A stretch of 64,000 nt of DNA from the sequence record NC_061441.1. One strand, given 5' to 3'. The notes beneath the pieces are model-generated. The model saw nothing but the letters and a program-made list of their open reading frames with translations. It made no database searches and had not been told where the DNA came from. Shown in pieces: positions 1 to 64,000 of the stretch. The translations under genes and the position numbers were made by a program. Within the stretch, counting starts at the first letter, position 1, and each line of letters begins with the position of its first letter.

Positions 1-415
1 CTGCGAAGATATCAGCAAAGATATTGCCGAACAGGTCCTGGAACGAACGTCCACCGCCCATAATGTCGTCTTTTGTGAAACGAACAGGCTGTCCAAGCGC
101 ATTCTGCTTATTGCAGTGCGTGGATTCCACTTCGTTTTGAGTACGTCCACCAGCACGGAAGTTCTCATCAGGGCGTGACGCTTTACCCTCTGCGCCTGGT
201 TTAGTGTTGCCGTTGCGCAGATCTGCATCGCCTTCAACAGCCTTATCTGGGTCGAACATGTCGTCCGCTGTCTCGCTTTGGTTAGCGTCAAACGGAATCT
301 TGCCCGTCAGCTTATTCGGGTCAGGCCAGCTCTTTGGAATATCAGAAGCAGGTTGCGCTTTGTTCGTCATATCGCCGTTAGCTTCGCTATTCAGGCTGAT
401 CATAATACGTGCCAT
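1..415 (-). CDS. Hypothetical protein, partial (runs off window start); MARIMISLNSE...
   Basis: ATG at 415 (minus) with GGAG RBS overlapping the stop of 425..1531; I translated it open to base 1. Confidence 0.75.
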   Translation of the reverse strand, partial: MARIMISLNSEANGDMTNKAQPASDIPKSWPDPNKLTGKIPFDANQSETADDMFDPDKAVEGDADLRNGNTKPGAEGKASRPDENFRAGGRTQNEVESTHCNKQNALGQPVRFTKDDIMGGGRSFQDLFGNIFADIFA

Positions 416-424
416 TCGAATCTC

Positions 425-1531
425 CTATCGGATTTTATAGCCTTTGAAAATGTTGTACGCAACTTCTTTGCGCTGTACAGGACGAGTGGTACACACCCAT
501 TCCCACTGATCGTTCTTGGCCGTGCGTTTCTTCGGTGCTTCCATTACTTTCAGCACGTAGTTTTTGAAAGGCACAACAAGAATGTCCTCCGGTTCCAGAG
601 GGCCACAACGTGCAGGCAGAACGACTGTGAGGTTGCCGACAGTCAGTTCCTGATCGTAGTTCAACACGTTGGCCTCTTCGCTGAGGTTACCTTTAACCGC
701 AGGCACACCTAAATCGAAGATGATTGTGGCGTGTGTGAAAGCCTCAACGCCTTTGACGCGCACAATCACATGCTTACCCCGCCACGGCTCCAGATTAGCA
801 GCAGTCAGCTCCTGTTCTACACCGTTAACAACCAGTACAGGGCGTGGGAATGCAGGCAGCAACTGTTCATTCAATCGTACCGAATAAGTCGCCTGCGTAA
901 AGTATTTTGGAATAAGCTGATCGAAATCAACGTGTCCGTCTTTACGTACCTGCCTGAATGTCGCAGGGCTGGTGGATTGATCGAGCGTATACGCCGTCAG
1001 TGTTTTGGCGTGATGGTGCGTCATGACGTTGTAGATAAAGCCTGTGCTGATAAAGCCAGGCACAATGCCCTGACGGAAGCAGATGCCGCAGTTCGCAACG
1101 TTACCTGCGTCCCATCCGTTCGACACTTCCTCGTCGCCGTTGCCCATGAGATCGGCAGCGCCCATTACAGCGTTCATGCCGTCGTCGATATCATCAAGGC
1201 TTACTGTTTGGCGTCCACCACCAAACATACCTTTCGATACTGGTGCGATCTTAACGTTCGCGTCCATTACAGATGATTCGCGGCCAATCGACTTCATGCC
1301 GCCCACCTGTTCGTCGAAGATATCGTTGTCCACTTTGTTGCAGCTACAGGTTAGACCCATCTTCGCTTTCTTGAAGATGACGATATCGGTCGCATCAACC
1401 TGTAACGCCTGTTCAACTTTCGACTGCACAACCTTCTGCACCGAGTCGAGGCGTTGCTGGACGCGTTCGGTTTCGTAGGTCTTATGGCGGTCGTAAGCAG
1501 TTCGCGGTCTTCCGCGTTCAATCCAGCTCAT
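425..1531 (-). CDS. Hypothetical protein, possible head-completion/neck virion protein
   Basis: 368 aa, RBS GAGGAG; CSC and CxxC-x-x-G motifs; beta-rich C-terminus. The structural role is a weak inference. Confidence 0.4.
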   Translation of the reverse strand: MSWIERGRPRTAYDRHKTYETERVQQRLDSVQKVVQSKVEQALQVDATDIVIFKKAKMGLTCSCNKVDNDIFDEQVGGMKSIGRESSVMDANVKIAPVSKGMFGGGRQTVSLDDIDDGMNAVMGAADLMGNGDEEVSNGWDAGNVANCGICFRQGIVPGFISTGFIYNVMTHHHAKTLTAYTLDQSTSPATFRQVRKDGHVDFDQLIPKYFTQATYSVRLNEQLLPAFPRPVLVVNGVEQELTAANLEPWRGKHVIVRVKGVEAFTHATIIFDLGVPAVKGNLSEEANVLNYDQELTVGNLTVVLPARCGPLEPEDILVVPFKNYVLKVMEAPKKRTAKNDQWEWVCTTRPVQRKEVAYNIFKGYKIR

Positions 1532-1629
1532 AATCGTTCTCCTCTGTGTGGCTTAAATTAGTGTACAAAATTTAGGACCTTGCCCCTAGTAAATACTTAT
1601 TTAGAGTACGTTAAAACACGGAGCCTTTT

Positions 1630-2178
1630 ATGCGTATTCTTTCAGGCGACCCGGGCAAAGTGAACTTCGCGTTGGCTGTTCAGGAATTTAAGGACAAACG
1701 CATTACAGTGCTCGGTACGCGGATGTTTCAACATCCTATCCAGAATCTGCACCACGACATGCGACAGCCCACCAAGGAGTTTTTGGCAGAGCTGGAACTG
1801 ATGTGGAAGCTATACGGACCATTCGATGCTATGTGCTTCGAACGCTTTCAGTCGCGTGGTCTAGGTGGTAACACGATTGAGGCTATCAGTCTCATGCTTG
1901 GTGTTATCTCGTTCTTCGCCCTCAAAAAGAAATGCCCACTCGATTTGATTACGGCTAGCCAGTGGAAGAACGCATTCAACCGCACAATGGACCTCAAAGG
2001 TTATTACGCACACTATAACCTGACGTCCAAAAAGAGTCGCAAAGCGATTCACGAATTTGATGCCAGCCTTATCGGCGTCTACACCTTCTATCGTCACTCA
2101 GGAATCAAACCGTTCGCCGGTTTCAACCGCGTTGTCGATGTGTACGTACCACGATTCCTGGGCGCACCTGTGTTGTGA
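1630..2178 (+). CDS. RuvC-like Holliday junction resolvase
   Basis: N-terminal ILSGDPG, central FERFQ and C-terminal HEFDA give the RNase H-fold D/E/D triad; 182 aa. Confidence 0.8.
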   Translation: MRILSGDPGKVNFALAVQEFKDKRITVLGTRMFQHPIQNLHHDMRQPTKEFLAELELMWKLYGPFDAMCFERFQSRGLGGNTIEAISLMLGVISFFALKKKCPLDLITASQWKNAFNRTMDLKGYYAHYNLTSKKSRKAIHEFDASLIGVYTFYRHSGIKPFAGFNRVVDVYVPRFLGAPVL

Positions 2179-2184
2179 GGACAT

Positions 2185-2550
2185 ATGGAACAAATTGAAC
2201 TGTTACGCGTAGTGAAAGAGATCCTCAGCGAATACGGCAAAGTTGAGTTTCTGGCGCAAGGTCATGTTGGTGTGAACACCGAGCACCGTGCAACCTATGA
2301 AACGTTAATCACTGTGACCTCTGATAGCGACACAACTTTCCCTGAAGCAGATTTCGGCGCTAAGATTGCGGCGCAGATTGACGAGTATCGTGTGGTTGGA
2401 TTCAAGCGCACCTACAACGAGCAGACCCGAGAGTTTGTGCTGCAACTGACCGACCCAATATTCACCTACCGTGACCCATTGGTGTGTCCAGCAAACGGCA
2501 AAACTCTGTACTCGGTTTCCGTAGGTTTCCCGTTCGTGTCCACCAATTAA
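2185..2550 (+). CDS. Hypothetical protein
   Basis: 121 aa ORF, GAGGA RBS. Confidence 0.75.
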   Translation: MEQIELLRVVKEILSEYGKVEFLAQGHVGVNTEHRATYETLITVTSDSDTTFPEADFGAKIAAQIDEYRVVGFKRTYNEQTREFVLQLTDPIFTYRDPLVCPANGKTLYSVSVGFPFVSTN

Positions 2551-2560
2551 TCTGTAAATA
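2549..2560 (+). promoter_or_regulatory. AATCTGTAAATA motif (candidate phage-sigma promoter)
   Basis: Exact 12-mer also at 7088(-), 13982 and 20233; here upstream of the ATG at 2597. Confidence 0.6.
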
Positions 2561-2596
2561 TCCTTACTTGGTTAACGCGCGTGTGGGATATTGAAA

Positions 2597-3280
2597 ATGG
2601 CGAAGTTGAAGAAAGAACGATCGGTCAAAGTCAGTGCTAAAAAGACTGTTGCCGTAAAAACAAAGAAAGCAAAAGCTAAGGCTATTCCTGTTCGTGTCGT
2701 TCAGGACACACGGCCTATTATCAATTGCCCTGAGATGGAAGAGAAGCCTCAACCATTTCGTTTTCGTGGTCAGTGCCCGATAGTGACCTGTCAGTATTGC
2801 ACACGCGAAACTCCGACAGGCTGCATGGCGCTTGACCGCAAAGAATCGGCCGACCGTTCAATCTCTAACAAGGAGATCGCTTATTATAAACGTGGCCTCT
2901 TTCCTGAACTTAAAGACATGGATCAGAAGCAACTGGACAGTACGATTCGACGCGCACAAAATCGTACCCGCAATGCTATCTGCCTTACTATGTTTATTGC
3001 CGGGATTGATGATTCTGATTGCGATAGGTCTTTTCAATATGTAGAAGGCCGCAGTCGTCTGGTCGATCAGGTACATAACTATCTGGTCCAAACGTTCAAT
3101 GATTACCGTCCGTGGATGCTCGCATACCTCGACGACGAAAAACGATTCGGCGACATGGTGGGTAAAATAACCAATTCCGACTTTAATTTAAAAGACGCAT
3201 TGCGTTTGACTCCTCGCAAGTATCAAATGTTCTGCCAGTCGCTACAAAATCTTAAACAATCTGGAGACTCTCATGAGTAA
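2597..3280 (+). CDS. Hypothetical protein, Lys-rich N-terminus and Cys cluster
   Basis: ORF track 2591..3280; ATG at 2597; CPIVTCQYC...C possible Zn site. Confidence 0.75.
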   Translation: MAKLKKERSVKVSAKKTVAVKTKKAKAKAIPVRVVQDTRPIINCPEMEEKPQPFRFRGQCPIVTCQYCTRETPTGCMALDRKESADRSISNKEIAYYKRGLFPELKDMDQKQLDSTIRRAQNRTRNAICLTMFIAGIDDSDCDRSFQYVEGRSRLVDQVHNYLVQTFNDYRPWMLAYLDDEKRFGDMVGKITNSDFNLKDALRLTPRKYQMFCQSLQNLKQSGDSHE

Positions 3281-5045
3281 CTTTATCTCCCTCGATCAGT
3301 ATCGCGCGATCATTCGTCGCAACGTCCTGAAAGAGCCTCAGATGCTGGTGGTCAATCAGACGCAGCCACTGGGTCAAATCTTTTTCCAATGCCCCGGCGA
3401 TAACTTCCAGATGAAGGATATCATTGTCCCGCCATCTCGTAACGCTATCGACCTGACGCAGCAAGCACCGCTGGAAAATCTGCTGGCCTGTAGCCAACTG
3501 AAAGCGCTGCTGCAAACGCAACGTCTGGTGTTGTTGAACCCAGAAGAAATGCCAAACCCCGGTGAAGGCATTCAGATGCCTCAGCTTTCTGTTCCACCAG
3601 TTGCTGGTGCCGTGTCGGTTGACGGCGTAACTATTCCTAACGCTACCGTGATTGTCGAGCAAAATGGTAACGTCTGGACTGGTACTTCAAACGGCAGCGG
3701 TGTGTTCACTGTTGACGTATCTGGCCTGCAGGAAGGTGTGTTCTCAATCACCATTACTGCTGATGGTTTCGTGCCTGCTCGTTACAACTTCAATGCTGGT
3801 GCGCAACCTCTGCAACCAATGCCTGCTCCTACAGTACACGCTGTCTTTAAAGAGACAACTGTATCGGGAACCACGGTTGCGAATGCTAATATCATCGTAT
3901 CGGTGCAGAGCAAAGAGTTTACAGGTCAGGCTGATGATCAGGGTGCGTTTAGCATTAACGTTGACCCACTGCCGTTTGACATTATTCACCTGACGATCAC
4001 TGCTGCTGGTTATCTGGATAACGTTGTCAATCACATGGTTGACTCTGTTCCTGGTCTGGCTCAGATTAACAGCGCACCGTTCCTGTCTACTGCGCTGGCA
4101 GGTAAGGCAAGTCCAGAAGCTGAAATCGAAATCATCATCACCGGCCAGTCCAATCAGTTCGTTACTGCTGCTGCAAACGGCGACTGGACTGCTGTTGTTG
4201 GTGCTGTTAAAGGTGAAGTCTCTATTCGTGTGCTTGAGAAAGACGGCTACGACGAAGCGACTGCTACCATGCAGCCTACCAAACTGCCTGCTCCTGTACT
4301 GGCTGTCGATAACGCTGATAGCATCGGCGAGAATCAAACTGTCTTCGGTGGACCTATCACTGGTCTGAGTGCAGAAGCGAATGACGTAGCGGTAACGCTG
4401 ACTGTTCAGGCTGGTCTGTACGAAGGTACTGTTGACCTGCAATCAAGCCACTGGTCTGTGACTGGTGTTGATGCAAAAGCGGGTGTGGGTTCTGTAGGTG
4501 TTGTGAATCTGACGTCGGCCTTCTATGAAGATGCCTCAACGTCGTTCAACATTCTGGAAGAGTTCGCGCAGCCTACTCTGCAACAAGCGCAAGATGGGCA
4601 GACTGCGGTAGTTGGTGATACTGTGGCTAGCGCTACAGTTAAGATCACAATGAACGGCGAAACCAAAACTGCGTCTTCAAACCCGCAGGGTGCGTTCTCT
4701 GTTGATGGATTTACTAACGTTGTGCCTGGCCAGATTCGTATCGAACTGTCACGCAACGGTTACCTGCCTGCGGACTTCAATGTCGCTCTGGCAGTGCAGG
4801 CTCTCGGCCAGCTTGATGCAAATCTGGCTGTCGGTGAAGACACAGTTGCTGGACAAGCGACTCCTGGTTCTACTGTCACCTTGACGCAGGGTAGCGTTGT
4901 TGGTGATGCTGTGGCTGACGCGTCAACGGGTGACTTCATCATCACTCTGTCTGGACCGCTGGTAGAAGGTACACCAGTAGAGTTGAAAGTACAACACGCG
5001 GGCTATGTTGATTACGTTGAAACGTTAACTGTTTCTGCACCTTAA
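3273..5045 (+). CDS. Ig-like/carboxypeptidase-regulatory-like repeat protein, probable virion decoration protein
   Basis: About six ~80-aa beta-rich repeats (V-x-G-x-T...A-T-V...G-x-F...GY) after a ~90-aa N-terminal module. Confidence 0.7.
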   Translation: MSNFISLDQYRAIIRRNVLKEPQMLVVNQTQPLGQIFFQCPGDNFQMKDIIVPPSRNAIDLTQQAPLENLLACSQLKALLQTQRLVLLNPEEMPNPGEGIQMPQLSVPPVAGAVSVDGVTIPNATVIVEQNGNVWTGTSNGSGVFTVDVSGLQEGVFSITITADGFVPARYNFNAGAQPLQPMPAPTVHAVFKETTVSGTTVANANIIVSVQSKEFTGQADDQGAFSINVDPLPFDIIHLTITAAGYLDNVVNHMVDSVPGLAQINSAPFLSTALAGKASPEAEIEIIITGQSNQFVTAAANGDWTAVVGAVKGEVSIRVLEKDGYDEATATMQPTKLPAPVLAVDNADSIGENQTVFGGPITGLSAEANDVAVTLTVQAGLYEGTVDLQSSHWSVTGVDAKAGVGSVGVVNLTSAFYEDASTSFNILEEFAQPTLQQAQDGQTAVVGDTVASATVKITMNGETKTASSNPQGAFSVDGFTNVVPGQIRIELSRNGYLPADFNVALAVQALGQLDANLAVGEDTVAGQATPGSTVTLTQGSVVGDAVADASTGDFIITLSGPLVEGTPVELKVQHAGYVDYVETLTVSAP

Positions 5046-5054
5046 TCTTACCTG

Positions 5055-5070
5055 AGGGGCTTCGGCCCCT
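5055..5070 (+). terminator. Hairpin AGGGGC-TTCG-GCCCCT (weak U-tract)
   Basis: Perfect 6-bp stem with UUCG loop just after the stop at 5045. Confidence 0.55.
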
Positions 5071-5097
5071 TAATGAAATGCAATTCGGAGATTTACC

Positions 5098-5751
5098 ATG
5101 TCAGATAAAGCAAGCACCAAAGTACAACCCATTACGCTCACCACTTACAACGAGCGTTACGGCCAGAACCCTGTCGCACCTATGTACGTTGCTAACCGTA
5201 CCGAGCCTCGCGGCAACGTAATGTTCAGCGCACAGGACGACATGGGACAGCCTGTTCCAGTTCTCGTACCTGCTACCTTCATCCCGATCGACCTGACTCA
5301 GCAAGCTACCAAAGAGAGCCTGTTGAAATCTACGCACCTGCGCCGCGCACTGCAACGAAACCAGCTGGTCATCATCGACACTGAAAGCGCTGAAAACTAT
5401 CTGCGTACCAGTTCTCTGGCTAAAGCGGAAATGCGTAACCTGAACAAAATGGGTAGCGCAATCGCTGCTGATCTGGGCGAAGAAGGCGGTGAGCTGGCTG
5501 CTATCGATCTGGGCGGCGCGTCTAAACGTAACGTGCAGTTTGAAGGCGGTACTCAGTATTCTGAAAACCAGTTTGTTAACGCATTCATCGTTCGTGCTGC
5601 CGAAGACAGCGAAGAATCTGACGACAACCTGCAACGTGAATTCCTGTCTCGCGGTATCAACCTGCCAGTCTCTGAGCTGAACATTCTGCGTGAGCACATC
5701 ACTCGCCCAGCAATCGTTGAGCTGATCATGCAGGCTCTGGAAGACGCGTAA
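5098..5751 (+). CDS. Hypothetical protein sharing its N-terminal module with 3273..5045
   Basis: 217 aa; IDLTQQA block shared with the upstream gene. Confidence 0.8.
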   Translation: MSDKASTKVQPITLTTYNERYGQNPVAPMYVANRTEPRGNVMFSAQDDMGQPVPVLVPATFIPIDLTQQATKESLLKSTHLRRALQRNQLVIIDTESAENYLRTSSLAKAEMRNLNKMGSAIAADLGEEGGELAAIDLGGASKRNVQFEGGTQYSENQFVNAFIVRAAEDSEESDDNLQREFLSRGINLPVSELNILREHITRPAIVELIMQALEDA

Positions 5752-5767
5752 TTTTAGTGCTACAGAC

Positions 5768-5808
5768 AAAAAAAAATGGGAGGCCCCGAAAGGAGTCTCC
5801 CATTTTTG
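5768..5808. terminator. Bidirectional intrinsic terminator
   Basis: A-run + ATGGGAGGC..GAAA..GTCTCCCAT + T-run between convergent genes. Confidence 0.85.
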
Positions 5809-5988
5809 TTACTGCTGCTTTTCCGCTTGCTGTCTTAAACGATCAAGGAATGCCGAACTTTCACCTGGCTTAATGTGTCTCGGTTCAACTTTGATGCGAT
5901 TGATCATACGCTGCATACGACGAATGCTTCGGCTACGCAGGTCTTCAATCGAGTGCTGCTTAAACTGCTTTCTGAATTTCAGAGCCAT
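5809..5988 (-). CDS. Small basic protein, 59 aa (MALKFRKQFKQHS...EKQQ), absent from the ORF track
   Basis: ATG two bases after the primase stop, AAGGA RBS, TAA at 5809-5811 just before the terminator. Confidence 0.7.
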   Translation of the reverse strand: MALKFRKQFKQHSIEDLRSRSIRRMQRMINRIKVEPRHIKPGESSAFLDRLRQQAEKQQ

Positions 5989-5989
5989 C

Positions 5990-7048
5990 TTACTTTCCTT
6001 TCTGTGTTATCGCTTTAGGTCTATTCCAGCCTAACGCTTTTGCTGGCATGATACACTTCTTACCGTGTATGTCTTTCAGCGTCATGCGAACTTCTTTGAT
6101 CAAGTTCATCGGTGCATTGTCTGGGTCGAGCTTAATCAGCTTACCATCTTCATCATACTCACGCGGTAGCTTGAAGTGTTTGACAGGTACTGGAGAGTTC
6201 TTTTCAAACTCCGCCTTTATTTTATTGCGCAGTAGCTTCCCGCCACCATCGTTATCAGTCATCGTGTAGACAACACTCACGCCTAACATCTCAAGCGTTC
6301 TGCGTTTCGTTTCCCCGAACTGCTCTGCACCGAGTACAGCCAACGCAGGAATCCCATATGACAACAACGCCAGAGCATCACGAGGACCTTCGACGAGAAC
6401 AACATAGCGCAACTTGTATTTCTTCAAACACTCTTTAACTAACGGCAGAGGGAACAGGCCTTTCTCTTTCGCCCAATCACCATTCGAGTTCACATAGCTT
6501 GTGCCGTTCATCTGTTTGCGCAGATACGCAGCGATACCACCTATGTATTTCGTACCGTGCTTACATGGAAAGAAGCAGACGTTACTGCCTGTACGTTGCG
6601 CGTTAAGCAAACCCCCAGCAGCCTGAACGAGCGCTCCTGGATATCCACGCCATTCAACATCGAGAGGCCATTCCATGTAGCTGTTACGTCCGAGTGCTTT
6701 CATCAATAAACCGACAGAAGCATACGTGCCAATCTTATTGCCTATCTGCTCATACGTTTTGAACAACGCACTTAGGCTGTTTGTGTTAGCGTCTTTCAGC
6801 GCCCAGCCTTTGATCTCTTGCAGCTTCGCGTGTGCTGCTAACTTGTTCCAGCCACCCTTCTCACCGCAACCGAAGCAGTGAAAGAATCCTAAAGGAATCT
6901 CCATCCCAACAGAAGTGTAAATACCACAACTAGGCGTCTTATCACTATGAAACGGACAGCACACCATAACAGTGTCACCGTTATATTTCTTGTCGCCTGG
7001 CAATTTGCCAATCTCGTCAAGTATTATCTGATGAACGTCTTCTGCCAT
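5990..7048 (-). CDS. DNA primase (DnaG type)
   Basis: CHC2 zinc finger CCPFHSDKTPSC...HCFGC; TOPRIM VVLVEGPRDAL and TDNDGGG. Confidence 0.92.
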   Translation of the reverse strand: MAEDVHQIILDEIGKLPGDKKYNGDTVMVCCPFHSDKTPSCGIYTSVGMEIPLGFFHCFGCGEKGGWNKLAAHAKLQEIKGWALKDANTNSLSALFKTYEQIGNKIGTYASVGLLMKALGRNSYMEWPLDVEWRGYPGALVQAAGGLLNAQRTGSNVCFFPCKHGTKYIGGIAAYLRKQMNGTSYVNSNGDWAKEKGLFPLPLVKECLKKYKLRYVVLVEGPRDALALLSYGIPALAVLGAEQFGETKRRTLEMLGVSVVYTMTDNDGGGKLLRNKIKAEFEKNSPVPVKHFKLPREYDEDGKLIKLDPDNAPMNLIKEVRMTLKDIHGKKCIMPAKALGWNRPKAITQKGK

Positions 7049-7087
7049 ACCATCCTCTATTCGTATCGTAATTTCAGCATATACGCA

Positions 7088-7099
7088 TATTTACAGATT
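7088..7099 (-). promoter_or_regulatory. AATCTGTAAATA motif on the minus strand, upstream of primase
   Basis: Reverse complement of tatttacagatt; oriented with the primase gene, 40 nt upstream. Confidence 0.6.
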
Positions 7100-7112
7100 A
7101 AGGACAGCCAGA

Positions 7113-7448
7113 ATGGGTAATCCACATCGCTATGTGCATACGGCACAGCGCCGCTTCTATGGCAAACACTGGGTTAGCTTTTGTGATCTGATTCGTGTTG
7201 AACCGCAAAAGTACGGCGCATTCAATAGTCAGGATGATATGATCGGTCTGACGCTGCCGAAAGATTTTGATGTGGCCGAGGCAACAAAGAGCCTGCGCCA
7301 GATTTATGTGACGACTGACGAGAACGTAGAAGTACGCTGCTACCTGTTTGGTACTCGCTACTATAAGTTCGTATTCTTCGAGCAAACAATTGCCGTGAGC
7401 GAGGACACTGATGAGAACGTTAGCAAATATACCCGCCCGAGTGAATGA
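7113..7448 (+). CDS. Hypothetical protein
   Basis: 111 aa, AAGGA RBS. Confidence 0.7.
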   Translation: MGNPHRYVHTAQRRFYGKHWVSFCDLIRVEPQKYGAFNSQDDMIGLTLPKDFDVAEATKSLRQIYVTTDENVEVRCYLFGTRYYKFVFFEQTIAVSEDTDENVSKYTRPSE

Positions 7449-8496
7449 TACTCGCGGCCTGTCTCGCATCGGAAAAATGATTGATGCGGCTCTTGACGTA
7501 AAGAACCAAGAGAAGCGTTGGCCGAAGAAGCGCGTCAGTCCGTCCATGTTTCCTATCTGCCCGATTCAAGAAACAGCGAAACTGATTTACCAGAAGCACA
7601 ATAACTGCATGACCGGAGAGTCTGGTACGTTGCTGAACATCTTTGCGAAAGCAGGGACAGGGATGCACGAATCATTGCAGAATGCTCTGGGACACAGTGG
7701 TCAGATGGTTGGTCACTGGAAATGTACGAATGAAAAATGCGTCGAGTACCCGAAAACCAAAGGCAAGACAGTCGATGGTGAGTACGTCAAAGGCAAATAC
7801 ACGCGAACTCGAAGCACGAACAATCGTTGTCCGTCGTGCGATCAGCCTATGGCTTATGCAGAACTCAAAGTCCTGTACAAGTCACTCAAGGGTTACGTCG
7901 ATGGACTGATTGATAATCTGGACGGCACGTACAGTCTGATAGATTTGAAATCGACTATGGTGACCAAAGCTGCTGACGGAACCTTCTTCGTTAAGTATCA
8001 CCGCTTCCAGATCGCGACCTACGCATACCTGCTGAAAAAGCGTTACGGCTATAACATCGTGGACTATACCCTCGTCTACGTGCCACGCGACAACCCGAAG
8101 AAGTTTGTCGAGAAGACCTTTGTGTTTGACGAGGCAGAGTCGAAACGCGCCAAAGACTTTATGATGGAACAAATACGCGCATGGGATGCTGCGGTAAAAT
8201 CGGCTCGCACTGGCGACCTGCTGCCTGCTATTAAACGGAAGCCGTGCAAAAGCGCCGAGTATTATTGGGACGAGTTCCATGGATATGATACATGCCCTTT
8301 TGTTGACTATTGCTTTATTCAATCACACATGATTGACTTCATGAAGAAGTTAGAGCAGCGAATCATGGCCAACCCCGATCTTACTTATATGGAAATCGTA
8401 AGCACAGGTCGGAAAACTCAACAACAAGGTCTGCTGCCGGACAAGAAGCCAAAGTCTCAACGTCCGAAGCATATCGTAAAAACATTTGAGCTATGA
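7411..8496 (+). CDS. Cas4-like PD-(D/E)XK exonuclease (start uncertain: 7441 GTG or 7477 ATG)
   Basis: SPSMFPIC, GTGMHE, GYVDGLID, LIDLKS, QIATY and C-terminal PC...CPFVDYC (split 4Fe-4S-type Cys); extra C...CPSC insert. Confidence 0.8.
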   Translation: MRTLANIPARVNDTRGLSRIGKMIDAALDVKNQEKRWPKKRVSPSMFPICPIQETAKLIYQKHNNCMTGESGTLLNIFAKAGTGMHESLQNALGHSGQMVGHWKCTNEKCVEYPKTKGKTVDGEYVKGKYTRTRSTNNRCPSCDQPMAYAELKVLYKSLKGYVDGLIDNLDGTYSLIDLKSTMVTKAADGTFFVKYHRFQIATYAYLLKKRYGYNIVDYTLVYVPRDNPKKFVEKTFVFDEAESKRAKDFMMEQIRAWDAAVKSARTGDLLPAIKRKPCKSAEYYWDEFHGYDTCPFVDYCFIQSHMIDFMKKLEQRIMANPDLTYMEIVSTGRKTQQQGLLPDKKPKSQRPKHIVKTFEL

Positions 8497-8903
8497 GCAT
8501 ACAAAAAGATTATGAACGTTCAATGCGCCGACTTAAGGAGTCTGTCTATCGCAAAGAAAAACTCGGTTACGTTGCGCCGAGATGCGTTGATGTTGTTCTC
8601 TCAAAAGTGAGACCGCCTGAACAGGTAGCGTCGAGGAAGTATCTGGTCATGCTGATGCTATTCAGTCAGACCTGCGAACAACTCGGTGCTACCTTGACGA
8701 TGCGTGAACAACTCGTGGTCAAGATGGCTATCCTTAGTCGGAAGCACCCAACGCCAGACATTCAGCGCAAAATTCGCAGACTGGATGAACTGGTAATAAG
8801 TCAGGACAAAAACATTGAGGGTCAGCTTTTGTTGCTTGAGTATCGAGCGCAGATTCTGATTGATATCCTCGACGGTAAAGAACCCAACTCCAGATATACT
8901 TGA
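8493..8903 (+). CDS. Hypothetical protein
   Basis: 136 aa, ATGA overlap with the previous stop. Confidence 0.7.
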   Translation: MSIQKDYERSMRRLKESVYRKEKLGYVAPRCVDVVLSKVRPPEQVASRKYLVMLMLFSQTCEQLGATLTMREQLVVKMAILSRKHPTPDIQRKIRRLDELVISQDKNIEGQLLLLEYRAQILIDILDGKEPNSRYT

Positions 8904-8910
8904 GGTACTC

Positions 8911-9390
8911 ATGGAAATTTATGTAAGCCTGAGTCAGGATAGCACGGACAAGAACCGTAGCAAAGTCACAAGCCCAGAATCCACCACTGGTCGTGTTGAC
9001 GTGTCCGAATATGCTTCGCTTGAAAAGAAGCTGCGCCTGACCGAAGAGGCGAAAGACAAAGAGAAGTTAGCTCAAAAGGCTGGTGGCGGTGATTCTGTAA
9101 AGGGTAAGAAAGGCGCTAAAAAAGATAGCGCAAAGCCCAAGGATGACGACACTGATACGGACGAAGACCCTACATTAGATGATGAAGGTGACGCAGATGA
9201 TTCAGATGACGCTTCCGATACAGATGGAGACGACTCCGATGGAGACTCTAAAGGTAAGAAGTCACGAAAGAAACCTGACGACTCTGGAGCAGCGGACGAT
9301 GCGGACGCAGAAGACCCTGACGCAGACGAATCCGAAGGTGATGACGGGGATGCAGATGCTGAAAGCACTGATGACGAGGACATCGAATAG
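8911..9390 (+). CDS. Disordered Lys/Asp-rich protein (MEIYVSLSQD...)
   Basis: GAGG RBS before ATG 8911; poly-acidic C-terminal half. Confidence 0.75.
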   Translation: MEIYVSLSQDSTDKNRSKVTSPESTTGRVDVSEYASLEKKLRLTEEAKDKEKLAQKAGGGDSVKGKKGAKKDSAKPKDDDTDTDEDPTLDDEGDADDSDDASDTDGDDSDGDSKGKKSRKKPDDSGAADDADAEDPDADESEGDDGDADAESTDDEDIE

Positions 9391-9886
9391 CGATCCCGTC
9401 GATGTGCCGAAGACGCATGATGCAATGATCGAAGTGCTGATTGCTATTCGGTACATGTGCACCAAGCGCATGATCTTCCCTGTCGTGATTGCTAACATTG
9501 AACGGCGTAATGATTATCTGGTGATGAACAAACTCACCTTTAGCATGAAGCCTGGTAAATTCCTGACTGCTATTCAGGATAGCAACTGCCCTGTAAACGT
9601 GTGCTGGCTCATGCGAGCCTTCACACGCACCGCTCTGCATTTCGGTCTGATGCCTGTGATTGCAGACAGAAGTGGCGACTTTCAACCTTTAGTTAGTCGC
9701 TACTTCACGCAGGACGATCCAGATTTTGCTTACCGTCGTCATTACGACATTCGTTACATGAGCCAGCTCACTGATATCCGTAAGCCGCGCCTGTATCTGC
9801 TTAATGGAGTTAATTATGGCGTACAAGTCACTCGCCAAGAAACCGAAGAAGTCGAAAGCCGCCAAAGAGGCAGAGACTCGGAATAA
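9371..9886 (+). CDS. Hypothetical protein (start 9371 or 9425)
   Basis: Globular-looking part of track ORF 9179..9886. Confidence 0.6.
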   Translation: MTRTSNSDPVDVPKTHDAMIEVLIAIRYMCTKRMIFPVVIANIERRNDYLVMNKLTFSMKPGKFLTAIQDSNCPVNVCWLMRAFTRTALHFGLMPVIADRSGDFQPLVSRYFTQDDPDFAYRRHYDIRYMSQLTDIRKPRLYLLNGVNYGVQVTRQETEEVESRQRGRDSE

Positions 9887-10472
9887 GGCACACAAGCAAG
9901 CGCGTCGTGGTAAACTTGCTCAGGCAGTGAAAACAATCAGCACTGCCCTCAAGAAATCTCGACGCATGACGAAAGGTGAGAAACGTGCAATTCAGTTGCA
10001 GCCGTTCAAACCCCAAGTCGTACCGCAGCCGCCTAAAACTCCGCTCATGGAGAAAGGTCTTTCGTTGAACGCGCTGATTAAGTCTACGCCGCGTCTGATG
10101 AAAGAGAACGCTATGGAATGTTATGTCAATGGCGTGAAGCGCGGCAAGACGAACAAAGGCCTGCCGATGATTATGGCAAACGTTCGTCACAAAGATCCAC
10201 TGCGTCCTAATAAAACAGTGCGCATTCACAAGCCGATGATCATCGGTCTGGATGATCCGTACAAGCCTATTTCAAAACAAAAGCGTGTGCTGGTCAGTTG
10301 TCCCTGCGAGAACTTTGTGTTCATGTGGGAGTATGCGAACACCGAACATGGTTGTGCGCGAATTATTTACGGTAACGGCGAGCCACCAGACTTCACTAAC
10401 CCCGGTCACGCACCTGGTCTGTGTAAGCACCTGATGGCCTTAGCTGATCAAGTCAAACGAAACGGAGATTAA
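9816..10472 (+). CDS. SWIM zinc-finger protein with basic N-terminus
   Basis: VSCPCENF...GLCKHL fits CxC-n-CxH; GGAG RBS. Confidence 0.75.
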   Translation: MAYKSLAKKPKKSKAAKEAETRNKAHKQARRGKLAQAVKTISTALKKSRRMTKGEKRAIQLQPFKPQVVPQPPKTPLMEKGLSLNALIKSTPRLMKENAMECYVNGVKRGKTNKGLPMIMANVRHKDPLRPNKTVRIHKPMIIGLDDPYKPISKQKRVLVSCPCENFVFMWEYANTEHGCARIIYGNGEPPDFTNPGHAPGLCKHLMALADQVKRNGD

Positions 10473-10477
10473 TCCGA

Positions 10478-10759
10478 ATGTTCTTTAACAATCCGGCACC
10501 AGGCGTTATCCCTAACTATCCGATTGTGCATTCAATCAATGAGATGCACCGTCGTGTGGCTGAACTCAACGGCGAACTGATCGCTGCTGGCTGCACTGTC
10601 GTAGAGTCGTGCGGCGAGATGCTGATCGAGGTCCCTAAGGGCGCATCTGCGAAAGTTGACGATATCATCCAACGTCATCAGGATATGTTCAAAGGTCCTG
10701 TCCTCAGCCGCCCGGGTCGCTTGCAGATTGGAGGCGAAGATGCAGAAGCAGAAGTTTAA
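10478..10759 (+). CDS. Hypothetical protein
   Basis: 93 aa ORF in operon. Confidence 0.65.
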   Translation: MFFNNPAPGVIPNYPIVHSINEMHRRVAELNGELIAAGCTVVESCGEMLIEVPKGASAKVDDIIQRHQDMFKGPVLSRPGRLQIGGEDAEAEV

Positions 10760-11171
10760 CCCAGCGATCAATAGCGTGTCGCTTCACTACGGACCGCTTA
10801 TCGTTCACGGCCATGCGCAAGATAGCGCATTGAATAACGTTGTGCACCGCACGTTGCTGAACGAACTCAATCGCACCTGCGAAGATATGTTCAACAAGAT
10901 GGCATGTGTCCCTGCTGCCGCTCCGACTTTTGAGTGTGAAGTCACTGACGGTAACACCATTCTCCAATCGCTCAAACAGTGGCAGGCAGTCATCGAAGGG
11001 CAGGCGCCTGCGAAAGAGTTTGAACCGTGCTCTATTCCAGACTGGATGCGTCCGAGTCTTTTGGCTAAGGGCATGACTGACGCGGAGATCGATAGCATCC
11101 TTATCACTGGTATCGAACCTTCGTGGGATGAAACGCCTGGCGTTGTCTTCCGTACGGTGACCATTCCTTAA
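10740..11171 (+). CDS. Hypothetical protein
   Basis: GGAGG RBS before ATG 10740. Confidence 0.65.
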   Translation: MQKQKFNPAINSVSLHYGPLIVHGHAQDSALNNVVHRTLLNELNRTCEDMFNKMACVPAAAPTFECEVTDGNTILQSLKQWQAVIEGQAPAKEFEPCSIPDWMRPSLLAKGMTDAEIDSILITGIEPSWDETPGVVFRTVTIP

Positions 11172-11386
11172 TGGCCTGTTCGGGTTGTGGCCGTCGTAGC
11201 TCTCGCATTAGTTACAACGGCAGTTCTGCTCCTCAGACAGTAATCGAAGAGGACGATACGTTAAGCGCTGCGCGTTTAACACCTCATGGCTGGGTACGCA
11301 CCTGCGTTAAGTGTGGTGCCGTTTCCGAGCCTTCACCCTTTGCAGAAAACATTGAAAAACCTTGTGACTGCAAAACAGACGAGTGA
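11171..11386 (+). CDS. Small Cys-rich protein
   Basis: CSGC, CVKC and CDC motifs; TAATG overlap. Confidence 0.65.
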   Translation: MACSGCGRRSSRISYNGSSAPQTVIEEDDTLSAARLTPHGWVRTCVKCGAVSEPSPFAENIEKPCDCKTDE

Positions 11387-12609
11387 TCAAGATGAGCAAT
11401 CTCGTTGGTACTGCTGTAGCTTTGGACCATTGTCGCTTCTACGTGGAGAACATGGTCAACATTCAATTCGGTAATGTTCTCGCTCCTGTTCCACCAGAAG
11501 TTCCGTACAACAAGCCGATCAACAGTCGTGTGCTGCATGGTATGATCAAACATACCGAACTCATGTTCGACAACTTCATTAGTCGCACTGACCTGCAATT
11601 CCCATACGCGCCGATTCTGTATCGTTTCCGTTCTATCTACGGCGTGTATGTTGGTCAATACGCCGATGACGTGCAGCCTGTTCGCGGCATCCGTCCTGTG
11701 TTGAAAGAACACCCGCGCAATCCTGTTCCTGTCAAAGCAGGCGGTGAGCCAGACAAAGAGTTTGCTTCGCGCTTCCTCAAGCATACGTCTGAACAGGTAC
11801 GTTCGTTCCTGTACATGGTGTGTCTCGATCAGTATGCGCGTGAGCAGACAGACGTATGGCTGCCTGCGCCTCCGTTTGACTTCGACCAGCCGACGAACAT
11901 TCATAACGAAAGCCCGATCGCGTTTACGACTACGCATGACGTTTTGGTCAATCACTTGATGGAAGCGATGTTGCAGACGTATAGCGATACTCTGGACATT
12001 CATGTGTCGCTGCGTGACTACGGTCTGACTGTGTTGTTCCCGCTGGTGGCTGAATGCCGCAACGTGATTTATGCCGCTTGGCCGATTACGCGCGAATCAT
12101 TCCGCACTCCTAAGTTTCTGGACGGCGGTGAGCACGTAGCGTTTGAAGATCTACCTGTTGATGACGACAAAGAGGTGTGGGAACCAATCCCGCCAATGGG
12201 ACCTACGTTCGAAAATCAGGCGGAGTGGGAAAAGGCTGTGACTGAAATTGCAGAGTCGTTCAAGCTGCAAGCATTCACGGATGACGGTGATTCATCGTTT
12301 ATCCTCAAGCCCGCTCTGTATGCTAGTGGTGATGACTTCCTGTTCTGGAACGAAGGTCCACTGACTGACAAGTCCATTTTCGATATCGCGGTCGTTCCTG
12401 TTGTAGGTCAGTCCTACACTGATCTCGAAGTGCTGTTGCGTAGCGTCGGCAAAACCATTCGTGAATACGCAGTAGCTCGTGAGTGTCACATCGTCGCCCG
12501 CTACATCGAACAGGAAGACCAAATCATCGGTGCACTGTTCCGTGTTCGTCGTAACATCGACTTCCCTAATTCGCCGCAAGAAGTAATGACTCACGTGGGG
12601 TTAGCATGA
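11383..12609 (+). CDS. Hypothetical protein; C-terminal half paralogous to 12606..13139
   Basis: 408 aa; CHIVARY...IIGALFRVRRNIDFP. Confidence 0.75.
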   Translation: MIKMSNLVGTAVALDHCRFYVENMVNIQFGNVLAPVPPEVPYNKPINSRVLHGMIKHTELMFDNFISRTDLQFPYAPILYRFRSIYGVYVGQYADDVQPVRGIRPVLKEHPRNPVPVKAGGEPDKEFASRFLKHTSEQVRSFLYMVCLDQYAREQTDVWLPAPPFDFDQPTNIHNESPIAFTTTHDVLVNHLMEAMLQTYSDTLDIHVSLRDYGLTVLFPLVAECRNVIYAAWPITRESFRTPKFLDGGEHVAFEDLPVDDDKEVWEPIPPMGPTFENQAEWEKAVTEIAESFKLQAFTDDGDSSFILKPALYASGDDFLFWNEGPLTDKSIFDIAVVPVVGQSYTDLEVLLRSVGKTIREYAVARECHIVARYIEQEDQIIGALFRVRRNIDFPNSPQEVMTHVGLA

Positions 12610-13139
12610 CAGATCAAGTAATCACATTCGAAGACCAGCAAAGCTGGGAAGACTTCGGTGAAGCTGTTCACAATGAGTTTTTGCTGAACACGATGACAGG
12701 TAGCAGTAGCGCCAGTCAGATCCCGAGTGTTGGTCCTAACGAAGGCGTGAAACATGCGCTGACCTATGCCAACATTCTTCGTGGTGAGCAGTCGCCTATC
12801 GTTGTGCTCGATTTGCTGATCGAAGAAGTTGCTTTGGCTGAGGGCGAGACTAGTCCTTTCGATGCTGATGGTCTTGAGCAGGCCGTGCGTAAAGTAGTGG
12901 CGTTGTATCAAGCGCGAGCGCGTGACCTCGACTGTCATATCACTGGTCAGTACCTGACAGATGATAACAAGGTCATCGGCGCATTGCTGCGTGTGTATCG
13001 CAATCAGGACTTCCCGTGTACTGGGCATCCTGAAATGCTGCACGGTAAACCAATCGGTATGTTCCACTGCGATAAGTGTCATGAGATGCAAGTCGCTGGT
13101 ACGTTCCATCTTCCCAAAGAGGAAACTCAAAATGGTTAA
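12606..13139 (+). CDS. Hypothetical protein with C-terminal Cys/His cluster
   Basis: 177 aa; CHITGQY...VIGALLRVYRNQDFP; C..H..H...HCxxCH tail. Confidence 0.75.
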   Translation: MTDQVITFEDQQSWEDFGEAVHNEFLLNTMTGSSSASQIPSVGPNEGVKHALTYANILRGEQSPIVVLDLLIEEVALAEGETSPFDADGLEQAVRKVVALYQARARDLDCHITGQYLTDDNKVIGALLRVYRNQDFPCTGHPEMLHGKPIGMFHCDKCHEMQVAGTFHLPKEETQNG

Positions 13140-13599
13140 AGGTGGGTTGTGGCGTGTCTTCCCTGACTACGACTCGGAAGCATTGCTGATGAAGCTCGGC
13201 GCCGCTATCGGTATCGAGCACGACGAAGACGATGTGCCTGGAGAATTGCACGTTACTCTGGCTTACGACGAATCGAACCCTGACGTCAAGGCCGAGCAGA
13301 ACGATGCTGGTGAGTTCTTCGCTACCGTCAAATGTGCTAAGTTGTTTGGCGAAGGTCAAGATAGGATTCTGGTACTCGTACTTGAATCACCTGACCTGTG
13401 TGCAGAACATGATCGCATCCACGCATGTGGTGCCGCCCAGTTCGCATTCAAGCCGTACCGCCCTCACGTCACGCTGTTGAAGTCTGCCAAAGACAGCCAA
13501 GCTGAACATCTCAATCAGATCATTCAGCACCCAGGCCGTCCTCCAATCACTCTGCGCTTCATTGAAGAAGATCGCAAGGTGCTGGAGAAGCGTAACTAA
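13132..13599 (+). CDS. 2H phosphoesterase, Acb1 (T4 gp57B)-like anti-CBASS nuclease
   Basis: Two HxT motifs (LHVTLAY, PHVTLL); LVLVLESPDL..EH...GA....Y.PHVTL parallels the recalled T4 57B sequence; GAGGA RBS. Confidence 0.8.
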   Translation: MVKGGLWRVFPDYDSEALLMKLGAAIGIEHDEDDVPGELHVTLAYDESNPDVKAEQNDAGEFFATVKCAKLFGEGQDRILVLVLESPDLCAEHDRIHACGAAQFAFKPYRPHVTLLKSAKDSQAEHLNQIIQHPGRPPITLRFIEEDRKVLEKRN

Positions 13600-13604
13600 A
13601 TCCT

Positions 13605-13630
13605 AGCGGTGGCCATGTGCTGCCGCTTTT
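13605..13630 (+). terminator. Intrinsic terminator
   Basis: AGCGGTGGC-CATGT-GCTGCCGCT-TTT. Confidence 0.7.
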
Positions 13631-13650
13631 GTCGTTCTGGAGATATTTCT

Positions 13651-13980
13651 ATGGAAATGATGGTAAGTCTTAGTCACGAAATTCGCGTGGAGAAACAGGA
13701 CAACACTGCGAACGAAGCGCAGACTCAAGGTCCTACTGACGCGCAGCAACGCGCTCTTGATCTCGAAGACCAGCGCCGCATTGCGGAAGAATACGGTATC
13801 GACGCTCCCAAGGAAGAGATTGAAGAAAAGGAGAAGGAACGTATCGAGCGTGAGAAAGAAAAAGAAGAGGAGAATCGCGTTAGACCACCAGCAGACCTTG
13901 GGCAGCGCAAGCCTATCGAAGACAAAGATGTTACCGCTACAGATATCCAAAATGAGCACGATAACCTGACGAAGATCTAG
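13651..13980 (+). CDS. Charged, disordered protein (MEMMVSLSHE...)
   Basis: GGAG RBS; E/K/R-rich. Confidence 0.7.
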   Translation: MEMMVSLSHEIRVEKQDNTANEAQTQGPTDAQQRALDLEDQRRIAEEYGIDAPKEEIEEKEKERIEREKEKEEENRVRPPADLGQRKPIEDKDVTATDIQNEHDNLTKI

Positions 13981-13981
13981 G

Positions 13982-13993
13982 AATCTGTAAATA
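13982..13993 (+). promoter_or_regulatory. AATCTGTAAATA motif upstream of the sigma gene
   Basis: Exact intergenic copy. Confidence 0.6.
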
Positions 13994-14025
13994 AGAGTCA
14001 AAGCAACTAACAGGTGTATTTGACC

Positions 14026-15063
14026 ATGAACAATAAGTCGAATCTCACGGGCGGTCAGATAGAAAGCGTCATGGACACCATGTTGCATGACTGCCTCCGT
14101 GAGATTGTTGAGAACACGGATATCTTCGATATCCAATTGACCTACTTGTTGGGTCTGGTTACGTCAAATAAAAAGCGAAAGCCATACAACGCAGAAACGC
14201 GTGAACGAGCTATCAGCCTTCTGATTAAAGCGCTCTCTGTACCGCGTGACCAGAAGATGGTTTTCATTCAGGAACTTAAAATGGAGCGTAACTTCATTTA
14301 TGTCTTCCTGGAAAATGTAATTAAGCGGTACTACTCGGTGTATGTCGATTTGTACCGTGCATTCATCACGACGCAAGATCCAATCAAGCGCGTGGCGTAT
14401 TCAAAACGACTGGACGTGTATGTGAAGATGTTTGGTGCTGAGTCTCGCTCCAAGCTGTTTGTGGCGTTGTGTCGTTTGAATGACCTACTGCCGCAGTTCA
14501 TGGAATACTTCCACTCGGTAGTTGCTGACTTCTATCGTCTGTGCAGCAAGCAGACCAAATTCTATGTTGATACCAATCGTGGTAAACTCTACGACAGCAA
14601 AGACGTGCGCCAGAACTTCCTGCGTAACGTTATCATTGCAATCAACAAGTATGACTCATCGCGTGGTGCGATAGTCAGTTATACGAAGTGGTGGATTCTG
14701 AACGCTCAAACCTGTAGTAGCAGCGAGCACGAATACGGCATCGCCTACACTATTCCCCAGACTCAACGTAAGAAACTGGCGACAGGTGAAGATACCACTT
14801 CTCTAAATTTCTCGGTAAGTCTCGATACTCCAGCCAATGAATCTGATGAAGGTGCGGACGCGTCCCTACATCAAAAGGTGAGTGACCATCATCACCTGGA
14901 AGATCACGTTGATAGTGAAAGACGTACCGAAAAACTGAGACTGCTTATTAAGCGCGTTGACCCTCTCGGTGTTGCTCGACTAACGATGGACGTTGGCGAG
15001 GAGTTCGATAAGTTTGAACTCGACCTCATGCGTAAACATATGCAAGCTCAAGGGCTAGCCTAA
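14026..15063 (+). CDS. Phage RNA polymerase sigma70-like factor
   Basis: Region-2-like DVRQNF...IIAINKYDSSRG..VSYTKWWILNA; SLDTP region-3-like motif. Confidence 0.75.
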   Translation: MNNKSNLTGGQIESVMDTMLHDCLREIVENTDIFDIQLTYLLGLVTSNKKRKPYNAETRERAISLLIKALSVPRDQKMVFIQELKMERNFIYVFLENVIKRYYSVYVDLYRAFITTQDPIKRVAYSKRLDVYVKMFGAESRSKLFVALCRLNDLLPQFMEYFHSVVADFYRLCSKQTKFYVDTNRGKLYDSKDVRQNFLRNVIIAINKYDSSRGAIVSYTKWWILNAQTCSSSEHEYGIAYTIPQTQRKKLATGEDTTSLNFSVSLDTPANESDEGADASLHQKVSDHHHLEDHVDSERRTEKLRLLIKRVDPLGVARLTMDVGEEFDKFELDLMRKHMQAQGLA

Positions 15064-15074
15064 AACTGTAAACA
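15063..15074 (+). promoter_or_regulatory. Variant motif AAACTGTAAACA upstream of the SSB gene
   Basis: 2 mismatches to AATCTGTAAATA, intergenic. Confidence 0.45.
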
Positions 15075-15112
15075 GTGCATATCATAGCACAACTCAATAT
15101 TGAGGAAATATA

Positions 15113-16381
<1,269 letters not shown>

Positions 16382-16391
16382 TTCGCAACAC

Positions 16392-16420
16392 GGGGTAGCT
16401 TAGGCTGCCCCTTCTTTTCT
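16392..16420 (+). terminator. Intrinsic terminator
   Basis: GGGGTAGC-TTAG-GCTGCCCC-TTCTTTT. Confidence 0.8.
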
Positions 16421-16439
16421 CAATCTGGACTATCCCACA

Positions 16440-18971
16440 ATGGCGAAAACGAACAACAAGGCTGAGAAGAAGGCCGAGAAGAAAGCTAAAGTCAAAGCTC
16501 TGAAAAGCGGAGAAAAGGCAGTAGCTTCTGATGATATCGGCGGCGTTGAAATTCAAGGCTTCGACCTCGCAAGTTTGATGGACGATGTGCTTGACGGCAT
16601 CGAAAAGAAAACGAAAGTAAGTTCGCAGGATGCAGCGCGACACGCACCGCGTATCTCAACAGGCTGTCTGGCGCTTGACATGTATTTGTCTGGCGGTATC
16701 GTACCTGGCGGTTGGTACACATTCAGCGGCGGTGAGCAGTCATGTAAGTCAACAATGACCATGAGCATTATGGCGAGCCTGATTCGTCTGAAATACTCTG
16801 GCATTAGCGTAGTGTTCGACTACGAAGGTTCAACCGATGCCGAGTACGTTGCTGGTCAGTTGAAAACGTTCGGCGTTAAGGTCGACCCGAAAACTATCTT
16901 CGGTGTGCGTGACGATAAAGACGGTAGCTGGATCGTTAAGCCTAAGATCCGTTACTACGCACCAGACAACGGTGAGCGCTTCTTCGATTATATGTCGATG
17001 CTGCGTCGTCGTCTGCCTGACAAAATCGTTGAGAAAGACGGCACCGCGTATTACATCTTTGAGAACAACAAAGAGAACGCGAAGAAGCTGGCAGGCAAGT
17101 ACGATAAGAAATGGTTCAGCCGTAACAACCAGTTCAAAGTACCTGCGCCAGACGGCCACATGCAGGCGATGGTTATCGTTGACTCCTATCCTGCGATGAT
17201 GCCAGATCAGGTCGATGACGATGACGGCTCGAAAGCAATGGCGCTGCAAGCGCGTATGTTCTCTGACGGCATCAAACGTTTCCGTGGCGGTATGCGTCGT
17301 AAGATGATGACTATCGTTGGCGTTAACCAGTTGCGTCAGAAGCCAGCAGTAATGTTCGGCAGCCCGGAGTATGAGCCTGGTGGTGATGCGTTGAAGTTCT
17401 ATTGCTTCGACCGTGACACTCTGATTCGTACTGACCACGGCGTATTGACTGCACCGCAGATTAAAGCGCTGATGGACGAAGGCAAAGAAGTTGCCGTTGA
17501 GTCGTTCGATGGTTATCAGAAAATCAACGGCGCATGGCTTGTCAATGACGCTCCGTTCCCGTTCGAACTGAATGCTGGTGGTCATGTGTATGTTGGCTCG
17601 GCCGAACATCGCCAGTTCACGTTCATGCACGATCTGACTGCCGAAGGTACTCCAGTTCTGCGTCCTGAATGGAACACGCTGAATCAACTGGCGCAGTACC
17701 CAGAGCAGAAAGGTCAGTACGCTGGTCTGCGTGTACCACCAGTTAAGGAACTGAAAGAGAATGTTCCTGACGCCTTCGATGAAGCCTCACAACTGGTAAG
17801 CAATCTGCTTGGAAACTGCGACCCTGTTAGCAAGCAACTGCCGCTGGTGACTCACGGTGATACCACCTACGCTGCAAACTGTCTGTTCATCGACACTGTG
17901 GGCGAAGACACCGACACTGGTTCGTTCTCGTTCTGGGTAGAGAAGTTACTGGCCATCGGCGTATTTGCTTACGCTGACGAAAGCGGTATCTGGATTCCAG
18001 GTCTGAACAAACACGAACTGGAAGCGGCTGTAGCGCAGGACGAACTCGGTGCGTTTGCTGGTATCAGTTTTGAAGCGACCTGTCGTCAACGTCAGACTCA
18101 AATGCTGACCGTGATTGTCGATCACTTCCCTGAGCTGGTACGTTACGTTCTCGACTATCAGTTGCAGACGGGCGAAGACAAAATCTACCTGGCGCCTGAG
18201 AACGACTTCGCACAAGCGCTTGACCTGATTCTGCACAAAGAGATCGCTGGTTACGACGACTACTATGACCTGCTGATGTTCCAGCTGGCGTATGTCGATG
18301 ACTGGTACAACTTCGATTCCTCAATTCTGCCTGTGCCGTTTACGCTTCGTGCGCTCAACGAACAGCGTGAGTTCTGGGACGTGAACGTTGAAGAAACGTC
18401 GGTAGTAATCACCAACGGCTTCGTCAGTCACAACAGCGACGTGCGTGTGCGACTGGCTTCTCGTGCGGTACCAGAAGGCTGGCCGAAACTGAAAGATGCT
18501 CCTGGCATCGTCGGTGAGAAGTCGGTAACAGTTGAAGGAGGTACTGACCGCTATCGCTTCATCGCTGCTAAGACCATCAAGAACAAGATGGGCGGCATCC
18601 CTAACCAGCAGACGTGGTTACGTTTGTGGGAAGCTGACGGTAACGGTGAAGCTCGCGGTTTCGACCCAGTGTTCGATACGTGGCACTACCTGAAAACTCT
18701 GGGTCTGGTCAATGGTAGCCGTAAGTCGTTCAAGCTGAAAGCTCCGTGCCCGCTCGCATCTGATGTTAAGATGGATTGGGATGACTTCCGTACACTCATC
18801 AACGGCAGCAAAGAACAAGTTGTTGGCGTGTGTAAGAAACTGAAAGTCAAACCTGCGGGCCTGCGTCTGTGGTGCTTCAAGTTCGTTCAGTCCACTAAGG
18901 GCAACGAAATGTTGAAGAACGCAATCAGTAAGTCTGCCAAGAAGTCTGATGACGACGACGGCGACGAGTAA
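16440..18971 (+). CDS. recA: RecA/UvsX recombinase containing an intein
   Basis: ISTGCLALD..LSGG, Walker A GGEQSCKST, VIVDS, VNQLRQ, PGGDALKFY|SDVR, KTIKNK; 843 aa, 499 aa after splicing. Confidence 0.92.
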   Translation: MAKTNNKAEKKAEKKAKVKALKSGEKAVASDDIGGVEIQGFDLASLMDDVLDGIEKKTKVSSQDAARHAPRISTGCLALDMYLSGGIVPGGWYTFSGGEQSCKSTMTMSIMASLIRLKYSGISVVFDYEGSTDAEYVAGQLKTFGVKVDPKTIFGVRDDKDGSWIVKPKIRYYAPDNGERFFDYMSMLRRRLPDKIVEKDGTAYYIFENNKENAKKLAGKYDKKWFSRNNQFKVPAPDGHMQAMVIVDSYPAMMPDQVDDDDGSKAMALQARMFSDGIKRFRGGMRRKMMTIVGVNQLRQKPAVMFGSPEYEPGGDALKFYCFDRDTLIRTDHGVLTAPQIKALMDEGKEVAVESFDGYQKINGAWLVNDAPFPFELNAGGHVYVGSAEHRQFTFMHDLTAEGTPVLRPEWNTLNQLAQYPEQKGQYAGLRVPPVKELKENVPDAFDEASQLVSNLLGNCDPVSKQLPLVTHGDTTYAANCLFIDTVGEDTDTGSFSFWVEKLLAIGVFAYADESGIWIPGLNKHELEAAVAQDELGAFAGISFEATCRQRQTQMLTVIVDHFPELVRYVLDYQLQTGEDKIYLAPENDFAQALDLILHKEIAGYDDYYDLLMFQLAYVDDWYNFDSSILPVPFTLRALNEQREFWDVNVEETSVVITNGFVSHNSDVRVRLASRAVPEGWPKLKDAPGIVGEKSVTVEGGTDRYRFIAAKTIKNKMGGIPNQQTWLRLWEADGNGEARGFDPVFDTWHYLKTLGLVNGSRKSFKLKAPCPLASDVKMDWDDFRTLINGSKEQVVGVCKKLKVKPAGLRLWCFKFVQSTKGNEMLKNAISKSAKKSDDDDGDE
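17403..18434 (+). mobile_element. Intein (344 aa) in recA
   Basis: Starts with Cys (CFDRDTLI) after ALKFY; block B SAEH; block F FWDVNV; ends SHN followed by Ser; extein motif KFY-SDVR is restored on removal. Confidence 0.92.
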
Positions 18972-18977
18972 TAAATA

Positions 18978-19003
18978 GGCGGGCTTCGGCTCGCCCTTTC
19001 TTT
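18978..19003 (+). terminator. Intrinsic terminator
   Basis: GGCGGGC-TTCG-GCTCGCC-CTTTCTTT. Confidence 0.75.
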
Positions 19004-19013
19004 GGAGAAAGAA

Positions 19014-19442
19014 ATGCGCACTCAAATCTATACGGCTGATATCGTCAATCTGGAAACAGTGGTCGTTGACGAAGAAGGTCAAGAGACACGCAGTCCGACA
19101 ATCGTTCCTAATCTCGAAGGCGAACGTGATCTGACTGTTAGCACTCTCGGTACTATCATGGCTACCGTGACCGCTGAACCAAATCCTGACGCTCGCATGA
19201 TCGTTCTGGTGTCACGCGCTCTGTTCCCTGCTTTCGCAGACCCTGAAGGTGACCTGTTCGATATCTTCGATCCGATCGAACGTGTTGCTGATGTTGTTGC
19301 TGGAAACGTCGGCAGCATTCTCGGTATGCAGGTAGTAATCAACGATAAGTCCGACGACAACGTTCTGGCTATCGCTGATGTTCTTGATACCGAAGCTGGC
19401 GTTACTATTCGCACCTTCGGCGCTGCGCTCGTTCGCGCGTAA
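19014..19442 (+). CDS. Hypothetical acidic protein
   Basis: GGAG RBS, 142 aa. Confidence 0.75.
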   Translation: MRTQIYTADIVNLETVVVDEEGQETRSPTIVPNLEGERDLTVSTLGTIMATVTAEPNPDARMIVLVSRALFPAFADPEGDLFDIFDPIERVADVVAGNVGSILGMQVVINDKSDDNVLAIADVLDTEAGVTIRTFGAALVRA

Positions 19443-19448
19443 GTAAAC

Positions 19449-19476
19449 TTGTGCGGGATAATGCTTTCCCGCACAA
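19449..19476. other. Perfect 10-bp inverted repeat (hairpin without U-tract)
   Basis: TTGTGCGGGA-N8-TCCCGCACAA. Confidence 0.7.
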
Positions 19477-19483
19477 TCCCTCT

Positions 19484-19536
19484 CTCGATAGGCAATACGC
19501 CACGAGAAAACAAACCACTCGATAGGCAATACGCCA
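19484..19536 (+). repeat. 19-bp perfect direct repeat CTCGATAGGCAATACGCCA x2
   Basis: Copies at 19484-19502 and 19518-19536; the second abuts the GGAG RBS of 19547. Confidence 0.9.
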
Positions 19537-19546
19537 GGAGTAATGT

Positions 19547-20248
19547 ATGAAAAAGATTCAACACGTAACACTTCCGACCGATGCACTCAACGGACTCATT
19601 CATGGCTATTACCACCATAGCAAAACCACTGATGAATTTTGCAGATCGTTGATCTATATTGACGTTACCGACCGCAGCGCCTCAGATGCGCTGTATGCTA
19701 TATTGAAACGTGAGCCGACAAAAGGCATTGTCCCTATGGGATATGATTGCTTACGAGAAGCACGTGGGCACACTGCTCCAGCACAACTCGCAATCGTATT
19801 GTCCAACAACCTGTTGCATATAGATAATACGAAGATGGCTGGAGGCGTACAGGCCATCTTTAACGCTCTGGCCAGAACCACGCACACCAACGATACTCAA
19901 ATAACTGTGTACGGCGAGCCTGGAGTAAGTAAGATTCTCAACATAATGCGCGACATTCAATATAAAGAATATATTAACGCGCCTGAATCCGACATTGTGC
20001 TTGGCGACTTTAACCTTGAGTCGAACATGACTATAGACCATTTCGTTCACATGGCTATCGATCCTAAGTTCGAAGAAGCTATCCGCAATTCTCCTGCCAC
20101 AGAATTTAAACTGGGCAGCAGTTTCATGTTCATGCACCCAGATGAATTGACTAAGGTTGTACGCATGGTCCGCCGTTGCAGTAAAATCTGCATCATGCAC
20201 CCTGACATTCATCGCTATTACTTTGAGAACGTAATCTGTAAATACTAA
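19547..20248 (+). CDS. Hypothetical protein, paralogue of 21398..22165
   Basis: 233 aa; collinear motifs with 21398..22165. Confidence 0.75.
   Translation: MKKIQHVTLPTDALNGLIHGYYHHSKTTDEFCRSLIYIDVTDRSASDALYAILKREPTKGIVPMGYDCLREARGHTAPAQLAIVLSNNLLHIDNTKMAGGVQAIFNALARTTHTNDTQITVYGEPGVSKILNIMRDIQYKEYINAPESDIVLGDFNLESNMTIDHFVHMAIDPKFEEAIRNSPATEFKLGSSFMFMHPDELTKVVRMVRRCSKICIMHPDIHRYYFENVICKY
20233..20244 (+). promoter_or_regulatory. AATCTGTAAATA motif at the end of 19547..20248
   Basis: Exact copy upstream of the AcrVA2-like gene. Confidence 0.5.
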
Positions 20249-20296
20249 TCACCAAACCGAACACATTGCTGTGTGTAGTCTAGCCCGACTTGGGCA

Positions 20297-20327
20297 GGGG
20301 AGAGCCGGATGGCCTCCCCATTTTTTT
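20297..20327 (+). terminator. Intrinsic terminator in the leader of the AcrVA2-like gene
   Basis: GGGGAG-A-GCC-GGAT-GGC-CTCCCC-A-T7. Confidence 0.8.
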
Positions 20328-20350
20328 ATCTACACACTGCGGAGAACAGT

Positions 20351-21352
20351 ATGTCTAAAACGAAGTCAACTCCACAGACCTTCCTCGACCTATTCTTAAA
20401 GGATGTTAAGCTCTTTCTGCCAAGGTTCGACAAAGGACTGGACGCGTACTTATTGAAGTGCAAAGGCAAGCCGGGTCCTTATGGCGTATCGCTTCATCAA
20501 TACATGAAGTGGCTAAATCCTGTAGCGCGACTTCCTGCCAACGCAAGCGAAGTGTCTATCATCACATCAGGCTACCTGCATTACTTTTGGCAACTCGCTA
20601 AACCTAACTTTGTGTTGGAGCCTGTGCTTGTCAATCATTTGGTTGAGTCTGTGTTGCCTGACGAACTCCCGGCTGAGATTCTTCAACGTCTGCCTTACTG
20701 GAGTCAGTGGATTACGTTGCCTCTGCATCTGGTAAGCAAAGACAATATTCTGGATCTGGACTTCGATGGTGCTTTCGTTGGGTATACATCAATCGACAAC
20801 AGACCTGCGCTTGTCCTTGCGGCACCGTTTGTTTCCAACAATCAAAACATGCGCTCGAACGACTTCACACCGTTCGTTACATCGCATGTATTTCTTGATG
20901 CTCCTGTACGTCCAGAGTTTTTGGTAAGGAACAGCCACATACTCAACGTTGATGCAGACGCAATGAGCAAAGAAGCATACACCGTATTGATAATGAACAT
21001 TCACCACTTCCTGGTGAAAGTGATCAACTGTGTCATGTATATCTGCTCGCAACAGGAAGCACTGTATCAGGAAGGTCATTCTCAACCTAAGCCGCAGCGT
21101 CTAGGTAAGAGCTATCGCATCACGCCACCGAAAGATGATCGCATGATCACGGTGGGCGCCGAGATGACCAAGATACTCAAAGACTTCGAAGCAGAAGTCG
21201 AATCGTGTGCTCGCGCTTTCAATGGGCGTAAGCCGCATATACGAAAAGCGCACTACCACCACTTCTGGACAGGACCGAAAGTAGGAGTTCGTACCCTTGT
21301 CTGTAAGTGGTTGCCACCAAGTATTGTTCGCGGCACCATCGTAGAGCAATAA
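20351..21352 (+). CDS. AcrVA2/FinQ-family protein
   Basis: LPDELPAEILQRLPYW and C-terminal RKPHIRKAHYHHFWTGP...KWLPP match recalled AcrVA2 (LPDDTPTSIFLNLPDW; RPHIRRGHWHGYWQG...RWQP); GGAG RBS. Confidence 0.75.
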   Translation: MSKTKSTPQTFLDLFLKDVKLFLPRFDKGLDAYLLKCKGKPGPYGVSLHQYMKWLNPVARLPANASEVSIITSGYLHYFWQLAKPNFVLEPVLVNHLVESVLPDELPAEILQRLPYWSQWITLPLHLVSKDNILDLDFDGAFVGYTSIDNRPALVLAAPFVSNNQNMRSNDFTPFVTSHVFLDAPVRPEFLVRNSHILNVDADAMSKEAYTVLIMNIHHFLVKVINCVMYICSQQEALYQEGHSQPKPQRLGKSYRITPPKDDRMITVGAEMTKILKDFEAEVESCARAFNGRKPHIRKAHYHHFWTGPKVGVRTLVCKWLPPSIVRGTIVEQ

Positions 21353-21397
21353 CTTTTATCTCAACTCCACGTATGGGCGTTATGCCCGGAGGCTATT

Positions 21398-22165
21398 ATG
21401 AAATCTCGTGTACAACATGCGTATATTCCTGATATGGAATCGTTTGACCCTTACGTCCGCTCTCTGTGCCATATGGCGCGAGCACTGGACACACCGAACT
21501 CTAACTACGGTAAGTTGAAACGTGTCGTGATCATCGGTACGTCGAAGCGTGTGGTTGAGGCATACGTTAAGCAGTTACTCAACACAAACACGCTGCCGCA
21601 CACTCTCATTTGTTTTGGCGTAGACGAACCGCCTATCAGTCACCGTGATTATACCTACGCTGGCGCCCACGTTGTGCTGATGCACGATCTGACCTACGTT
21701 GATAGCGGCACAATGGACAAGGTCGCCACGCGTGTGATTGAAATCATCGACAGCCTCAAACAGAAGCCTGGCGAAACAGAACTTAAAAATTCCGAGCTGT
21801 CTATGGTGTATTCGAATCCTCTGCTGTGGCGATCCATTATCGACTACGGTGCTTCCGTTTCTCTGCGCATGAATGGTAGCAATATTGAATACCGTAGCGG
21901 TCTGGTGTCGTCTATTGGCTTCGATGCGTTGTTACGTTGTGAAAGCAATGCAGACTACCATGAACTTCGCGCTGATAAGATTACGATCGGTCTGGAGTTC
22001 TTCTGCGTACACACGGACTACCTGCTGTCAAAAGTACACAACCTGCTGTGGTCGCTCGCTTGTGACGACTGCAAATTCAAAAAGACGCACCGTATTATCT
22101 TCCATGAAGACTTCCGACGCTTATTCTTCGAAGAATATCTCTTGAGGGACTTCCAGGGCTTTTAA
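21398..22165 (+). CDS. Hypothetical protein, paralogue of 19547..20248
   Basis: 255 aa, GGAGG RBS. Confidence 0.75.
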   Translation: MKSRVQHAYIPDMESFDPYVRSLCHMARALDTPNSNYGKLKRVVIIGTSKRVVEAYVKQLLNTNTLPHTLICFGVDEPPISHRDYTYAGAHVVLMHDLTYVDSGTMDKVATRVIEIIDSLKQKPGETELKNSELSMVYSNPLLWRSIIDYGASVSLRMNGSNIEYRSGLVSSIGFDALLRCESNADYHELRADKITIGLEFFCVHTDYLLSKVHNLLWSLACDDCKFKKTHRIIFHEDFRRLFFEEYLLRDFQGF

Positions 22166-22196
22166 GATTATTCTTAGCCTGCTCTCTAATTTCAAT

Positions 22197-22499
22197 ATGT
22201 TGGCAAGTAGTGCTGACATATCGTTATTGGAGAATAACATGTGCGAACGTAGCCATTTGCGGTTGAAGTACCTCGCACGGTCATCTGGCTGGTGCAATAA
22301 TAAAGTAAACGCTTGTAGTGAGCGGAAGGCGAAGAATGTACAATGCGAAGAATTTTTGGCTGCGACCAAAGATTGCCGCAGCGAACAGAAGTCGTCCAGT
22401 GTTGTTTCATTCTTCAAAGGTCATGAGCTGGTTGGTCAGGCTATATGGCATGAGATAGAGGGGGACAGCACACTTCAATTCCGGTTGCTACTTGCTTAA
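22197..22499 (+). CDS. Possible hypothetical protein (start perhaps ~22238 after GGAG)
   Basis: Fills the gap before a terminator; no motif. Confidence 0.45.
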   Translation: MLASSADISLLENNMCERSHLRLKYLARSSGWCNNKVNACSERKAKNVQCEEFLAATKDCRSEQKSSSVVSFFKGHELVGQAIWHEIEGDSTLQFRLLLA

Positions 22500-22505
22500 C
22501 GACAG

Positions 22506-22546
22506 AGGGCCTTTCAGAGTAATATCTGGTGGGCCCTTTCTTCTTT
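22506..22546 (+). terminator. Intrinsic terminator
   Basis: AGGGCCT...CAGA-GTAATA-TCTG...GGGCCCT-TTCTTCTTT. Confidence 0.65.
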
Positions 22547-22597
22547 CTATGCTAATTTTTAACGTCATTACACACCAACCGACTTCGGGGTATCACT

Positions 22598-24286
22598 ATG
22601 TCTTTGATTAAGATCGAAGGCGTCCAATCATTATCTGCGCCTACCAAAGCCCAGAAAGACGCCGCAATTTATATGTTTGGTTCTAAGGGCCATTCAATCG
22701 TCGCCGTACTCGACAAGTTCAGTCGTGTAAAAGAACTGCGTACTGCCCACATTGACGGTCTGCTCAAGCTGATGAAAGAAGGTGAAGATGACGAGATCGT
22801 CAAGTTCACTGCATCGGCTGCTGGTAAGAAATCTCTGGCTGCGGCCAAGCAATTCGCTACAGCCAAAACTCTGGCTATGTCCATCAAAGCGCTGAAACTG
22901 ATTCGCGTTCCGATGAAGTGGATCGCTGGTCACTCTGATGCAGCAGCGGCCCGTATCACCGAGACGAAAGAAATTCGCGCTCGTAAGACTGCTGGCAACA
23001 AGCCAGAGAAGCCAATCAAACTCGATAATCCTCATGCGCCAGAAGCGACAACGGCCGAACAGACCAAGCAGAACTCTGCCTTGAGCAAAATCTACAAGCT
23101 GCCTAAAAACGGCAATGGTTATGACAATAAACTGTCTCCGCAGTGGAACGCCCTGATTAAAACAATCAACACTACCTTCAAAGGGATGTTCGCTGCCAAG
23201 TGGATCAAAGCCGAAGGTGCTATTCGCATCACGCCTAAAGGTCCTGGGTATCGCTCAATCCCTGAAGCCTTCTTGGGTGCTATCCCTGAAGACAATAGCT
23301 GGCAGATGTATACCGTGTCACCGCGCGGGCAGGTTGAAGGCTACGCTATCGGCAATCAACTGACTATGGCTTCTGTTGCTATATTCATGCGTGACTTCAT
23401 GGCGACCAAGAAGACTCCTGATGTTGCAGCCATCAATAAGATGGTTGCTGGCGCTACTGCGTTCAACACAGAAGTCCTGCACACCGAAGAGAACAGCCCA
23501 GAACTGAAAGAACTGGGTGATGCTCAACGCAAGCTGGACGCAGAAGGTGTAGCAAAAGGCGCCATCAACTCTGTTACCAAGATCACTTCGGCTAACGTGT
23601 CTAAGATTACACGTGGAGCGCAGATTAAGATCGAAGAACAGTTGAACAGCAAGCTGGGGAATGTTCTGTATAACGCAAACTTCCGTGAGAAAGGCACCTA
23701 CCCAGCGCTCGATGGTTACCTGTTTGAAATGACTCAGGCGACTAAGCATAGCGGTTCGGGCAACAAGTACGCAGCGTTCGCACTGATTCCTCCTCAGAAA
23801 GGTACTCAACTTGCAGGTCAGACTTGGCGTGTAGCGGCATTTAACATGGGCCGCCAGACTGCCACTGACCTGATTGATATCGGTGCTAAGTTCTCTCTGG
23901 CGAAAGTGAAGTCTGCTATCAAACAGATTGACGGCGTTTCTTCTGCAAAGTACACACCGTCAGGTAAGTCGCCTGACTCTTTGGTGGATGAAATCGCAGA
24001 AACCCCTGCTCGTAAAATCGCAGCAATGCCTTTACAGGGACGCGAAGAATACTTCAACGCCCTGAACGCTGTCATTCAGCGTAACATGCCTCACGCAAAC
24101 GTGATTGTGTCTTCTGATGGCCTGACGATAACAAAAGGCAGTAAGATGCACACCGTGAGCCTGACTGATAAAGGCTGGTTCATTAAGACTGGCGCCACAG
24201 GCAAACCAAAACGTATCGGCGTAACGTTCGATATTGTTGACCTGCTCGGCATGATCGACAAGAGCATTCTCAAACCTAAAGCGTAA
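22598..24286 (+). CDS. Large Lys/Ala-rich hypothetical protein, possibly virion-internal
   Basis: 562 aa monocistron between two terminators. Confidence 0.75.
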   Translation: MSLIKIEGVQSLSAPTKAQKDAAIYMFGSKGHSIVAVLDKFSRVKELRTAHIDGLLKLMKEGEDDEIVKFTASAAGKKSLAAAKQFATAKTLAMSIKALKLIRVPMKWIAGHSDAAAARITETKEIRARKTAGNKPEKPIKLDNPHAPEATTAEQTKQNSALSKIYKLPKNGNGYDNKLSPQWNALIKTINTTFKGMFAAKWIKAEGAIRITPKGPGYRSIPEAFLGAIPEDNSWQMYTVSPRGQVEGYAIGNQLTMASVAIFMRDFMATKKTPDVAAINKMVAGATAFNTEVLHTEENSPELKELGDAQRKLDAEGVAKGAINSVTKITSANVSKITRGAQIKIEEQLNSKLGNVLYNANFREKGTYPALDGYLFEMTQATKHSGSGNKYAAFALIPPQKGTQLAGQTWRVAAFNMGRQTATDLIDIGAKFSLAKVKSAIKQIDGVSSAKYTPSGKSPDSLVDEIAETPARKIAAMPLQGREEYFNALNAVIQRNMPHANVIVSSDGLTITKGSKMHTVSLTDKGWFIKTGATGKPKRIGVTFDIVDLLGMIDKSILKPKA

Positions 24287-24288
24287 TC

Positions 24289-24317
24289 AAAAGGGGTGGC
24301 TTCGGCTGCCCCTTTTT
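24289..24317 (+). terminator. Intrinsic terminator (A-run/T-run flanked)
   Basis: AAAAGGGGTGGC-TTCG-GCTGCCCCTTTTT. Confidence 0.85.
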
Positions 24318-24344
24318 GCGTCTATATGCGCCACAAATCTGATG

Positions 24345-24403
24345 AACTCTGCACATAATAGGATGAAATCGCCATGTACGCGCCCGTGCGCCCGTGATAC
24401 AAT
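24345..24403 (+). promoter_or_regulatory. Early promoter cassette P1
   Basis: AACTCTGCACATAATAGGATGAAATCG; TG-A-TACAAT begins 37 nt after the GG; hairpin 24413-24429. Confidence 0.75.
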
Positions 24404-24440
24404 ACACGTAGACGCTACATGTCGTAGCGCATACAACTAC

Positions 24441-24460
24441 TGCCGAGGGGCACACAATGA
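24441..24460 (+). repeat. 20-nt leader/RBS TGCCGAGGGGCACACAATGA, repeated at 24913-24932
   Basis: Identical translation-initiation regions on two adjacent genes. Confidence 0.85.
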
Positions 24461-24831
24461 CTGCTATCAAATTTGATTCTGTTTACGACATTCTTACCGA
24501 GATGGACGAATGCGCCAGAGATGTTGACTTCACCAAGACTCTTGGCTTCGACCCAATCAAAGTAGAAATTCTGCAATGCGGTCTGCAAGAAGATCTCGGC
24601 GTGTACGCGTGTTTGCCGAACGCCACAAACATTCTGATTGCCGATTCGACTGACCTGTTCTCTGAGCACCTTAAAGGTGACGGCGAAATCACAGTCTGCC
24701 GAATCTTAACGCCTAACGGCGAGATGTTCGATGAGCCAGAAGTCGAAGTCAAACAGCTTGGCACGTTCAATGATTTTGATTCAGCTTATGCTGCATGGTT
24801 AGCGGCGATTAACGAAGAAATCGACAAATAA
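24457..24831 (+). CDS. Acidic hypothetical protein
   Basis: 124 aa, D/E-rich. Confidence 0.8.
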   Translation: MTAIKFDSVYDILTEMDECARDVDFTKTLGFDPIKVEILQCGLQEDLGVYACLPNATNILIADSTDLFSEHLKGDGEITVCRILTPNGEMFDEPEVEVKQLGTFNDFDSAYAAWLAAINEEIDK

Positions 24832-24876
24832 TAGGTCAAAAGCGCTGTAGCAATGCAGCGCTATTTATCGTACTAT
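24825..24876 (+). promoter_or_regulatory. Early promoter cassette P2
   Basis: CAAATAATAGGTCAAAAGCG; TACTAT 37 nt after the GG; hairpin GCGC-AATGAT-GCGC. Confidence 0.6.
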
Positions 24877-24928
24877 GTAATCTCTGGCGCAATGATGCGC
24901 ACATACAACACTTGCCGAGGGGCACACA

Positions 24929-25630
24929 ATGAAAGCAGCAAACTTTGACGTAGCATTTAACGCGAAAGACGAAGCAACCTTAAACGCATACGCAGCGAAA
25001 ATTCTCGAAGCGCTTAACGCTCTGGGGCGTTATGACCTGAAGATCAATATCATCTTCGGCACTGACCCGTTCGGCGAACGCCCTGATTTTGTGAATGACC
25101 CGAACGGTTTTCGCGTTACACAGAACGGCGAAGAAATTTTTGATATCTACACGCCGACAGAAAAACAGATTGAAGGCGATGCGTCAGATGCTTTCATCTA
25201 CGCTTCATGGGCCGACGGCGAAGCGCCGTGGGGTAAAGACGTGTCAGACAATGACATTGCAGAAATCGCCGAACACCTGAACGCTGCAATCCCGCGTGTC
25301 GGCCGTGTGTTCAACGAATCTGATCGTCAGATGCTGCAAAAACTCGCCGACACTTTGAACGCTCGTATGGATCGTACCGATGCGCGAGTGATCGTAACGA
25401 ACGGTGCCGAAGACGATCTGATTCTTATGGTAGTTGGCTATGACGCCGAAGAAGATGAAGTCAGTGATGAATACGGCTTCTTCTTGAGCCTGCCGTACAC
25501 AGATGAAGACGGCACCGACGAGAAATACAGTCTGCACTACGCTGGCTATCCCGGCGTGAACGACCACTCATATAGCTCTGCTGACCTCGACGAAATTTCA
25601 GAAGAAATCGAGTCACTCGACCTGCTCTAA
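24929..25630 (+). CDS. Very acidic hypothetical protein
   Basis: 233 aa, D/E-rich throughout. Confidence 0.8.
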   Translation: MKAANFDVAFNAKDEATLNAYAAKILEALNALGRYDLKINIIFGTDPFGERPDFVNDPNGFRVTQNGEEIFDIYTPTEKQIEGDASDAFIYASWADGEAPWGKDVSDNDIAEIAEHLNAAIPRVGRVFNESDRQMLQKLADTLNARMDRTDARVIVTNGAEDDLILMVVGYDAEEDEVSDEYGFFLSLPYTDEDGTDEKYSLHYAGYPGVNDHSYSSADLDEISEEIESLDLL

Positions 25631-25692
25631 TCACTAACTAACTGCGGGGTTACGGCCCCGCTTACTTCACAATCTAATTGAGAGAACATGCC

Positions 25693-26307
25693 ATGAACCT
25701 TATCAATACTTTCTTCGTCAAACGCTCTTACGCTTCTCTGGCCGCAGGTAACTTTGCAATCGACGCCAAGCACGTACAAGAGCTGGTGGAATGTGAGTGT
25801 ATGATCGTACACGTAGACACCGGCCACCGTAATGCGTTCGCATTAAAGAACATCTCTATCACGCCTATCGACGAACACAACGTTCGCATTACGTTCGACC
25901 CGCTGACCGACGCACACGCGATGCCTGTGACTGTCATGCCGAAAGATCTGAAAGGTAGCATTGAAGTCTACGGCATGTATGTAGAAGACCTGAAAGACGT
26001 GCCACGTTTCAGCGTGTCGAATGACGCATCAGGCAACAATCCAAATCTGCTGTCACTTGATCTCGAAAGCCGCCAGCGCTTCGTTCAATACTTCGGTGGC
26101 ATGTGTACGCTGACTGACCTGTGCCTGACGCTGCATGAGAAAGGCATTCACGTTGTCGATATCCACAACAACGTTAAGCAGCACGATCACGGCGTTGGCG
26201 TTTTCACTCAGCGTTATCGCACCGCATTCGAACTGAACAAAGACAATGGCGTTAAGCGCCACAACGACGACTATCCTGTTTTGGCGCGCATGACCGTTTT
26301 AATGTAA
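25693..26307 (+). CDS. Hypothetical protein
   Basis: Track ORF 25678..26307; ATG 25693 after GAGAG. Confidence 0.75.
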   Translation: MNLINTFFVKRSYASLAAGNFAIDAKHVQELVECECMIVHVDTGHRNAFALKNISITPIDEHNVRITFDPLTDAHAMPVTVMPKDLKGSIEVYGMYVEDLKDVPRFSVSNDASGNNPNLLSLDLESRQRFVQYFGGMCTLTDLCLTLHEKGIHVVDIHNNVKQHDHGVGVFTQRYRTAFELNKDNGVKRHNDDYPVLARMTVLM

Positions 26308-26355
26308 ACACACCTTGCCTCGCATACCGCGGGGCTTTTCTATTTGGAGAATGCT

Positions 26356-26616
26356 ATGTACCACTATACGCGTGAAGAACTGGAAGAAATGAACTGCATC
26401 GAACTGGACCAGCTTGCAAACGAGCGCGGTCTGCTGGAAGATAAAGACGATGACGACGATCTGGACAATGACCTGCTCATCGGCATGATTCTTGACGACC
26501 AGAACGAACAGCAACTGGCAGACGAAGAAGCCGAAGATAAGCAACGCGCCGAAGATGATCGCGACCCACGTATTAATCGCCGTGACGGCCAAGACGGTTC
26601 AGACGACTATTGCTGA
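26356..26616 (+). CDS. Small acidic protein with Rho_N/HeH-like module
   Basis: LEEMNCIELDQLANERGL...DLLIGMIL. Confidence 0.65.
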   Translation: MYHYTREELEEMNCIELDQLANERGLLEDKDDDDDLDNDLLIGMILDDQNEQQLADEEAEDKQRAEDDRDPRINRRDGQDGSDDYC

Positions 26617-26673
26617 TTAAGTAAACCAAGAGGCTGCCAGCGCTGGTGGCCTCACTCACAAGAAGGAGCAATA

Positions 26674-27021
26674 ATGAAGCGCAAAGTAATATTGATAGAC
26701 ACGGCAGAGTTTCACAACCAACCCATCTCGTTTCCATCGATCATTGATTTTGACGGCATAGACACGGTGGTGTTTGTTGTGAAGTCAAATGGTGAGCACG
26801 GAGGCATTGATTATCTTGGTGCGTACTGTGCAACACAAATGACAGTTGGCTATACGAAAGCGCCTATGGCGCAGACGTTGAACATCGACGAATATGGCGT
26901 TGTGCCTCTCGAAGATGATATGAAGGCCAAGCTACTCCACACCAACCAGTACGTTGACGAAGTGCCTGAGCAACATCAAAGCATCTACAGCACGAAGACT
27001 GAAATCCTCTTCGCTGAGTAA
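26674..27021 (+). CDS. Hypothetical protein
   Basis: AAGGAG RBS, 115 aa. Confidence 0.75.
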   Translation: MKRKVILIDTAEFHNQPISFPSIIDFDGIDTVVFVVKSNGEHGGIDYLGAYCATQMTVGYTKAPMAQTLNIDEYGVVPLEDDMKAKLLHTNQYVDEVPEQHQSIYSTKTEILFAE

Positions 27022-27025
27022 CCAC

Positions 27026-27054
27026 AAGGGCTGCCATTATTGGTGGCCCTTTTT
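27026..27054 (+). terminator. Intrinsic terminator; related hairpin at 26630-26653
   Basis: AAGGGCTGCCA-TTAT-TGGTGGCCCTT-TTT. Confidence 0.8.
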
Positions 27055-27056
27055 CA

Positions 27057-27068
27057 TTTCTGTAAATA
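27057..27068 (+). promoter_or_regulatory. Variant motif TTTCTGTAAATA upstream of 27099
   Basis: Core CTGTAAATA, intergenic. Confidence 0.5.
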
Positions 27069-27098
27069 CCTCGTACATTCACTGATGCGAGAAACACA

Positions 27099-27470
27099 AT
27101 GCGCCGCTTTCTGACAGTCTTCAATGTCACTCAACAGGAGTTTGACGAACTACGCTTCTACCGCCACAAGCTCAACATCGTAACCACTTTGCGCCGCACT
27201 CACGGCATACTGCTGGTGGTACGTGAGACAGGCCGTGTGTTCAATGCCTCAACCGCCCTGTATCAACAAGCCGAAGAATACGACTTGCGCCGCGTAGACT
27301 TCACTGGTCCTGTCGAAGTGACCAAAGAGTTAGGCGAACGCTTCTCTGAACTCAAGCAGGCAATCGCAAACAACCGGCAGGATAAAAGCATCAACTACTT
27401 TGGCCGCACTCTCTCGCTCGACGAAACTCAAGAGCGATTGTACGCCACTAAACTGGAGATACTCGTATGA
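27099..27470 (+). CDS. Hypothetical protein
   Basis: 123 aa ORF. Confidence 0.7.
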   Translation: MRRFLTVFNVTQQEFDELRFYRHKLNIVTTLRRTHGILLVVRETGRVFNASTALYQQAEEYDLRRVDFTGPVEVTKELGERFSELKQAIANNRQDKSINYFGRTLSLDETQERLYATKLEILV

Positions 27471-27709
27471 CAACAATCGGTGCCTCGCTTGGTGCTCGCT
27501 TCGCTGCCACATCTTCGGAGCGTTGTTCTTCCCGCAAGAAAGCCAAGCCGCGCAACAAGACGCTGACTGCCGCAACAACTGCCGACATTCATAGCGCTGT
27601 CGAACGCCTGGCAATCAAGCTGGACACAACACGCTCGAACGTAATCGAGATCGCACTCAAAGAACTGTGCGCGAAACATGGCATAGCGATAGGCGATACC
27701 GATGAGTAA
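27467..27709 (+). CDS. Ribbon-helix-helix (CopG/Arc-like) DNA-binding protein
   Basis: TLTAATTADIHSAVERLAIKLDTTRSNVIEIALKEL fits the strand-helix-helix pattern. Confidence 0.65.
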   Translation: MTTIGASLGARFAATSSERCSSRKKAKPRNKTLTAATTADIHSAVERLAIKLDTTRSNVIEIALKELCAKHGIAIGDTDE

Positions 27710-28049
27710 CTTTATCTACTGTAGGCTGTACGGCGTTCAACATCGCCTGAATGTAGAAGGCATCGACTTCTCACAACAGACCGTATCGTATATGGTATCT
27801 GCCTCTGATGTGCTGCGCATGATGCCGCGCATTCAGGTAGGTGCGGCCTATGACACGTACACGCCATACAATGTGCTTAAGGCAGGACGTGCTGACTTCA
27901 AGATCAAAAAGATTGAGAAGATAAGCGCCGACGAGTGGCGCTATTCGTTTGTTGATTATGCTGATAGACCGTTCAACACAATTCTTAAACGGAGGTCGTA
28001 TGTCGATAGGACTAGTGAAAGTCGTCGGCTTAAAAGACAAAGCGCCTAA
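27702..28049 (+). CDS. Hypothetical protein
   Basis: 115 aa, overlapping start. Confidence 0.65.
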   Translation: MSNFIYCRLYGVQHRLNVEGIDFSQQTVSYMVSASDVLRMMPRIQVGAAYDTYTPYNVLKAGRADFKIKKIEKISADEWRYSFVDYADRPFNTILKRRSYVDRTSESRRLKRQSA

Positions 28050-28632
28050 GGGATTTGATTTAGATATCTGCCCTGTGTCGCGTGATGACGATTGGTGGTC
28101 ATTGAGTCCATTCTACCTAGGGCCTTGTCGTACACCGAGCGGCATTATGTTCCACAACATGGAGAACATGTGGCAGTATAGCAAGGTGTACGAAGAACAC
28201 CTAGTCAACTCGAATGATTTGTTTCATGGTGAAGTATCTGCCGAGTGGTGGGAATGGCATTTGAAAGGCAGTACAACCGAACAGGCGCATCGCTATCCAG
28301 CGGGGAAGGGTCGAAAGGCCCTGTTCTCGAAATGGGGCGACTTGCGCCTTTCGTACATTCCCGCACGAAAACAAATCTACGTGCCCGAATATGCGAAGCT
28401 GGTAATCCACAAGCCGAAGTTTAAACGCCTGCTTAAGGATTATAAGAAAGGTGCCAAGATAGTCCTCAGAGATTATGACACCTACGATATTCAAAAGGCC
28501 TATCCAGATTCTCGTAGTCCGTGGCTGTCGGCCATTCAAAACGAGAACGCAAAATTCGGCCATGCGTTTGTCATTGCATTGGCCTTGATGTTCCACGAAC
28601 GACCACTATGGTACAATCAATGGGTAATCTGA
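28000..28632 (+). CDS. NADAR-like (putative ADP-ribosyl hydrolase-related) protein
   Basis: LSPF...F.NMENMWQYSK resembles the NADAR LSNF...F...E...Q..K motif; GGAGG RBS before ATG 28000. Confidence 0.5.
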   Translation: MSIGLVKVVGLKDKAPKGFDLDICPVSRDDDWWSLSPFYLGPCRTPSGIMFHNMENMWQYSKVYEEHLVNSNDLFHGEVSAEWWEWHLKGSTTEQAHRYPAGKGRKALFSKWGDLRLSYIPARKQIYVPEYAKLVIHKPKFKRLLKDYKKGAKIVLRDYDTYDIQKAYPDSRSPWLSAIQNENAKFGHAFVIALALMFHERPLWYNQWVI

Positions 28633-28940
28633 CCAGATACGTAGCCTGCATTGAGTTGTCTACGCGCGAAGGAAATATGAATCTGCCGATTCTACCTCGC
28701 TGTGAACTACAAGCATTTGTTCTTGACGGACACACGCAAACTAAAGTGCCTATCAAACTTAATGTCACAAACGTCATCAATGTGATGGGCAAAACGTGTG
28801 GTAGTCTGCAATGGTTTGATTGTGTGAATCTGCTCATATGGTCATCGTTTGAGCCAGGCAGGTTCACGCTGTATATTGAACGTGCTTGCAAAACAGACGA
28901 GACTACAGACGACCAGCAATCTGCTGAACTCTGCAAATAA
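28620..28940 (+). CDS. Hypothetical protein
   Basis: Part of track ORF 28521..28940; ends ...AELCK within promoter cassette P3. Confidence 0.55.
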   Translation: MGNLTRYVACIELSTREGNMNLPILPRCELQAFVLDGHTQTKVPIKLNVTNVINVMGKTCGSLQWFDCVNLLIWSSFEPGRFTLYIERACKTDETTDDQQSAELCK

Positions 28941-28986
28941 TAGGCTGAAATAGCCATTCAGTCAGATACGCTTCCTATGCTATACT
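28927..28986 (+). promoter_or_regulatory. Early promoter cassette P3
   Basis: AACTCTGCAAATAATAGGCTGAAATAG; TG-C-TATACT at 38 nt; hairpin TGAGC-GCAGT-GCTCA. Confidence 0.8.
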
Positions 28987-29031
28987 ATACGTGAGCGCAG
29001 TGCTCATAAAACTAACGCTGAGGAGCGTATC

Positions 29032-29481
29032 ATGACTACTTTATCTATCGTTGATTTGAAGACCCCTGCGGAATTTACTACCCACCTGACTTTCGGTCAC
29101 ATGGAAGAACTGCGAGCCAGCCTTGAGCGCGCCTTGAATCGTTCTGATCTCGAGGTGTATGTTGAATGCGATTCGAACTACACACTCGAAGAAGCAAACA
29201 CCGACGGCCCTGACCAGCTGGTGGGCGATCATGAATGTATTAACGTTCACGTTCGTTATGCGGGAATGTCGTTCGATGAAGCGACGGCGAAAGGCGTGTG
29301 GGATATTTTACTGCAAACCCCGCACGAAGATAATAGCATGTCCGAGTGGTCTAACTCATACATCATGTATGTGGCCGATGAAAACCTCGACGCGCTGGAA
29401 GAAGTGACGATAGAAAACGGGAATCCTCGTATGATGGAAACTCTCGTTGATCGTATTAACTACTGGCTGCCAAAACTCTAA
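29032..29481 (+). CDS. Acidic hypothetical protein
   Basis: CTGAGGAG RBS, 149 aa. Confidence 0.8.
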   Translation: MTTLSIVDLKTPAEFTTHLTFGHMEELRASLERALNRSDLEVYVECDSNYTLEEANTDGPDQLVGDHECINVHVRYAGMSFDEATAKGVWDILLQTPHEDNSMSEWSNSYIMYVADENLDALEEVTIENGNPRMMETLVDRINYWLPKL

Positions 29482-29483
29482 GC

Positions 29484-29522
29484 GATTTGTGAAGGGCATT
29501 TGCGAGTGCCCTTTGAAAATCA
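29484..29522 (+). repeat. Intergenic interrupted hairpin, copy 1
   Basis: GATTT-GTG-AAGGGCATT-TGCG-AGTGCCCTT-TGA-AAATC; copy 2 at 29866-29906. Confidence 0.85.
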
Positions 29523-29547
29523 AACACCATAAGCTGAGGAGCTTAAC

Positions 29548-29865
29548 ATGTCATCTTCTACTACTCTGACTTTCATCTTCCCAGAAATGACCACTCTGGA
29601 AGTATCTATCGGTAATGGCATTGTGCCTGCGTATCTGGGTCTCGCAGAAAATAGAGACATAACATTCAGCGACGTTAAGGCGCTGCGTCTGATGGGTGAC
29701 TCAAACATCGTGGGTGCCATGTCACGCTTCGACCAGTCGATGTTGAATCTGCTGATCGACCGTCACATGTCACATGAGAATGTTCGCTGCCGTGACGCCA
29801 TCGACGCGGGCACCGAGCACTTCCCGTCTACTTGTCTTTATCTGAAAGTAGCGCACCACCGCTAA
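29548..29865 (+). CDS. Hypothetical protein
   Basis: CTGAGGAG RBS. Confidence 0.75.
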   Translation: MSSSTTLTFIFPEMTTLEVSIGNGIVPAYLGLAENRDITFSDVKALRLMGDSNIVGAMSRFDQSMLNLLIDRHMSHENVRCRDAIDAGTEHFPSTCLYLKVAHHR

Positions 29866-29906
29866 GATTTGTGAAGGGCATTCCAACGAGTGCCCTTTGA
29901 AAATCA
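29866..29906 (+). repeat. Intergenic interrupted hairpin, copy 2
   Basis: Same arms as copy 1, different loop (CCAACG). Confidence 0.85.
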
Positions 29907-29930
29907 CAACCTGTTCTGAGGAGAACAACA

Positions 29931-30284
29931 ATGCCAGCAACTGAACTGCCTATCGACGCTCGCGCTTTTGACGACCTGAGCAATAACAACTTCCTGCAAG
30001 TGTGCAACGCGATCTCTTTCTGCGTGTCTCGCGGTGACCTTGAGTTTCGTCATCATATCAAAGGTCGCCACATCGACGTTGCGTATCGCGCTGGTGGTAA
30101 CAACGTTTTTGGTATCAGCACCGTTCGCATCCTGATGCCGTCCGAAGTCCTGCGTGAAGATATCGTAGAAGACTTCGAGATCATTCACGGCGATGCAGTC
30201 ATTCAGATTGAACGCCAGAAAGATTCGTTCTCGACGTTGCAACGTATCGCAGGTGCAGTCGAAGCGTGTATGCCTAAACGGTGA
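29931..30284 (+). CDS. Hypothetical protein
   Basis: CTGAGGAG RBS. Confidence 0.75.
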   Translation: MPATELPIDARAFDDLSNNNFLQVCNAISFCVSRGDLEFRHHIKGRHIDVAYRAGGNNVFGISTVRILMPSEVLREDIVEDFEIIHGDAVIQIERQKDSFSTLQRIAGAVEACMPKR

Positions 30285-30349
30285 TTGTTGCTCGCAGGTT
30301 CTTACGAGAGCCTGCTGTCAACATAACCCCATAAGCTGAGGAGCTTAAC

Positions 30350-30757
30350 ATGAAACAATATCCACAACGCGGCCGTGTGTACACGCTGAAAGAAATCGAA
30401 AACGAACTGGAACTGCGTGACAGTCCGTTTCTGCGTTTCTGCCCGCAGAAAGTTCGTCTGCTGGGCGAGAAAGAAGCAGGCATTCAGGTAATCCAGCAAT
30501 CGCATATCGCCAACCTGTCTGACGTTGAAGGTTGGGCAGACACCGAGTGGTCATATGTGCGCGAGACCGAAGAGTGGATTCCGCTTTTCCGTGCAGTTGA
30601 CGACGCTGAGATTGAGGCGCTCTGCGTTATCGAGCCTGACACGTCTGAGTTTCGTTCATGTGATGGTATGTTCATCTACCCGAAAGGCGCGGTGTGCAAG
30701 CAGTACACGCCTTATGACAAAAAGATTCACGGCGAACTGCTGGTGGCAGTAGAATAA
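30350..30757 (+). CDS. Hypothetical protein
   Basis: Leader CCATAAGCTGAGGAGCTTAACATG identical to that of 29548. Confidence 0.8.
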   Translation: MKQYPQRGRVYTLKEIENELELRDSPFLRFCPQKVRLLGEKEAGIQVIQQSHIANLSDVEGWADTEWSYVRETEEWIPLFRAVDDAEIEALCVIEPDTSEFRSCDGMFIYPKGAVCKQYTPYDKKIHGELLVAVE

Positions 30758-30816
30758 CAAAAACAGGGACGCTCACGAAGGTGTGCGCGTCCCATTTCTC
30801 ATTTAAGGACAAATCT

Positions 30817-31326
30817 ATGATTCCCGAAATCACCCACATCTTCAACGTAATGATGACCAGCCTGAAAGACGTTCGCAGTGTTGAGCGTCTGCATCTCATT
30901 AACAAGAGTGCCGTGCGCTTTCATCTCAAAGGCAAACATTTCGACGTGCGTGGTCAGTACCCGCTGTTCTCTGTCCACGAAATCGAAGGCTCCACTATGG
31001 CTTACTCACGGGCAGCCAAAGAGATTGAATCCCAACTCAATGGTGAACCTATCGAAGAAGTCGAAGATAACACGCATGACGCAGCACTGGACGATGTGCT
31101 GATCGCTCATGTTGACAACATGGCCGAAGATCGTGTTCGCGCATACAACGAAGAATGCGGCGGCCCTGACTTAGACCCAATCAATATGCAGCGCACTTGG
31201 CTAAAGACCCACTTCCTGCATATAGGCCACAACACGCCTGACCTGTTAGAGACTGTGCTCTACATGGAAGGGAAAGAACGGAGAGAAGAACTGGCGAAAG
31301 CCATTAAGGGGGTATTATGTTTTTAG
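30817..31326 (+). CDS. Hypothetical protein
   Basis: AAGGA RBS before ATG 30817. Confidence 0.75.
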   Translation: MIPEITHIFNVMMTSLKDVRSVERLHLINKSAVRFHLKGKHFDVRGQYPLFSVHEIEGSTMAYSRAAKEIESQLNGEPIEEVEDNTHDAALDDVLIAHVDNMAEDRVRAYNEECGGPDLDPINMQRTWLKTHFLHIGHNTPDLLETVLYMEGKERREELAKAIKGVLCF

Positions 31327-31598
31327 CGTGGTTTAAATATCGGCGCGCCAAGAAACGTAACGAGTTCATGGCAGAAGTCGTATCTGCAATAGCAAAACTG
31401 AATCAGCGTGATCGCGACCTGTTGTGTCGTGCAATCAGTTTGCCTGCAACTGCTGACGGTCTGTTTGCGTTAACTAACATGCCGCGTAAAGAGCTGGCTG
31501 CACAATGCAATCAGTATTACGCCCATGTGTCGGGCAATAAATGGAACGTGTACGATGCGTTCTGCAAAGTCATTCATACCGCAAGAAAAGGAAAGTAA
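31317..31598 (+). CDS. Hypothetical protein
   Basis: 93 aa, overlapping start. Confidence 0.7.
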   Translation: MFLAWFKYRRAKKRNEFMAEVVSAIAKLNQRDRDLLCRAISLPATADGLFALTNMPRKELAAQCNQYYAHVSGNKWNVYDAFCKVIHTARKGK

Positions 31599-31600
31599 CC

Positions 31601-32041
31601 ATGAACGAAATAGATATTCTGATCCGTGAGTTCTCTCGGGCGTATCTGAAAGCAGAAGCATCACCTTTCGGTAACGTCGCATATCACGTACAAGACCAAA
31701 CAGACGGCCTGAAAAACATTGCACTCTATCTGCGTTTTCGTTCTGGTCCGCAAGCTCTTTGGCAGCGACCGTGTTTGGTGCTCGCCACAATTGATGTTCG
31801 TGACTCGGGTAAAGGTACATTCAGTGAGTTGCTTCGTCGCACAAAAGACCTGTGCCGCGAACGTGACTGGATTCTTCAAATTGAAAACGTCCTGACACCG
31901 CAGTTCAGGAAGTTCTTGCAGCGTGGTGGCTTCAAGCCGTTCGGTGTAGACAAAGACGTACCGTTCGGCAGTCTCTATTGGTTCTACGACGAGACAATCC
32001 CTCAGCAATGTGCGATGTACCCAGAGAGGGCACACCCATGA
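31601..32041 (+). CDS. GNAT-like acetyltransferase
   Basis: LATIDVRDSGKGTFSELL (motif A-like), LQIENV..PQF..FLQRGGF (motif B-like). Confidence 0.6.
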   Translation: MNEIDILIREFSRAYLKAEASPFGNVAYHVQDQTDGLKNIALYLRFRSGPQALWQRPCLVLATIDVRDSGKGTFSELLRRTKDLCRERDWILQIENVLTPQFRKFLQRGGFKPFGVDKDVPFGSLYWFYDETIPQQCAMYPERAHP

Positions 32042-32478
32042 TTAACTGGCCTGTAGTTCTCTGTGGATTCTTTCCACTGATCGCTTGCTATATAACAATT
32101 CCGTGGTTCCGTGCTGCTGTTAACCGTAGACTGACGTTCAAGCCGTTCGACTATGATGCGCTTGACGAGATACTGACTGACGGCATGCCTGAGAAGTTGA
32201 CGATCTCCTGTCTACAGGCTACGTACCGCGTCAACTCACCTGCGCATTCGCATATTGATATTTACGCACACAAGGACAATGTTGCTGTTGTTCGAATGTT
32301 GGTGGACCCTAACTTCCCGATAGCACGTTGTTTCCATGACGTGTTGAACGCGAACATAAACGCATTCGCTGTGAAGTCACATAGACCACCGACACTCATA
32401 ATCAATCAGTGTCTCTATCCTGTTGTTGAGTATGAGTACGACGATACGTACCTGTTGATTTACCTTAAACATAAGTAA
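32038..32478 (+). CDS. Membrane-anchored hypothetical protein
   Basis: N-terminal hydrophobic stretch. Confidence 0.65.
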   Translation: MINWPVVLCGFFPLIACYITIPWFRAAVNRRLTFKPFDYDALDEILTDGMPEKLTISCLQATYRVNSPAHSHIDIYAHKDNVAVVRMLVDPNFPIARCFHDVLNANINAFAVKSHRPPTLIINQCLYPVVEYEYDDTYLLIYLKHK

Positions 32479-32487
32479 GGGACTATC

Positions 32488-32787
32488 ATGGTCACCCAAC
32501 AACAACTATCAGAGTTTGCGCGACTGCCTACACTGCACCGTAAAGTGATACTTCGCAGTATGCAGGTTGAGATGTTGGGTGCCTTGCCTGAGCTTACTGA
32601 CATTGTGCGTGAAATGCTTTATCGTGCAATTGTCGTGGATGTGGCTCAAGCAGAAATGGCACTCCTTGCTGCCCGTCAAATGTGTGACAACAAAGACGTC
32701 CGTAGAAGTATTGACGATCTGCTGCAATTCGTTGCTCGTCTTCATGACGTTGCAACTGATAACTTTCTTTCTGGAGATTTACTATGA
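32488..32787 (+). CDS. Hypothetical protein
   Basis: 99 aa, AAGGGA RBS. Confidence 0.7.
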   Translation: MVTQQQLSEFARLPTLHRKVILRSMQVEMLGALPELTDIVREMLYRAIVVDVAQAEMALLAARQMCDNKDVRRSIDDLLQFVARLHDVATDNFLSGDLL

Positions 32788-33848
32788 ATAAGACCGTTGG
32801 CCTGATGATTGATGAAGACGTAATGAACTGGCTGGACATGCTGCTTGCGGGCGAACTGAGCAACGTCTTAGGTGCGTTGAACAATATCGTGTATGCCCGC
32901 CGTCAGGAGCTGTCTGTTGAACGTCTGACCGAAGACGAAGACATTGGTGCGCTCTCTCATAAAGAGCTGGAGATCATTCTGCGCTACGCCGCTCCTAATC
33001 ATGAGTACGATACGACGGTGCTGTCGAACGAACAACTGCTTCGTCTGGCGATGGATGCACAAGGGATCATCTCGTACACACTGCCATGCCATTGCTCTCC
33101 TATCATGGTTAAACGTGCTTTCGCTAACGGCAACGTGTGCTCACTGCTTGGCAGTTTTTCGAATCGTGCTGATATCGTCATGGCTGTACATCACTGGGAA
33201 TGTGGTCTGTCCAACATCTCGCTCGACGGTGTGACTGGTAACGACGAACGCCCAGACGAACAAGGCATGTACCTGTGCTACGATGAGCACAAGCAAGTTC
33301 GTTATGGCCGACTGTTCAAGAACGCCAACGACGGCTGGACATTCAGCGAGTATTATTCTGCTGGTGGATCTACTACGTGGCTTGAAGCGAGTCCAAACAA
33401 TGCGCTTGATGGTGACGACCTGCCGATCAGCCTGCTGACTAACTGGGTATTCGTTGTTCCAGATCGTTCGCCGTCTATTCTCAAACCTGCTGAGGGATTC
33501 AAGCGTCTGTCCGACACACAACGCATCTTCCTGTATCTGCGTAGCCTGAGTCCTCACGTTAAAGCTGAGATCGTCGCACACTTCGACGGCGTTCTGGACA
33601 ATCGATCATTCACCTCTGTCGATCAGATTGGTCGCCTGACTGAAAAAGACTGGCGCGATGCTGCGATTGCTATCGGTGAAGAAGAAAGTGGCCAAGAAGG
33701 TCCTCACTACTGGGATGATCGTAGTGCGTGGGCTTGCTTCGTCGCTGTGCTCAACTCTCTGTGCTTCGACATGGACACACGCGACTTCCAACCGCAGTAT
33801 GAGTACCAGGCCAACGACGACACTATGGAAGAAGACAACAATGGCTAA
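32784..33848 (+). CDS. Multi-domain hypothetical protein
   Basis: 354 aa; IGALSHKELEIIL...NEQLLRLAM is a possible HeH-like segment. Confidence 0.75.
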   Translation: MNKTVGLMIDEDVMNWLDMLLAGELSNVLGALNNIVYARRQELSVERLTEDEDIGALSHKELEIILRYAAPNHEYDTTVLSNEQLLRLAMDAQGIISYTLPCHCSPIMVKRAFANGNVCSLLGSFSNRADIVMAVHHWECGLSNISLDGVTGNDERPDEQGMYLCYDEHKQVRYGRLFKNANDGWTFSEYYSAGGSTTWLEASPNNALDGDDLPISLLTNWVFVVPDRSPSILKPAEGFKRLSDTQRIFLYLRSLSPHVKAEIVAHFDGVLDNRSFTSVDQIGRLTEKDWRDAAIAIGEEESGQEGPHYWDDRSAWACFVAVLNSLCFDMDTRDFQPQYEYQANDDTMEEDNNG

Positions 33849-34374
33849 ATCACTCGGCGTATACATGACTTACATTCTGCGTCACAAGCCGCAGGATATC
33901 GGAATCGCAATGGACACCCAGGGTTGGGTGTCTGTTCTGGACTTCTTGCAGAAAGCAAAGTATGTCAAACAGGTCACTCTCGAAATGCTGATTGCAGAAG
34001 TTGAGGCGGACGAGAAAGGCCGTTTCGAGTTCAACTCTAACCGCTCCAAGATTCGTTGTGTGCAAGGCCATTCGGTTGAGAACGTTATTCTGCATCTTGA
34101 ACCGTTCACTGACCTTGCGCCTTTGTATCACGGTACGGCAGATAAGAACGTGGCATCAATCATGCACGAAGGTATCACGAAGCGGAAACGCAAACACGTC
34201 CACATCAGCCGTGAAATAGAAACAGCCGAGAACGTTGGTCGTCGTCACGGTGCACCTGTTGTGTTTCAGATTGATACACAGGCAATGATCACTCACGGCT
34301 ATAAGTTCTACCGAGCCGAGAATGGAGTCATCCTGACCGATCACGTACCGTCCAGATATATCAAGTTGGTGTGA
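33841..34374 (+). CDS. kptA: RNA 2'-phosphotransferase (Tpt1/KptA)
   Basis: ILRH, GRF, IRCVQGHS (Arg-His-Arg-Arg tetrad), LYHGT, HVHIS, GRRHG. Confidence 0.92.
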   Translation: MAKSLGVYMTYILRHKPQDIGIAMDTQGWVSVLDFLQKAKYVKQVTLEMLIAEVEADEKGRFEFNSNRSKIRCVQGHSVENVILHLEPFTDLAPLYHGTADKNVASIMHEGITKRKRKHVHISREIETAENVGRRHGAPVVFQIDTQAMITHGYKFYRAENGVILTDHVPSRYIKLV

Positions 34375-34375
34375 T

Positions 34376-34777
34376 ATGGAAAAGACGTACATGACACATT
34401 GGGGATCGCGCTACGTGCGGTCCTCCTCCGGCAAGTGGTATTCAGTTCATGGACGTGAAGGTACTTGGGTAACTAATCGCTACGGTACCTCATTCTATCG
34501 TAGCGGTTCAGAGGTATGGCGGGACATAACTCTTGCCGACCGAGAGTCATTAGAACGCGAATTACTCAAACGCACCCGCAATGACTTCAAGGAAAATAAG
34601 CTCAAGTATAACCACTGGGGCAAAGTGGTGTTGACCATAGCTCGCCAGTCAGAAGATGAAAAGAATGAGCACACGGCAGAACTTGCTGTGATGCTTGAAG
34701 CGCTTAGACAGACTTTCTATGGACAGAAGGTACAGCAACTAAGCACAATTCTGGATGAAATAGCCGTTAAAGACTAA
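34376..34777 (+). CDS. Hypothetical protein
   Basis: 133 aa. Confidence 0.7.
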   Translation: MEKTYMTHWGSRYVRSSSGKWYSVHGREGTWVTNRYGTSFYRSGSEVWRDITLADRESLERELLKRTRNDFKENKLKYNHWGKVVLTIARQSEDEKNEHTAELAVMLEALRQTFYGQKVQQLSTILDEIAVKD

Positions 34778-34795
34778 GCTCGTTTGTGATATAAT
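34748..34795 (+). promoter_or_regulatory. Early promoter cassette P4
   Basis: ATTCTGGATGAAATAG; TG-A-TATAAT 37 nt after the GG. Confidence 0.7.
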
Positions 34796-34838
34796 AGAGA
34801 TCAACGCTAGACACTCGTTTAGCTACTTACATGAGGAT

Positions 34839-35180
34839 ATGTATATGAAAAAGTCAAAAGTTAAAGCAGAAGTTGTTGCACCTACTATCGAAGGTCGTTC
34901 ATTCACGTTATATAACGCCTCGCCTGTTCCCGAATTGTCCGTAACACCGTTTGCAGGCCGTGATGCGTTTTTACCTCTACTGCGTAAAGTTCAGGATGCT
35001 GCTCAACTGGAGCGTATTCGTGGTATGTCCTGTTGTCCGTACTGCCGTGAAACAATGATGTTAGGCGAGTACACCAAAGACAACTGGCTGTGGTCATATT
35101 CATATCAGCACATGATCGAACACCACAACGTAACGCCGTCCGCAGAATTTATTGCATACGTCGAAGCCGCTTCTAAATAA
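34839..35180 (+). CDS. Hypothetical protein with CxxC/His cluster
   Basis: RGMSCCPYC...W.W...HMIEHHNV.P..EF. Confidence 0.75.
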   Translation: MYMKKSKVKAEVVAPTIEGRSFTLYNASPVPELSVTPFAGRDAFLPLLRKVQDAAQLERIRGMSCCPYCRETMMLGEYTKDNWLWSYSYQHMIEHHNVTPSAEFIAYVEAASK

Positions 35181-35200
35181 TCCGAACTGCACCATAGGAC

Positions 35201-36727
35201 ATGAACATGAAAAAGATTAAACACACTTTCCGCCTGACCGATTTGGTACACATCGCAAAACTTCCTGCAGGTATGTCCAAATTCCACGAAGGCTCGGATG
35301 CTATTGTTGTCGGCCGCAACGAAGATAGCGACCAATATATTCTGCACGTTAAAAACGTTGGTGAGCTTTCGTGGTACGAAGGTAAATCACTGACGTTGAT
35401 CAGTCACAACAACGGCGAACTGCTTGACCAGTGGGAAGCAGGTGACTACGGTCGTGATAAGAAAAAGAAACGCAAGATCCCAAAAGAACTGCGTAACTTC
35501 ACGGCTATCTTGCCTGTGACCTGCAACGCCGATTGTTCGTTCTGCCCTGAGAAAGAAATGGAGCAGAAAGCCAACCAGAAAGAATGGCAAGATGGTTTGA
35601 TTGCAGAGATCAAACGCATGTACAAGAAAACGAAGTTCGACCACGTATCAATCAGCGGCGGCGAACCGACGTTGCGTACAAAGTTCCTGTTCGAAACGAT
35701 CGACCGTATTCAGAAAGAAACGCCGATCAAGAAAGTCGGTCTGACTTCTAACGGTCAGTTCCTTGAGAAACCAAACAGTACGTTCGACTTCTTAGACCGT
35801 AACACTACGCCTGAGATGACCAGCAAGCTGTCGCATCTGAATATCAGTATGCACTCGTTCAACCGCGACCTTGCGAACAAGATCATGGGCGTGAACTACA
35901 AACAGACTCTGGAAGATTTAGTTCGCTTCCGCCGTCAGCTCGGCCGTGACGTTAGCTTCCACATTAACTTCGTGATCAATGACCAGACTGGTTCGATTAC
36001 GGAAGAGTTCAAGAGGGCCGCAAACTTCATGCGCGCCAATCCATTTATCGACGTTGTGTTCCGTGTTGATTACAACGACGTTGAACTGTCGAAAGCTCTG
36101 CGTGACTACGCTATGGAATATGAAGCGTGGCAGGAAGCAAGTCGCATCGCTGTGGCTACTCGCAAGAAGTGCAAAGTGAAAGAGCCTCGCGCACCTCACA
36201 TTGTTCAGAAGTTTGATCGCTTCTTCGGCGGCCAGAATCTCGATGACGTTGAAAGCGCTTGGACTACAGGTTGCCCGTCGTGCTTCACTCATGCGTCGAA
36301 CCCTATCAATAACAGCCGCGCATATCTGAAAGCGTCTTCCTACGAACCTAATGAAGACGAAGCGGAGTACACTGAGCTGGTGTATCACATGGACGGTGCT
36401 CTGTATTGGGACTGGACTCGTAATGACCCTGTACCAGCTCCGCGTAGCAAGCGTTTTGACTTCGAGATGAAAGAAGAAGAAGACAAGGCGTGGGAACATG
36501 GTTCTGTGGCCGAAGCGATTAACGCGAATCGCTGTTCATTTGGACCTGCTGCACCGCATCACTGCTCTTACGATTCTACTGGCACAACGGTCGCACCGAA
36601 AGCTGCGAAGAAACCTAAGAAAGTGACACCCGCCAAGAAAACGAAGAAGGTGGGTGGAAAAGTTTCGAGCGTTCCTGGTGCTGCTCCTGGTGTTTGTGGC
36701 TACGGCAATAGTCGTTGTGGCTATTAA
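35201..36727 (+). CDS. Radical SAM protein with N-terminal accessory domain and Cys-aromatic tail
   Basis: CNADCSFC (CxxxCxxC), SISGGEPT, TSNG, NISMH; GCPSC. Confidence 0.88.
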   Translation: MNMKKIKHTFRLTDLVHIAKLPAGMSKFHEGSDAIVVGRNEDSDQYILHVKNVGELSWYEGKSLTLISHNNGELLDQWEAGDYGRDKKKKRKIPKELRNFTAILPVTCNADCSFCPEKEMEQKANQKEWQDGLIAEIKRMYKKTKFDHVSISGGEPTLRTKFLFETIDRIQKETPIKKVGLTSNGQFLEKPNSTFDFLDRNTTPEMTSKLSHLNISMHSFNRDLANKIMGVNYKQTLEDLVRFRRQLGRDVSFHINFVINDQTGSITEEFKRAANFMRANPFIDVVFRVDYNDVELSKALRDYAMEYEAWQEASRIAVATRKKCKVKEPRAPHIVQKFDRFFGGQNLDDVESAWTTGCPSCFTHASNPINNSRAYLKASSYEPNEDEAEYTELVYHMDGALYWDWTRNDPVPAPRSKRFDFEMKEEEDKAWEHGSVAEAINANRCSFGPAAPHHCSYDSTGTTVAPKAAKKPKKVTPAKKTKKVGGKVSSVPGAAPGVCGYGNSRCGY

Positions 36728-36739
36728 GAGGAAAATGAA

Positions 36740-37102
36740 ATGAATGAACGTCGCAACTATTACTATGACAGTCCGTTCTACTACGGACTGATCACTTGGC
36801 GTAAACGCCTATTCATCGTCGTGGCCTTCTTTGTCTTCATCGTGATGTTCCATGCAGACAAGCCGCACGTATCAAACCATCAGTGGGTGTGGACAGCAAT
36901 CATCTTCGGCCTGTTGTTCGCTCTCTGTTATATCAAGCTGCGTGTGTACGAAACGTATTTGCTTGAAGCAATGGGTCCGCTGGACAACAACACCATTATC
37001 GGTAGTTTGTCGTTTGATCGTCTTGAACGCCAGCATGAAGTCTGGTACGAAAAGAAGTTTGGTCACAAGCCACCTAAGACTAACACATGGAGCATCGACT
37101 AA
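36740..37102 (+). CDS. Two-TM membrane protein
   Basis: Two hydrophobic helices. Confidence 0.75.
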   Translation: MNERRNYYYDSPFYYGLITWRKRLFIVVAFFVFIVMFHADKPHVSNHQWVWTAIIFGLLFALCYIKLRVYETYLLEAMGPLDNNTIIGSLSFDRLERQHEVWYEKKFGHKPPKTNTWSID

Positions 37103-37479
37103 TGGCACTCATGTTTACTGAACGGCATCGCAAGCAGTTCGGCCGCGATAGCAGTGACCCGCAGTATCATGGCGATGCGTGTGAAGCTGTTTATAATCAC
37201 GGCATGGAATTGTTGCGTGAGCATAAGCGTCTGACGTTGCTCATTGGTGCGAAGCGTAGAACACGCATGGGATGTAAAGCGCCTCTGACTAAACGTTCAC
37301 GCAAACAGTGGATTGAAGATAAGACACTGGCGAACGAAGACACTCGACCGATTGCTGTACTGATTGCTCGCTTTAAAGAAGTGGCTGTGCTGTTAAAGCT
37401 GGCGCGAATGAACTATACCGACCTGCATACTCGTCGTCACGGCTTTACTCGTCCTAGCTACTTCCACTGGAGAGACTAA
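37102..37479 (+). CDS. Basic hypothetical protein
   Basis: TAATG overlap. Confidence 0.7.
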   Translation: MALMFTERHRKQFGRDSSDPQYHGDACEAVYNHGMELLREHKRLTLLIGAKRRTRMGCKAPLTKRSRKQWIEDKTLANEDTRPIAVLIARFKEVAVLLKLARMNYTDLHTRRHGFTRPSYFHWRD

Positions 37480-37480
37480 C

Positions 37481-38053
37481 ATGGAAAAGAAATTCTGCAA
37501 ACTGGCACACATCGGTGCTGACGTGATTATGCCTGCTATCCTGTACGCATTGAACGAAAAGATGCAGGCAGGCGTCAAAGTAGATCTGGCCGAAGCGTAT
37601 ACGTTGTTGAACGATACACAGGCTGTGTATCTTACGCTGGCAAGCGGTCAGCCTGATCGCTATTACGATCAACTCACGCCAACCATTCGAGCGCTTCTGG
37701 AGAAGTATGAAATACAATGGGCCCTCGACCGAGACACGTTGACTAAATACTGTCAATCGTATATGGAGAGCAAAGGCTTCACTCCTGTTGAAGACGGTGT
37801 GTACTCATATCCAGAAGTTGTTGCGTATAACAATTACGACCGCGTGTTCCTACGTTCGTTGATTGGTGTTGCAGACTACAATCTGCTGGAAGCTGCAATC
37901 CAGGAAGAGATGGACGTTGTGTCCGAGATGGACGAGATTGATAAGAAACTCGACCGTGTAGAAGATGGCTGTTGTTCTGAATGCGGCAAAGAACTTGAAC
38001 CCGATATTGAAGGTCCGTTCATGTGCCTAGAATGTGACGATGACGGAGAATAA
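37481..38053 (+). CDS. Hypothetical protein with C-terminal zinc ribbon
   Basis: CSEC...CLEC. Confidence 0.75.
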   Translation: MEKKFCKLAHIGADVIMPAILYALNEKMQAGVKVDLAEAYTLLNDTQAVYLTLASGQPDRYYDQLTPTIRALLEKYEIQWALDRDTLTKYCQSYMESKGFTPVEDGVYSYPEVVAYNNYDRVFLRSLIGVADYNLLEAAIQEEMDVVSEMDEIDKKLDRVEDGCCSECGKELEPDIEGPFMCLECDDDGE

Positions 38054-38055
38054 AA

Positions 38056-38319
38056 ATGGCTGTAGGCTTTGTAAAAGATGATGGCGTTAATGACACCATC
38101 GAAGCTAACCTGAATAACGAGATTGATCGCGCCCGTGCTGAACTGCTAGGCAAAGGCACCACGCACTGCATCAACCCTGACTGTGGCGCAGAGATTCCAC
38201 TGATGCGCCGTGTCGCTATGCCGAATGCTCGTTACTGTGTGGCCTGTCAATCAAGCCACGATGGTTCGGCTGTTAGCCACTACAATCGTCGCGGTTCAAA
38301 AGATTCTCAACTGAGGTAG
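38056..38319 (+). CDS. DksA/TraR C4 zinc-finger protein, YbiI-like
   Basis: G(F)..DD.V..., C..(P)DCG.EIP..RR.A.P....CV.CQ, C-terminus YNRRGSKDSQLR as recalled for E. coli YbiI. Confidence 0.9.
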   Translation: MAVGFVKDDGVNDTIEANLNNEIDRARAELLGKGTTHCINPDCGAEIPLMRRVAMPNARYCVACQSSHDGSAVSHYNRRGSKDSQLR

Positions 38320-38321
38320 TT

Positions 38322-38546
38322 ATGAATATTAAAGCTAACCCTGAAGTGACATACATGCTTGAAGGCTTCTTCCCTGATAGAAACATCTGGGTGATCATTC
38401 ATTCAGATCTTAAAGAAAAGGTTGATATCTCTGAGTTGTTAGATCAGTTGAAGATTGACCCGAAGTGTCCACGTAGTCCTGCCACTGCGTTTCGTATGGT
38501 GCAGGTAACACGCGACGTTGTTCAATTCATGGAGGTTGTTAAATGA
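38322..38546 (+). CDS. Hypothetical protein
   Basis: 74 aa, GAGG RBS. Confidence 0.7.
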   Translation: MNIKANPEVTYMLEGFFPDRNIWVIIHSDLKEKVDISELLDQLKIDPKCPRSPATAFRMVQVTRDVVQFMEVVK

Positions 38547-38686
38547 ATGATGAAGAACGTAAAGAACCATACTCACGCTGTACTGACTGCCGTACGCCTC
38601 TAGCAGAGGATGAAGTGTACGGCGAGTGGGATGACCTGTGCGAGAATTGCTGTGCTGACCGTGAAGATGAAGGGGAGTCTACATAA
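38543..38686 (+). CDS. 47-aa acidic C4 zinc-ribbon protein, absent from the ORF track
   Basis: MNDEERKEPYSRCTDC...LCENC...; ATGA and TAATG overlaps on both sides; GGAGG RBS. Confidence 0.75.
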   Translation: MNDEERKEPYSRCTDCRTPLAEDEVYGEWDDLCENCCADREDEGEST

Positions 38687-39003
38687 TGCTGCGTAAACTT
38701 TGGGTAGCTTTGGGATTCAAATTCCCTACTGTGGCCGACGCCATGCGTAAGCGTCAGGCCTGCACACGCGTTGGCTATAAGAGCTACTGCGTTATGAATC
38801 GTGCTGGATTCGCAGAAGCATTTACTCACCACCTGCATGAGTATCGTGATTCCAGCCCTTCGCTGGCTGTGCTCAATAAACACAAGCATGAAGAAGTAGC
38901 GGCCAAGGCACAGCGTATGGACTATCCGTGCGTTGTTGTTTTTGCTGACGATGGCTTCTCTGCAATTGCAATTGATGCGCCTACCATGGAGCGCCACGTA
39001 TGA
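38686..39003 (+). CDS. Hypothetical protein
   Basis: 105 aa. Confidence 0.7.
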   Translation: MLRKLWVALGFKFPTVADAMRKRQACTRVGYKSYCVMNRAGFAEAFTHHLHEYRDSSPSLAVLNKHKHEEVAAKAQRMDYPCVVVFADDGFSAIAIDAPTMERHV

Positions 39004-39353
39004 AACTCAAAAACACACCACGCTGGCTGTGGCTGTACGTTAAACAACTCTACTTAATGTGTCTGTTGCTTAAGGATGAATATGACCTTATCCGACTGGA
39101 GCATGAGTCAGAAGTTCTTGACGCTCTGCAAAGATTGACCGAACGGGACATGGCTAATAGCACAGATATAGGTGTACGCGTTCTGTTGTTCTTTAAGGAA
39201 CACAAGAAACCACGTAGCGCAAAATATAACCTGCCTTACTTGTGGCCTAAGCGCGACCTAATTCGTTTGTTCAACCAGAATGGTGTTGCAGTAGGCCCCG
39301 TGCCGAACTACTTTGTAGCACTCCATCAACTCGTCGATAAGGGCTTCAAGTGA
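39000..39353 (+). CDS. Hypothetical protein
   Basis: 117 aa, ATGA overlap. Confidence 0.7.
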   Translation: MKLKNTPRWLWLYVKQLYLMCLLLKDEYDLIRLEHESEVLDALQRLTERDMANSTDIGVRVLLFFKEHKKPRSAKYNLPYLWPKRDLIRLFNQNGVAVGPVPNYFVALHQLVDKGFK

Positions 39354-39688
39354 TGAAGACAGTAATCTGTTCTGTAAATGCTGTACACGGTAAACGTGTG
39401 CTGCCAATCTTCTTTCAAGAGGAAGAAGAAAAGTTTTATATAGGCAGTGACTTCTGGAAAAGTCTGAACCTGCGCGACGACCTGTTCATTGAACCCCAAA
39501 CAGAGCAAGTCCTCCACAATGACGAGCGCGTGAATCGTACCGAGTTCATTCGTGTCTCTACCGTGCGTGATGTTATTCATGCGCTGCATCGTTGTCGCAA
39601 TTATATCCGCTACTTTGAGTATATCTCCGACGAGGAAATTGACAGCCTCGCCGAAGCACTCGAACATTGGGAAAAACCAGAGGACTAA
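39350..39688 (+). CDS. Hypothetical protein
   Basis: 112 aa. Confidence 0.7.
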   Translation: MMKTVICSVNAVHGKRVLPIFFQEEEEKFYIGSDFWKSLNLRDDLFIEPQTEQVLHNDERVNRTEFIRVSTVRDVIHALHRCRNYIRYFEYISDEEIDSLAEALEHWEKPED

Positions 39689-39690
39689 CC

Positions 39691-40314
39691 ATGAACACCA
39701 CAATTCAATTTCTCATGGATGAGAACGAGATAGAAGATGCACTCACCTCGTATCACACTGACCCTACCGATGAAAATAAACGCCGTGTGATTGAAACGAT
39801 TTTGAGTGAGTCTAAACACGCACCAAAACCAGACATTGAACCTGAGGCGCATCGCATTATATTTGTGCCGTCCGTAACTACACTTAGAAGTGAGCCTGCT
39901 GTTACGCAATATGCTTCTTTCAGCGGTGAGATTGACAAGATGCTTATGGCCACTGCTAAATTGGCTAAGCGCGTTGTAGACAAAATTCATGAAGCAGGTA
40001 GTTCCGCTGTGTTTGTTCGCTTCGATCCAGAAGAATGGTATTCTTATCGCATTCCTATTCTTTGGGGATTCTACGATCTGGCGTTAGAAGCGAAAACGCT
40101 GGACGGGATTGATTCATCCATGCGCGACCTCATGCGCAAGGTAGGCAATCTGCCTTTCGATGAAGATGTTGAAGACTTCTACGGAAGAATAAATCGTTAT
40201 GTGACTGAGGGGGAGCATGAAGGCTGTCTGCGCTCCATCACTCAAATGGTGGACACTAAGTTCACGCGCAACTTACCTCAAACCGAAACCGAAGAAGAAG
40301 GTGAAGAAGAATGA
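39691..40314 (+). CDS. Hypothetical protein
   Basis: GAGGA RBS. Confidence 0.75.
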   Translation: MNTTIQFLMDENEIEDALTSYHTDPTDENKRRVIETILSESKHAPKPDIEPEAHRIIFVPSVTTLRSEPAVTQYASFSGEIDKMLMATAKLAKRVVDKIHEAGSSAVFVRFDPEEWYSYRIPILWGFYDLALEAKTLDGIDSSMRDLMRKVGNLPFDEDVEDFYGRINRYVTEGEHEGCLRSITQMVDTKFTRNLPQTETEEEGEEE

Positions 40315-40682
40315 TTAGACAAATGCCTAGGCAGATCTCGACCAAAGACTTTAGCTACTCTATTGATGGCTTTGCGGCAAAAGTCAATCTCGAAAACTAC
40401 ACGGCAATCGTTCGTGGTAAGTGGCGTTTGCTTCGTGGTACAGACACAAGCGGTAACTTCACGATCGTACTCATCGGTCCGTATGCAGTGTCGCCTGACC
40501 TGACGGGTTATCAGATTCTCGTTGCTGCTGGTTATCAGCCTGTTGACGCAATGCAAGCGCTTGGTCTTGACCACAATCACCTGCGCACCATGCAGAAAGA
40601 ACACCGTAAGCGCGTAGCTCAATCGAAAGCAGCACCGCGCCGGGGCAACACTAATTCACTCGACGATCTCCAGGGGAAGTAA
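40311..40682 (+). CDS. Hypothetical protein
   Basis: 123 aa, ATGA overlap. Confidence 0.7.
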   Translation: MIRQMPRQISTKDFSYSIDGFAAKVNLENYTAIVRGKWRLLRGTDTSGNFTIVLIGPYAVSPDLTGYQILVAAGYQPVDAMQALGLDHNHLRTMQKEHRKRVAQSKAAPRRGNTNSLDDLQGK

Positions 40683-40683
40683 C

Positions 40684-41427
40684 ATGAAACAGTTATTCGT
40701 AGGCAGTCACCCAAACACCGTTCGCTTTTCTGACCTCGACGGTCGTGACCGTATCTGTGAGATTCGTGCCATGATCGCTGACGCGTATCGCATGTTGCGT
40801 GATTCTATTGGTGAACAGGCGAAGAACGAAACGAATACTTTCCACGGTCCGTGGCTTGTGTTTCGTAATCTCATGAACGATCACCCTGCTGCCTGTCTGG
40901 AAGAGTTCCGCCACGCCTCTATCTACTTCGATGCAGATACCGAAGGTAAGGTGACTGAGATTGCTGACCTGATTGAACAGCACATCGAACTGACTCGCCA
41001 ATCGATCTGTTTGAAAGGCGCTAATCAACATCAGGCCGATGCAATGATTGGCATTGCAAGCACTGGTGGACGAATCGAAACGACTGTTATGCAGGGTCTG
41101 GGCAAAACACGCCAGAACAACCCGCACCGCACTTTAGCAGAAGACCTGCGTAAGTACCTCAACACGTTCAAAGATCATGATGGTACCTTTGAATTGTGTA
41201 CGTTGTTGACTAAGCTCTACGGTAAACCGTCGTTCGACACGTATGCTGATAGTACGGTAGATGAGATGTTTGACGAAACGTGTCAGGCAATTCAAAGTGC
41301 GAATGAGCCTATCGACCAGGTATATGATATGGTGTGTCGTGCAATCCTTTCGTTCGGTCTGCCTGCTATGCCCGCAGACAGTGATGGCCAGGCGGCTGAT
41401 GATGAAAACTTTGCTCTCCGCGGTTAA
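40684..41427 (+). CDS. Hypothetical protein
   Basis: 247 aa. Confidence 0.75.
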   Translation: MKQLFVGSHPNTVRFSDLDGRDRICEIRAMIADAYRMLRDSIGEQAKNETNTFHGPWLVFRNLMNDHPAACLEEFRHASIYFDADTEGKVTEIADLIEQHIELTRQSICLKGANQHQADAMIGIASTGGRIETTVMQGLGKTRQNNPHRTLAEDLRKYLNTFKDHDGTFELCTLLTKLYGKPSFDTYADSTVDEMFDETCQAIQSANEPIDQVYDMVCRAILSFGLPAMPADSDGQAADDENFALRG

Positions 41428-41605
41428 AATCTATTGGCGTGAAGCGATGATACTGGCTGTGCTTGTGGTCATCGCTGTCGCTCTCCCTTTCTTAGAAGTG
41501 CGCAACCCAGTTCTGGTGATGCTTGTTGCTGTCATCGTTGCTGCGTACTTCATTGCTACTTGGGCATGTAAGCCTGTATACGGATCAGACGATGAAAAAG
41601 AATGA
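41399..41605 (+). CDS. Small two-TM membrane protein
   Basis: MILAVLVVIAVALPFL and VLVMLVAVIVAAYFIATW. Confidence 0.65.
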   Translation: MMKTLLSAVKIYWREAMILAVLVVIAVALPFLEVRNPVLVMLVAVIVAAYFIATWACKPVYGSDDEKE

Positions 41606-42143
41606 AATCAAACTGAGTGCCGCAGACATTGCAGCAGGTATCATCTGCATTAACGAAGCTCTGGCCAAACACGGCCTGTCGTGTGCAGAAGGTGATGTTG
41701 GTTACGAAACAGTGTACACCGATGATCACGGTGAAACACAGGGAGGCTGGTACGCCGAGTTCGATAAGAAGTCCCGCGACAAGCTGCGTGAATCAAAACA
41801 GGTGTCATGGCGTAATTGCGGTATGCTTAGTGGCGACACGATTGATAGCATTCTACGCACAATCGACAGTCTCAAGTTCCGCAACCATGCTAAAGAGCCT
41901 ACGCCGTTGCAGTTGAAAATGGCGGAGAATGTTAAGAGCAAGGTCGAAGCAACTAAGGCAGCGCTTGAAGTGTACAACTCGGCAGCGCCTCTTTCTGACT
42001 CTGACCTGCGTTTGTGTATCGAGCACTTCCGTACTCTGGATAAAGCTGTGCAGGCAGACCCGATGCTTGCTCTGTGTAAGCTACATGTAACACTCAATCT
42101 CGAAACACTCTTAGGCTACAAAGAAGCACGTAAGCGTAAGTAA
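41592..42143 (+). CDS. Hypothetical protein
   Basis: Track ORF 41523..42143; likely start 41592. Confidence 0.7.
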   Translation: MKKNEIKLSAADIAAGIICINEALAKHGLSCAEGDVGYETVYTDDHGETQGGWYAEFDKKSRDKLRESKQVSWRNCGMLSGDTIDSILRTIDSLKFRNHAKEPTPLQLKMAENVKSKVEATKAALEVYNSAAPLSDSDLRLCIEHFRTLDKAVQADPMLALCKLHVTLNLETLLGYKEARKRK

Positions 42144-42198
42144 CCAATCAGGGAGGTCCTTAGCGGGATCTCCCTATGTCATTTCTGGAGCATTTCTC

Positions 42199-43179
42199 AT
42201 GCGTTTTGGTTTCGCCTGCAAATTGCTTGACGCAAACAACAAACAACCATTCACGAATAAGAGCCTTAGCTATAAACATTTCTCTGCGCTGTCTGCTACT
42301 GACCAACATGCAAAACTTCTGGACGTTGTTACGCACAACCTGACTTCGTTGCTCAACATGATTAAACACGTTGGCCGACTGCGTACAGACCTACGTATGT
42401 TTCGAATCACCAGTGAGTTGCTTCCACTCTACACTCACCCTAAAGTGTTTCACATGTACATGCGCCATGACGTTGTTACTCTTACTGAGTCGCTACTCGC
42501 CTTGTGTGGTGAAGCGGCTCGACGCCATGACGTGCGATTATCATTTCACCCAGGTCAGTTCACGGTACTCGCATCTGACCGACCTGATGTTGTCCAGAAC
42601 TCAATAGCCGAACTTGAGTACCATGCGTACTGTGCATATCACATGGGATATGGTCGCCGCTTCCAAGACTTCAAAATCAATATTCACCTTAGCGGTAGAC
42701 TTGGTGCTTCTGGTTTCAGACAAGCGCATTCGAAACTTTCTGATCGCTGCCGAAACATGTTGACCGTAGAGAACGACGAAATCACTTCCAGCCTCGAAGA
42801 TGTTTTGTGTCTGGCAGACATATGCCCGATTGTCCTCGACATTCATCATCACTGGGTAATGACCAACGAATACATACAACCGACCGACGATCGTGTTCAG
42901 CGTGTCATTGATTCTTGGCGCGGCGTAAGACCAGTAGCGCATTACTCTGTGTCGAAGCCTGAGTTCGTACCGTCGCGCGGACTCCCTGATCAGAACAAGC
43001 TGTCCGCTAATCGAATGCAGTTACGTGCTCATGCTGATTACTACCACAACGAAGACGTAAACGAGTGGGCCACTAGTTTCACTGATTTTGACCTTATGTG
43101 TGAGTCAAAAGCGAAAAATAGGGCTAGACTGAAACTGGCGTGTTTTAGCGTCAACTCTGCAAATAATTGGACAAAATGA
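42199..43179 (+). CDS. uvsE: UV damage endonuclease (UvsE/UVDE)
   Basis: FGFACK, FRITSELLP, RLSFHPGQF, VENDE, VLDIHHHW, HYS, AHADY, MCESKAK. Confidence 0.93.
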   Translation: MRFGFACKLLDANNKQPFTNKSLSYKHFSALSATDQHAKLLDVVTHNLTSLLNMIKHVGRLRTDLRMFRITSELLPLYTHPKVFHMYMRHDVVTLTESLLALCGEAARRHDVRLSFHPGQFTVLASDRPDVVQNSIAELEYHAYCAYHMGYGRRFQDFKINIHLSGRLGASGFRQAHSKLSDRCRNMLTVENDEITSSLEDVLCLADICPIVLDIHHHWVMTNEYIQPTDDRVQRVIDSWRGVRPVAHYSVSKPEFVPSRGLPDQNKLSANRMQLRAHADYYHNEDVNEWATSFTDFDLMCESKAKNRARLKLACFSVNSANNWTK

Positions 43180-43212
43180 GGCTTGTTTACGAAGGTAGCC
43201 CTGTGATACACT
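43153..43212 (+). promoter_or_regulatory. Early promoter cassette P5
   Basis: AACTCTGCAAATAATTGGACAAAATG; TTGTTT-18-TACACT; hairpin GAGCG-TTAT-CGCTC. Confidence 0.75.
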
Positions 43213-43264
43213 AGATATGAGCGTTATCGCTCGTATAACTAGACTGACACAAGGAAATAAGACA

Positions 43265-43567
43265 ATGTTCAATACTACTACCATCGTAAAGAAATCTGGT
43301 GCTGCAAACGCTACCAATCATTCGTTCGGTATTACAGGTATCACGCCAACCAATCGCATCTCCTGCATCTGGCCTGGCGCTCTGGAAGTTCCGGCTGACA
43401 TTAAACGTTGGTGCCGTGCTAACGAAATCATGAATGACCTTGACGCTTACATGCGTGTTCGTTTTAAAGGTCGTCGTGCTGATATCCTGAACTTGGTTGC
43501 TCGTCATCTGGCGCCAAACAATCCTGAACTGGCTGTGCGTATTCTTGCAACTATCACTGAGGCCTAA
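43265..43567 (+). CDS. Hypothetical protein
   Basis: AAGGA RBS, ATG 43265. Confidence 0.75.
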   Translation: MFNTTTIVKKSGAANATNHSFGITGITPTNRISCIWPGALEVPADIKRWCRANEIMNDLDAYMRVRFKGRRADILNLVARHLAPNNPELAVRILATITEA

Positions 43568-43568
43568 A

Positions 43569-43832
43569 ATGAAAGTCCAATCTATGGAAGCTGTTTACGG
43601 TGCTACAAACACCAACACTCCGCTTGTGGAGAAACGCGGCTTTCGTTCTGTCGAATCGAAGTACGTCGATGGAACGGAGGTTAGATTACAACGGTTGTCG
43701 CATGACATACATGAACGTCAGGTGGTGGGCTACGATCAATTTGGTCGGGCAGTGTACGGAACATATGTACCACCATCTACGTTCGAAGTGCGTGACAGCA
43801 AGGAAAGCGAACCGAATAAGACGGCGCCCTAG
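43569..43832 (+). CDS. Hypothetical protein
   Basis: GAGG RBS, ATG 43569. Confidence 0.7.
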   Translation: MKVQSMEAVYGATNTNTPLVEKRGFRSVESKYVDGTEVRLQRLSHDIHERQVVGYDQFGRAVYGTYVPPSTFEVRDSKESEPNKTAP

Positions 43833-43890
43833 CAAGCTCACAACCAGAAGCCATAGAATAACAAACAATAAATTCATGCGCTGACCTATC

Positions 43891-44283
43891 GTGGGGTGTC
43901 TTAAAATGATCGTTATATGTAATAGCTCGAAAGAATTTTCAGCCGACCGTTTGGCTCATGGCGACGCATTTGTTTTTGGGAAGACTCGCATGTTGTTACG
44001 TGCGGACTTCATCGTCCTGACAGACAAAAACAATGCGGTATTCGTAATACGCAAATCTGATGTTGTTTGGTCTCCCGAGCTTACGGGCGCAACGCATGTG
44101 ATTAAAATCCGGGCGTATGCCCAGGTTAGGCCGTTTGAACTCAACGCAGCATGTCCGCAGTTTAACAGTCGTGTGTTCGGAACAATCGCGTTTCGTAACC
44201 CACACTTTGAGCACCGTCTTGGTAGCTTGAAATATGTAGAGACAATCTTCGGAGGTTTACATGGCACGGTATCATGTGTTTAG
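43891..44283 (+). CDS. Hypothetical protein (start possibly 43906)
   Basis: 130 aa ORF. Confidence 0.6.
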   Translation: MGCLKMIVICNSSKEFSADRLAHGDAFVFGKTRMLLRADFIVLTDKNNAVFVIRKSDVVWSPELTGATHVIKIRAYAQVRPFELNAACPQFNSRVFGTIAFRNPHFEHRLGSLKYVETIFGGLHGTVSCV

Positions 44284-44512
44284 TGCGACTCATAAATACT
44301 ACGGTGAAGCATACGAAGGGACTTGGCTCAAAGAGATAACTCTTAACGGGCACCAAGTCCTCAACGCAGAGTTCCCTAACTTCGAGGCCGCGAAAGAATG
44401 CGCCGACAAGTTGCATGAGGTTTGCGATATTGGGTGGATCGTGTATAACGCTTTTTCTGAACGCGCTATGTACGATACCCGCACGGTACAAGGCGAGTCT
44501 GTAAAGAACTAA
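44261..44512 (+). CDS. Hypothetical protein
   Basis: GGAGG RBS. Confidence 0.7.
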   Translation: MARYHVFSATHKYYGEAYEGTWLKEITLNGHQVLNAEFPNFEAAKECADKLHEVCDIGWIVYNAFSERAMYDTRTVQGESVKN

Positions 44513-44585
44513 CAGGCCCGCCAGTTATCCCTAAACGTGATGCTCACGGGCGTCACACAAATTTTTCACAATACGAGGCTATAAA

Positions 44586-45095
44586 ATGAAATTCACCGCA
44601 ATCGCTATCGCACTGGTTATGTCTGCTTCCGCTTCCGCTGCAAACTATGTGGCACCAGCTCCTGCTGCTGGCATGAAATCTTCTGGTATGACTATCAGCG
44701 ACAAGCTGGACGATAGCTGCCAGAAGAAACTTAATCAGGCGATCGACCTGCGTCATTCAGTGATTGACTTCGCTGTATCGAAAGATGCAATCGACACTGT
44801 AGCCGCTTGGCCGCTTGTGTGTTCACCGACTGTTGAGTCTGCGTCGGTTACTGTTGAACGTATCGGCAGTGACATTACGATCACCTACGTCAATAACGAC
44901 AAGTCGCTGGCGAATCTTAGCCTCGTGTTGCAGCGCGTAGAATCCACTACAGAAGACGATGCACCAGCGTATCAGATCGTTCAGATTGGTGACCTGAATG
45001 CTATGGGCTATCAGGAACAAACTGACGTGAAAGACTGGCTGCTTGATTGTTATGCGGCTACTGTGCAGGACGACATGGCTGTAGTGAGGAACTGA
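44586..45095 (+). CDS. Secreted/periplasmic protein
   Basis: Signal peptide MKFTAIAIALVMSASASA; three Cys. Confidence 0.75.
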   Translation: MKFTAIAIALVMSASASAANYVAPAPAAGMKSSGMTISDKLDDSCQKKLNQAIDLRHSVIDFAVSKDAIDTVAAWPLVCSPTVESASVTVERIGSDITITYVNNDKSLANLSLVLQRVESTTEDDAPAYQIVQIGDLNAMGYQEQTDVKDWLLDCYAATVQDDMAVVRN

Positions 45096-45400
45096 TGAAA
45101 GGAAAGAAGTTAGACGTATTTTTGCAGCAACGCACGGCAATGAACAAAATCGCGTCCAGCCCGCAAGACTGGGAGACGTACAAAGATATGCTGTTGAACA
45201 TACGGCTTGCCGTTGCTGTTGACCCTCGACCTGATGCTGCTGTACGCCACTTAGCGCGTACATGGCACGCCGAAAAGAAATATGCGCTCCCTGTCTGTCA
45301 GGCTACGCTTCTGAAACTGATGACGTTGAAGAAAGCAAACCAAACGCTTGAAGAAATGATCGCGCTTTACATTGACCTTGAGGAAGGACCGAAGAAATGA
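45095..45400 (+). CDS. Hypothetical protein
   Basis: TGATG overlap, GAGGA RBS. Confidence 0.7.
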   Translation: MKGKKLDVFLQQRTAMNKIASSPQDWETYKDMLLNIRLAVAVDPRPDAAVRHLARTWHAEKKYALPVCQATLLKLMTLKKANQTLEEMIALYIDLEEGPKK

Positions 45401-46590
45401 CCGAAGCTGAAATGAACATCGACCACATTCGCAACGCCACGAAATCTATCTTCACTTCTGGCACCGTTCAGCAACGTGACGCTCTGCGTTCAATCGCTAA
45501 CACTGTACTTGCACCTAACGCCATGTTTGCGTGTGAAGTCGAGGCGCCTGATGTTGAAACCGCGTATCGTCTGCTGGAAGAAATCAAATTCACTGGCGAC
45601 GGCACTAACATGCTTCCGGCCGATGAAGTGTATGCGCTCGATTCCATTCTGAGTAAGAAGTGGAAGAAAGACTTCTTTGAAGCAGTGTGCAATATCGCAC
45701 TGACTATGTACAGCACCGACCCGGCTACTTCGGGTAAAGGCTTTTGGCCACGCAATCACGGCGAGTTCAATCAGTTGATCACTCGTGCTTTCGTCTGGGT
45801 CTTGGCTCAAGAAGGTCTGAAAAACGTATTGAAAGATCCGACTGTCGTTAGCCATACGCGTCTTGCTCAATTCATGATCGCAACTCAACTCGTAGGTAAA
45901 GACGAAGCGAACCTGCGTCACTTCACAACGTATCGTCCTTACCAGGACACTGGCGGCGTGAACTGCGACAACATTCTGCCTGAGTCTTATCTCGAACAGA
46001 TTCGCGCAGAACGCCGTGCAGGCCAGCCTCCAGAATATGAAGCGGCCAAGAGCATGTCGTTCTCTGACCTGGCCGATCTGTGTGAGCGCCTGAACGTCAT
46101 TGGTCCAGGTTCTACCAAACCAGTAACCTGTAATTGCCCTGTCGGTGAACTTTGCGAATGCGAAGAAGACGAATACCAGACGCGTGATGATTTTGACGAA
46201 GACCCGGAGGAGTTGCTGGAAGAGTTCTATCGTAAATTCGGCTTCCCTCACGATGAAGATGAAGACGAGCCCGAAGAAGAAATCTGGCGTGAAGGTATCT
46301 CGCTCATGGAAGTTGAGGTCGACCTGCCTACTGTGCGTCTGACTCTTCCAGAAGCCGGAGTCCGCAGAGACTCACGCATGAAAAAGCCGATGCAGAAATC
46401 TCGCCGTAACAAGATTCTGCTTACGGCTGAACAACAAATCTGGCACAAGGTTGACACTGACCCTGTGTCCGCAGATCGTCGCTTCGCTATCAGCCTCGTA
46501 TCTCGTCATACGTGCGGTGTTAGTCGCCCTGTCGCCACGCAGCGTGAAGCACTGGCAATCGCCGCTGCTTTAGCTGAACTCTGCAAGTAA
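45397..46590 (+). CDS. Hypothetical protein with acidic and Cys-containing region
   Basis: 397 aa; CNCPVGELCEC; ends ...AELCK within promoter cassette P6. Confidence 0.8.
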   Translation: MTEAEMNIDHIRNATKSIFTSGTVQQRDALRSIANTVLAPNAMFACEVEAPDVETAYRLLEEIKFTGDGTNMLPADEVYALDSILSKKWKKDFFEAVCNIALTMYSTDPATSGKGFWPRNHGEFNQLITRAFVWVLAQEGLKNVLKDPTVVSHTRLAQFMIATQLVGKDEANLRHFTTYRPYQDTGGVNCDNILPESYLEQIRAERRAGQPPEYEAAKSMSFSDLADLCERLNVIGPGSTKPVTCNCPVGELCECEEDEYQTRDDFDEDPEELLEEFYRKFGFPHDEDEDEPEEEIWREGISLMEVEVDLPTVRLTLPEAGVRRDSRMKKPMQKSRRNKILLTAEQQIWHKVDTDPVSADRRFAISLVSRHTCGVSRPVATQREALAIAAALAELCK

Positions 46591-46635
46591 CTGGTCAGAA
46601 TAGCGCTTCTTCGTGGGGCGCTTCTATGATATAAT
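46577..46635 (+). promoter_or_regulatory. Early promoter cassette P6
   Basis: AACTCTGCAAGTAACTGGTCAGAATAG; TG-A-TATAAT at 37 nt; hairpin AGAGC-AATATC-GCTCT. Confidence 0.8.
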
Positions 46636-46701
46636 CATAGATAGAGCAATATCGCTCTCAACGTTTTATCAACCATACGTTTAAACACGGGATTGTCATT
46701 T

Positions 46702-47004
46702 ATGTCACGCACTATTTCACGCAAGAAAGCCTTAGAGTTAATGTCCAAAACTTATAACGCCAAGCACCCTGAATATCTTCCACGCCTGATGGCCGAAGAT
46801 ATGGATTCGAAAGACCTGTTCGAATTCCGTGAAGATGTTGTTGCCCAGATTCGTGCTGGGAAAGATCCCGTTAAGGTTGTTGATGATATGATCGACAACG
46901 CAATTCGTGTGACTCTGGTTCGTCGTCGTTCGAGCAATGATTATAATCCGAAGATTGCCGACGTACTGACTGATGAAATTCGTGACCTGCTTCGTAACCT
47001 GTAA
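46702..47004 (+). CDS. Hypothetical protein
   Basis: First gene after P6. Confidence 0.75.
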   Translation: MSRTISRKKALELMSKTYNAKHPEYLPRLMAEDMDSKDLFEFREDVVAQIRAGKDPVKVVDDMIDNAIRVTLVRRRSSNDYNPKIADVLTDEIRDLLRNL

Positions 47005-47012
47005 GGAATAAA

Positions 47013-47564
47013 ATGAAAAGCTACGGTTACTTCTACATGTTGAACCATATCGCAATGGCCGTAGACGCACCCAACAAGGAAGTTGGGTTTAAATCAATGG
47101 TTGAACTGGATATGTTTAATCGCGCGTCTATTTTCACTCGACCTGATGCAGAGCCTCGTGCCGCGCAACTCGTCAAAGACCTGACTGCTGCTATCTACCC
47201 TGTCGGTGACTGTCACCCGACCGTAGAGCAACGCATGATGCTGGTGCAAGCGCTGCATGACCAAGAGCTGGAAAAGATTCTTGGTTCGATTCGTTTCTTC
47301 GTGCCGTTCGCATACACGAAAGAAGAACTGTGCGACACGTTCGGCTTCTTCGACAACGGTGATACGTTGAGCATTCCGTATTTTCTGCGTCACCACTTCA
47401 TGGACGACCAAGCAGTCTTCTATGACGGCAAGCTGACCAGCTTCGCGTATTCGTGTACGCACGGCGAAGTGTCGCAGACTGCCCGACAGTATGGCCTGTT
47501 CCCTGCATACGCTTACGGTAAGAACGACATACCTGAGCAATTCAAACATCTGCCTCTATTCTAG
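47013..47564 (+). CDS. Hypothetical protein
   Basis: AAGGA RBS, 183 aa. Confidence 0.75.
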   Translation: MKSYGYFYMLNHIAMAVDAPNKEVGFKSMVELDMFNRASIFTRPDAEPRAAQLVKDLTAAIYPVGDCHPTVEQRMMLVQALHDQELEKILGSIRFFVPFAYTKEELCDTFGFFDNGDTLSIPYFLRHHFMDDQAVFYDGKLTSFAYSCTHGEVSQTARQYGLFPAYAYGKNDIPEQFKHLPLF

Positions 47565-47572
47565 GAGACACT

Positions 47573-48037
47573 ATGGGAGTAGTTAAAGGCATAACCGCTA
47601 CCACGTTCCCTGCACGTGGGCGTGACGAGGGCCAGAAGATTGCTCTCAAGACTCGCTGGGGAATCTACCCAGCTGTTATCGTGCGTCAAGACAACGACAA
47701 TCCGTACAACGAGATTTGGAAGATCGATGCAAAGAATCTTCCTCGTCGTTACTTTACTGAGGTCGATGACCTGTTCGTGTCTCGCAAGTTCATTGAGAAC
47801 TATCCGAAGCTCTCGCCTATCTGCGAGAAAAGCGAGTACGAAGGCAAGTTCGTTGACGTTGTGTTTGACCATGACGTCCAGAACAAATGTGAAGGGATTG
47901 TCGTCACACATCGCAATGCTCTGCTGGTCATTCTGATAACGACAGGTCCGCATGAAGGTCGTTATGTCACAGGCAAAGAATGTCAGTACGCCGTGAAGCC
48001 GCGCACGGTTAAGGACCTGATCGATGAAAACGAATAA
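47573..48037 (+). CDS. Hypothetical protein, two beta-rich (SH3-like) halves
   Basis: EGQKIAL...AVIVRQD versus EGKFVDV...GIVVTH. Confidence 0.7.
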   Translation: MGVVKGITATTFPARGRDEGQKIALKTRWGIYPAVIVRQDNDNPYNEIWKIDAKNLPRRYFTEVDDLFVSRKFIENYPKLSPICEKSEYEGKFVDVVFDHDVQNKCEGIVVTHRNALLVILITTGPHEGRYVTGKECQYAVKPRTVKDLIDENE

Positions 48038-48305
48038 AGGTAATTTCCTTGAGCGCTTGAAGTCCGGCGAAACTTTTTACATGCACATTAGCGGTAAGAA
48101 GAAGGGCCAACCACGTCAAGGTGTTTCGTTAGGCCATGACGCTCGATACAAAGACCTGATGATGGCTATAGGTGGTGTGGCATTCACTCACGGGTATAAG
48201 AACGTTCAGGTATCATTTAGTCGCAACATCATGGCAGACGCTGATGGTGTTGTGGTGTTTCGTGTTAAACAATCAATCACTGTTAAAGAAGAAAGGACGT
48301 ACTAA
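48024..48305 (+). CDS. Hypothetical protein
   Basis: 93 aa. Confidence 0.7.
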   Translation: MKTNKGNFLERLKSGETFYMHISGKKKGQPRQGVSLGHDARYKDLMMAIGGVAFTHGYKNVQVSFSRNIMADADGVVVFRVKQSITVKEERTY

Positions 48306-48832
48306 TGCAATTCTTAATCAAGCCAGAAGATCGTTTCCCGAATTTCATCCCGCCTAAACGCGCTACAGCAAAAGCTGCGGGCTTCGACCTGTTCGCGCAG
48401 GAAGATATGATCATCACGGGCGACACCGTGCTGTTCGATCTGGGCTTCCGCACTAAAGTGCCAAAAGACCACGTTGCTATCATCTTCCCACGTAGCGGCC
48501 TGGGCGCTAAGTTCCAGGTGCAGTTGGCAAACACGAACGGTGTTATCGACGCAGACTACACTGGCATCTGGATGGCTGCTCTGCATCTCGGCGGTAAAGG
48601 TACGCAGGTGCAACAACTCGACTGGCTGAGTGCTGCATACGAGCAATCCAGCTTCACCGAAATCCCTGACATTGACGACGACGAAGATCAGAAAGCGTTG
48701 TTGATTAAACGCGGTGATGCGTTTGCACAGGTGTTGTTCTTCCCTGTGCCAGAAGTCGAAGTGGTTATCACGCACGAACCTCTGCCTGAAACAGATCGTG
48801 GTGACGGCGGCTTCGGTTCCACAACGAAGTGA
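48305..48832 (+). CDS. dut: Trimeric dUTPase
   Basis: AAGFDL, RSGLG, GVIDADYTG, AQVLF, RGDGGFGST (motifs I-V). Confidence 0.95.
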   Translation: MQFLIKPEDRFPNFIPPKRATAKAAGFDLFAQEDMIITGDTVLFDLGFRTKVPKDHVAIIFPRSGLGAKFQVQLANTNGVIDADYTGIWMAALHLGGKGTQVQQLDWLSAAYEQSSFTEIPDIDDDEDQKALLIKRGDAFAQVLFFPVPEVEVVITHEPLPETDRGDGGFGSTTK

Positions 48833-49044
48833 TTTACTTCTGGCTGATCTTCGCAGCGTACTACGTTGTCGGCATTGCCGTGTTTGTCCGTGACCTAAAA
48901 GAAACGTCCGACGATGTGATGCTGATGCGCCAGTTCAATGAAGAACTGAATCACATGACCAATCTTGAACTAGTTTGGGATGCGATAAAACTTTTGCTAT
49001 TCGTGGTGTTCATCCACATTCCTTGTTGGATTCTCCGCGTATAG
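48829..49044 (+). CDS. Small two-TM membrane protein
   Basis: Hydrophobic N- and C-terminal segments. Confidence 0.65.
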   Translation: MIYFWLIFAAYYVVGIAVFVRDLKETSDDVMLMRQFNEELNHMTNLELVWDAIKLLLFVVFIHIPCWILRV

Positions 49045-49102
49045 TGACGTTACTCACACGAGGAGCCTTACGTGGGCTCCTCATTATCGTAATATAAATG
49101 CT

Positions 49103-49417
49103 ATGGGAAAGAAAACTTATCTGCTGCCTCGCGAGCGCCCTAGCCCTCTGCCGAACTTACGTGCCTATCTCGCGTATCTCGCCCGGAAGCCTAACGCTAA
49201 CCGCGAAGTATTAGAAACGTATTGCAATCAGAGTCTGGCCCAAATGCGCCGTGAGCGGTTCTTTGTTGGTAAGCTCTTTGCCTATAAAGTGTATACGAAG
49301 TCGAACAAGCTCGCATACACGGTCGTATGGATTGACCCATACAACTATGACTGCCTTGTTCTGAATCACCAAAGGAGATGCGTAGAGTTTAAAAATTTAT
49401 ACGGCCTGCTTTTATAG
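49103..49417 (+). CDS. Basic hypothetical protein
   Basis: 104 aa. Confidence 0.6.
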   Translation: MGKKTYLLPRERPSPLPNLRAYLAYLARKPNANREVLETYCNQSLAQMRRERFFVGKLFAYKVYTKSNKLAYTVVWIDPYNYDCLVLNHQRRCVEFKNLYGLLL

Positions 49418-49454
49418 TTAGGTCCTAGCGCCTTCACACTAGGAGATTCTTCCA

Positions 49455-50135
49455 ATGATAACTGTTCTTAACAATCGTACCGACGAGGTAATGAAACGCC
49501 TAAACGTAGCAGTATGGGTTTGTGTTGCTTTCGCATTTGCTGTTTTAATCGCAGTGTTGAATACGCCCGCTAACGCCAGCATGTCTACAGGCCCTGACAA
49601 CGCCATTGATATGTCTTCAACCGTGTCACTCGATCCCTCCAATCGTGTGGCGACTAAATACAAGGAGATCGAAAAGGCAGTAGCAGTAAAAGACGAACGA
49701 AGGCCAAAACGCTATGTAACACGCGAGCGCCTCCGACAACTCTATGCGCACTTGCCCCATCCAACAGACCTTGGCAAGCAAATTGATTTGGCCGCAGAGA
49801 AGTACGGAGTAGACGCAAAACTCGTTCTCTCCATCTGCGTTTCCGAGTCGCATCTTCGTGCAAAGGTCAGAAACAAGTCTGGCGCAACTGGCTTATGTCA
49901 GATTATGCCAGACATGCACGGCCGTTCTGTTAAAGAACTTCTGGACTACCGAGTCAATGTTGATCAGGCAGCCCAAATCGTAGCGCTACTAAACAAGCAG
50001 TGTAAGGGGCGACGCGCTTGCGTCATTCAGGCTTACAACACTGGTTGGGGAGCATATTTAAAAGGTGTACGTTCACCACAATACTTAGCTAAAGTTCAGA
50101 CCGAGTATCGCCGCAAGCATACTCCTTCTTCCTAA
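49455..50135 (+). CDS. Lytic transglycosylase (SLT domain) with N-terminal membrane anchor
   Basis: AAEKYGVD..LVLSI..SES, GATGLCQIMP, AYNTG; TM segment near residues 16-35. Confidence 0.88.
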   Translation: MITVLNNRTDEVMKRLNVAVWVCVAFAFAVLIAVLNTPANASMSTGPDNAIDMSSTVSLDPSNRVATKYKEIEKAVAVKDERRPKRYVTRERLRQLYAHLPHPTDLGKQIDLAAEKYGVDAKLVLSICVSESHLRAKVRNKSGATGLCQIMPDMHGRSVKELLDYRVNVDQAAQIVALLNKQCKGRRACVIQAYNTGWGAYLKGVRSPQYLAKVQTEYRRKHTPSS

Positions 50136-50147
50136 GAGGATATAATA

Positions 50148-50798
50148 ATGAGCATCAATATCGCCGCGCTGTACAAAATGCAATTCCAGTTGTTGAAGCC
50201 GCTGTCTCCACGTCAAGAGTTTGCTCTCGTTGTGCTGCTCTCCGATGACCTGCGTGACGGTGATGTTAAAGCACTGGCAGAAGTAATCATCCGCGACTAC
50301 CCGCATGTAGGCCGTCTGTATGACGCGTTCGCTGCGGCTAATCAGTTTGAGAATGCGGTACCGTTCATCGTACCTGTGCTGAACTCCGAAGAAGTGACAG
50401 AAGAAATCTTCTGCATTCGTGACCACGCGCTTGTCGTTGCACCTGAACTGCGTGACCTTCTGAGTCAGGCTCTGGACCGTGTCGAACAGATGCGTGAAAG
50501 TCCTGATGAACTGCGTTTCTGCGAAGGCGCCAAGCCACTTCAACTTGGCTGGTTCATTGATTGTATGCTCGACGCATATAACTGCGGTGTGTTGCCTATG
50601 ATCGTGCGACCTACGAAAGACCAGCAAGCGATGCGTGATGACCGTCTGCTGTCTTTTGAAATGCTGCGTGATAGCAACATGTTCTCTGGAAGTCTTGACT
50701 TTACTAAGGCGCTACAGCCGAGCGAACGTGCTCGTGTTATCGCCCAGCAGTTGTTAGCACGTCTGCGCCATAACTCGCTGCGTGTGGTGACACAATAA
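50148..50798 (+). CDS. Hypothetical protein
   Basis: GAGGA RBS, 216 aa. Confidence 0.75.
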   Translation: MSINIAALYKMQFQLLKPLSPRQEFALVVLLSDDLRDGDVKALAEVIIRDYPHVGRLYDAFAAANQFENAVPFIVPVLNSEEVTEEIFCIRDHALVVAPELRDLLSQALDRVEQMRESPDELRFCEGAKPLQLGWFIDCMLDAYNCGVLPMIVRPTKDQQAMRDDRLLSFEMLRDSNMFSGSLDFTKALQPSERARVIAQQLLARLRHNSLRVVTQ

Positions 50799-50803
50799 AA
50801 CCC

Positions 50804-50834
50804 AACGGGAGACCTTAACTGGTTTCCCGTTTTT
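50804..50834 (+). terminator. Intrinsic terminator
   Basis: AACGGGAGACC-TTAACT-GGTTTCCCGTT-TTT. Confidence 0.8.
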
Positions 50835-50866
50835 CATTTCTGCGCAAATTTTTAAGGACTACCACA

Positions 50867-51808
50867 ATGACTAAAATGATCAACATGCCGTTCGCCACAT
50901 CTTCAATTCGTAGCTCTTTCTTCTCGGCCAAAGTTCGAGAACTCGATCTCCAGAACGTCTGGAGTCACGTTGTATCAAACAACAATCCACAATGGCACGG
51001 CGACCCGTTGCTGCACCACATGCACTATCATTCTACCGAGCACATGAAGCAAGTAACTGCTCTCGCTCTGTGGCTGCTGAACGAAGAAGCTGAACAGCCG
51101 TGGCAGTATGACTTGGGTGCGCTGCCGCTGGCTGTCGCGTGTATGTTCCACGATATGCACCACTCTCTTGGCCGCTTGAGCGATGCAGTCAACGTGCGTA
51201 ATGCACAAGACGCTTTCAAACAGTATGTGGCTGTGTGTGAAGACCAACGCATTATCGACCAGCAGGAAATCATTCTCGAACTGATAGGAGTTACGGAATT
51301 CCCGTACATGAAGAATCGTCAGCCGAAGAATCTGGTTGAGCGTTGCATTCGTGATGCGGATATTCTCTACGGTATGCAGGACGATGCGCTGGACGTTGTG
51401 ATGTTCGCACTACGCCGTGAGGTGAATCGTGCTGTGAACAAGCCAACACACTTCACGTCAGAACAATGGGCAGCAGGTCGTGTTGACTTCCTCATGTCTG
51501 TTGAGATGTATACGCCTACAGCAAACGCGATCATGGACTGGCTGTTGGCCCAAGACAACGATCACAATCATCAGTCTAAGATTGATAGCTGGATGCGGGA
51601 CAACATTATCTTCCGCGATACGTCAGCACACAAGCTCCAGGCCAATGACGTGTTGTTCATCGACACTGAGGCAGATAGTGCGCCGAAGCGCCGACTGATT
51701 GAGCGTGTTGAGTCAGTACACCCTTACATCAACTTCTATTTCCACGACGGCGAAGCTATCTCGCTGCGTGACGGCGAGAGCTGTGTCGTTTGCGAAAGAC
51801 GCAAATAA
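50867..51808 (+). CDS. HD-domain phosphohydrolase
   Basis: YHSTEH...ACMFHD..H...IRDAD; ~55-aa beta-rich C-terminal extension. Confidence 0.85.
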   Translation: MTKMINMPFATSSIRSSFFSAKVRELDLQNVWSHVVSNNNPQWHGDPLLHHMHYHSTEHMKQVTALALWLLNEEAEQPWQYDLGALPLAVACMFHDMHHSLGRLSDAVNVRNAQDAFKQYVAVCEDQRIIDQQEIILELIGVTEFPYMKNRQPKNLVERCIRDADILYGMQDDALDVVMFALRREVNRAVNKPTHFTSEQWAAGRVDFLMSVEMYTPTANAIMDWLLAQDNDHNHQSKIDSWMRDNIIFRDTSAHKLQANDVLFIDTEADSAPKRRLIERVESVHPYINFYFHDGEAISLRDGESCVVCERRK

Positions 51809-51852
51809 TAGGCTGAAATAGACGTATACGAACCACGTGCCTGTGATATAAT
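51801..51852 (+). promoter_or_regulatory. Early promoter cassette P7
   Basis: GCAAATAATAGGCTGAAATAG identical to 28933-28953; TG-A-TATAAT at 36 nt. Confidence 0.8.
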
Positions 51853-51884
51853 ACGCATAGGCACACATAATAGAGAGAACTCGA

Positions 51885-52589
51885 ATGAAATACTTGAAGC
51901 GCATTCATCCAGGTGTGGACGCAAGTCTGTTTGCGATTAACGGAATCGTAATACCGCTGGCTTTCTTCTACATGGGCGTCACCGTTCACGATCAGGAGCG
52001 CGGCGACAAAGAAATAAAAATCGGTGTGCGTATGAATCCACACGTACATACTGAGGCGCAATTACCTGGTGTGGATTACAGAACGTTTATTCCAGTGTTA
52101 GCCTGTGACCCATCTGATGATGAAGGCTTCCATACAGAGCTAGGTTACATTGACATTAAAAGTCGCTGTGTTGCCTTGCATCACCAGAAGCGAACGTATC
52201 TTGCGTATCTCGGTTCGTTGCCGGATGTTGCTGAGTCCGATATGCGTGACAAACGTTATGTATGTCCGATCGATATACGCCAAGTGCCATCACCAGTAAC
52301 CATGCCTCAACGTTTCCGCAACGTGCCACGCTATGGAGCAACGATTCGAACTGACTACCTACGTACTTCTGCACTCGATCAGATTGACGATGAAACGTGG
52401 GAAGCGCTACTCACCATTGACCACGCTAAAGGCACCACGTGGTCGCAGTTCTTAGACGCCGCAACGTCAGGGCGCTTCACGCCGCATGATGATCTGTCAG
52501 ATTGTCTGGAAAGTATCGACCAAGAATACATGCCTGAGCATATCTTCAAGCGTATTCGTATTGCTCAATTCGAGAAAAGAAGGAACTGA
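51885..52589 (+). CDS. Hypothetical protein
   Basis: 234 aa. Confidence 0.7.
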   Translation: MKYLKRIHPGVDASLFAINGIVIPLAFFYMGVTVHDQERGDKEIKIGVRMNPHVHTEAQLPGVDYRTFIPVLACDPSDDEGFHTELGYIDIKSRCVALHHQKRTYLAYLGSLPDVAESDMRDKRYVCPIDIRQVPSPVTMPQRFRNVPRYGATIRTDYLRTSALDQIDDETWEALLTIDHAKGTTWSQFLDAATSGRFTPHDDLSDCLESIDQEYMPEHIFKRIRIAQFEKRRN

Positions 52590-52591
52590 TC

Positions 52592-52822
52592 ATGATGCAC
52601 GATTTGTATAAGGTGAGTGCTATCCTGTTCTACACGCTAGGCGCTATGGCTTTCCTTGCACATATCGTAGGCTTCATGAAGAACTGGATGAAAATTCAGG
52701 AGATGCGCCAGAAGGCAAAAGCGAAAGCCGCTAAGGTGCGCTCTCCACTGCAAGACATTAAACGCCGTCTGCGTAAAGCAGAAGAACGCGCACGGCATCG
52801 CCCACGTAAACTGAGAGATTGA
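52592..52822 (+). CDS. Single-TM protein with basic tail
   Basis: AILFYTLGAMAFLAHIVGF then R/K-rich. Confidence 0.7.
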   Translation: MMHDLYKVSAILFYTLGAMAFLAHIVGFMKNWMKIQEMRQKAKAKAAKVRSPLQDIKRRLRKAEERARHRPRKLRD

Positions 52823-53133
52823 TTATGCCTACTATTAACCGCAACGATGATCTGGAAAAGAAAGTACAACGCGCCCTTGAAATCTGCTGGAATGAAACGG
52901 CAAAGAACAACGAAGGTCCAACTACCTACGCGTTCCTTGCTTCTTCGTTTGCTGCCGATGGAAAGAATTTGTTCGAAGGCGAGTTGAAGATGATCAACGT
53001 GATGCTGCGTGATGCAGTGAACATCAACATGTACGGTCGCCACGTTGCTACTGTGTACACAAGCAATAAAGGCTTCATGGTAGCATTCCAGCCTGTTGCT
53101 GACCTCGAAGATATTGTTGAACTGGAGTTATGA
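52819..53133 (+). CDS. Hypothetical protein
   Basis: 104 aa. Confidence 0.7.
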   Translation: MIMPTINRNDDLEKKVQRALEICWNETAKNNEGPTTYAFLASSFAADGKNLFEGELKMINVMLRDAVNINMYGRHVATVYTSNKGFMVAFQPVADLEDIVELEL

Positions 53134-53708
53134 TGGAACAGATTGATATGTTCGATACGCAGGGTGCGCATGAAATTTCTGAGTACGCAGAACTTGATCA
53201 AGACCGTTTGCATCCATCTGTGGTTACACGCAATGATCGCCGTGTGTTTGCTGCGTTTGGCGATCCTGTACTCAGTGAAGAATATCTCACTAAGTGGCCT
53301 AGTATGCGGCCAGGCAAATTGAAGTTTCGCAAGAAGCTGGTTATGGTCCAGGAGTTTGTGCTCGTCACGCACGACAAGCTCAAGGCGAGCCTGCTCAAGA
53401 AACAGGGCAACGTTCGACAGACAGGTAATATCGACCCGCAGTACCTGATCAATGTGTACAATCACACCGAGAAGGTAGCGTTGTTCATGCGTGACTTTGA
53501 AGACTTCATGGAACACTTCATGAATGCCGTTCACCTGTTTACGGTCGCAACTGTGTATGACGGTCGTCTGTTAATCTTTGCGGAGAACGGCGCTCCTGTT
53601 ATTACCTCAGAAGAAACGTTGGCGATGCTCACCGAAATCGAGCACTTCATCAACCGTAGTAAAGTGTATCGCGTACATTCACAAAACGCCATCTACCGTA
53701 CAATCTAA
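53130..53708 (+). CDS. Hypothetical protein
   Basis: 192 aa. Confidence 0.75.
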   Translation: MMEQIDMFDTQGAHEISEYAELDQDRLHPSVVTRNDRRVFAAFGDPVLSEEYLTKWPSMRPGKLKFRKKLVMVQEFVLVTHDKLKASLLKKQGNVRQTGNIDPQYLINVYNHTEKVALFMRDFEDFMEHFMNAVHLFTVATVYDGRLLIFAENGAPVITSEETLAMLTEIEHFINRSKVYRVHSQNAIYRTI

Positions 53709-53744
53709 CCTGAGCGCTTACGGGCGCTCTACTGGAGAAACATT

Positions 53745-55181
53745 ATGTCATTCGATCTTCGTCAAAACTTACTGCTTGTTCGTGACGCTGCCTTGACAGG
53801 TAAGCCGCTGTTTTATTTCTACAACGCCATGGGGCGTGAGATGGTTCTCACTGGCGATGTGCTGCGTGAAATCATTGATCGTCAGAAAGAAGGTACGCTC
53901 TGCACTAACACTTACTGGGGTTTCGCTTCTGACCCTACGCTGGAAGTTTGGTCGTTCGATGATAACAATGACCTAATGCTTCACCATCACGTAGGCAAGT
54001 CCTGCAAAACGTTCCTGCCTTATGAGATGATTGAGAGTGCGCATGAAGGCTTCAAGCCGATCAATGGTCTGTTCATTGAAGACAGTCTGCGCCGTATCAT
54101 CCGTATTCATCTCAAGGCAACGTGCCGTGAAGAACAAAAGATCACTTGGTTCGCCGATCTGCCTGAGCCTGAAATGCGTAGTATGTTGCTATCTCTCGGT
54201 GTTGGTCCTATGCGTGTATCGCGTGAAGACAAAGAAGGTCTGATCAAACTTCATGACCGCTGGCTCGAAGACTTCGACGACAAATACAAGTACACGCACA
54301 ACGCAATCGGCTTGGACGACAACGAAAAAATTCCTGCTGACTATCGCCCTGAACGCATTCGTGATCTTACGAAGCGTATGATGGCTAACGGTAAGACTCA
54401 GGAAATGATGGACCAAACTCTGAATGACCTGCTGCGTCAGTGTCGTATCAGAGGCGATATCCCACATCCTGGTCGTAACTTCAATCGCTACCAGTTGACA
54501 TGCTATTACGCAACGCATTTGATCTTTGCGCAAGATGCGAAAGAGAAAATGGTTGAACTGATTGATACTCCGCAATTCGTGGTCAACTTTATTTATGGTT
54601 GGTACCCGGACTACACATGGATTATGATCAACGAAGAAACGTTCGAGTACCAGCGGTCTCTGGTACGTGCCGCGCTGATCAGTTTGCAGAGTCATGTGCA
54701 AAATGAAGTTGGCGTATACAAGATCGATCATGGTATGGTTACGTTCGCAGATAACTTTGACCCACACGCAGACGAAGAACCAGAAGATGACGGTCGGGTG
54801 GATGACGAAGAAGACGAGATTGAAAATGAACCTGAGCAGGAACGTGTGCCGCGGCCACGTAAATTCCCGGTGATGTTGCATCATAACCGCATCGACCACG
54901 ATGTTATTCGTCGCTCTTTGGTTCAGATGAAGATCATTGCGAGCCAGAGCGCTCTCAATAAACTGTTTAAGAAAGACGGTTTGACCGTTGCCCAGCAACA
55001 CGCAGCATATCGTACAATGCTGAAAAATGTTGTTCTGGACCCAGCACGGGACGTACTGAGCAAGCTGTCTGATTCGTCTTTATGTGCGCTAGCCATGAGC
55101 CTGACTAAGCTGAAAGACGGTGATGGCTATCCTCGTGACAATGCGTACCTGAAAGAACTAATTAAACACGCGGTCAAGTGA
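53745..55181 (+). CDS. Large hypothetical protein with acidic linker
   Basis: 478 aa, GGAG RBS; VIRRSLVQMKII..SALNKL segment. Confidence 0.8.
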   Translation: MSFDLRQNLLLVRDAALTGKPLFYFYNAMGREMVLTGDVLREIIDRQKEGTLCTNTYWGFASDPTLEVWSFDDNNDLMLHHHVGKSCKTFLPYEMIESAHEGFKPINGLFIEDSLRRIIRIHLKATCREEQKITWFADLPEPEMRSMLLSLGVGPMRVSREDKEGLIKLHDRWLEDFDDKYKYTHNAIGLDDNEKIPADYRPERIRDLTKRMMANGKTQEMMDQTLNDLLRQCRIRGDIPHPGRNFNRYQLTCYYATHLIFAQDAKEKMVELIDTPQFVVNFIYGWYPDYTWIMINEETFEYQRSLVRAALISLQSHVQNEVGVYKIDHGMVTFADNFDPHADEEPEDDGRVDDEEDEIENEPEQERVPRPRKFPVMLHHNRIDHDVIRRSLVQMKIIASQSALNKLFKKDGLTVAQQHAAYRTMLKNVVLDPARDVLSKLSDSSLCALAMSLTKLKDGDGYPRDNAYLKELIKHAVK

Positions 55182-55215
55182 ATCGTAAACATACCTATCA
55201 TTGAAGGGAAACAAA

Positions 55216-55638
55216 ATGCAATTCGAACAAAACATTCTGGTAGTTAATCGTGTGGCTCTTATCATGGGCGATGACCTCGTAGCTAAATGGGGTGAGGCTG
55301 CAAACGCCAATCGTGATCAAGCTGCGTATGCGACCATCGTTATTCTGTCTCGTCTTCAACAAAAGGTTATTGCTGCCCTTGCTGCGGAAAACCCAGAAGC
55401 CTGTTGCCGTCCTGATTTGCTTTGGACCGACTACGGTTCAATCTCAACCTCAGGCCTGTTTGTCATTGCTTCCTCTGCGGACCGTGAAGTGTTGAATCAC
55501 TTCGAAGACCATGACTACCTGAATCATCTGCACACAATCAAACGTGTTGCTGAGGAGAATGGATTCACGTTAACCGTTACGCCAGTGAAGCACTTATTCC
55601 CATTCGCTAACACTGAAATTCCAGCTAACATGAAATGA
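55216..55638 (+). CDS. Hypothetical protein
   Basis: Track ORF 55201..55638; MQFEQ start after AAGGGA. Confidence 0.7.
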   Translation: MQFEQNILVVNRVALIMGDDLVAKWGEAANANRDQAAYATIVILSRLQQKVIAALAAENPEACCRPDLLWTDYGSISTSGLFVIASSADREVLNHFEDHDYLNHLHTIKRVAEENGFTLTVTPVKHLFPFANTEIPANMK

Positions 55639-55646
55639 GGTGACCT

Positions 55647-55946
55647 ATGCCACGCGAACAAATTCTGATGAATGACGTTGCTATCGTCCTGACCATGAGC
55701 GAACGTCGTGCGTTCTTGGGACCTAAAGCTGATGGCTTCGTGTACCTGCCGTCGAAAGAAGCTCTCACGAAGTTTGAGGCTCATATCAAACGTTATGGTA
55801 GTCGTGATGAGTATGCGTTCATTGAACACCGCGAACTGCACTCTTTGAACTCTGCTGGGATTGTGGCTATCGCTCACGCTGTCGAATCTGACTCCGAGCG
55901 CCCGTGGCTGTGGACGAAAGAAGACTTCCGCGTTAAGCTCTGGTAA
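55647..55946 (+). CDS. Hypothetical protein
   Basis: GAGGTG RBS. Confidence 0.75.
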   Translation: MPREQILMNDVAIVLTMSERRAFLGPKADGFVYLPSKEALTKFEAHIKRYGSRDEYAFIEHRELHSLNSAGIVAIAHAVESDSERPWLWTKEDFRVKLW

Positions 55947-55950
55947 GCAT

Positions 55951-55999
55951 AAAACTGGCTAAAATCGTGGTATCAATTTAAGCCCGACTGTGATATACT
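55951..55999 (+). promoter_or_regulatory. Early promoter cassette P8
   Basis: AAAACTGGCTAAAATCGTGG; TG-A-TATACT at 37 nt; hairpin 56001-56023. Confidence 0.8.
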
Positions 56000-56049
56000 A
56001 AAAGCGTAGCGATGCTGCGCTTTTTCACTTATGTCTGAGGAGACAACAA

Positions 56050-56514
56050 ATGATTGAAGAAATCAAACCCACCATGTCGGATATTGAATTGCAGGACCAG
56101 ATGATCGATGCGGCTGCCCAGAAGCTGATTGAACTGAAACCTGAATGGGTGGACGTTTGTGCGGCTGCACTTCGTTTATATCTGACCGTGTGTGAAGAAA
56201 TTGGCGGTCCTATTCCAGAACTGCGGTTCGTCCACAACTCCAAGCCATGCCGCCTTCAATTCAATTTGAAAGAGTCGGTGGAAGGTGCCGAGTTCGTGGC
56301 GAACGAAATCGACAAAGACAAGCAGATGGCTATTGTCGATGAGATGTTGAAAACTGCCGAAGCGTGTCCGAACGGCCACTCGATGTTGGACTTCGCTATT
56401 TGCTCTGGACGCCTGTTCATGATTGGTTATGATGGCCTTGCTGGTACGCTCGATAAGATTTGCTTCTGTGCCAACAAGAAAAACTATTCCATGACTCTGG
56501 TTAAAGGTGAATAA
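56050..56514 (+). CDS. Hypothetical protein
   Basis: CTGAGGAG RBS. Confidence 0.8.
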   Translation: MIEEIKPTMSDIELQDQMIDAAAQKLIELKPEWVDVCAAALRLYLTVCEEIGGPIPELRFVHNSKPCRLQFNLKESVEGAEFVANEIDKDKQMAIVDEMLKTAEACPNGHSMLDFAICSGRLFMIGYDGLAGTLDKICFCANKKNYSMTLVKGE

Positions 56515-57199
56515 CATGAAACCTGACTACACTCTGCTGAAACGTAGTAAGACGCACGAAGATGTTTTCGCTTTCGTGTTTGATGGCGAGTTGCTTGTTC
56601 AATTCAAAGCTGTCCAGTTGCATAAAGCTCTGACCGAAACGCTCAAAGCAAACTGCATCAATGAAGTCGATATCCTGTGGCGCGACGGTACGCGTACGGT
56701 CCAACAACTGGTTGTGCATCATACGCGTGAGTTCGTACAGTTCGACACTATCGTCCACAACTACAGCGTGTGCCTGATGCTTCGCGCACAAGGCGTTGGT
56801 CATTCGCTCGCTGTGCCTGTCGATGTTCGTTCTATGTATGATGCCGACGGCCCGATGATCAGTGAGATTCGCATTGATAGTGAAACAGTCGCTGATCTAA
56901 TGCGTCACATTAAAACCACGCCATACATTGATCCAGAAGAAGATGACGATGTTGGCGATATGGACGAAGATGATGATTGGGATGACGATGATCTCGATCC
57001 GACCGAGTTCCACGATATCGAAACAGAATCTATTGCCGATAACAAATTGCAGATTGGCGACTGGGGATATCGCGCCCACGACTGGGCGATCACTCTGACC
57101 GACGAACAGGTAGACCGCATTCACTTCCTCGAAGTCGGCATTGACCCTGACATTGAACTGCCTATTGCCGATGATGCTAAGAAGGACGCATTCTTCTAA
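56507..57199 (+). CDS. Hypothetical protein with acidic C-terminal half
   Basis: 230 aa. Confidence 0.75.
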   Translation: MNNMKPDYTLLKRSKTHEDVFAFVFDGELLVQFKAVQLHKALTETLKANCINEVDILWRDGTRTVQQLVVHHTREFVQFDTIVHNYSVCLMLRAQGVGHSLAVPVDVRSMYDADGPMISEIRIDSETVADLMRHIKTTPYIDPEEDDDVGDMDEDDDWDDDDLDPTEFHDIETESIADNKLQIGDWGYRAHDWAITLTDEQVDRIHFLEVGIDPDIELPIADDAKKDAFF

Positions 57200-57390
57200 T
57201 GAAAACGATCAACGAACAAGTCAACGAATTGAAACAGCGCGGCGTGCTTATCATCGAAGAACACCAGAAGCATACGCTGCCAGATTTGACCTTCACGCTT
57301 GACTGCATGTGTCTGCCTCATACGAAGCGTGAAGTAGAGACAACCACGCGCGGCCGCGTTGTTAAGATTCGCCTGACAAACATTCACTAA
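57199..57390 (+). CDS. Hypothetical protein
   Basis: TAATG overlap, 63 aa. Confidence 0.7.
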   Translation: MKTINEQVNELKQRGVLIIEEHQKHTLPDLTFTLDCMCLPHTKREVETTTRGRVVKIRLTNIH

Positions 57391-57534
57391 CTTTTGTGGT
57401 CTTGGCCCGCCCGTCCAGAAATGCTCACCCCCAATGAGGTGTCTCGCGCATAGGCATGACGGTCACCGGGTCCTTTTTAGAGCGCACTACAGAGTACGCT
57501 GTACAAAGTAAACAACAAAACAGGAGGCTGTTAT

Positions 57535-57879
57535 ATGCGTTTCACCGAAGTATCAAAAGACGCACAGGTTGCGTTAATGTCTAGCGCACTTGCGGGAGTA
57601 ATTGAGGCATTCACCCGCGAAGAAGATGATGAAGGCCGCAAGATTCTAGTTCTGGCCCTCAAGCAAGTCGGTCTGACGGTAGATGAGTTCAGCGCACTTA
57701 TCTCTGACTTGTCGCCAGAAGTTGAGCTTGAGATCGTTCGCGTTATGGAAGCTGCTGATGCCGAAGCGGATGAAGAAGACGCAGACAGCGAACTCGACAC
57801 GATGGAAGAGCGCCCAGGCAACCTGAACGATGCGCCGAACATTAATGCAGACGGCTGGGAGAATCTCAAAGATGAGTAG
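57535..57879 (+). CDS. Acidic hypothetical protein
   Basis: AGGAGG RBS. Confidence 0.8.
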   Translation: MRFTEVSKDAQVALMSSALAGVIEAFTREEDDEGRKILVLALKQVGLTVDEFSALISDLSPEVELEIVRVMEAADAEADEEDADSELDTMEERPGNLNDAPNINADGWENLKDE

Positions 57880-58075
57880 TCAAGATGATGTGAATGGTAG
57901 AATTGCTGCGGCCGACGAGCAACGTCAGAAAGAGCGTGAATCACGCTATGATGATTGGTCGATTGACGACCTGCGTGATGCTCTGCTTGAGAATGGTCTT
58001 GTATTTGACGGTGAAGACGTAGACGACTACAGCCGCGCAGACTGTATCAGACTGCTACTGGCTGATGGCTTCTAA
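57872..58075 (+). CDS. Small acidic protein with Rho_N/HeH-like module
   Basis: YDDWSIDDLRDALLENGL...SRADCIRLLL. Confidence 0.7.
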   Translation: MSSQDDVNGRIAAADEQRQKERESRYDDWSIDDLRDALLENGLVFDGEDVDDYSRADCIRLLLADGF

Positions 58076-58080
58076 GCACA

Positions 58081-58128
58081 AAACTGGACAAAATCGTGGT
58101 TGTCTCAAATAGCTGCCTGAACTATACT
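58081..58128 (+). promoter_or_regulatory. Early promoter cassette P9
   Basis: AAACTGGACAAAATCGTGG; TTGTCT-17-TATACT; 37 nt from the GG. Confidence 0.8.
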
Positions 58129-58176
58129 ATATAGACAGCGAGACAACTATCTCTCTGTATGCCTTTGTTATTGCTT

Positions 58177-58325
58177 GACCGTGCGTTTTTCGATTTTCCC
58201 GGACGCACGGTCCTTTTTAAAGTGGACTTCGCTGAGGTTCCTTTAAAAAGGGTTCGATACCCTTTGAGCGCGTCGGGCTTTACGCGGTTTCCGCCTTACG
58301 TGCTCTCATGCTAAACCGCAAAGGA
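58177..58325 (+). ncRNA. Candidate structured 5' leader/ncRNA (four hairpins plus alternative pairing)
   Basis: Stems 58177-58212, 58214-58249, 58247-58265 (TTCGATA loop), 58266-58305; GCGGTTT/AAACCGC next to the RBS. Confidence 0.5.
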
Positions 58326-58332
58326 AATTGAA

Positions 58333-59091
58333 ATGCCTACTACTTCACGTCCTAAGACAGAAGACAAGTTTTCCCGTGCTCGCGCCGCCAAAAACTCACC
58401 TGAGCGTCAGGCCGCGGCCACCAAGAAAACGCCACGAGGTCCTTCCTCGGTTCGTCCTAAATCAACGGCAGATCGTGAGCCTAAGATTCGTGACGAGGAG
58501 CGTGTGTACAATCTCGTACATGCAATTCTGAGCGCGTGGAAAGCTGATGTGGGACATGCCGAAAACACGGCAGCCTCTGCTGGTATCATCAAAGTGTCTC
58601 GCCGTAAAATTGAAGGCTCCTTGCGTGACCTCAAGAATACGCGCTTCACTAAAATCCCGACGCTCATTAATGACGTCCTCGTGTATAACGAAGTCTGCAA
58701 TGAGTTCGGGCAGTGGGTGTACGTTGAGCATGACAGTCCTGATTGGATTTTCGTGCGACTGCCGGATAACAGCACACCTGTGATTCGTGCTGATATCAGC
58801 TACGACAAGACAGGCAAAACTGCCGCATCTGTTTCAACTTCAAGCGAAGTTTTGCTGGAAGACTTGGACGAAGAAGAGGAAGATGAAATCCCTGAGAACG
58901 TCGAATATGACGACGAGGACGATTCTGATGTGAATGAAGAAGAGGACGACGAGGAGGAGTACCAGTCCTGGTCCCTCAGCCAACTTCAAAACTTTGCTAA
59001 GGCCGAAGGTTACATCGGCATCAAAGATGAAGGTTGGAACGACCGCCAGACGCTTCTTGCTCGCATCCTGAATAAGGGAGCAATCAAATGA
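58333..59091 (+). CDS. Hypothetical protein: basic N-terminus, acidic linker, C-terminal Rho_N/HeH-like module
   Basis: YQSWSLSQLQNFAKAEGY...RQTLLARIL; AAGGA RBS. Confidence 0.8.
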   Translation: MPTTSRPKTEDKFSRARAAKNSPERQAAATKKTPRGPSSVRPKSTADREPKIRDEERVYNLVHAILSAWKADVGHAENTAASAGIIKVSRRKIEGSLRDLKNTRFTKIPTLINDVLVYNEVCNEFGQWVYVEHDSPDWIFVRLPDNSTPVIRADISYDKTGKTAASVSTSSEVLLEDLDEEEEDEIPENVEYDDEDDSDVNEEEDDEEEYQSWSLSQLQNFAKAEGYIGIKDEGWNDRQTLLARILNKGAIK

Positions 59092-59537
59092 GTCTGACTA
59101 TTCGCTCTGCTGCCGAAACTGCTGCAATGATCATTGAAAACGTCACTCTCTACTCTCAAGAGAAGGGGCACGAATATCCGCTGCCGCGCTTTAAGATGCC
59201 CGACAATGCGATACGTCGAATCTCTGGTCATGCTCGCGTTCTGCCTGAAAGCTATATTGAGCAACTGTCTATCGAGCTGCAACAAATCGACTGGATGATG
59301 CTGCGGTATAACGCCGGCGAGTTCTTGTTCATGCACTACGATATCCCAAAGAACTGGACGCGACTGAGTGCGAAGCGTGTGGTCCCTAATGACGACCCTG
59401 CCGCTGAGTACGATACGTGGACGCTTCCTGAACTTCAGGGATTCGCTCAACGTAACGACTTTTTGCAGCCTGACGAAGAGGGCTTCAACGATAGAGCGTC
59501 ACTGATTCGCGCTATCATGCTAGGCGAGACCCATTGA
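59088..59537 (+). CDS. Hypothetical protein with C-terminal Rho_N/HeH-like module
   Basis: YDTWTLPELQGFAQRNDF...RASLIRAIM. Confidence 0.8.
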   Translation: MSLTIRSAAETAAMIIENVTLYSQEKGHEYPLPRFKMPDNAIRRISGHARVLPESYIEQLSIELQQIDWMMLRYNAGEFLFMHYDIPKNWTRLSAKRVVPNDDPAAEYDTWTLPELQGFAQRNDFLQPDEEGFNDRASLIRAIMLGETH

Positions 59538-59555
59538 GTAGGGGAAGATAATCGA

Positions 59556-59702
59556 ATGAACAAATCTAAGCGGGACGCAGAAGACCCCGACATTGCTAAA
59601 ATGCGCAAGCGTCTGGTAGATGCGAAAATCATCAAGCCAGAAGCTGCTGTGAAGCTGTCAAGCAATGACATTGTGAAGCTGTACACTTACTACAGCGTAT
59701 AA
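59556..59702 (+). CDS. 48-aa protein (MNKSKRDAED...YYSV), absent from the ORF track
   Basis: GGGGA RBS; KMRKRLVDAKII..EAAVKLSSNDIVKLY resembles the C-terminus of 59868..61457. Confidence 0.7.
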   Translation: MNKSKRDAEDPDIAKMRKRLVDAKIIKPEAAVKLSSNDIVKLYTYYSV

Positions 59703-59755
59703 GCAATAATGAGCAGGCAGTGAACGTGCTGCCTGCTATCTGCGAAGTATGCAGA

Positions 59756-59804
59756 AAACTGGACAAAATCGTGGTTGTTATCTGAAAGCAACCTATGCTA
59801 TACT
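59756..59804 (+). promoter_or_regulatory. Early promoter cassette P10
   Basis: AAAACTGGACAAAATCGTGG; TTGTTA-18-TATACT; hairpin GACGC-AATATC-GCGTC. Confidence 0.8.
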
Positions 59805-59867
59805 TAATGCAGACGCAATATCGCGTCGGCAAGCAAATCAAACAACAAATACTGAGGAGTATTAATC

Positions 59868-61457
59868 ATGGCACGTCTGGAAACTAACACTAACCTGGTT
59901 GGCAAAACTATCATCCTGCTGAACGGCACCAAATCTAAAATCGAAGATGCAATCGCGTCTGGCTATAAAGTGAAGGGCCAGTCAAAACGTATCGCCACCC
60001 GCTGCGTCATCAAAGAAGGTTCTCACTTCCGCGAAATTGAGCGCATGAACATGAGCCAGCTGGAAGATACTGGTGAAGGTTACGTTAAACTGAAAGATGC
60101 GAAAGCGTCTGGTAAGAAAGCTGGCGCGAAAGAGAAAGAGCCGAAAGCGTCTGGCAAGAAGACTGGCGGCAAAGCTACGGCCAAAGAGAAAGAGCCGAAA
60201 GTTCGCCGTAAGTCTTCTAAAGAGCAAGGCGATGAGTATCAGGCTCTGGCGAAAGAAATCATCAAAGGCGGCAAACGTGCTGCGCCAGTTGAAATCGACG
60301 AGATCGATGGCGACCTGACTGATACCGTTGCTCAACGTCTGGTAGACGTACTGAACAATACCGAAATCGCCAAGCTGTGCGCTGACAACAAAACGCCGAT
60401 CGCTAACGCCATCGAAGTTGCTTACGGCGCTGAGTTCGCACCTGAAACAAACGTCATGCAGATCACGCTGAGCCTGCAATACGCGAAGCCTGTTAAAACG
60501 CAGTCATCTTCTACGCTGGAAAACGCCGATGCAATCGCGGCCCGTGCTAAGAAAATGATCGCGCCGAAGCTGTCTAAGAAACTCGCTAAGGCGATTCGTG
60601 AAGCGTTCGGCCTGGAAGACGCCGCCGAGCTTGAAGCTGGTACCGTGTTGTTGTCTGACGGCGCTGAGTTCGTCTTCTGCGGCGAGAGCGCGAAGCACCT
60701 CGGCAAAGCGCTGCTGTATGTTGTAGAGACCGACAAGTTCAAATCTGTTGTAGGCTCTGCGCTGGCTGATTACGAAATTGGTCAGGAAGAAGAAGAGGAA
60801 GAAGAGGAAGACCTCGAGGAAGAGGAGTCTGAGGAAGAAGAAGAAGAGGAGGAGGAGGAGGAAGAAGAAGACGGCGAAGAAGACGACGGTGAGTCTGACG
60901 ATACTGAATACCAGTATGTGGCCGTGACCAAAGATCATACCAACATGATCAACAAGAAAGTCACCGCTAAGTATCACGCCGCGCTGGCTGAGCGCTTCAA
61001 CACAACCGAAGAAGCTCTGGTACCTGGCCTCGTGTTGACTGACGGCGAAACAACGTTCGCTTACCTGGGCTGTGATAGCAAAGGTGGTCTGCTGGTCATC
61101 GACGTTGAAGCTGAGGAGAACGAAGAAGACGTTCTGCTGTATAGCAAAGCCGATATCAAAGAACTGACCGACTTCAATCCTGTGCTGGATGACGTAGAAG
61201 GCGCTGCCGATGATGAAGGCGAAGAAGAAGACGGTGAAGAAGACGGTGAAGAAGAAGACGGTGAAGAAGATCTGGACGAAGAAGACGGCGAAGAGGAAGA
61301 AGACGACGAAGACTTCGACTTCGATGATGTTCCTGCCGTTGACCTGAAAGATCTGTCCGAAGACGAACTGCGTGACCGTGTCGTTGAAGCCGGCCTGACC
61401 ACCGTGCGTAAAGCTGACAAAATGAACGCGGCTCAACTGCGCAAGCTCCTGAAATAA
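59868..61457 (+). CDS. Large multi-domain protein with Lys-rich and Glu/Asp-rich IDRs
   Basis: 529 aa; KASGKK/KEKEPK repeats, poly-E tracts, terminal helix-pair module. Confidence 0.85.
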   Translation: MARLETNTNLVGKTIILLNGTKSKIEDAIASGYKVKGQSKRIATRCVIKEGSHFREIERMNMSQLEDTGEGYVKLKDAKASGKKAGAKEKEPKASGKKTGGKATAKEKEPKVRRKSSKEQGDEYQALAKEIIKGGKRAAPVEIDEIDGDLTDTVAQRLVDVLNNTEIAKLCADNKTPIANAIEVAYGAEFAPETNVMQITLSLQYAKPVKTQSSSTLENADAIAARAKKMIAPKLSKKLAKAIREAFGLEDAAELEAGTVLLSDGAEFVFCGESAKHLGKALLYVVETDKFKSVVGSALADYEIGQEEEEEEEEDLEEEESEEEEEEEEEEEEEDGEEDDGESDDTEYQYVAVTKDHTNMINKKVTAKYHAALAERFNTTEEALVPGLVLTDGETTFAYLGCDSKGGLLVIDVEAEENEEDVLLYSKADIKELTDFNPVLDDVEGAADDEGEEEDGEEDGEEEDGEEDLDEEDGEEEEDDEDFDFDDVPAVDLKDLSEDELRDRVVEAGLTTVRKADKMNAAQLRKLLK

Positions 61458-61482
61458 ACCTGTAGTATCGCAACACTGAATA

Positions 61483-61509
61483 ATGTACGCCTCAGACAGG
61501 GGCGTACAT
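61483..61509. other. Intergenic hairpin without U-tract
   Basis: ATGTACGCC-N9-GGCGTACAT. Confidence 0.6.
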
Positions 61510-61540
61510 CTGACAACTAAGCTGATTGAGGAATCACACT

Positions 61541-62791
61541 ATGTCAAACGCAAACAAAATTCTGCTTAACGCCCGTGTTCGTCGTACTGATGGCACCATC
61601 ACTTACATCAACAAAGTAAACGCTAACGGTTATAGCACCGACGCGAAAGGCCCGCAGATTCCTGTGAAGCGCATTGTGTTCGCAGGCAAAACGCTGAAAG
61701 AGATTGAACAGCCATTCGCAAAAGGCGAGTACGTGATTGTGCAGGGTGTCGCTGTGAAGTTGAACAAGCGCCAGCAACGTGAACTGGCTGATGGTACTCT
61801 CGACGAGAAAGCGCTGCGTCCTGAGTTTGGCCGTTTGGTTATCATCGACCCTGAAACAGGCAAAGCAACTGACGGCAAGAAAGTGAAGCCGAAAGCTGAC
61901 AAGAAAGACGGTGGCCTGAAAGCTACGCGCAAGCATAGCGGCGATACCAGCACGAAGAAAGAGCGCAAAGCTGAGAAGGCGAATCTGAAAGACGACCTTG
62001 ACTTCATTCAGTCTGACAAGATTGACCGTAAAGCCGAACTCGTCAAGCTCCTCGATGGCTCTATCGCTGACGCGAATACGAAAGAGCGCCGTAAGCAATT
62101 GTCCGAAGCGTTTGACATGGACTGGAAAGATCTTAAAAAGCACGGCGGTAAAGGTGTTGTCAAACATCTCGGCCGCAAGGCAGCACAAAGCGCCGTTGAC
62201 CGTCTGTCTGCTACGCTGACGCAAGACGCATTCATCAAACAAATGCCGACTGAGTTGAAGCGCCTGATTCAAGACCGTCGTCTGGTTCTGAATAAGCGTC
62301 AGATTGAAGCTGTACTCTCTGCATTGGGTCTGGACGTTAAGTTCTACGCCATCGCAATGCAAACGCTGCTGGGTAACCTGTCGCTCGCTGTAGACGACAC
62401 GGCCGTGAATCCCAAAGCAGGTAAGAAAGCAAAGAAGCGCAAACCAGCAAAGCCTGAGTATGCGTCTGATAAAGAAATAAAGCGCCGTATCAAAAAGATG
62501 AAAGTCAGTTTGATCATGCCTCCTAAGAGCGAAATCAAAACGGCTAAAGCTCACCTGAAACAAGCGAAAGCCATTCTCGCCGACAAGCTGGGTATCTCGG
62601 CGAAAGATATCAAGCGCGGTCTGATCGTGCATCATAAGAACGGCGTTGACTACATGTTCGTTGCGTGTGACCTGCGCGGACCAATCTTCATCGACAAAGA
62701 TGGTGATCCGTCTGTGTATACCTACGCCAACCTCGAATCGACTTTCGACTTCACGCTGGCGAAATCTTCTGAGCTGGATGAGGCTGTATGA
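61541..62791 (+). CDS. Basic protein paralogous (N- and C-terminal domains) to 59868..61457
   Basis: GAGGA RBS; DGT..YI..V...GY...I....V..G....EIE. Confidence 0.8.
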   Translation: MSNANKILLNARVRRTDGTITYINKVNANGYSTDAKGPQIPVKRIVFAGKTLKEIEQPFAKGEYVIVQGVAVKLNKRQQRELADGTLDEKALRPEFGRLVIIDPETGKATDGKKVKPKADKKDGGLKATRKHSGDTSTKKERKAEKANLKDDLDFIQSDKIDRKAELVKLLDGSIADANTKERRKQLSEAFDMDWKDLKKHGGKGVVKHLGRKAAQSAVDRLSATLTQDAFIKQMPTELKRLIQDRRLVLNKRQIEAVLSALGLDVKFYAIAMQTLLGNLSLAVDDTAVNPKAGKKAKKRKPAKPEYASDKEIKRRIKKMKVSLIMPPKSEIKTAKAHLKQAKAILADKLGISAKDIKRGLIVHHKNGVDYMFVACDLRGPIFIDKDGDPSVYTYANLESTFDFTLAKSSELDEAV

Positions 62792-63171
62792 CAAATAACG
62801 AAATACTCCTGTCTGGTATGTTTGCTCAACTGTATGCGCGGCTGGTAACGGCCGCAATACTGAAAACGCATGTGTTCTATTCTGACTTGGCCCCGATAGT
62901 ATTCGGCATCCAACTGTCCGAAGTGAGCACTGCGCAATATGACGCTCTGTGGGGTTTAGTAGCGACTTCTATGAGCGTCGATATCTCGCATGGAAGAGCA
63001 CCGCTTGCTGCGCTCTATGTGTCGCGGTCAACTGATGATAAGAAGCCGAGCCGCAAGTTCTTCCGTGAGTATCACAAGATTACAGGCAAGCATCTGTCGG
63101 ACAAAGAGTGGCAAGCACTCGTCCAGCAGGTGTACACTCAATACGAATCAAATCTCCGAGAGCCATCATGA
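62788..63171 (+). CDS. Hypothetical protein
   Basis: ATGA overlap, GAGG RBS. Confidence 0.7.
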   Translation: MTNNEILLSGMFAQLYARLVTAAILKTHVFYSDLAPIVFGIQLSEVSTAQYDALWGLVATSMSVDISHGRAPLAALYVSRSTDDKKPSRKFFREYHKITGKHLSDKEWQALVQQVYTQYESNLREPS

Positions 63172-63629
63172 AAAAAGCAAAGGTAGTAATTAGTCGTGGT
63201 GGATATCGACCGGCCTCCCACGAAGAAGCACAAAAGCTGGTGGTCGAAATGTTGTTAGCTTCAATCGGCGTTGACCCTACTATACTGAGCCAGCAAATGC
63301 TGTTGAACGTTGCGAACTATAACTTCCTGACGTCAATCGCAGATACAGGCAAAGCAAATAACGCGAACCAGACAACTCTGCATAAAACTGTAAAAGAACT
63401 TAATGCGTTTTGTAGATTGCACAAGATTCCGCTGGGCTTGCTAATTATGCCCCATACATCGGCTAGTGATTATGCTGGTGATGAGGTTGTAGCGATTCCG
63501 TGGGAGCATGTGCGTAAAAACACATTAAGCCAGAACGCTGTCAATTCCCTGTTCCAAACAGTCGAAGCTGATGGCTATCCGCAGTTTGTGACTGACGCGA
63601 AAACAGTAGAGGAATACAATGTTTTATGA
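63168..63629 (+). CDS. Hypothetical protein
   Basis: ATGA overlap at 63168. Confidence 0.7.
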   Translation: MKKAKVVISRGGYRPASHEEAQKLVVEMLLASIGVDPTILSQQMLLNVANYNFLTSIADTGKANNANQTTLHKTVKELNAFCRLHKIPLGLLIMPHTSASDYAGDEVVAIPWEHVRKNTLSQNAVNSLFQTVEADGYPQFVTDAKTVEEYNVL

Positions 63630-64000
63630 TCACGTATTCAACCACGACGAAAAGCTAACGCTCTTGTCGGTGGCTGAGTCTAAATTCCTGGTGCGGCTCG
63701 ACTGCCCTGATTACTTGAAGAAGTCGAAGCACTCAATTGAGATTCGCCACACTGTAACGAACCGCGGCGAGCAACGTCGAAGCGGTGTTGTGAATACAAC
63801 CTTTGTTCCGCGTATTCATACTGCAACCGTTCAGCGTTTGGTGCGTGAAGTTCGTGACAATGCTAACGTTAGTTCTGCGAACAGCCTAGCCGCGTTGTTC
63901 GAACTTGGCCTGGGTGTGCCTAAGCAAAAGGACATTGCAACGTACCTGCGAGACTACTCGCGTGATAACGATAAGAAGGGCGTGGGCATCAAATATATCC
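63619..64000 (+). CDS. Hypothetical protein, partial (runs off window end); MFYDHVFNHDEK...
   Basis: GAGGA RBS; I read the frame open to 64000. Confidence 0.7.
   Translation, partial: MFYDHVFNHDEKLTLLSVAESKFLVRLDCPDYLKKSKHSIEIRHTVTNRGEQRRSGVVNTTFVPRIHTATVQRLVREVRDNANVSSANSLAALFELGLGVPKQKDIATYLRDYSRDNDKKGVGIKYI

What the first reader, a model, noticed from the sequence alone, without database searches (positions are those of the whole stretch)
20351..21352. AcrVA2/FinQ-family protein in an enterobacterial-type jumbo phage: target unknown
Seen: RKPHIRKAHYHHFWTGP...KWLPP and LPDELPAEILQRLPYW match AcrVA2 as I recall it. Established: AcrVA2 recognises nascent Cas12a and triggers decay of its mRNA, and the homologue FinQ silences F-plasmid transfer genes. 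Inference: Cas12a is unlikely in this phage's probable hosts, so the protein may silence another defence or host gene by the same mechanism.
Basis: partly seen in the sequence, partly recalled or inferred. Interest (0 to 1): 0.8.

Follow-up and report, generated by a model that had tools for sequence, protein, structure and literature searches.

The report
AcrVA2-like gene in Erwinia jumbo phage
A gene labelled "hypothetical" in an Erwinia amylovora jumbo phage is a clear member of the AcrVA2/FinQ family, whose founder shuts off one chosen protein by destroying its mRNA during translation; the host has no Cas12a, so its target is unknown, as the published work on this family already expects for most members.

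Summary
Window 20351-21352 (+) is gene gp250 of Erwinia phage pEa_SNUABM_16, a 267-kb Alexandravirus. It is an intact 333-aa ORF annotated "hypothetical protein".

It belongs to the AcrVA2/FinQ family (Pfam PF26125, "AcrVA2-like"):
- The single sequence matches the AcrVA2 structure 7ci1 at E=6e-5. A family profile matches it at E=1.4e-39 over the whole chain.
- A confident AlphaFold model (pLDDT 91.7) matches only AcrVA2 in the PDB (TM about 0.6; next hit TM 0.11).
- FinQ returns as a named plasmid hit.
- The residues needed for AcrVA2 activity (W79, H286, R288, H291) are W80, H296, R298, H301 here and invariant in my family alignments.

The host has type I-E CRISPR, with no Cas12a reported, so a non-Cas12a target is a sound inference. 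It is also the published hypothesis (Marino et al.), which already notes orthologues on megaphages.

What I add: the gene sits in a syntenic, hypervariable slot. Its first ~300 codons are exchanged as a cassette between closely related phages. A conserved upstream hairpin and the C-terminal motif region stay with the backbone. dN/dS is low, so this is mosaicism, not gene-wide positive selection.

Verdict: a new member of a known kind, of moderate interest.

The parts
20351..21352 (+). gp250 CDS (333 aa plus stop): AcrVA2/FinQ-family protein (Pfam PF26125 'AcrVA2-like')
   Evidence: ORF and annotation; AcrVA2 7ci1, E 6.1e-5 single sequence, 1.4e-39 profile; fold; FinQ; phrog_6160; PF26125 on relatives that are 25-96% identical
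20351..20599 (+). N-terminal helical domain, residues 1-83; residues 1-30 vary among relatives; W80 (20588-20590) aligns with AcrVA2 W79
   Evidence: helices 7-18, 20-36, 48-55, 65-80; variability; W80 invariant
20654..20701 (+).
20801..21001 (+). Hypervariable segment, residues ~151-217 (beta-sheet of the middle domain and start of the long helix): lowest identity in every comparison and low occupancy family-wide; candidate specificity determinant (inference)
   Evidence: identity by bins; family-wide conservation; nucleotide identity dips to 46% vs AD1 and 85-90% vs SNU22; dS 0.42 vs SNU22 here against 0.04-0.10 in most neighbouring genes
21233..21328 (+). C-terminal conserved motif region, residues 295-326; H296 (21236-21238), R298 (21242-21244) and H301 (21251-21253) align with AcrVA2 H286, R288, H291; W306, G308, W320 also invariant or nearly so
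   Evidence: alignment to 7ci1, chain index one higher than the paper's numbering; invariance; these residues are required for AcrVA2 mRNA downregulation
20255..20327 (+). Conserved non-coding element upstream of gp250: a motif unique in the window (exact 15-mer at 20267-20281), a small hairpin at 20283-20295, and a strong hairpin at 20297-20319 followed by T7 at 20321-20327 (terminator-like); it forms the 5' boundary of the exchanged cassette
   Evidence: dG -25.3 kcal/mol, z -3.75; conserved in 8 phages; Yoloswag has a different GC hairpin plus T-run at the same place; motif unique in the window; 90-94% identity to SNU40 and SNU17
20341..20344 (+). Shine-Dalgarno-like GGAG, 6 nt before the ATG at 20351
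   Evidence: purine-rich equivalents in orthologues

Best explanation
gp250 is a phage-encoded member of the AcrVA2/FinQ family. By analogy with AcrVA2, it most likely works in three steps. Its conserved C-terminal part, carrying H296, R298 and H301, associates with translating ribosomes. Its variable N-terminal and middle parts recognise a short sequence in the nascent chain of one particular protein. That recognition triggers decay of the mRNA being translated by a cellular RNase, so the target protein is never made. Because Erwinia and Dickeya hosts are not known to carry Cas12a, the target must be something else, most plausibly a host anti-phage defence protein. Shown here: family membership, fold, conservation of the functional residues, single copy, syntenic position, and modular exchange of the first ~300 codons between close relatives. 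Inferred: the mechanism, the division of labour between the modules, and the class of target.
For: Membership: AcrVA2 7ci1 at E=6.1e-5 and E=1.4e-39 with a 32-sequence profile covering chain 13-318. The AF2 model has pLDDT 91.7 and pTM 0.89. Its only significant PDB matches are the three AcrVA2 chains (E 1.7e-12, TM 0.59/0.62, prob 1.00). FinQ is a named tblastn hit (E 5e-4). Relatives carry PF26125 'AcrVA2-like'. Functional residues: W80, H296, R298 and H301 are invariant in 77 sequences, and they align with AcrVA2 W79, H286, R288, H291. Modularity: across 1,775 representative clusters the best-matching stretch is usually residues ~220-326. Against AD1, dS is 1.6-2.4 for codons 1-245 but 0.146 for codons 246-333. 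Against same-genus phages SNU40 and SNU17 (UvsX 90% to SNU40), no DNA homology is found from 20328 to 21249 or 21307, and it returns from there on. This fits the reported split between a C-terminal ribosome-associating part and N-terminal target recognition (summary of Marino et al. 2026 in PMC13728456). Non-Cas12a target: the host has type I-E plus a remnant I-F array, and the family is mostly found without Cas12a. Counter-defence context: gp243 in the same gene block passes Pfam's threshold for anti-CBASS Acb1.
Against: No functional data exist for this protein or for any jumbo-phage orthologue. The mechanism rests on one characterised member that is about 15-20% identical. TM of about 0.6 with rmsd 7-8 A shows differences in domain arrangement. 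AcrVA2 D89 is E90 here (conservative). The local Pfam library returned no hit for the window protein itself, so PF26125 membership is indirect. dN/dS is low everywhere (0.08-0.18), so there is no gene-wide signature of positive selection, which an arms-race gene might be expected to show. The gene is present at the same position in all related phages examined, which would also fit a housekeeping or self-regulatory role. E. amylovora is genetically uniform, so deep allele diversity among phages isolated on it is not obviously explained by a single host target. The very low dS of the last 88 codons could reflect a nucleotide-level constraint, for example signals for gp251, rather than recombination.
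Confidence: 0.6

Rival explanations
1. Same family and same mechanism, but the target is not a host defence protein. Instead it is a protein of a competing mobile element, such as a co-infecting phage, a resident prophage or a plasmid, as with FinQ, which lowers F-plasmid transfer-gene mRNA.
For: FinQ, a family member on IncI plasmids, acts against another plasmid and is a named hit of this protein. Deep allele diversity among phages isolated on one uniform host species is easier to explain if targets are variable accessory elements.
Against: A strictly lytic 267-kb phage gains little obvious benefit from blocking conjugation. Identity to FinQ is only about 22%, and FinQ's N-terminal part differs. 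No competitor target is identified.
Confidence: 0.15
2. A host-takeover or self-regulatory factor: gp250 shuts off a host housekeeping protein, or one of the phage's own proteins, for temporal control rather than for counter-defence.
For: The gene holds a fixed syntenic position next to the sigma factor, SSB and UvsX in three genera. It is single-copy and under purifying selection. A terminator-like hairpin directly upstream suggests controlled, low-level or timed expression.
Against: A conserved housekeeping or phage target would not predict alleles that are 27-34% identical in phages whose UvsX is 77-94% identical. The neighbouring hypervariable gene gp249 does not co-vary with gp250: AD1 and Alexandra have similar gp250 alleles (73-74% to the window) but different gp249 alleles (53% and 32%).
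Confidence: 0.12
3. A family member that has lost or changed the mRNA-decay activity and acts simply by binding a partner protein (stoichiometric inhibitor or adaptor).
For: AcrVA2 also binds mature Cas12a and a second Cas12a peptide. No enzyme-like fold is detectable.
Against: Binding alone was not inhibitory for AcrVA2. The residues needed specifically for mRNA downregulation rather than for binding are invariant here and across the family, which argues that the activity is retained.
Confidence: 0.08

Closest known systems
AcrVA2 (Moraxella bovoculi prophage; PDB 7CI1/7CI2)
   Same: Length (333 vs ~322 aa), three-part architecture and fold (Foldseek prob 1.00, TM ~0.6), full-length profile match (E 1.4e-39), conserved W, H-x-R-x-x-H and following W/G positions, and carriage on a mobile element.
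   Different: About 14-17% structural-alignment identity. Middle-domain segment 151-217 and the first ~30 residues are unrelated. Encoded by a lytic jumbo phage of a host with type I-E CRISPR and no reported Cas12a. No acrVA1-like neighbour recognised. D89 is E90.
FinQ (fertility inhibition protein of IncI/IncF-like plasmids)
   Same: Named tblastn hit over residues 79-323 (E 5e-4, 22% identity). It shares the invariant columns in alignment A1. It is a family member acting on a non-Cas12a target at the mRNA level.
   Different: Shorter (259 aa as annotated in L007) and lacking most of the N-terminal helical domain. Plasmid-borne next to transfer genes. Acts on F transfer genes, which is irrelevant to a lytic phage.
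AcrVA2-like genes of other phages (huge-phage metagenomes; Shewanella phage vB_SbaS_Y11 ORF43; Klebsiella, Serratia, Salmonella jumbo phages; Leptospira, Lactobacillus, Pasteurella phages)
   Same: Same family, in phages whose hosts mostly lack Cas12a; functions untested.
   Different: Different genomic contexts. The Erwinia/Dickeya group is the only one examined here, and it carries the gene in a fixed syntenic slot with exchanged allele cassettes.
Tubulin autoregulation in mammalian cells (analogy for the mechanism only)
   Same: A nascent N-terminal peptide is recognised on the ribosome and triggers decay of the mRNA being translated. The AcrVA2 authors cite this analogy.
   Different: No homology; eukaryotic factors; shown here only by citation.

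Membership tests
AcrVA2/FinQ family (Pfam PF26125 'AcrVA2-like') | Significant full-length sequence similarity to AcrVA2 | tested here: met
   phmmer vs PDB: 7ci1_A E=6.1e-5, query 66-326 / chain 66-316. Profile of 32 relatives: E=1.4e-39, profile 15-328 / chain 13-318.
AcrVA2/FinQ family (Pfam PF26125 'AcrVA2-like') | AcrVA2 fold (helical N-terminal domain, beta-rich middle domain, small C-terminal beta domain) | tested here: met
   AF2 pLDDT 91.7. Foldseek PDB: 7ci2_A, 7ci1_A and 7ci1_B are the only hits with E<=0.001, TM 0.53-0.62; next hit TM 0.11.
AcrVA2/FinQ family (Pfam PF26125 'AcrVA2-like') | C-terminal H-x-R-x-x-H (AcrVA2 H286, R288, H291), required for mRNA downregulation | tested here: met
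   H296, R298 and H301 align with them. They are invariant in 32- and 77-sequence alignments and in 20 of 20 jumbo-phage orthologues.
AcrVA2/FinQ family (Pfam PF26125 'AcrVA2-like') | Conserved N-terminal W79 and D89 (moderate loss of function when mutated in AcrVA2) | tested here: met
   W80 is invariant. The D89 position is E90 here; among 20 orthologues it is E in 13, D in 5, other in 2, a conservative change.
AcrVA2/FinQ family (Pfam PF26125 'AcrVA2-like') | Direct hit to the curated Pfam model PF26125 | tested here: inconclusive
   The local Pfam-A copy returns no family for the window protein or for relatives. Relatives that are 25-96% identical carry a precomputed PF26125 hit, and one search gives its name as 'AcrVA2-like'. 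The model appears to be missing from the local library.
AcrVA2/FinQ family (Pfam PF26125 'AcrVA2-like') | Homology to FinQ | tested here: met
   tblastn vs plasmids: genes annotated finQ, E 5e-4, 22% identity over residues 79-323. FinQ from L007 aligns with the invariant columns.
AcrVA2/FinQ family (Pfam PF26125 'AcrVA2-like') | Translation-dependent, polypeptide-specific downregulation of a target mRNA | not testable with these tools
   Needs expression data. Known only for AcrVA2.
Type V-A anti-CRISPR (functional class 'AcrVA') | Inhibits Cas12a, with Cas12a present in the host range | tested here: not met
   From the literature only: E. amylovora has a type I-E cas cluster and a remnant I-F array, and PMC9004355 has no mention of Cas12. 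The family is typically found without Cas12a. Activity against Cas12a itself was not tested. The gene should not be named an anti-CRISPR.
Fertility inhibition factor (functional class of FinQ) | Encoded on a conjugative plasmid and inhibits transfer of a co-resident plasmid | tested here: not met
   The gene is on a 267-kb phage genome within the replication/recombination gene block. Inhibition of conjugation was not tested.

The most novel reading that the evidence does not exclude
The Erwinia/Dickeya jumbo phages carry a natural series of interchangeable 'specificity cassettes' for a nascent-chain-directed mRNA silencer. Recombination between a conserved upstream hairpin element and the conserved C-terminal ribosome-associating motif would swap the first ~300 codons. 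Closely related phages would then silence different host defence proteins, possibly including type I-E Cas components, with the same effector module. This would be the first defined non-Cas12a targets for the family and a natural example of how its specificity is reprogrammed.
Probability: 0.25. Interest if true: 0.7.

Novelty: new member of a known kind. Interest (0 to 1): 0.42.

Why it matters
AcrVA2 is so far the only bacterial example of a protein that recognises a nascent polypeptide and causes decay of its mRNA. The family is very large: 1,775 clusters at 50% identity, and about 1,800 orthologues in the preprint. Only one target (Cas12a) is defined, and one more (F transfer genes) is suspected. 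This gene belongs to a cultured phage with a well-studied host. It comes with a ready-made set of natural alleles (27-100% identical) on nearly identical phage backbones. That makes it a convenient place to learn, from descriptive data, what a non-Cas12a member targets and which part of the protein sets specificity. On the practical side, it corrects an uninformative annotation in about 50 phage genomes. It also shows that the name "anti-CRISPR" should not be transferred automatically to these genes.

Tried and rejected
- **HMM libraries on the window protein.** Pfam-A, NCBIfam and PADLOC gave no hits. PHROGs gave only phrog_6160, of unknown function. The Pfam miss seems to be a library-version problem, because relatives carry PF26125.
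- **Neighbours as clues.** gp248, gp249 and gp251-gp255 have no PHROG or Pfam hits.
- **gp251 as a possible partner or RNase.** I found 27 homologues, all in the same phage group. The profile found nothing in the PDB. The AF2 model is good (pLDDT 88.7), but Foldseek gave only weak, generic alpha/beta matches with TM <= 0.34. No function assigned.
- **Paralogues in the window.** None. tblastn finds one place per phage record.
- **Positive selection.** Rejected at the gene and region level; dN/dS is 0.08-0.18. Site-level tests were not run.
- **Upstream conserved element as a known RNA or a repeated genome signal.** No Rfam match. The motif is unique in the window. Covariation is too sparse to prove structure: 2 of 16 pairs show compensatory change. 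The consensus promoter/terminator scan did not list the hairpin, probably because it has a bulge, but folding shows it clearly.
- **An enzyme-like fold that could explain RNA decay.** None. All non-AcrVA2 matches have TM <= 0.15.
- **The published Nature paper (Marino et al. 2026).** It is not held, so I rely on the preprint and a one-paragraph summary.
- **Cas12a absence.** I could not search host genomes for Cas12a directly, because no query sequence may be typed. Absence rests on the literature.

Full report
**1. What is there**

The window is part of Erwinia phage pEa_SNUABM_16 (MZ443782 / NC_061441), a 266,838-bp phage of the genus Alexandravirus whose host is Erwinia amylovora. Window coordinate equals record coordinate minus 186,000. 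The finding's coordinates, 20351-21352 (+), are exactly gene MPK64_gp250, annotated "hypothetical protein".

The open frame reaches back to an ATG at 20309, but I accept the annotated start at 20351 (333 aa) for three reasons:
- That upstream ATG lies inside a strong hairpin.
- GGAG sits 6 nt before the ATG at 20351.
- Orthologues begin at the equivalent ATG.

**2. Family membership**

- **Sequence.** The window's own protein finds the AcrVA2 crystal structure 7ci1 at E=6.1e-5 over residues 66-326. A profile of 32 diverse relatives (alignment A1), including FinQ and a Klebsiella jumbo-phage protein, finds it at E=1.4e-39 over chain residues 13-318, with nothing else significant.
- **Fold.** An AlphaFold2 model built on 77 sequences is confident (pLDDT 91.7, pTM 0.89). 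In the PDB it matches only the three AcrVA2 chains (E 1.7e-12 to 2.7e-11, TM 0.53-0.62, probability 1.00). The next hit has E 0.09 and TM 0.11. The fold is therefore specific to this family and resembles no known enzyme.
- **FinQ.** tblastn against plasmids returns genes annotated finQ (E 5e-4, 22% identity, residues 79-323).
- **Pfam.** Relatives that are 25-96% identical carry a precomputed PF26125 hit, which names "AcrVA2-like". The local Pfam library does not return that model for any of them, so I count the direct Pfam test as inconclusive. PHROGs places the protein in phrog_6160, of unknown function.

**3. Functional residues**

Marino et al. (bioRxiv 10.1101/2022.11.29.518452) report the following for AcrVA2:
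- H286A, R288A and H291A abolish cas12a mRNA downregulation while keeping binding.
- W79A and D89A cause a moderate loss of function.

In the HMMER alignments the PDB chain index is one higher than the paper's numbering. The corresponding residues here are H296, R298, H301, W80 and E90. H296, R298, H301 and W80 are invariant in the 77-sequence alignment and in 20 of 20 jumbo-phage orthologues. Position 90 is E or D in 18 of 20.

**4. Size and distribution of the family**

An exhaustive search of 1.84 billion representative proteins finds 1,775 clusters at E<=1e-3 and 249 at E<=1e-10. Most best-matching stretches cover residues ~220-326, so the C-terminal third is the family's common core.

In the phage collection, 79 records carry a match:
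- 52 are Erwinia phages.
- The rest are Klebsiella, Serratia, Salmonella, Dickeya and Escherichia jumbo phages and a few small phages of Leptospira, Lactobacillus and Pasteurella.
- All are unannotated, apart from one misleading "putative mycothiosynthase".

Each record has a single copy, and the window has no paralogue.

**5. Genomic context**

The gene lies in a co-directional block: sigma factor (gp245), SSB (gp246), UvsX-like recombinase (gp247), gp248, gp249, gp250, gp251, gp252. This order is kept in Alexandravirus, Sasquatchvirus (Y3), Yoloswagvirus and unclassified relatives, and in two metagenomic contigs. The immediate neighbours have no family assignment. About 6.7 kb upstream, gp243, annotated "RNA ligase", passes Pfam's threshold for the anti-CBASS protein Acb1 (E 1.2e-11, 45 bits vs cutoff 27). 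The block therefore contains at least one other probable counter-defence gene.

**6. A mosaic, hypervariable slot**

This is the new descriptive result.

- **Identity compared with neighbours.** Against pEa_SNUABM_40 (same genus), the sigma factor, SSB, UvsX, gp252 and gp256 are 88-95% identical, but gp250 is 33%. AD1 and SNU40 share 94% UvsX identity but only 34% at this gene.
- **DNA-level boundaries.**
  - Homology between the window and SNU40 or SNU17 is present in the upstream intergenic element (20233-20327, 90-94%).
  - It is absent across 20328-21249 (SNU40) or 20328-21307 (SNU17).
  - It resumes from there on at 75-95%.
  - The exchanged unit is thus about the first 300 codons. It is bounded 5' by a conserved non-coding element and 3' by the region encoding the conserved histidine/arginine motif and the residues after it.
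- **Substitution rates.**
  - Against AD1, synonymous divergence is 1.6-2.4 for codons 1-245 but 0.146 for codons 246-333, compared with 0.6-0.9 in SSB, UvsX and gp251.
  - dN/dS is 0.08-0.18 throughout.
  - High dS together with low dN/dS indicates old, recombining alleles under purifying selection, not rapid adaptive change across the gene.
- **Hot spot.** The strongest variability is at codons ~150-217 (window ~20800-21000). Nucleotide identity there falls to 46% vs AD1. It falls to 85-90% even vs SNU22, which is 94-100% identical across most of the locus. The same segment has the lowest conservation and occupancy family-wide.
- **Caveat.** The very low dS of the last 88 codons could also reflect a nucleotide-level constraint, such as signals for gp251.

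**7. Upstream element**

Window 20255-20327 holds three features:
- a motif that is unique in the 64-kb window;
- a small hairpin;
- a strong hairpin at 20297-20319 followed by seven T (dG -25.3 kcal/mol, z -3.75).

The element is conserved in eight phages, and Yoloswag has a different GC-rich hairpin plus T-run at the same place. It matches no Rfam family. It looks like an intrinsic terminator ending about 24 nt before the gp250 start codon. I infer that gp250 is expressed by read-through or from a phage-specific promoter further upstream. Its role is otherwise unexplained.

**8. How it most likely works**

The preprint, a 2026 review and a summary of the published version (Marino et al. 2026, Nature 654:771, as summarised in PMC13728456) report the following for AcrVA2:
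- It binds the nascent N-terminus of Cas12a.
- It associates with ribosomes and polysomes through its C-terminal part.
- It causes a cellular enzyme to degrade the not-yet-translated 3' part of the mRNA.

The conservation pattern here fits that division of labour: an invariant C-terminal motif, with exchangeable N-terminal and middle parts. I therefore propose that gp250 is a ribosome-associated, nascent-chain-specific mRNA silencer. Family, fold, residues and modularity are shown. The mechanism and the module roles are inferred.

[quoted passage not shown] The target is therefore very unlikely to be Cas12a. A host defence protein is my first choice, given the Acb1-like gene in the same block and the allele diversity. 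A competing mobile element (as for FinQ), a host housekeeping protein or a phage protein remain possible.

**9. Comparison with what is known, and novelty**

The preprint says orthologues occur on "plasmids and megaphages", "typically in the absence of Cas12a", and may act on other targets. The huge-phage survey noted AcrVA2-like proteins in 2020. A Shewanella phage with such a gene and a type I-E host has also been described.

The gene is thus a new, unannotated member of a known kind. It should be called "AcrVA2/FinQ-family protein", not "anti-CRISPR". What is new here is the fixed syntenic slot with cassette-like exchange of the presumed specificity region. That gives a natural allele series for working out targets.

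**10. What led nowhere, and one slip**

- gp251, always just downstream, gave a good model but no informative structural match.
- No enzyme-like similarity explains the RNA decay.
- The Nature paper is not held.
- In notebook entry 5, I wrote a 22-nt motif with one degenerate position, which is in effect a short consensus.

**Scores**

| Item | Value |
|---|---|
| Interest | 0.42 |
| Novelty | new member of a known kind |
| Confidence in family membership | about 0.98 |
| Confidence in the full mechanistic statement | 0.6 |

Noticed in passing
window 13132-13599 (+), gp243: Annotated 'RNA ligase', but it passes Pfam's curated threshold for the anti-CBASS protein Acb1 (PF23474, E 1.2e-11, 45 bits vs cutoff 27). 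The weaker 2'-5' RNA ligase hit is just below its threshold. The orthologue on metagenomic contig L012 has the same Acb1 hit. Probably a cyclic-nucleotide phosphodiesterase used for counter-defence.
   Followed up: partly
window 16440-18971 (+), gp247: The UvsX-like recombinase is 843 aa against a PHROG profile of 506, and the Pfam RecA domain matches in two stretches. The extra length is conserved in AD1, Y3, Yoloswag and SNU46 (830-843 aa), so it is an old insertion or extension rather than a recent intein.
   Followed up: no
L011:981-4556 (pEa_SNUABM_17), relative to window 17360/17361: The UvsX orthologue of SNUABM_17 is 1,191 aa. DNA homology to the window is interrupted by about 1,050 bp at one point inside the gene, which suggests an intein or homing-endonuclease-type insertion in that phage only.
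   Followed up: no
window 19014-20248 (+), gp248 and gp249: These two ORFs, just upstream of gp250, are also hypervariable. gp249 is 53% identical in AD1, 32% in Alexandra and absent in SNU40, while flanking genes are about 90%. They match no family. The gp248-gp251 stretch forms a variable islet between conserved UvsX and gp252.
   Followed up: partly
window 20255-20327 (+): A locus-specific conserved non-coding element with two hairpins and a T7 run lies directly before gp250. It is 90-94% identical in phages whose gp250 coding sequence is unrelated at the DNA level. It could be a terminator, a 5' leader or a recombination anchor; this is unresolved.
   Followed up: partly
Erwinia phage vB_EamM_RisingSun, NC_042018.1:128380-129135 (hit H65): A family member (28% identical to gp250; Foldseek TM 0.67 to my model) is annotated 'putative mycothiosynthase'. 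This looks like a misannotation.
   Followed up: no
window 21398-22165 (+), gp251: A conserved 255-aa ORF always lies 45 nt downstream of gp250 in this phage group, except in Yoloswag. Its model is a confident alpha/beta fold (pLDDT 88.7) with no informative structural or sequence relatives.
   Followed up: yes

Follow-up and report, generated by a model that had tools for sequence, protein, structure and literature searches.

Ten copies of a single composite signal, combining an upstream box, a weak −35, an extended −10 and a hairpin at the predicted RNA start, lie in the stretch of Erwinia phage pEa_SNUABM_16 (Alexandravirus, a jumbo phage) that we analysed, a window of 64,000 nucleotides corresponding to genome positions 186001–250000. 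These ten sites are probably (at a probability of roughly 0.7) strong promoters that the host primary-sigma RNA polymerase would read right after infection. The proposal of the earlier note, that they form a repeated promoter-plus-hairpin cassette family, is upheld by their extended −10 consensus and by their location between genes or at gene ends, upstream of + strand operons of small accessory genes, one of which each cassette would head. It is further backed by strong purifying selection on the box, TG and −10, seen at ten independent loci in at least ten relatives.

The composite signal is far beyond chance. All ten GG positions claimed for the box are found where they were placed, and all ten spacings from GG to the −10 (37, 37, 38, 37, 38, 37, 36, 37, 37 and 38 nt) are reproduced. 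The literal box GGNNNAAATMG fares less well, being exact in seven copies but off by one base in each of the other three (24834, 43169 and 46593). It has nine matches in the window against 2.75 expected, the two extra ones (23986 on the + strand and 14346 on the − strand) both lacking a −10. With a two-block matrix, the ten sites score 31–48 bits, and 18–45 bits under leave-one-out, the chance level being set by the best score in 20 shuffled windows, 22 bits. The weakest site, 24834, reaches 18.4 bits when left out, which is inside the shuffle range, and therefore rests on its orthologues. Approached from the other side, TGNTAYAMT occurs 11 times in the window, where about two such sites would be expected by chance, and has the box at the fixed distance in eight of these 11; among strong extended −10 sites that are not chance occurrences, the box is almost always present. 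When the entire genome (267 kb) was scanned with a position-weight model, the ten sites came back with two degenerate copies just outside the window and nothing else. This brings the family to 12; every member lies on the + strand, between genome positions 210361 and 262334, and the same scan found no stand-alone box anywhere in the genome.

The first cassette, P1 (24345–24434, + strand like the nine that follow), has its box GG at 24361, the −35 T at 24375, TG at 24395 and the −10 TACAAT at 24398–24403; its RNA is predicted to start near 24410, with a 5' hairpin at 24408–24434 and gp254 downstream, and orthologues are present in eight relatives. P2 (24818–24903; GG 24834, −10 TACTAT at 24871–24876 without TG, 5' hairpin 24885–24903, heading gp255) is the weakest copy and a composite of terminator and promoter, as its spacer contains a terminator-like hairpin (24841–24862, z −3.0) for which four different covarying pair types are seen among relatives. 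In P3 (28927–29007), box GG 28943 and TG plus TATACT at 28981–28986, with an 18-bp spacer, precede a predicted start near 28993, a hairpin at 28991–29007 (z −2.8) and gp264. The upstream part of P3 codes for the AELCK* end of gp263, and that of P6 (46577–46658) for the AELCK* end of gp299; the two genes are unrelated, as had been claimed. P6 itself has box GG 46593, TATAAT at 46630–46635, a predicted start near 46642 and a hairpin at 46643–46658 (z −2.8) ahead of gp300, and here, too, a hairpin lies within the promoter spacer (z −3.9). The upstream extension ascribed to four copies, AACTCTGCA.., is seen at 24361, 28943, 43169 and 46593.

P4 (34737–34823; GG 34753, TATAAT 34790–34795, predicted start ~34802, hairpin 34806–34823 with z −2.4, heading gp276) has its box overlapped by the last codons of gp275, which extend to 34777. 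The box of P5 (43153–43234; GG 43169, TACACT 43207–43212, predicted start ~43219, hairpin 43217–43234 with z −2.1, heading gp293) overlaps the stop codon of gp292, a UvdE-type endonuclease gene that ends at 43179. P7 (51795–51859; GG 51811, 16-bp spacer, TATAAT 51847–51852, predicted start ~51859, heading gp310) is the only cassette without a 5' hairpin, no stable fold being found (z 0.0). P8 (55941–56020; GG 55957, TATACT 55994–55999, heading gp317) has a hairpin at 56004–56020 with an A run on one flank and, on the other, a T run that makes it resemble a terminator. P10 (59745–59830) combines box GG 59761, a −35 of TTGTTA and TG plus TATACT at 59799–59804, with a predicted start near 59811 and a hairpin at 59809–59830 (z −4.0) ahead of gp325. 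In P9 (58070–58222; GG 58086, TATACT 58123–58128, predicted start ~58135), the 5' hairpin at 58135–58158 is followed by an 11-pair terminator stem reaching ~58212 and then by a T run. This 91-nt fold has a z of −3.56, compensatory changes are seen in the terminator stem, and the hairpin-plus-terminator unit is retained in a distant relative, L018. P9 is predicted to drive this unit of ~85 nt, a candidate small RNA.

Recognition would depend mainly on the extended −10, TGnTAYAMT, which is present in eight of the ten cassettes, TG being missing at −15/−14 in P2 (TCGTACTAT) and P9 (AACTATACT); among orthologues, TG and positions 1, 2, 4 and 6 of the −10 hexamer are nearly invariant. A weak −35 would assist. 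The description of the −35 as poorly conserved is apt as far as the hexamers go, since they match TTGACA at only two to four of six positions (a generic −35/−10 scan recovers only P9 and P10 of the ten), but the element is not absent: T at −35, the one conserved position, is nearly invariant. Because the box is fixed relative to this T (GG+14), the variation of 36–38 nt amounts to that of an ordinary 16–18 bp promoter spacer. Upstream of it, a block from −60 to −38 contains two A-tracts with an invariant GG between them. In rrnB P1-type promoters the UP element, the site of alpha-CTD contact, spans −59 to −38. The block has equal position and extent, its A-tract at −44 to −41 fits the proximal subsite and its A/T-rich bases at −57 to −52 fall within the distal one, so that the box is located where the alpha C-terminal domain would be expected to dock. 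Unlike the UP element, the block has invariant G/C, with GG at −49/−48 where the UP consensus has a T-tract, a conserved GCA at −59 to −57 and a G at −39.

The same cassettes are found at orthologous positions in eight related genomes and two further relatives, and orthologues extend to more distant relatives and to mis-binned phage contigs. From −65 to −33 (GCA, GG, AAAT, G and T−35), at TG and in the −10 hexamer they are nearly invariant; across nine genomes the mean pairwise difference is 0–0.1 at the GCA, GG, AAAT, G−39, T−35, TG and TAnAnT positions as against 0.3–0.45 in spacer and flanks. That the box, TG and −10 are kept while the spacer diverges as fast as the flanks shows purifying selection and not recent copying; the cassettes are an old, vertically inherited family under such selection within Alexandravirus. 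The full pattern is confined to Alexandravirus-like contigs and was not found in viral contigs outside that group. Apart from the mis-binned phage contigs, the genome collection gave one unrelated match, about the number expected by chance.

The G/C positions foreign to the UP consensus are what lends weight to a different reading of the box, namely as an operator bound by a protein of its own: a phage activator, brought in with the virion or made very early, or else a host factor or an early-shutoff repressor. Alpha-CTD would then not suffice, and these −35-poor promoters would depend on that protein or be switched by it. The near invariance of GCA, GG and G, the weak −35 hexamers, the fixed distance of the box from the −35 and the restriction of the motif to one phage genus all fit such an operator. 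On the other hand, the box has neither dyad symmetry nor a second half-site and never stands alone in the genome, its A-tracts coincide with the alpha-CTD subsites, and extended −10 promoters do not require a good −35. Nor was a candidate regulator found, and a strict search of enterobacterial genomes gave no carrier of the pattern, so that there is no sign of a host regulon with this geometry. We regard an operator as a serious but doubtful alternative to promoters served by the host enzyme.

Those promoters would have an obvious counterpart in the early promoters of T4, which consist of UP, −35, TGn and −10 elements with extra conserved positions (PMC2988021). In both large lytic phages, neither of which has an annotated RNA polymerase gene, a family of strong promoters for the host sigma-70 polymerase (predicted here) is repeated. 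Both families have TGn and a −10 close to consensus; both also conserve positions outside the standard elements and are A-rich at about −42 and −52 (PMC2988021). The −35, excellent in T4, is poor in the Erwinia phage, so the T4 combination of near-consensus −35, TGn and −10 is not found in the cassettes, which differ also in the invariant G/C of their upstream block and in the stem-loop at the predicted transcript start.

Hairpins just past the predicted start, put at no fewer than seven by the earlier note, are present in nine of the ten cassettes (z −1.85 to −3.98 for eight of them; mean about −2), and the loop AATATC does occur twice, at 46593 and 59761. In these nine the core hairpin begins close to the predicted start, from about 2 nt before it to 6 nt after it. 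Among relatives, column variation is lower in stems (0.13) than in loops (0.285) and flanks (0.32), with some compensatory changes: the P10 stem GACGC/GCGTC becomes GGTGC/GCACC in S2 through two compensatory pairs, and in Alexandra the P4 stem is swapped for another with pairing retained. Transcripts would then start with, or a few bases from, a short G+C-rich stem-loop, whose most economical role may be to shield the 5' end from 5'-end-dependent decay. Stabilising stem-loops of the ompA type, reportedly described by Emory, Bouvet and Belasco in 1992, are likewise short and stable and leave few bases, if any, unpaired at the mRNA 5' end, although the 5' ends of the cassette transcripts are predicted ones and two copies resemble terminators. 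The T run at P8 and the full terminator at P9 indeed mean that stabilisation alone cannot account for every copy. Only P2 and P6 have a significant hairpin within the promoter spacer; these hairpins, terminator-like at P2, would stop transcription arriving from upstream.

P8 and P9 invite the reading, unlikely in our estimation, that the hairpin at the RNA start serves regulation instead of stability. It might attenuate or terminate read-through from upstream, or act as a nut/put-like element rendering polymerase resistant to intergenic terminators, and terminator-like hairpins do sit within cassette-driven operons (26317, 27026, 42150 and 50804). The GNGC stem common to four cassettes, with its AAT-rich loop, would also suit a signal; yet eight of the nine hairpins have no T run, the variation of stem and loop sequences among cassettes speaks against one specific binding partner, and no Rfam family matches them. 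A more speculative construction joins box and hairpin into a genus-specific early-transcription system, in which a dedicated factor, or phage-modified alpha, would dock at the −60 to −38 block and let early transcription do without −35 recognition, and the 5' stem-loops would act in cis as RNA signals for antitermination or processing common to all early operons. We think this combination improbable.

The claim that the cassettes are also recombination modules is partly supported, by evidence that is local. The P1/P2 locus is a clear hot spot at which modules bounded by cassettes have come, gone and changed order, with crossovers in their common 5' UTR: nine genomes show gene orders P1-E-P2-A-B, P1-A-P2-C-D-B, P1-A-B and others, a deletion has its edges at 24460 and 24899 with an overlap of 34–36 nt in the shared 5' UTR, and in S2 and Alexandra the downstream halves of P1 match P2-type cassettes. 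The AELCK* patch at gp299 is conversion-like, short and present only in S16 and S22, and P9 and P10 have 24 identical bases in common. One might then see the cassettes primarily as PeSL-type modules through which homologous exchange moves promoter-gene units in and out, possibly via excised circles, for which there is precedent (PMC2839356, PMC4122927). The make-up recalls PeSLs (Arbiol 2010; Comeau 2014): A/T-rich sequence with a promoter of sigma-70-like type, then further down a Shine-Dalgarno sequence and ATG, the whole recurring among the small genes of a hyperplastic region, here ten times in 35 kb. The P1/P2 crossovers fall between −10 and ATG, as they do in PeSL mini-circles.

The cassette sequences, however, are unrelated to PeSLs, and none of the ten has the stem-loop terminator that stands just upstream of the promoter in PeSLs, the hairpin following the predicted start in nine and lying inside the spacer in P2 and P6. 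The predicted link to indel breakpoints, clear at P1/P2, is not significant over the whole set: edges fall at eight of ten cassette junctions versus 33 of 62 others (Fisher p = 0.17), despite a wider tolerance at cassette junctions. Indels among relatives are found at a majority of the gene junctions in the accessory region, and many deletions have at their flanks, instead, 20–36 nt repeats in the ribosome-binding regions of genes that are tightly packed. S18, S28 and S22, the three closest relatives, have no indel or replacement that touches a cassette, and cassette groups 3–10 are strictly positional orthologues whose paralogues do not homogenise, with no concerted evolution. A primary role in shuffling is accordingly quite unlikely. 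Ectopic exchange between cassettes has taken place, in the P1/P2 modules and the AELCK patch, but as a by-product of repeated homology, and it does not appear to be the main source of gene turnover.

The 29 occurrences of a second, late-like motif, CTGTAAATA, follow the direction of the genes on either strand, and the phage sigma gene is among those it precedes; this motif accounts for the other gene classes. That the cassettes are instead middle or late promoters read by the phage sigma-like gp245 is highly improbable: the phage group does encode a divergent sigma-70-family protein (PMC7412058) and gp245 matches PHROG 17569, but gp245 has no Pfam match and no detectable Pfam sigma-70 regions, the cassette −10 region is a textbook primary-sigma extended −10, the cassettes are limited to the accessory-gene region, and a better candidate for the phage sigma is the motif (A)ATCTGTAAATA, which is found ahead of structural and replication genes on either strand and of the sigma gene itself.

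In the literature that could be searched, no promoter class is described for Alexandravirus or the wider jumbo-phage group. If confirmed, the cassettes would provide compact, strong and well-delimited promoter parts for enterobacterial hosts. With the same G/C positions kept at ten independent loci, in a UP-like element beside a weak −35, the box is a natural experiment in upstream promoter recognition. The popular idea of promoter-mediated shuffling is tempered, as the very high turnover here proceeds mostly via short repeats, at ribosome-binding sites and at gene junctions, and not via cassettes. For the phage itself, the cassettes are a testable map of likely early operons, with ten starts predicted for the window and twelve for the genome as a whole, and together with the separate CTGTAAATA motif they offer a first outline of its temporal programme.

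Ten putative promoter cassettes, P1 to P10, built of an upstream box, a weak -35, a mostly extended -10 and, in all but one, a hairpin at the predicted RNA start, head the + strand accessory-gene operons of Erwinia phage pEa_SNUABM_16. The window corresponds to positions 186001-250000 of this Alexandravirus genome (NC_061441.1, 266,838 bp), with 100% identity between window 24000-36000 and genome 210000-222000. The earlier note placed the GG of the box at 24361, 24834, 28943, 34753, 43169, 46593, 51811, 55957, 58086 and 59761, with spacings to the -10 of 37, 37, 38, 37, 38, 37, 36, 37, 37 and 38 nt, and all ten positions and all ten spacings are correct. Anchored on this GG, the copies yield the consensus gAAcT..GCA.AtAA.tGG..aAAAT.G..gTt, a variable stretch, and then cCTgTGaTAtAnT. 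The 11-mer that had been proposed as the box holds literally in seven of the ten, the remaining three having one mismatch each; two extra matches in the window both lack a -10 and are taken as chance. One of these two, at 23986, lies inside gp253. The -35, previously called poorly conserved, is in fact present in weak form, with two to four of six matches to TTGACA and a T at GG+14. Taking this T as the -35 gives a -35 to -10 spacer of 16–18 bp; the box is then fixed relative to the -35, and the range of 36–38 nt reflects no more than the usual differences in spacer length.

Both strands of the whole genome were scanned with a weight matrix of two blocks, the box and the -10, at a spacing of 35–39. 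The ten sites score 31–48 bits, as compared with at most 22 bits for the best shuffled window, and two weaker copies lie beyond the window before background is reached: a degenerate cassette at genome position 258252 (26.9 bits), ahead of the gene for the large subunit of topoisomerase II, and another at genome position 262334 (16.7 bits), upstream of gp340 and immediately preceded by a CTGTAAATA motif. The scan revealed no stand-alone boxes on either strand. The sequence TGNTAYAMT occurs at 29 sites genome-wide against ~8 expected, ten of these being the cassettes and the others scattered. A generic sigma-70 -35/-10 scan recovers only P9 and P10, with matches not enriched over shuffles, and so neither finds nor explains the family.

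The same region was compared among eight Alexandravirus genomes of 70–95% identity, each of which carries 10–11 cassettes in unchanged order. Across the ten orthologous groups, pairs of sequences differ per column by an average of 0–0.1 at GCA (-59 to -57), A-55, A-53, GG (-49/-48), AAAT (-44 to -41), G-39, T-35, TG (-15/-14) and hexamer positions 1, 2, 4 and 6, and 0.3–0.45 in the spacer from -32 to -16, upstream of -66 and downstream of ~+11. Judged from these alignments, the pattern is a phylogenetic footprint that recurs at ten independent loci. Cassettes 8–10 are also retained in a metagenomic genome and in a distant relative whose gp325 is 58% identical.

Among 2.9 million viral contigs, a strict pattern (box, T-35 and extended -10 at a single spacing) has 24 matching stretches, each of them on an Alexandravirus-like contig of 261–268 kb. 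In a genome collection of 185,579 species, the same pattern picks out three phage contigs that were mis-binned and a single unrelated site, roughly the chance expectation; an origin of the box in the host genome was rejected, this strict pattern having no enterobacterial match there. The three short contigs, binned in a metagenome-assembled genome of 'Raoultibacter sp.', are Alexandravirus-like phage fragments, ~76% identical to the window and with the cassettes conserved.

By their anatomy, the cassettes are most likely promoters of the extended -10 type, recognised by the primary-sigma polymerase of the host, and their upstream element occupies the position expected for alpha-CTD contact. 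They resemble the early promoters of T4, for which a UP/-35/TGn/-10 layout and further conserved positions have been described (PMC2988021). A dedicated factor that would act on the box remains a live rival, because the invariant G/C positions of the box fall outside the UP consensus. The genome annotation lists no RNA polymerase gene. The sigma-like gp245 (14026-15063) matches PHROG 17569, 'RNA polymerase sigma factor', and has no match to a Pfam sigma domain.

A second, unrelated motif, (A)ATCTGTAAATA, is found in 29 copies genome-wide, on both strands and oriented with the genes. Most copies lie 20–60 nt ahead of the start codon of a structural or replication gene, and one is upstream of gp245 itself. 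Copies in the window lie at 2552, 13985, 20236 and 27060 on the + strand and at 7096 on the - strand. This motif is similar to the T4 late promoter -10 (TATAAATA), and would be a natural candidate promoter class for the phage sigma; its occurrence before other classes of genes sets the cassettes apart as a separate class. Strong terminator hairpins at 27026-27062 and 50804-50842 are each followed by the same TTTCATTTCTG, which after the first of them merges at 27060 into a CTGTAAATA motif.

A hairpin just after the predicted start, earlier claimed for at least seven copies, is present within the first few bases in nine of ten. Folding of 40 nt, from two bases before the start, gives z-scores for P1 to P10 of -1.85, -0.62, -2.78, -2.36, -2.14, -2.82, -0.01, -1.88, -1.91 and -3.98, P7 (-0.01) being the one cassette for which this folding yields no 5' hairpin. 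Across orthologues, variation is 0.13 in stem columns versus 0.285 in loops and 0.32 in flanks. At P10 in pEa_SNUABM_2 a compensatory change converts GACGC/GCGTC to GGTGC/GCACC, and at P4 in phage Alexandra the stem is re-made, again a compensatory case. By analogy with established E. coli work, the 5' stem-loop would best be read as a stabiliser of the 5' end. Only at P8 does a T run directly follow the hairpin. The P8 hairpin (56000-56026), which lies immediately downstream of the -10 with an A run on one side and a T run on the other, resembles an intrinsic terminator of the bidirectional kind, and is kept in all relatives; its role may be to block transcription running in from the operon before it, or to attenuate P8. 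Hairpins inside the promoter are significant at P2 and P6 only, and a spacer hairpin was thus rejected as a general feature of the cassette; that of P2 resembles a terminator, and relatives show four types of covarying pair in it.

Downstream of P9, positions 58135-58222 comprise the 5' hairpin, ~18 unpaired bases, an 11-pair terminator stem with compensatory changes, and a T run (z -3.56). This unit, a candidate small RNA of ~85 nt, is retained in the distant relative, which lacks the downstream genes. The ~110 nt of non-coding sequence that follow, up to the start of gp322 (58225-58332), are almost invariant in nine genomes differing by 20–25% elsewhere. Their fold has three hairpins, of which one carries a loop resembling that of a tRNA T arm (GGGTTCGATACCC). 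Rfam returned no family for either element, whether across the whole window at the gathering threshold or for the P9 leader at E ≤ 5, and ARAGORN detected no tRNA. A small ORF at 58159-58314, within the P9 leader, is not preserved as a reading frame in relatives and was dismissed as a gene for that reason.

Over the cassette region, gp253-gp325 are annotated as a long run of small + strand genes, mostly hypothetical, and Pfam and PHROGs searches with the first gene of each cassette operon were uninformative. Cassette-driven operons include a Tpt1 RNA 2'-phosphotransferase (33841-34374), a radical SAM enzyme (35207-36727), a DksA/TraR-type zinc-finger protein (38056-38319), possibly a polymerase-binding regulator, and a UvdE-type endonuclease (42199-43179). 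The P10-driven gp325 (60780-61330) contains acidic repeats of GAAGA/GACGA-type codons, which give rise to many internal and paralogous BLAST matches.

The cassettes had also been proposed to act as shuffling modules, after the PeSL repeats of T4-type phages. These are defined by an A/T-rich region, a stem-loop terminator just upstream of a sigma-70 promoter, and then a Shine-Dalgarno sequence and ATG; they are over-represented at indels and give rise to mini-circles (PMC2839356, PMC4122927). The P1/P2 locus behaves likewise, with cassette-bounded reordering. With protein families A to G assigned by BLASTP and P denoting a cassette, the order is P1-E-P2-A-B in pEa_SNUABM_16 and S22, P1-E-P2-A-P-C-D-B in S2, P1-E-P2-A-F-C-D-B in S35 (no cassette detected before C), P1-A-G-P2-C-D-B in Alexandra, P1-A-P2-C-D-B in AD1, S33 and S3, and P1-A-B in S17. 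The deletion here relative to pEa_SNUABM_16 runs from 24460 to 24899, with a 34–36 nt overlap in the shared 5' UTR, and in S2 and Alexandra P1 has a downstream half that matches cassettes of the P2 type. Elsewhere, the AELCK* end of gp299 is confined to pEa_SNUABM_16 and S22, other relatives ending in ..SK*, ..SE* or ..DK*, and has the appearance of a short patch acquired by conversion from a cassette of the P1/P3 type.

As a general role, shuffling fares less well. Groups 3-10 are strictly positional orthologues, and concerted evolution was rejected, the orthologue almost always being the best match. Indel edges, scored where the size differs by 100 nt or more in one or more of eight relatives, fall at 8 of 10 cassette junctions versus 33 of 62 others (odds ratio 3.5, p = 0.17), no significant excess despite a tolerance that was wider at long cassette gaps. 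Every indel or replacement break in the three genomes nearest to pEa_SNUABM_16 (98%, 98% and 94% identity) lies clear of the cassettes: S18 has breaks at 47991-48289 and 58951-59593, and S22 has three. Several whole-gene deletions in relatives are instead bounded by direct repeats of 20–36 nt at 5' UTR and ribosome-binding regions (24460/24899, 26651/27020, 29034/29522, 34853/35196 and 41057/41389), as with CATAAGCTGAGGAGCTTAACATG before gp265 and gp267. Crossovers seem usually to occur at such repeats rather than at the promoter boxes.

The region is hyperplastic, with the cassettes not its main engine, and recombination at cassettes is supported at the P1/P2 hot spot only. Sequence and comparison among relatives give good support to the predicted promoter function, and the confinement of the cassettes to the accessory region fits their predicted early expression.

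Follow-up and report, generated by a model that had tools for sequence, protein, structure and literature searches.

The gp321-gp325 locus

The 64-kb stretch of DNA analysed here (the window) comes from Erwinia phage pEa_SNUABM_16 (Alexandravirus), a jumbo phage of 267 kb placed in the Lu11/PaBG group, and every gene within it is annotated as hypothetical. Five consecutive genes on the + strand, gp321 to gp325 (57872-61457), each encode one helix-extension-helix (HeH) module of 38-45 aa, and these modules fall into three sequence types: W in gp321, gp322 and gp323, M as the whole of gp324, and S at the C-terminus of gp325. The peptides on which an initial annotation of this DNA was based were all found in the genes to which it had assigned them, and each phage protein has a single module, with no tandem array.

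The first of these genes, gp321 (57872-58075, 67 aa), encodes an N-terminal helix followed by a W-type module (residues 26-67, DNA 57947-58072) and is a minimal stand-alone HeH protein, for which the AF2 model (pLDDT 79) places helices at residues 31-40 and 55-65 on either side of an extended stretch. gp322 (58333-59091, 252 aa) is longer: after a basic N-terminus comes a conserved body of alpha/beta type (residues 54-173, AF2 pLDDT 85-94), then an acidic linker that is disordered (residues ~174-209, DNA 58852-58959, pLDDT <50) and a W-type module (residues 210-252, DNA 58960-59088) whose helices at 215-225 and 238-246 (pLDDT 82-86) again flank an extended stretch. In each of these AF2 models, which cover the W type only, an extended segment of ~10 residues connects two helices, a pattern predicted with pLDDT 80-89. 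In gp323 (59088-59537, 149 aa) a phrog_26231 N-domain (residues 1-102), to which the PHROG match is confined, precedes the W-type module (residues 108-149, DNA 59409-59534, HMM E 1e-27). gp324 (59556-59702, 48 aa), which has the sequence GGGGAAG upstream, is a stand-alone M-type module (residues ~10-46). Finally, gp325 (59868-61457, 529 aa) comprises an N-domain, K-rich repeats, two long acidic tracts and an S-type, SAP/LEM-like module (residues 492-529, DNA 61341-61454), and its C-terminus is conserved in 50 phage records. The initial annotation had described the module as usually following an acidic linker, which is true of gp322 and gp325 but not of gp321 or gp324, nor of the more distant gp257, where the module is N-terminal; the corresponding stretch in gp323 is only short.

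Upstream of gp322, a conserved 20-mer is followed by a putative sigma70-like promoter (TTGTCT, 17 nt spacer, TATACT; 58081-58128, + strand), with sister copies at 55952, ahead of gp317, and at 59756-59804, ahead of gp325. The 20-mer has three matches compared with 0.01 expected by chance. These promoters, assigned by consensus matching and conservation, suggest that the genes probably belong to an early or middle accessory set transcribed by the host RNA polymerase.

Relationship of the modules to each other and to known domains

An HMM built from the three W-type sequences (gp321-323) retrieves their orthologues at E values of 1e-9 to 1e-27, and BLASTP matches gp322 to gp323 at 1e-6, but the same HMM leaves gp324 and gp325 undetected (<5 bits); using this W-only HMM and hhalign, gp324, gp325 and gp257 could not be separated from reversed-sequence noise. 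At the level of one close family, the earlier proposal of a module shared by all five genes therefore fails. It does stand at the level of the superfamily: when a profile made solely from fungal Ish1 repeats was run against the 105 proteins of the window, the top five were gp321, gp322, gp323, gp324 and gp325, with scores of 36.0 (Prob 94.8 for gp321), 30.6, 27.4, 19.0 and 17.2, against a reversed-sequence maximum of 17.0 and 16.3 for the next real protein. The chance of gp324 and gp325 taking ranks 4 and 5 is ~1 in 5151.

Profile-profile comparisons by hhalign point the same way. The W profile matches fungal Ish1 repeats with Prob 97.1-97.6 (P 6e-11 to 4e-12 over 34-38 columns), the M orthologue profile matches Ish1 with Prob 95.3 and the gp325 C-terminus does so with Prob 79.9, and M and S align to one another over 38 gapless columns (Prob 92.7, P 4e-7). 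None of 200 column shuffles reached the observed scores (22.6-47.9, compared with null maxima of 14-16). Direct comparison of W with M is weak (Prob 6%), so the relatedness of these two types depends on transitivity through the Ish1 profile; a gp322 homologue, P0040, is intermediate between M and S. What is conserved across the types is restricted to the hydrophobic core and helix-capping positions, with surface residues diverging strongly and net charge ranging from -13 to +3 (S +1, M +3, W -10 to +2). Acidic modules (gp321, -10; gp323, -5) and basic ones (gp324 and gp322) coexist at the locus, and the W-like module of gp257 carries -13. Since Foldseek searches of the PDB with the gp321 and gp322 models, in which the domain is small and embedded in larger models, gave nothing at E ≤ 0.001, assignment of the HeH fold rests on sequence profiles and predicted secondary structure. 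Judged by these, the five modules are HeH domains of the LEM/SAP/Ish1 superfamily in three diverged types.

No Pfam model reached its gathering score for any module, and the sub-threshold matches differ between types. Ish1 (PF10281) matches five of nine W modules (best E 1.7e-5) and 4 of 57 full-length gp322 homologues; against its gathering score of 26.6 bits, the window modules scored 18.9 (gp321, E 0.0019) and 19.6, the excised gp322 module matched at E 0.0012 and gp323 gave no match. Among eight gp325 orthologue C-termini, SAP (PF02037) matches seven (best E 8.9e-4) and LEM (PF03020) five (best E 5.1e-3), all below threshold, with gp325 itself at 13.7-13.9 bits for SAP, where the gathering score is 23.9. 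A search of 1.84 billion sequences with the W profile recovered fungal Ish1-repeat proteins at E 2e-7 to 2e-6 and no bacterial protein at E ≤ 1e-3.

By its sequence features, the W type is an Ish1-type HeH. It shares with fungal Ish1, Les1 and Msc1 the signature aromatic-x-x-W-S/T-x-x-x-L followed by G-hydrophobic, an extended stretch and R-x-x-L-hydrophobic, as well as equal length and the same predicted helix-extension-helix shape. The phage copies are single terminal modules with an acidic extension on cytoplasmic proteins that have no transmembrane segment, whereas fungal Ish1 has 4-7 tandem repeats with basic extensions on a membrane-anchored nuclear-envelope protein; the missing tandem array and membrane anchor are differences of context, not of fold. 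Ish1 motifs are similar to the HeH/LEM and SAP domains, which bind DNA and anchor chromatin, although no function has yet been ascribed to the Ish1 motif itself (PMC12222759). The gp325 C-terminus shares with SAP, LEM and HeH (PF02037, PF03020, PF12949) an L-x-x-x-E-L-R...G-L...K...L-x-x-L-L pattern with a basic loop and, as in many SAP proteins, is terminal behind a flexible linker; unlike them, it is preceded by a very long poly-acidic tract. BAF is not known from bacteria, so that the BAF-binding function of LEM domains is inapplicable here.

The initial annotation had recognised a helix-extension-helix fold of the LEM/SAP/HeH superfamily, which our analysis supports, but had also used the label Rho_N, for which (PF07498) no match was obtained at E ≤ 1-10 in any Pfam scan of the modules. 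Phage proteins named 'Rho termination factor N-terminal domain-containing', such as those of Gordonia phage GMA6 and Escherichia phage Mansfield, likewise carry a small HeH-type module on otherwise uncharacterised proteins, and are weak, non-significant Foldseek neighbours of the gp322 model (E 0.2-1.1). An Ish1/SAP/LEM label fits the modules better than Rho_N.

Elsewhere in the window, the module proposed at 26356 is supported. Here gp257 (26356-26616, + strand, 86 aa) has a W-like module at its N-terminus (residues ~4-46, DNA 26365-26493) with an acidic tail after it, and its orthologue profile matches the W profile with Prob 86.8 (P 4e-6, 41 columns, 0/200 shuffles); it goes undetected by the Ish1, M and S profiles. 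The three sites listed as weaker fared differently. In gp314 (53745), four profiles converge on residues ~135-170 (54147-54254, + strand) with scores of 18.5-24.8, and the SNUABM_25 orthologue is found at E 4e-5 using the combined HMM, but Prob is 2-15% on full-length alignment (25-83% on the excised segment), leaving a weak, possible HeH-like segment. For gp273 (32784) and gp299 (45397) the best Prob was 5.5%, and these are unsupported.

Exchange of modules among related phages

We compared the locus across 13 related phages, together with an alignment of gp322 orthologues. The body and acidic linker of gp322 remain constant while the terminal module varies, with the 58 homologue clusters ending in W (11), an M-like module (22), no module (24) or a truncation (1). 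One W subtype is borne by two unrelated bodies, as that of gp323 is also found on the gp322 bodies of P0009 and P0033, and the Yoloswag orthologue of gp323 has the phrog_26231 body without a module. At the loci examined, a gp322 lacking a module is always accompanied by a module-bearing gp323 next door. Apart from Y3, which retains only that of gp325, all sampled relatives have one or more W or M modules among gp321-323; the gp325 module is kept in every related genome sampled. The HeH module is thus autonomous and recombinationally mobile, being swapped, gained and lost at the same protein ends.

The origin of gp324 can be considered in this context. A 730-bp cassette (58850-59579, + strand), which includes the last part of the linker of gp322 and its W module as well as gp323 and the opening codons of gp324, is absent from the 95%-identical phage SNUABM_22: in blastn, window positions 57500-58849 and 59580-62000 are collinear with 1501-2849 and 2918-5359 of the SNUABM_22 locus (L014). 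In Alexandra, SNUABM_2, _22 and _40, as well as in 13 metagenomic clusters, gp322 orthologues carry the gp324-type module as a fused part. The stand-alone copies had been viewed as competitors of the fused ones, but a better account of gp324 is that an ancestral gp322 had it as its C-terminal module until insertion of the cassette orphaned it. The stand-alone form is a rarity (2 clusters in 5.8 billion). Dickeya phage AD1 nonetheless keeps it as an ORF in its own right, with 8 synonymous and 5 amino-acid-changing differences over 39 codons, and so gp324 may have a function of its own.

Possible roles of the modules

The explanation we favour, with a probability of about 0.55, is that the W, M and S modules are swappable terminal adaptors of accessory phage proteins. 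Going by roles elsewhere in the superfamily, the module would act as a binding domain that the disordered acidic linker keeps at a distance from variable effector bodies, on proteins probably transcribed early or in the middle of infection by the host polymerase. The partner probably differs between types: S and M, with a basic R/K-rich extended loop like that of SAP, may contact nucleic acid, and the strongly acidic W types (net -5 to -13, gp322 excepted) are more likely to bind protein. That modules are rapidly swapped, gained and lost among phages of one host, a pattern typical of host-interaction loci, also suggests an accessory, host-interaction role.

It is also conceivable, if unlikely, that the modules are one docking tag for a single hub (RNA polymerase, Rho, the nucleoid or a phage scaffold), with gp321 and gp324 as competitors or regulators. 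The presence of W and M at the same position on orthologous gp322 bodies suggests functional equivalence, and the retention of the gp325 module in all sampled relatives, of W or M modules in all but Y3 and of a stand-alone gp324 in AD1 would fit such a scheme. A single shared target is not favoured, given the spread of charge and conservation of core and capping residues only; cassette insertion accounts for gp324 without a competitor role, its stand-alone form is rare and no bacterial protein matches the W profile at E ≤ 1e-3. In a doubtful variant, W, M and S would serve as exchangeable address tags delivering early effectors to one hub, be it the host nucleoid, the transcription machinery or a phage-built structure, with free gp321 and gp324 tuning its occupancy; if true, this would amount to a modular logic of host takeover of which no phage example has yet been described.

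[quoted passage not shown] The adjacency of the genes and their shared promoters, the coexistence of acidic and basic modules and, at the loci examined, the presence of a module on gp323 wherever gp322 has none would all suit this arrangement, which we nevertheless consider improbable, as the fungal interaction has not been traced to the Ish1 motif itself and Y3 is left with the gp325 module only.

That all of the modules are SAP/Rho_N-like anchors to host or phage DNA or RNA, with gp325 a chromatin-like protein, is quite unlikely. The SAP/LEM matches and K-rich repeats of gp325, the basic loops of S and M and the DNA-binding role of the superfamily (PMC12222759) are consistent with it, but the acidic modules of gp321, gp323 and gp257 are ill suited to direct binding and no scan found Rho_N. 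Least likely by far is chance resemblance among unrelated amphipathic helix pairs with no real family beyond gp321-323, an idea which the noise-level W-only results, sub-threshold Pfam matches and empty Foldseek searches might invite, but which sits poorly with an independent fungal profile ranking exactly five adjacent genes first, the gapless M-S alignment, the shuffle nulls and the interchange of W and M at one site.

Taken as a whole, these data extend a known domain family in a real but modest way. Early genes without annotation number in the hundreds in jumbo phages, and a shared, swappable HeH module offers a first handle on one block of them, since it sets the limits between body, disordered acidic linker and tag, predicts interchangeable parts and provides 40-aa units that are simple to use in binding tests. 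It also extends the Ish1 motif to viruses of bacteria, where a small, tractable system might reveal the motif's ligand.

Results

Erwinia phage pEa_SNUABM_16 (MZ443782.1, Alexandravirus, 266,838 bp), a jumbo myovirus of the Lu11/PaBG 'Lupandier' group (PMC7412058), matches the window at 100% identity, and subtracting 186000 from a record coordinate gives the window coordinate. All 105 complete coding sequences of the window are annotated as 'hypothetical protein'. The region around the five adjacent genes gp321-gp325 (57500-61500) is covered to at least 80% by only 6 of 45 related records, making it a variable locus, and a census of related phages found between one and five modules per genome here, the maximum being in pEa_SNUABM_16. 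Beside these genes, gp320 (57535-57879) is without the Cys-rich C-terminus (C-x-x-C ... C-x-C) present in its orthologues from the Dickeya phage AD1 and an IMG/VR contig, which gives the locus another variable end. Elsewhere in the window there are two pairs of adjacent paralogues, gp228/gp229 (3273-5751; 39% identical residues in a 72-aa alignment, E 1e-10) and gp241/gp242 (11392-13139; 31% over 143 aa, E 1e-11).

The initial annotation had quoted peptides from these and other genes as copies of a single two-helix module, and each was located at its gene. One sequence type, W, forms the C-terminus of gp321 (57872-58075), gp322 (58333-59091) and gp323 (59088-59537). These three ends are clearly related by BLASTP (1e-6 for gp322 against gp323) and by a three-sequence HMM, which also recovered orthologous modules in phages Yoloswag, SNUABM_25, _32, _1, _17 and AD1 and in the IMG/VR contig (E 1e-9 to 1e-27); tblastn matches to the modules were confined to the same phage clade. 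AF2 models of gp321 and gp322 predict a helix, about 14 extended residues and a second helix (pLDDT 80-89), for which Foldseek returned no significant match in the PDB, and sequence searches of the PDB with the W profile and with that of the gp325 C-terminus gave nothing meaningful.

The W type is Ish1-like. The Pfam Ish1 model (PF10281) scores the gp321 and gp322 modules at 18.9 and 19.6 bits, below its cut-off of 26.6, and matches five of nine W modules (best E 1.7e-5). Among 1.84 billion representative proteins, the W profile found eight matches at E <= 1e-3, namely four phage clusters, one repeat artefact and three fungal proteins composed of Ish1 repeats, at E 2e-7 to 2e-6. In hhalign, both helices are spanned when the W profile is aligned with one made from 18 fungal Ish1 repeats (Prob 97.6, E 4e-12); an enlarged W set gives Prob 97.1. 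[quoted passage not shown]

Whether all five genes carry one module, as had been claimed, depends on the level of relationship considered. With HMMs built from the W-type segments (three, then nine sequences) and with W-only hhalign against all window proteins, gp324, gp325 and gp257 did not rise above reversed-sequence noise, and the segments of gp321-gp325 are therefore not one close family. Our first reading of these searches, that the segments were not one family, was overturned by independent fungal Ish1 and orthologue profiles. A profile of fungal repeats containing no phage sequence was used to score the 105 window proteins, and the first five ranks went to gp321 (36.0), gp322 (30.6), gp323 (27.4), gp324 (19.0) and gp325 (17.2), against a reversed-sequence maximum of 17.0 and 16.3 for the sixth real protein; granting that the three W-type genes are true, the chance of ranks four and five falling to precisely these neighbouring genes is about 1 in 5151. 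The M type, represented by gp324 and profiled with added homologues, matches the S type at the gp325 C-terminus over 38 gapless columns (Prob 92.7, P 4e-7) and fungal Ish1 at Prob 95.3, with lower values for gp325 against Ish1 (79.9), W against gp325 (57.5) and, weakly, M against W directly (6). All profile-pair scores (22.6-47.9) exceed those of 200 column shuffles and reversed alignments (maxima 14-16). Eight gp325 orthologue C-termini matched Pfam SAP in seven cases (best 8.9e-4) and LEM in five, none reaching threshold, and no module reached a Pfam gathering score. NCBIfam and Pfam scans of the M-type proteins and gp333 found nothing, and in PHROGs the matches were to families without assigned function, apart from a spurious endonuclease VII match on the acidic tract. 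At the profile level, then, the modules are members of the HeH (LEM/SAP/Ish1) superfamily; of the proposed label 'Rho_N/HeH-like' the second half holds, and no Rho_N match was seen.

The scattered copies fared unevenly when orthologue profiles were used. In gp257 (26356) the module sits at the N-terminus, ahead of an acidic tail, and the orthologue profile shares 41 aligned columns with the W profile (Prob 86.8, P 4e-6; 0/200 shuffles). For gp314 (53745) the case is weak: four profiles pick residues ~135-170, with Prob 2-15% when the alignment is full-length and 25-83% when the segment is excised. We rejected gp273 and gp299, which were negative like the control gp326 (best score 20.6, Prob 5.5), and a combined HMM found no additional carrier among the window proteins. 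Outside the window, a 264-aa protein (MZ443782.1, 255597-256391) has two tandem S-type modules with acidic stretches between them (E 1.2e-6), and its SNUABM_5 homologue has one.

Module swapping came to light when the corresponding locus of 13 related phages was scanned with the combined HMM. In Alexandra, SNUABM_2, _22 and _40, the gp322 orthologue ends in the gp324 peptide. Among 58 clusters of gp322 homologues, compared by what follows the conserved body and acidic linker, 11 end in a W-type module, 22 in an M-like one (13 gp324-like, eight divergent, one intermediate) and 24 in none, with one truncated. Where gp322 has no module, a W module stands on the adjoining gp323 in 5/5 such loci examined. 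The W subtype of gp323 also occurs directly on gp322 bodies (clusters P0009 and P0033, the latter with SNUABM_25), so one module subtype is found on two unrelated bodies; the N-domain of gp323 (phrog_26231, a 106-position profile) is module-less in Yoloswag, and the gp322 body has three alternative ends. The comparisons show the HeH modules to be homologous and mobile.

The origin of gp324 is a case of this kind. SNUABM_22, which is 95% identical, lacks 730 bases of the window (58850-59579); these contain the end of the gp322 linker, the W module, gp323 and the opening codons of gp324. Thus gp324 is best read as the ancestral M module of gp322, split off from its body by a cassette. A Shine-Dalgarno-like GGGGAAG lies 5' of its ATG. 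AD1 also has a stand-alone gp324, which differs from the window copy synonymously in 8/39 codons and by five conservative amino-acid changes; only two stand-alone clusters exist in a collection of 5.8 billion proteins.

Upstream of gp317, gp322 and gp325, a conserved 20-mer, AAACTGGACAAAATCGTGGT, occurs on the plus strand (55952-55971, 58081-58100 and 59756-59775; chance would give 0.01 matches in place of the three observed), and behind each copy comes a sigma70-like -35/-10 pair whose -10 is TATACT. Conservation of the 20-mer among related phages is about 93-96%, so it is likely a phage promoter class, and the sigma70-like pairs suggest transcription by the host RNA polymerase. Between promoter and ATG, gp322 has a leader of ~200 nt (58136-58332, plus strand) that is predicted to fold strongly (MFE -72.7 kcal/mol, z -5.2, 0/200 shuffles), conserved in 11 phages (RNAalifold, 48 pairs, 14 with compensatory changes). 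It comprises a hairpin with a U-run, resembling a terminator or attenuator, as well as a T-arm-like hairpin (GGGUUCGAUACCC). The leader gave no match in Rfam or ARAGORN and could act in regulation or be a small RNA. GC-rich hairpins just 3' of the gp324 stop codon (59712-59737) and, followed by a T-run, just 3' of the gp317 promoter (55998-56022) are possible terminators or attenuators flanking transcription units.

Discussion

The observation made in the initial annotation was largely right. Its further proposal, a shared docking tag recruiting diverse proteins to one target with stand-alone copies as competitors, is speculation. Net module charge is -10 for gp321, +2 for gp322, -5 for gp323, +3 for gp324, +1 for gp325 and -13 for gp257, and this spread argues against both uniform nucleic-acid binding and a single shared partner. 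A basic, SAP-like loop is present in the S and M types; the W types are mostly acidic, and their partner is more plausibly a protein. The positions conserved across types are core and capping ones, and the gp322 module follows a linker of predicted disorder (AF2 pLDDT < 50). We infer that the modules are adaptor domains.

For the gp322 body (residues 54-173, AF2 pLDDT 85-94), Foldseek gave no significant neighbour in the PDB, and its BFVD matches are limited to uncharacterised proteins of the same phage group. In gp325 there are two K-rich KASGKK...KEKEP repeats and poly-E tracts of up to 18 D/E per 20 residues; it and gp326 (together 59868-62791) have in common an N-terminal domain (~55 aa; Prob 50 and P 1.6e-4 by hhalign) and possibly a C-terminal one (Prob 5).

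HeH-type modules have already been annotated in phages elsewhere, and proteins from Gordonia phage GMA6 and Escherichia phage Mansfield that bear a Rho_N annotation are weak structural neighbours. The novelty lies in two phage subfamilies, the Ish1-like and the M-type, in their clustering at one locus and, as the main result, in the documented swapping of modules.
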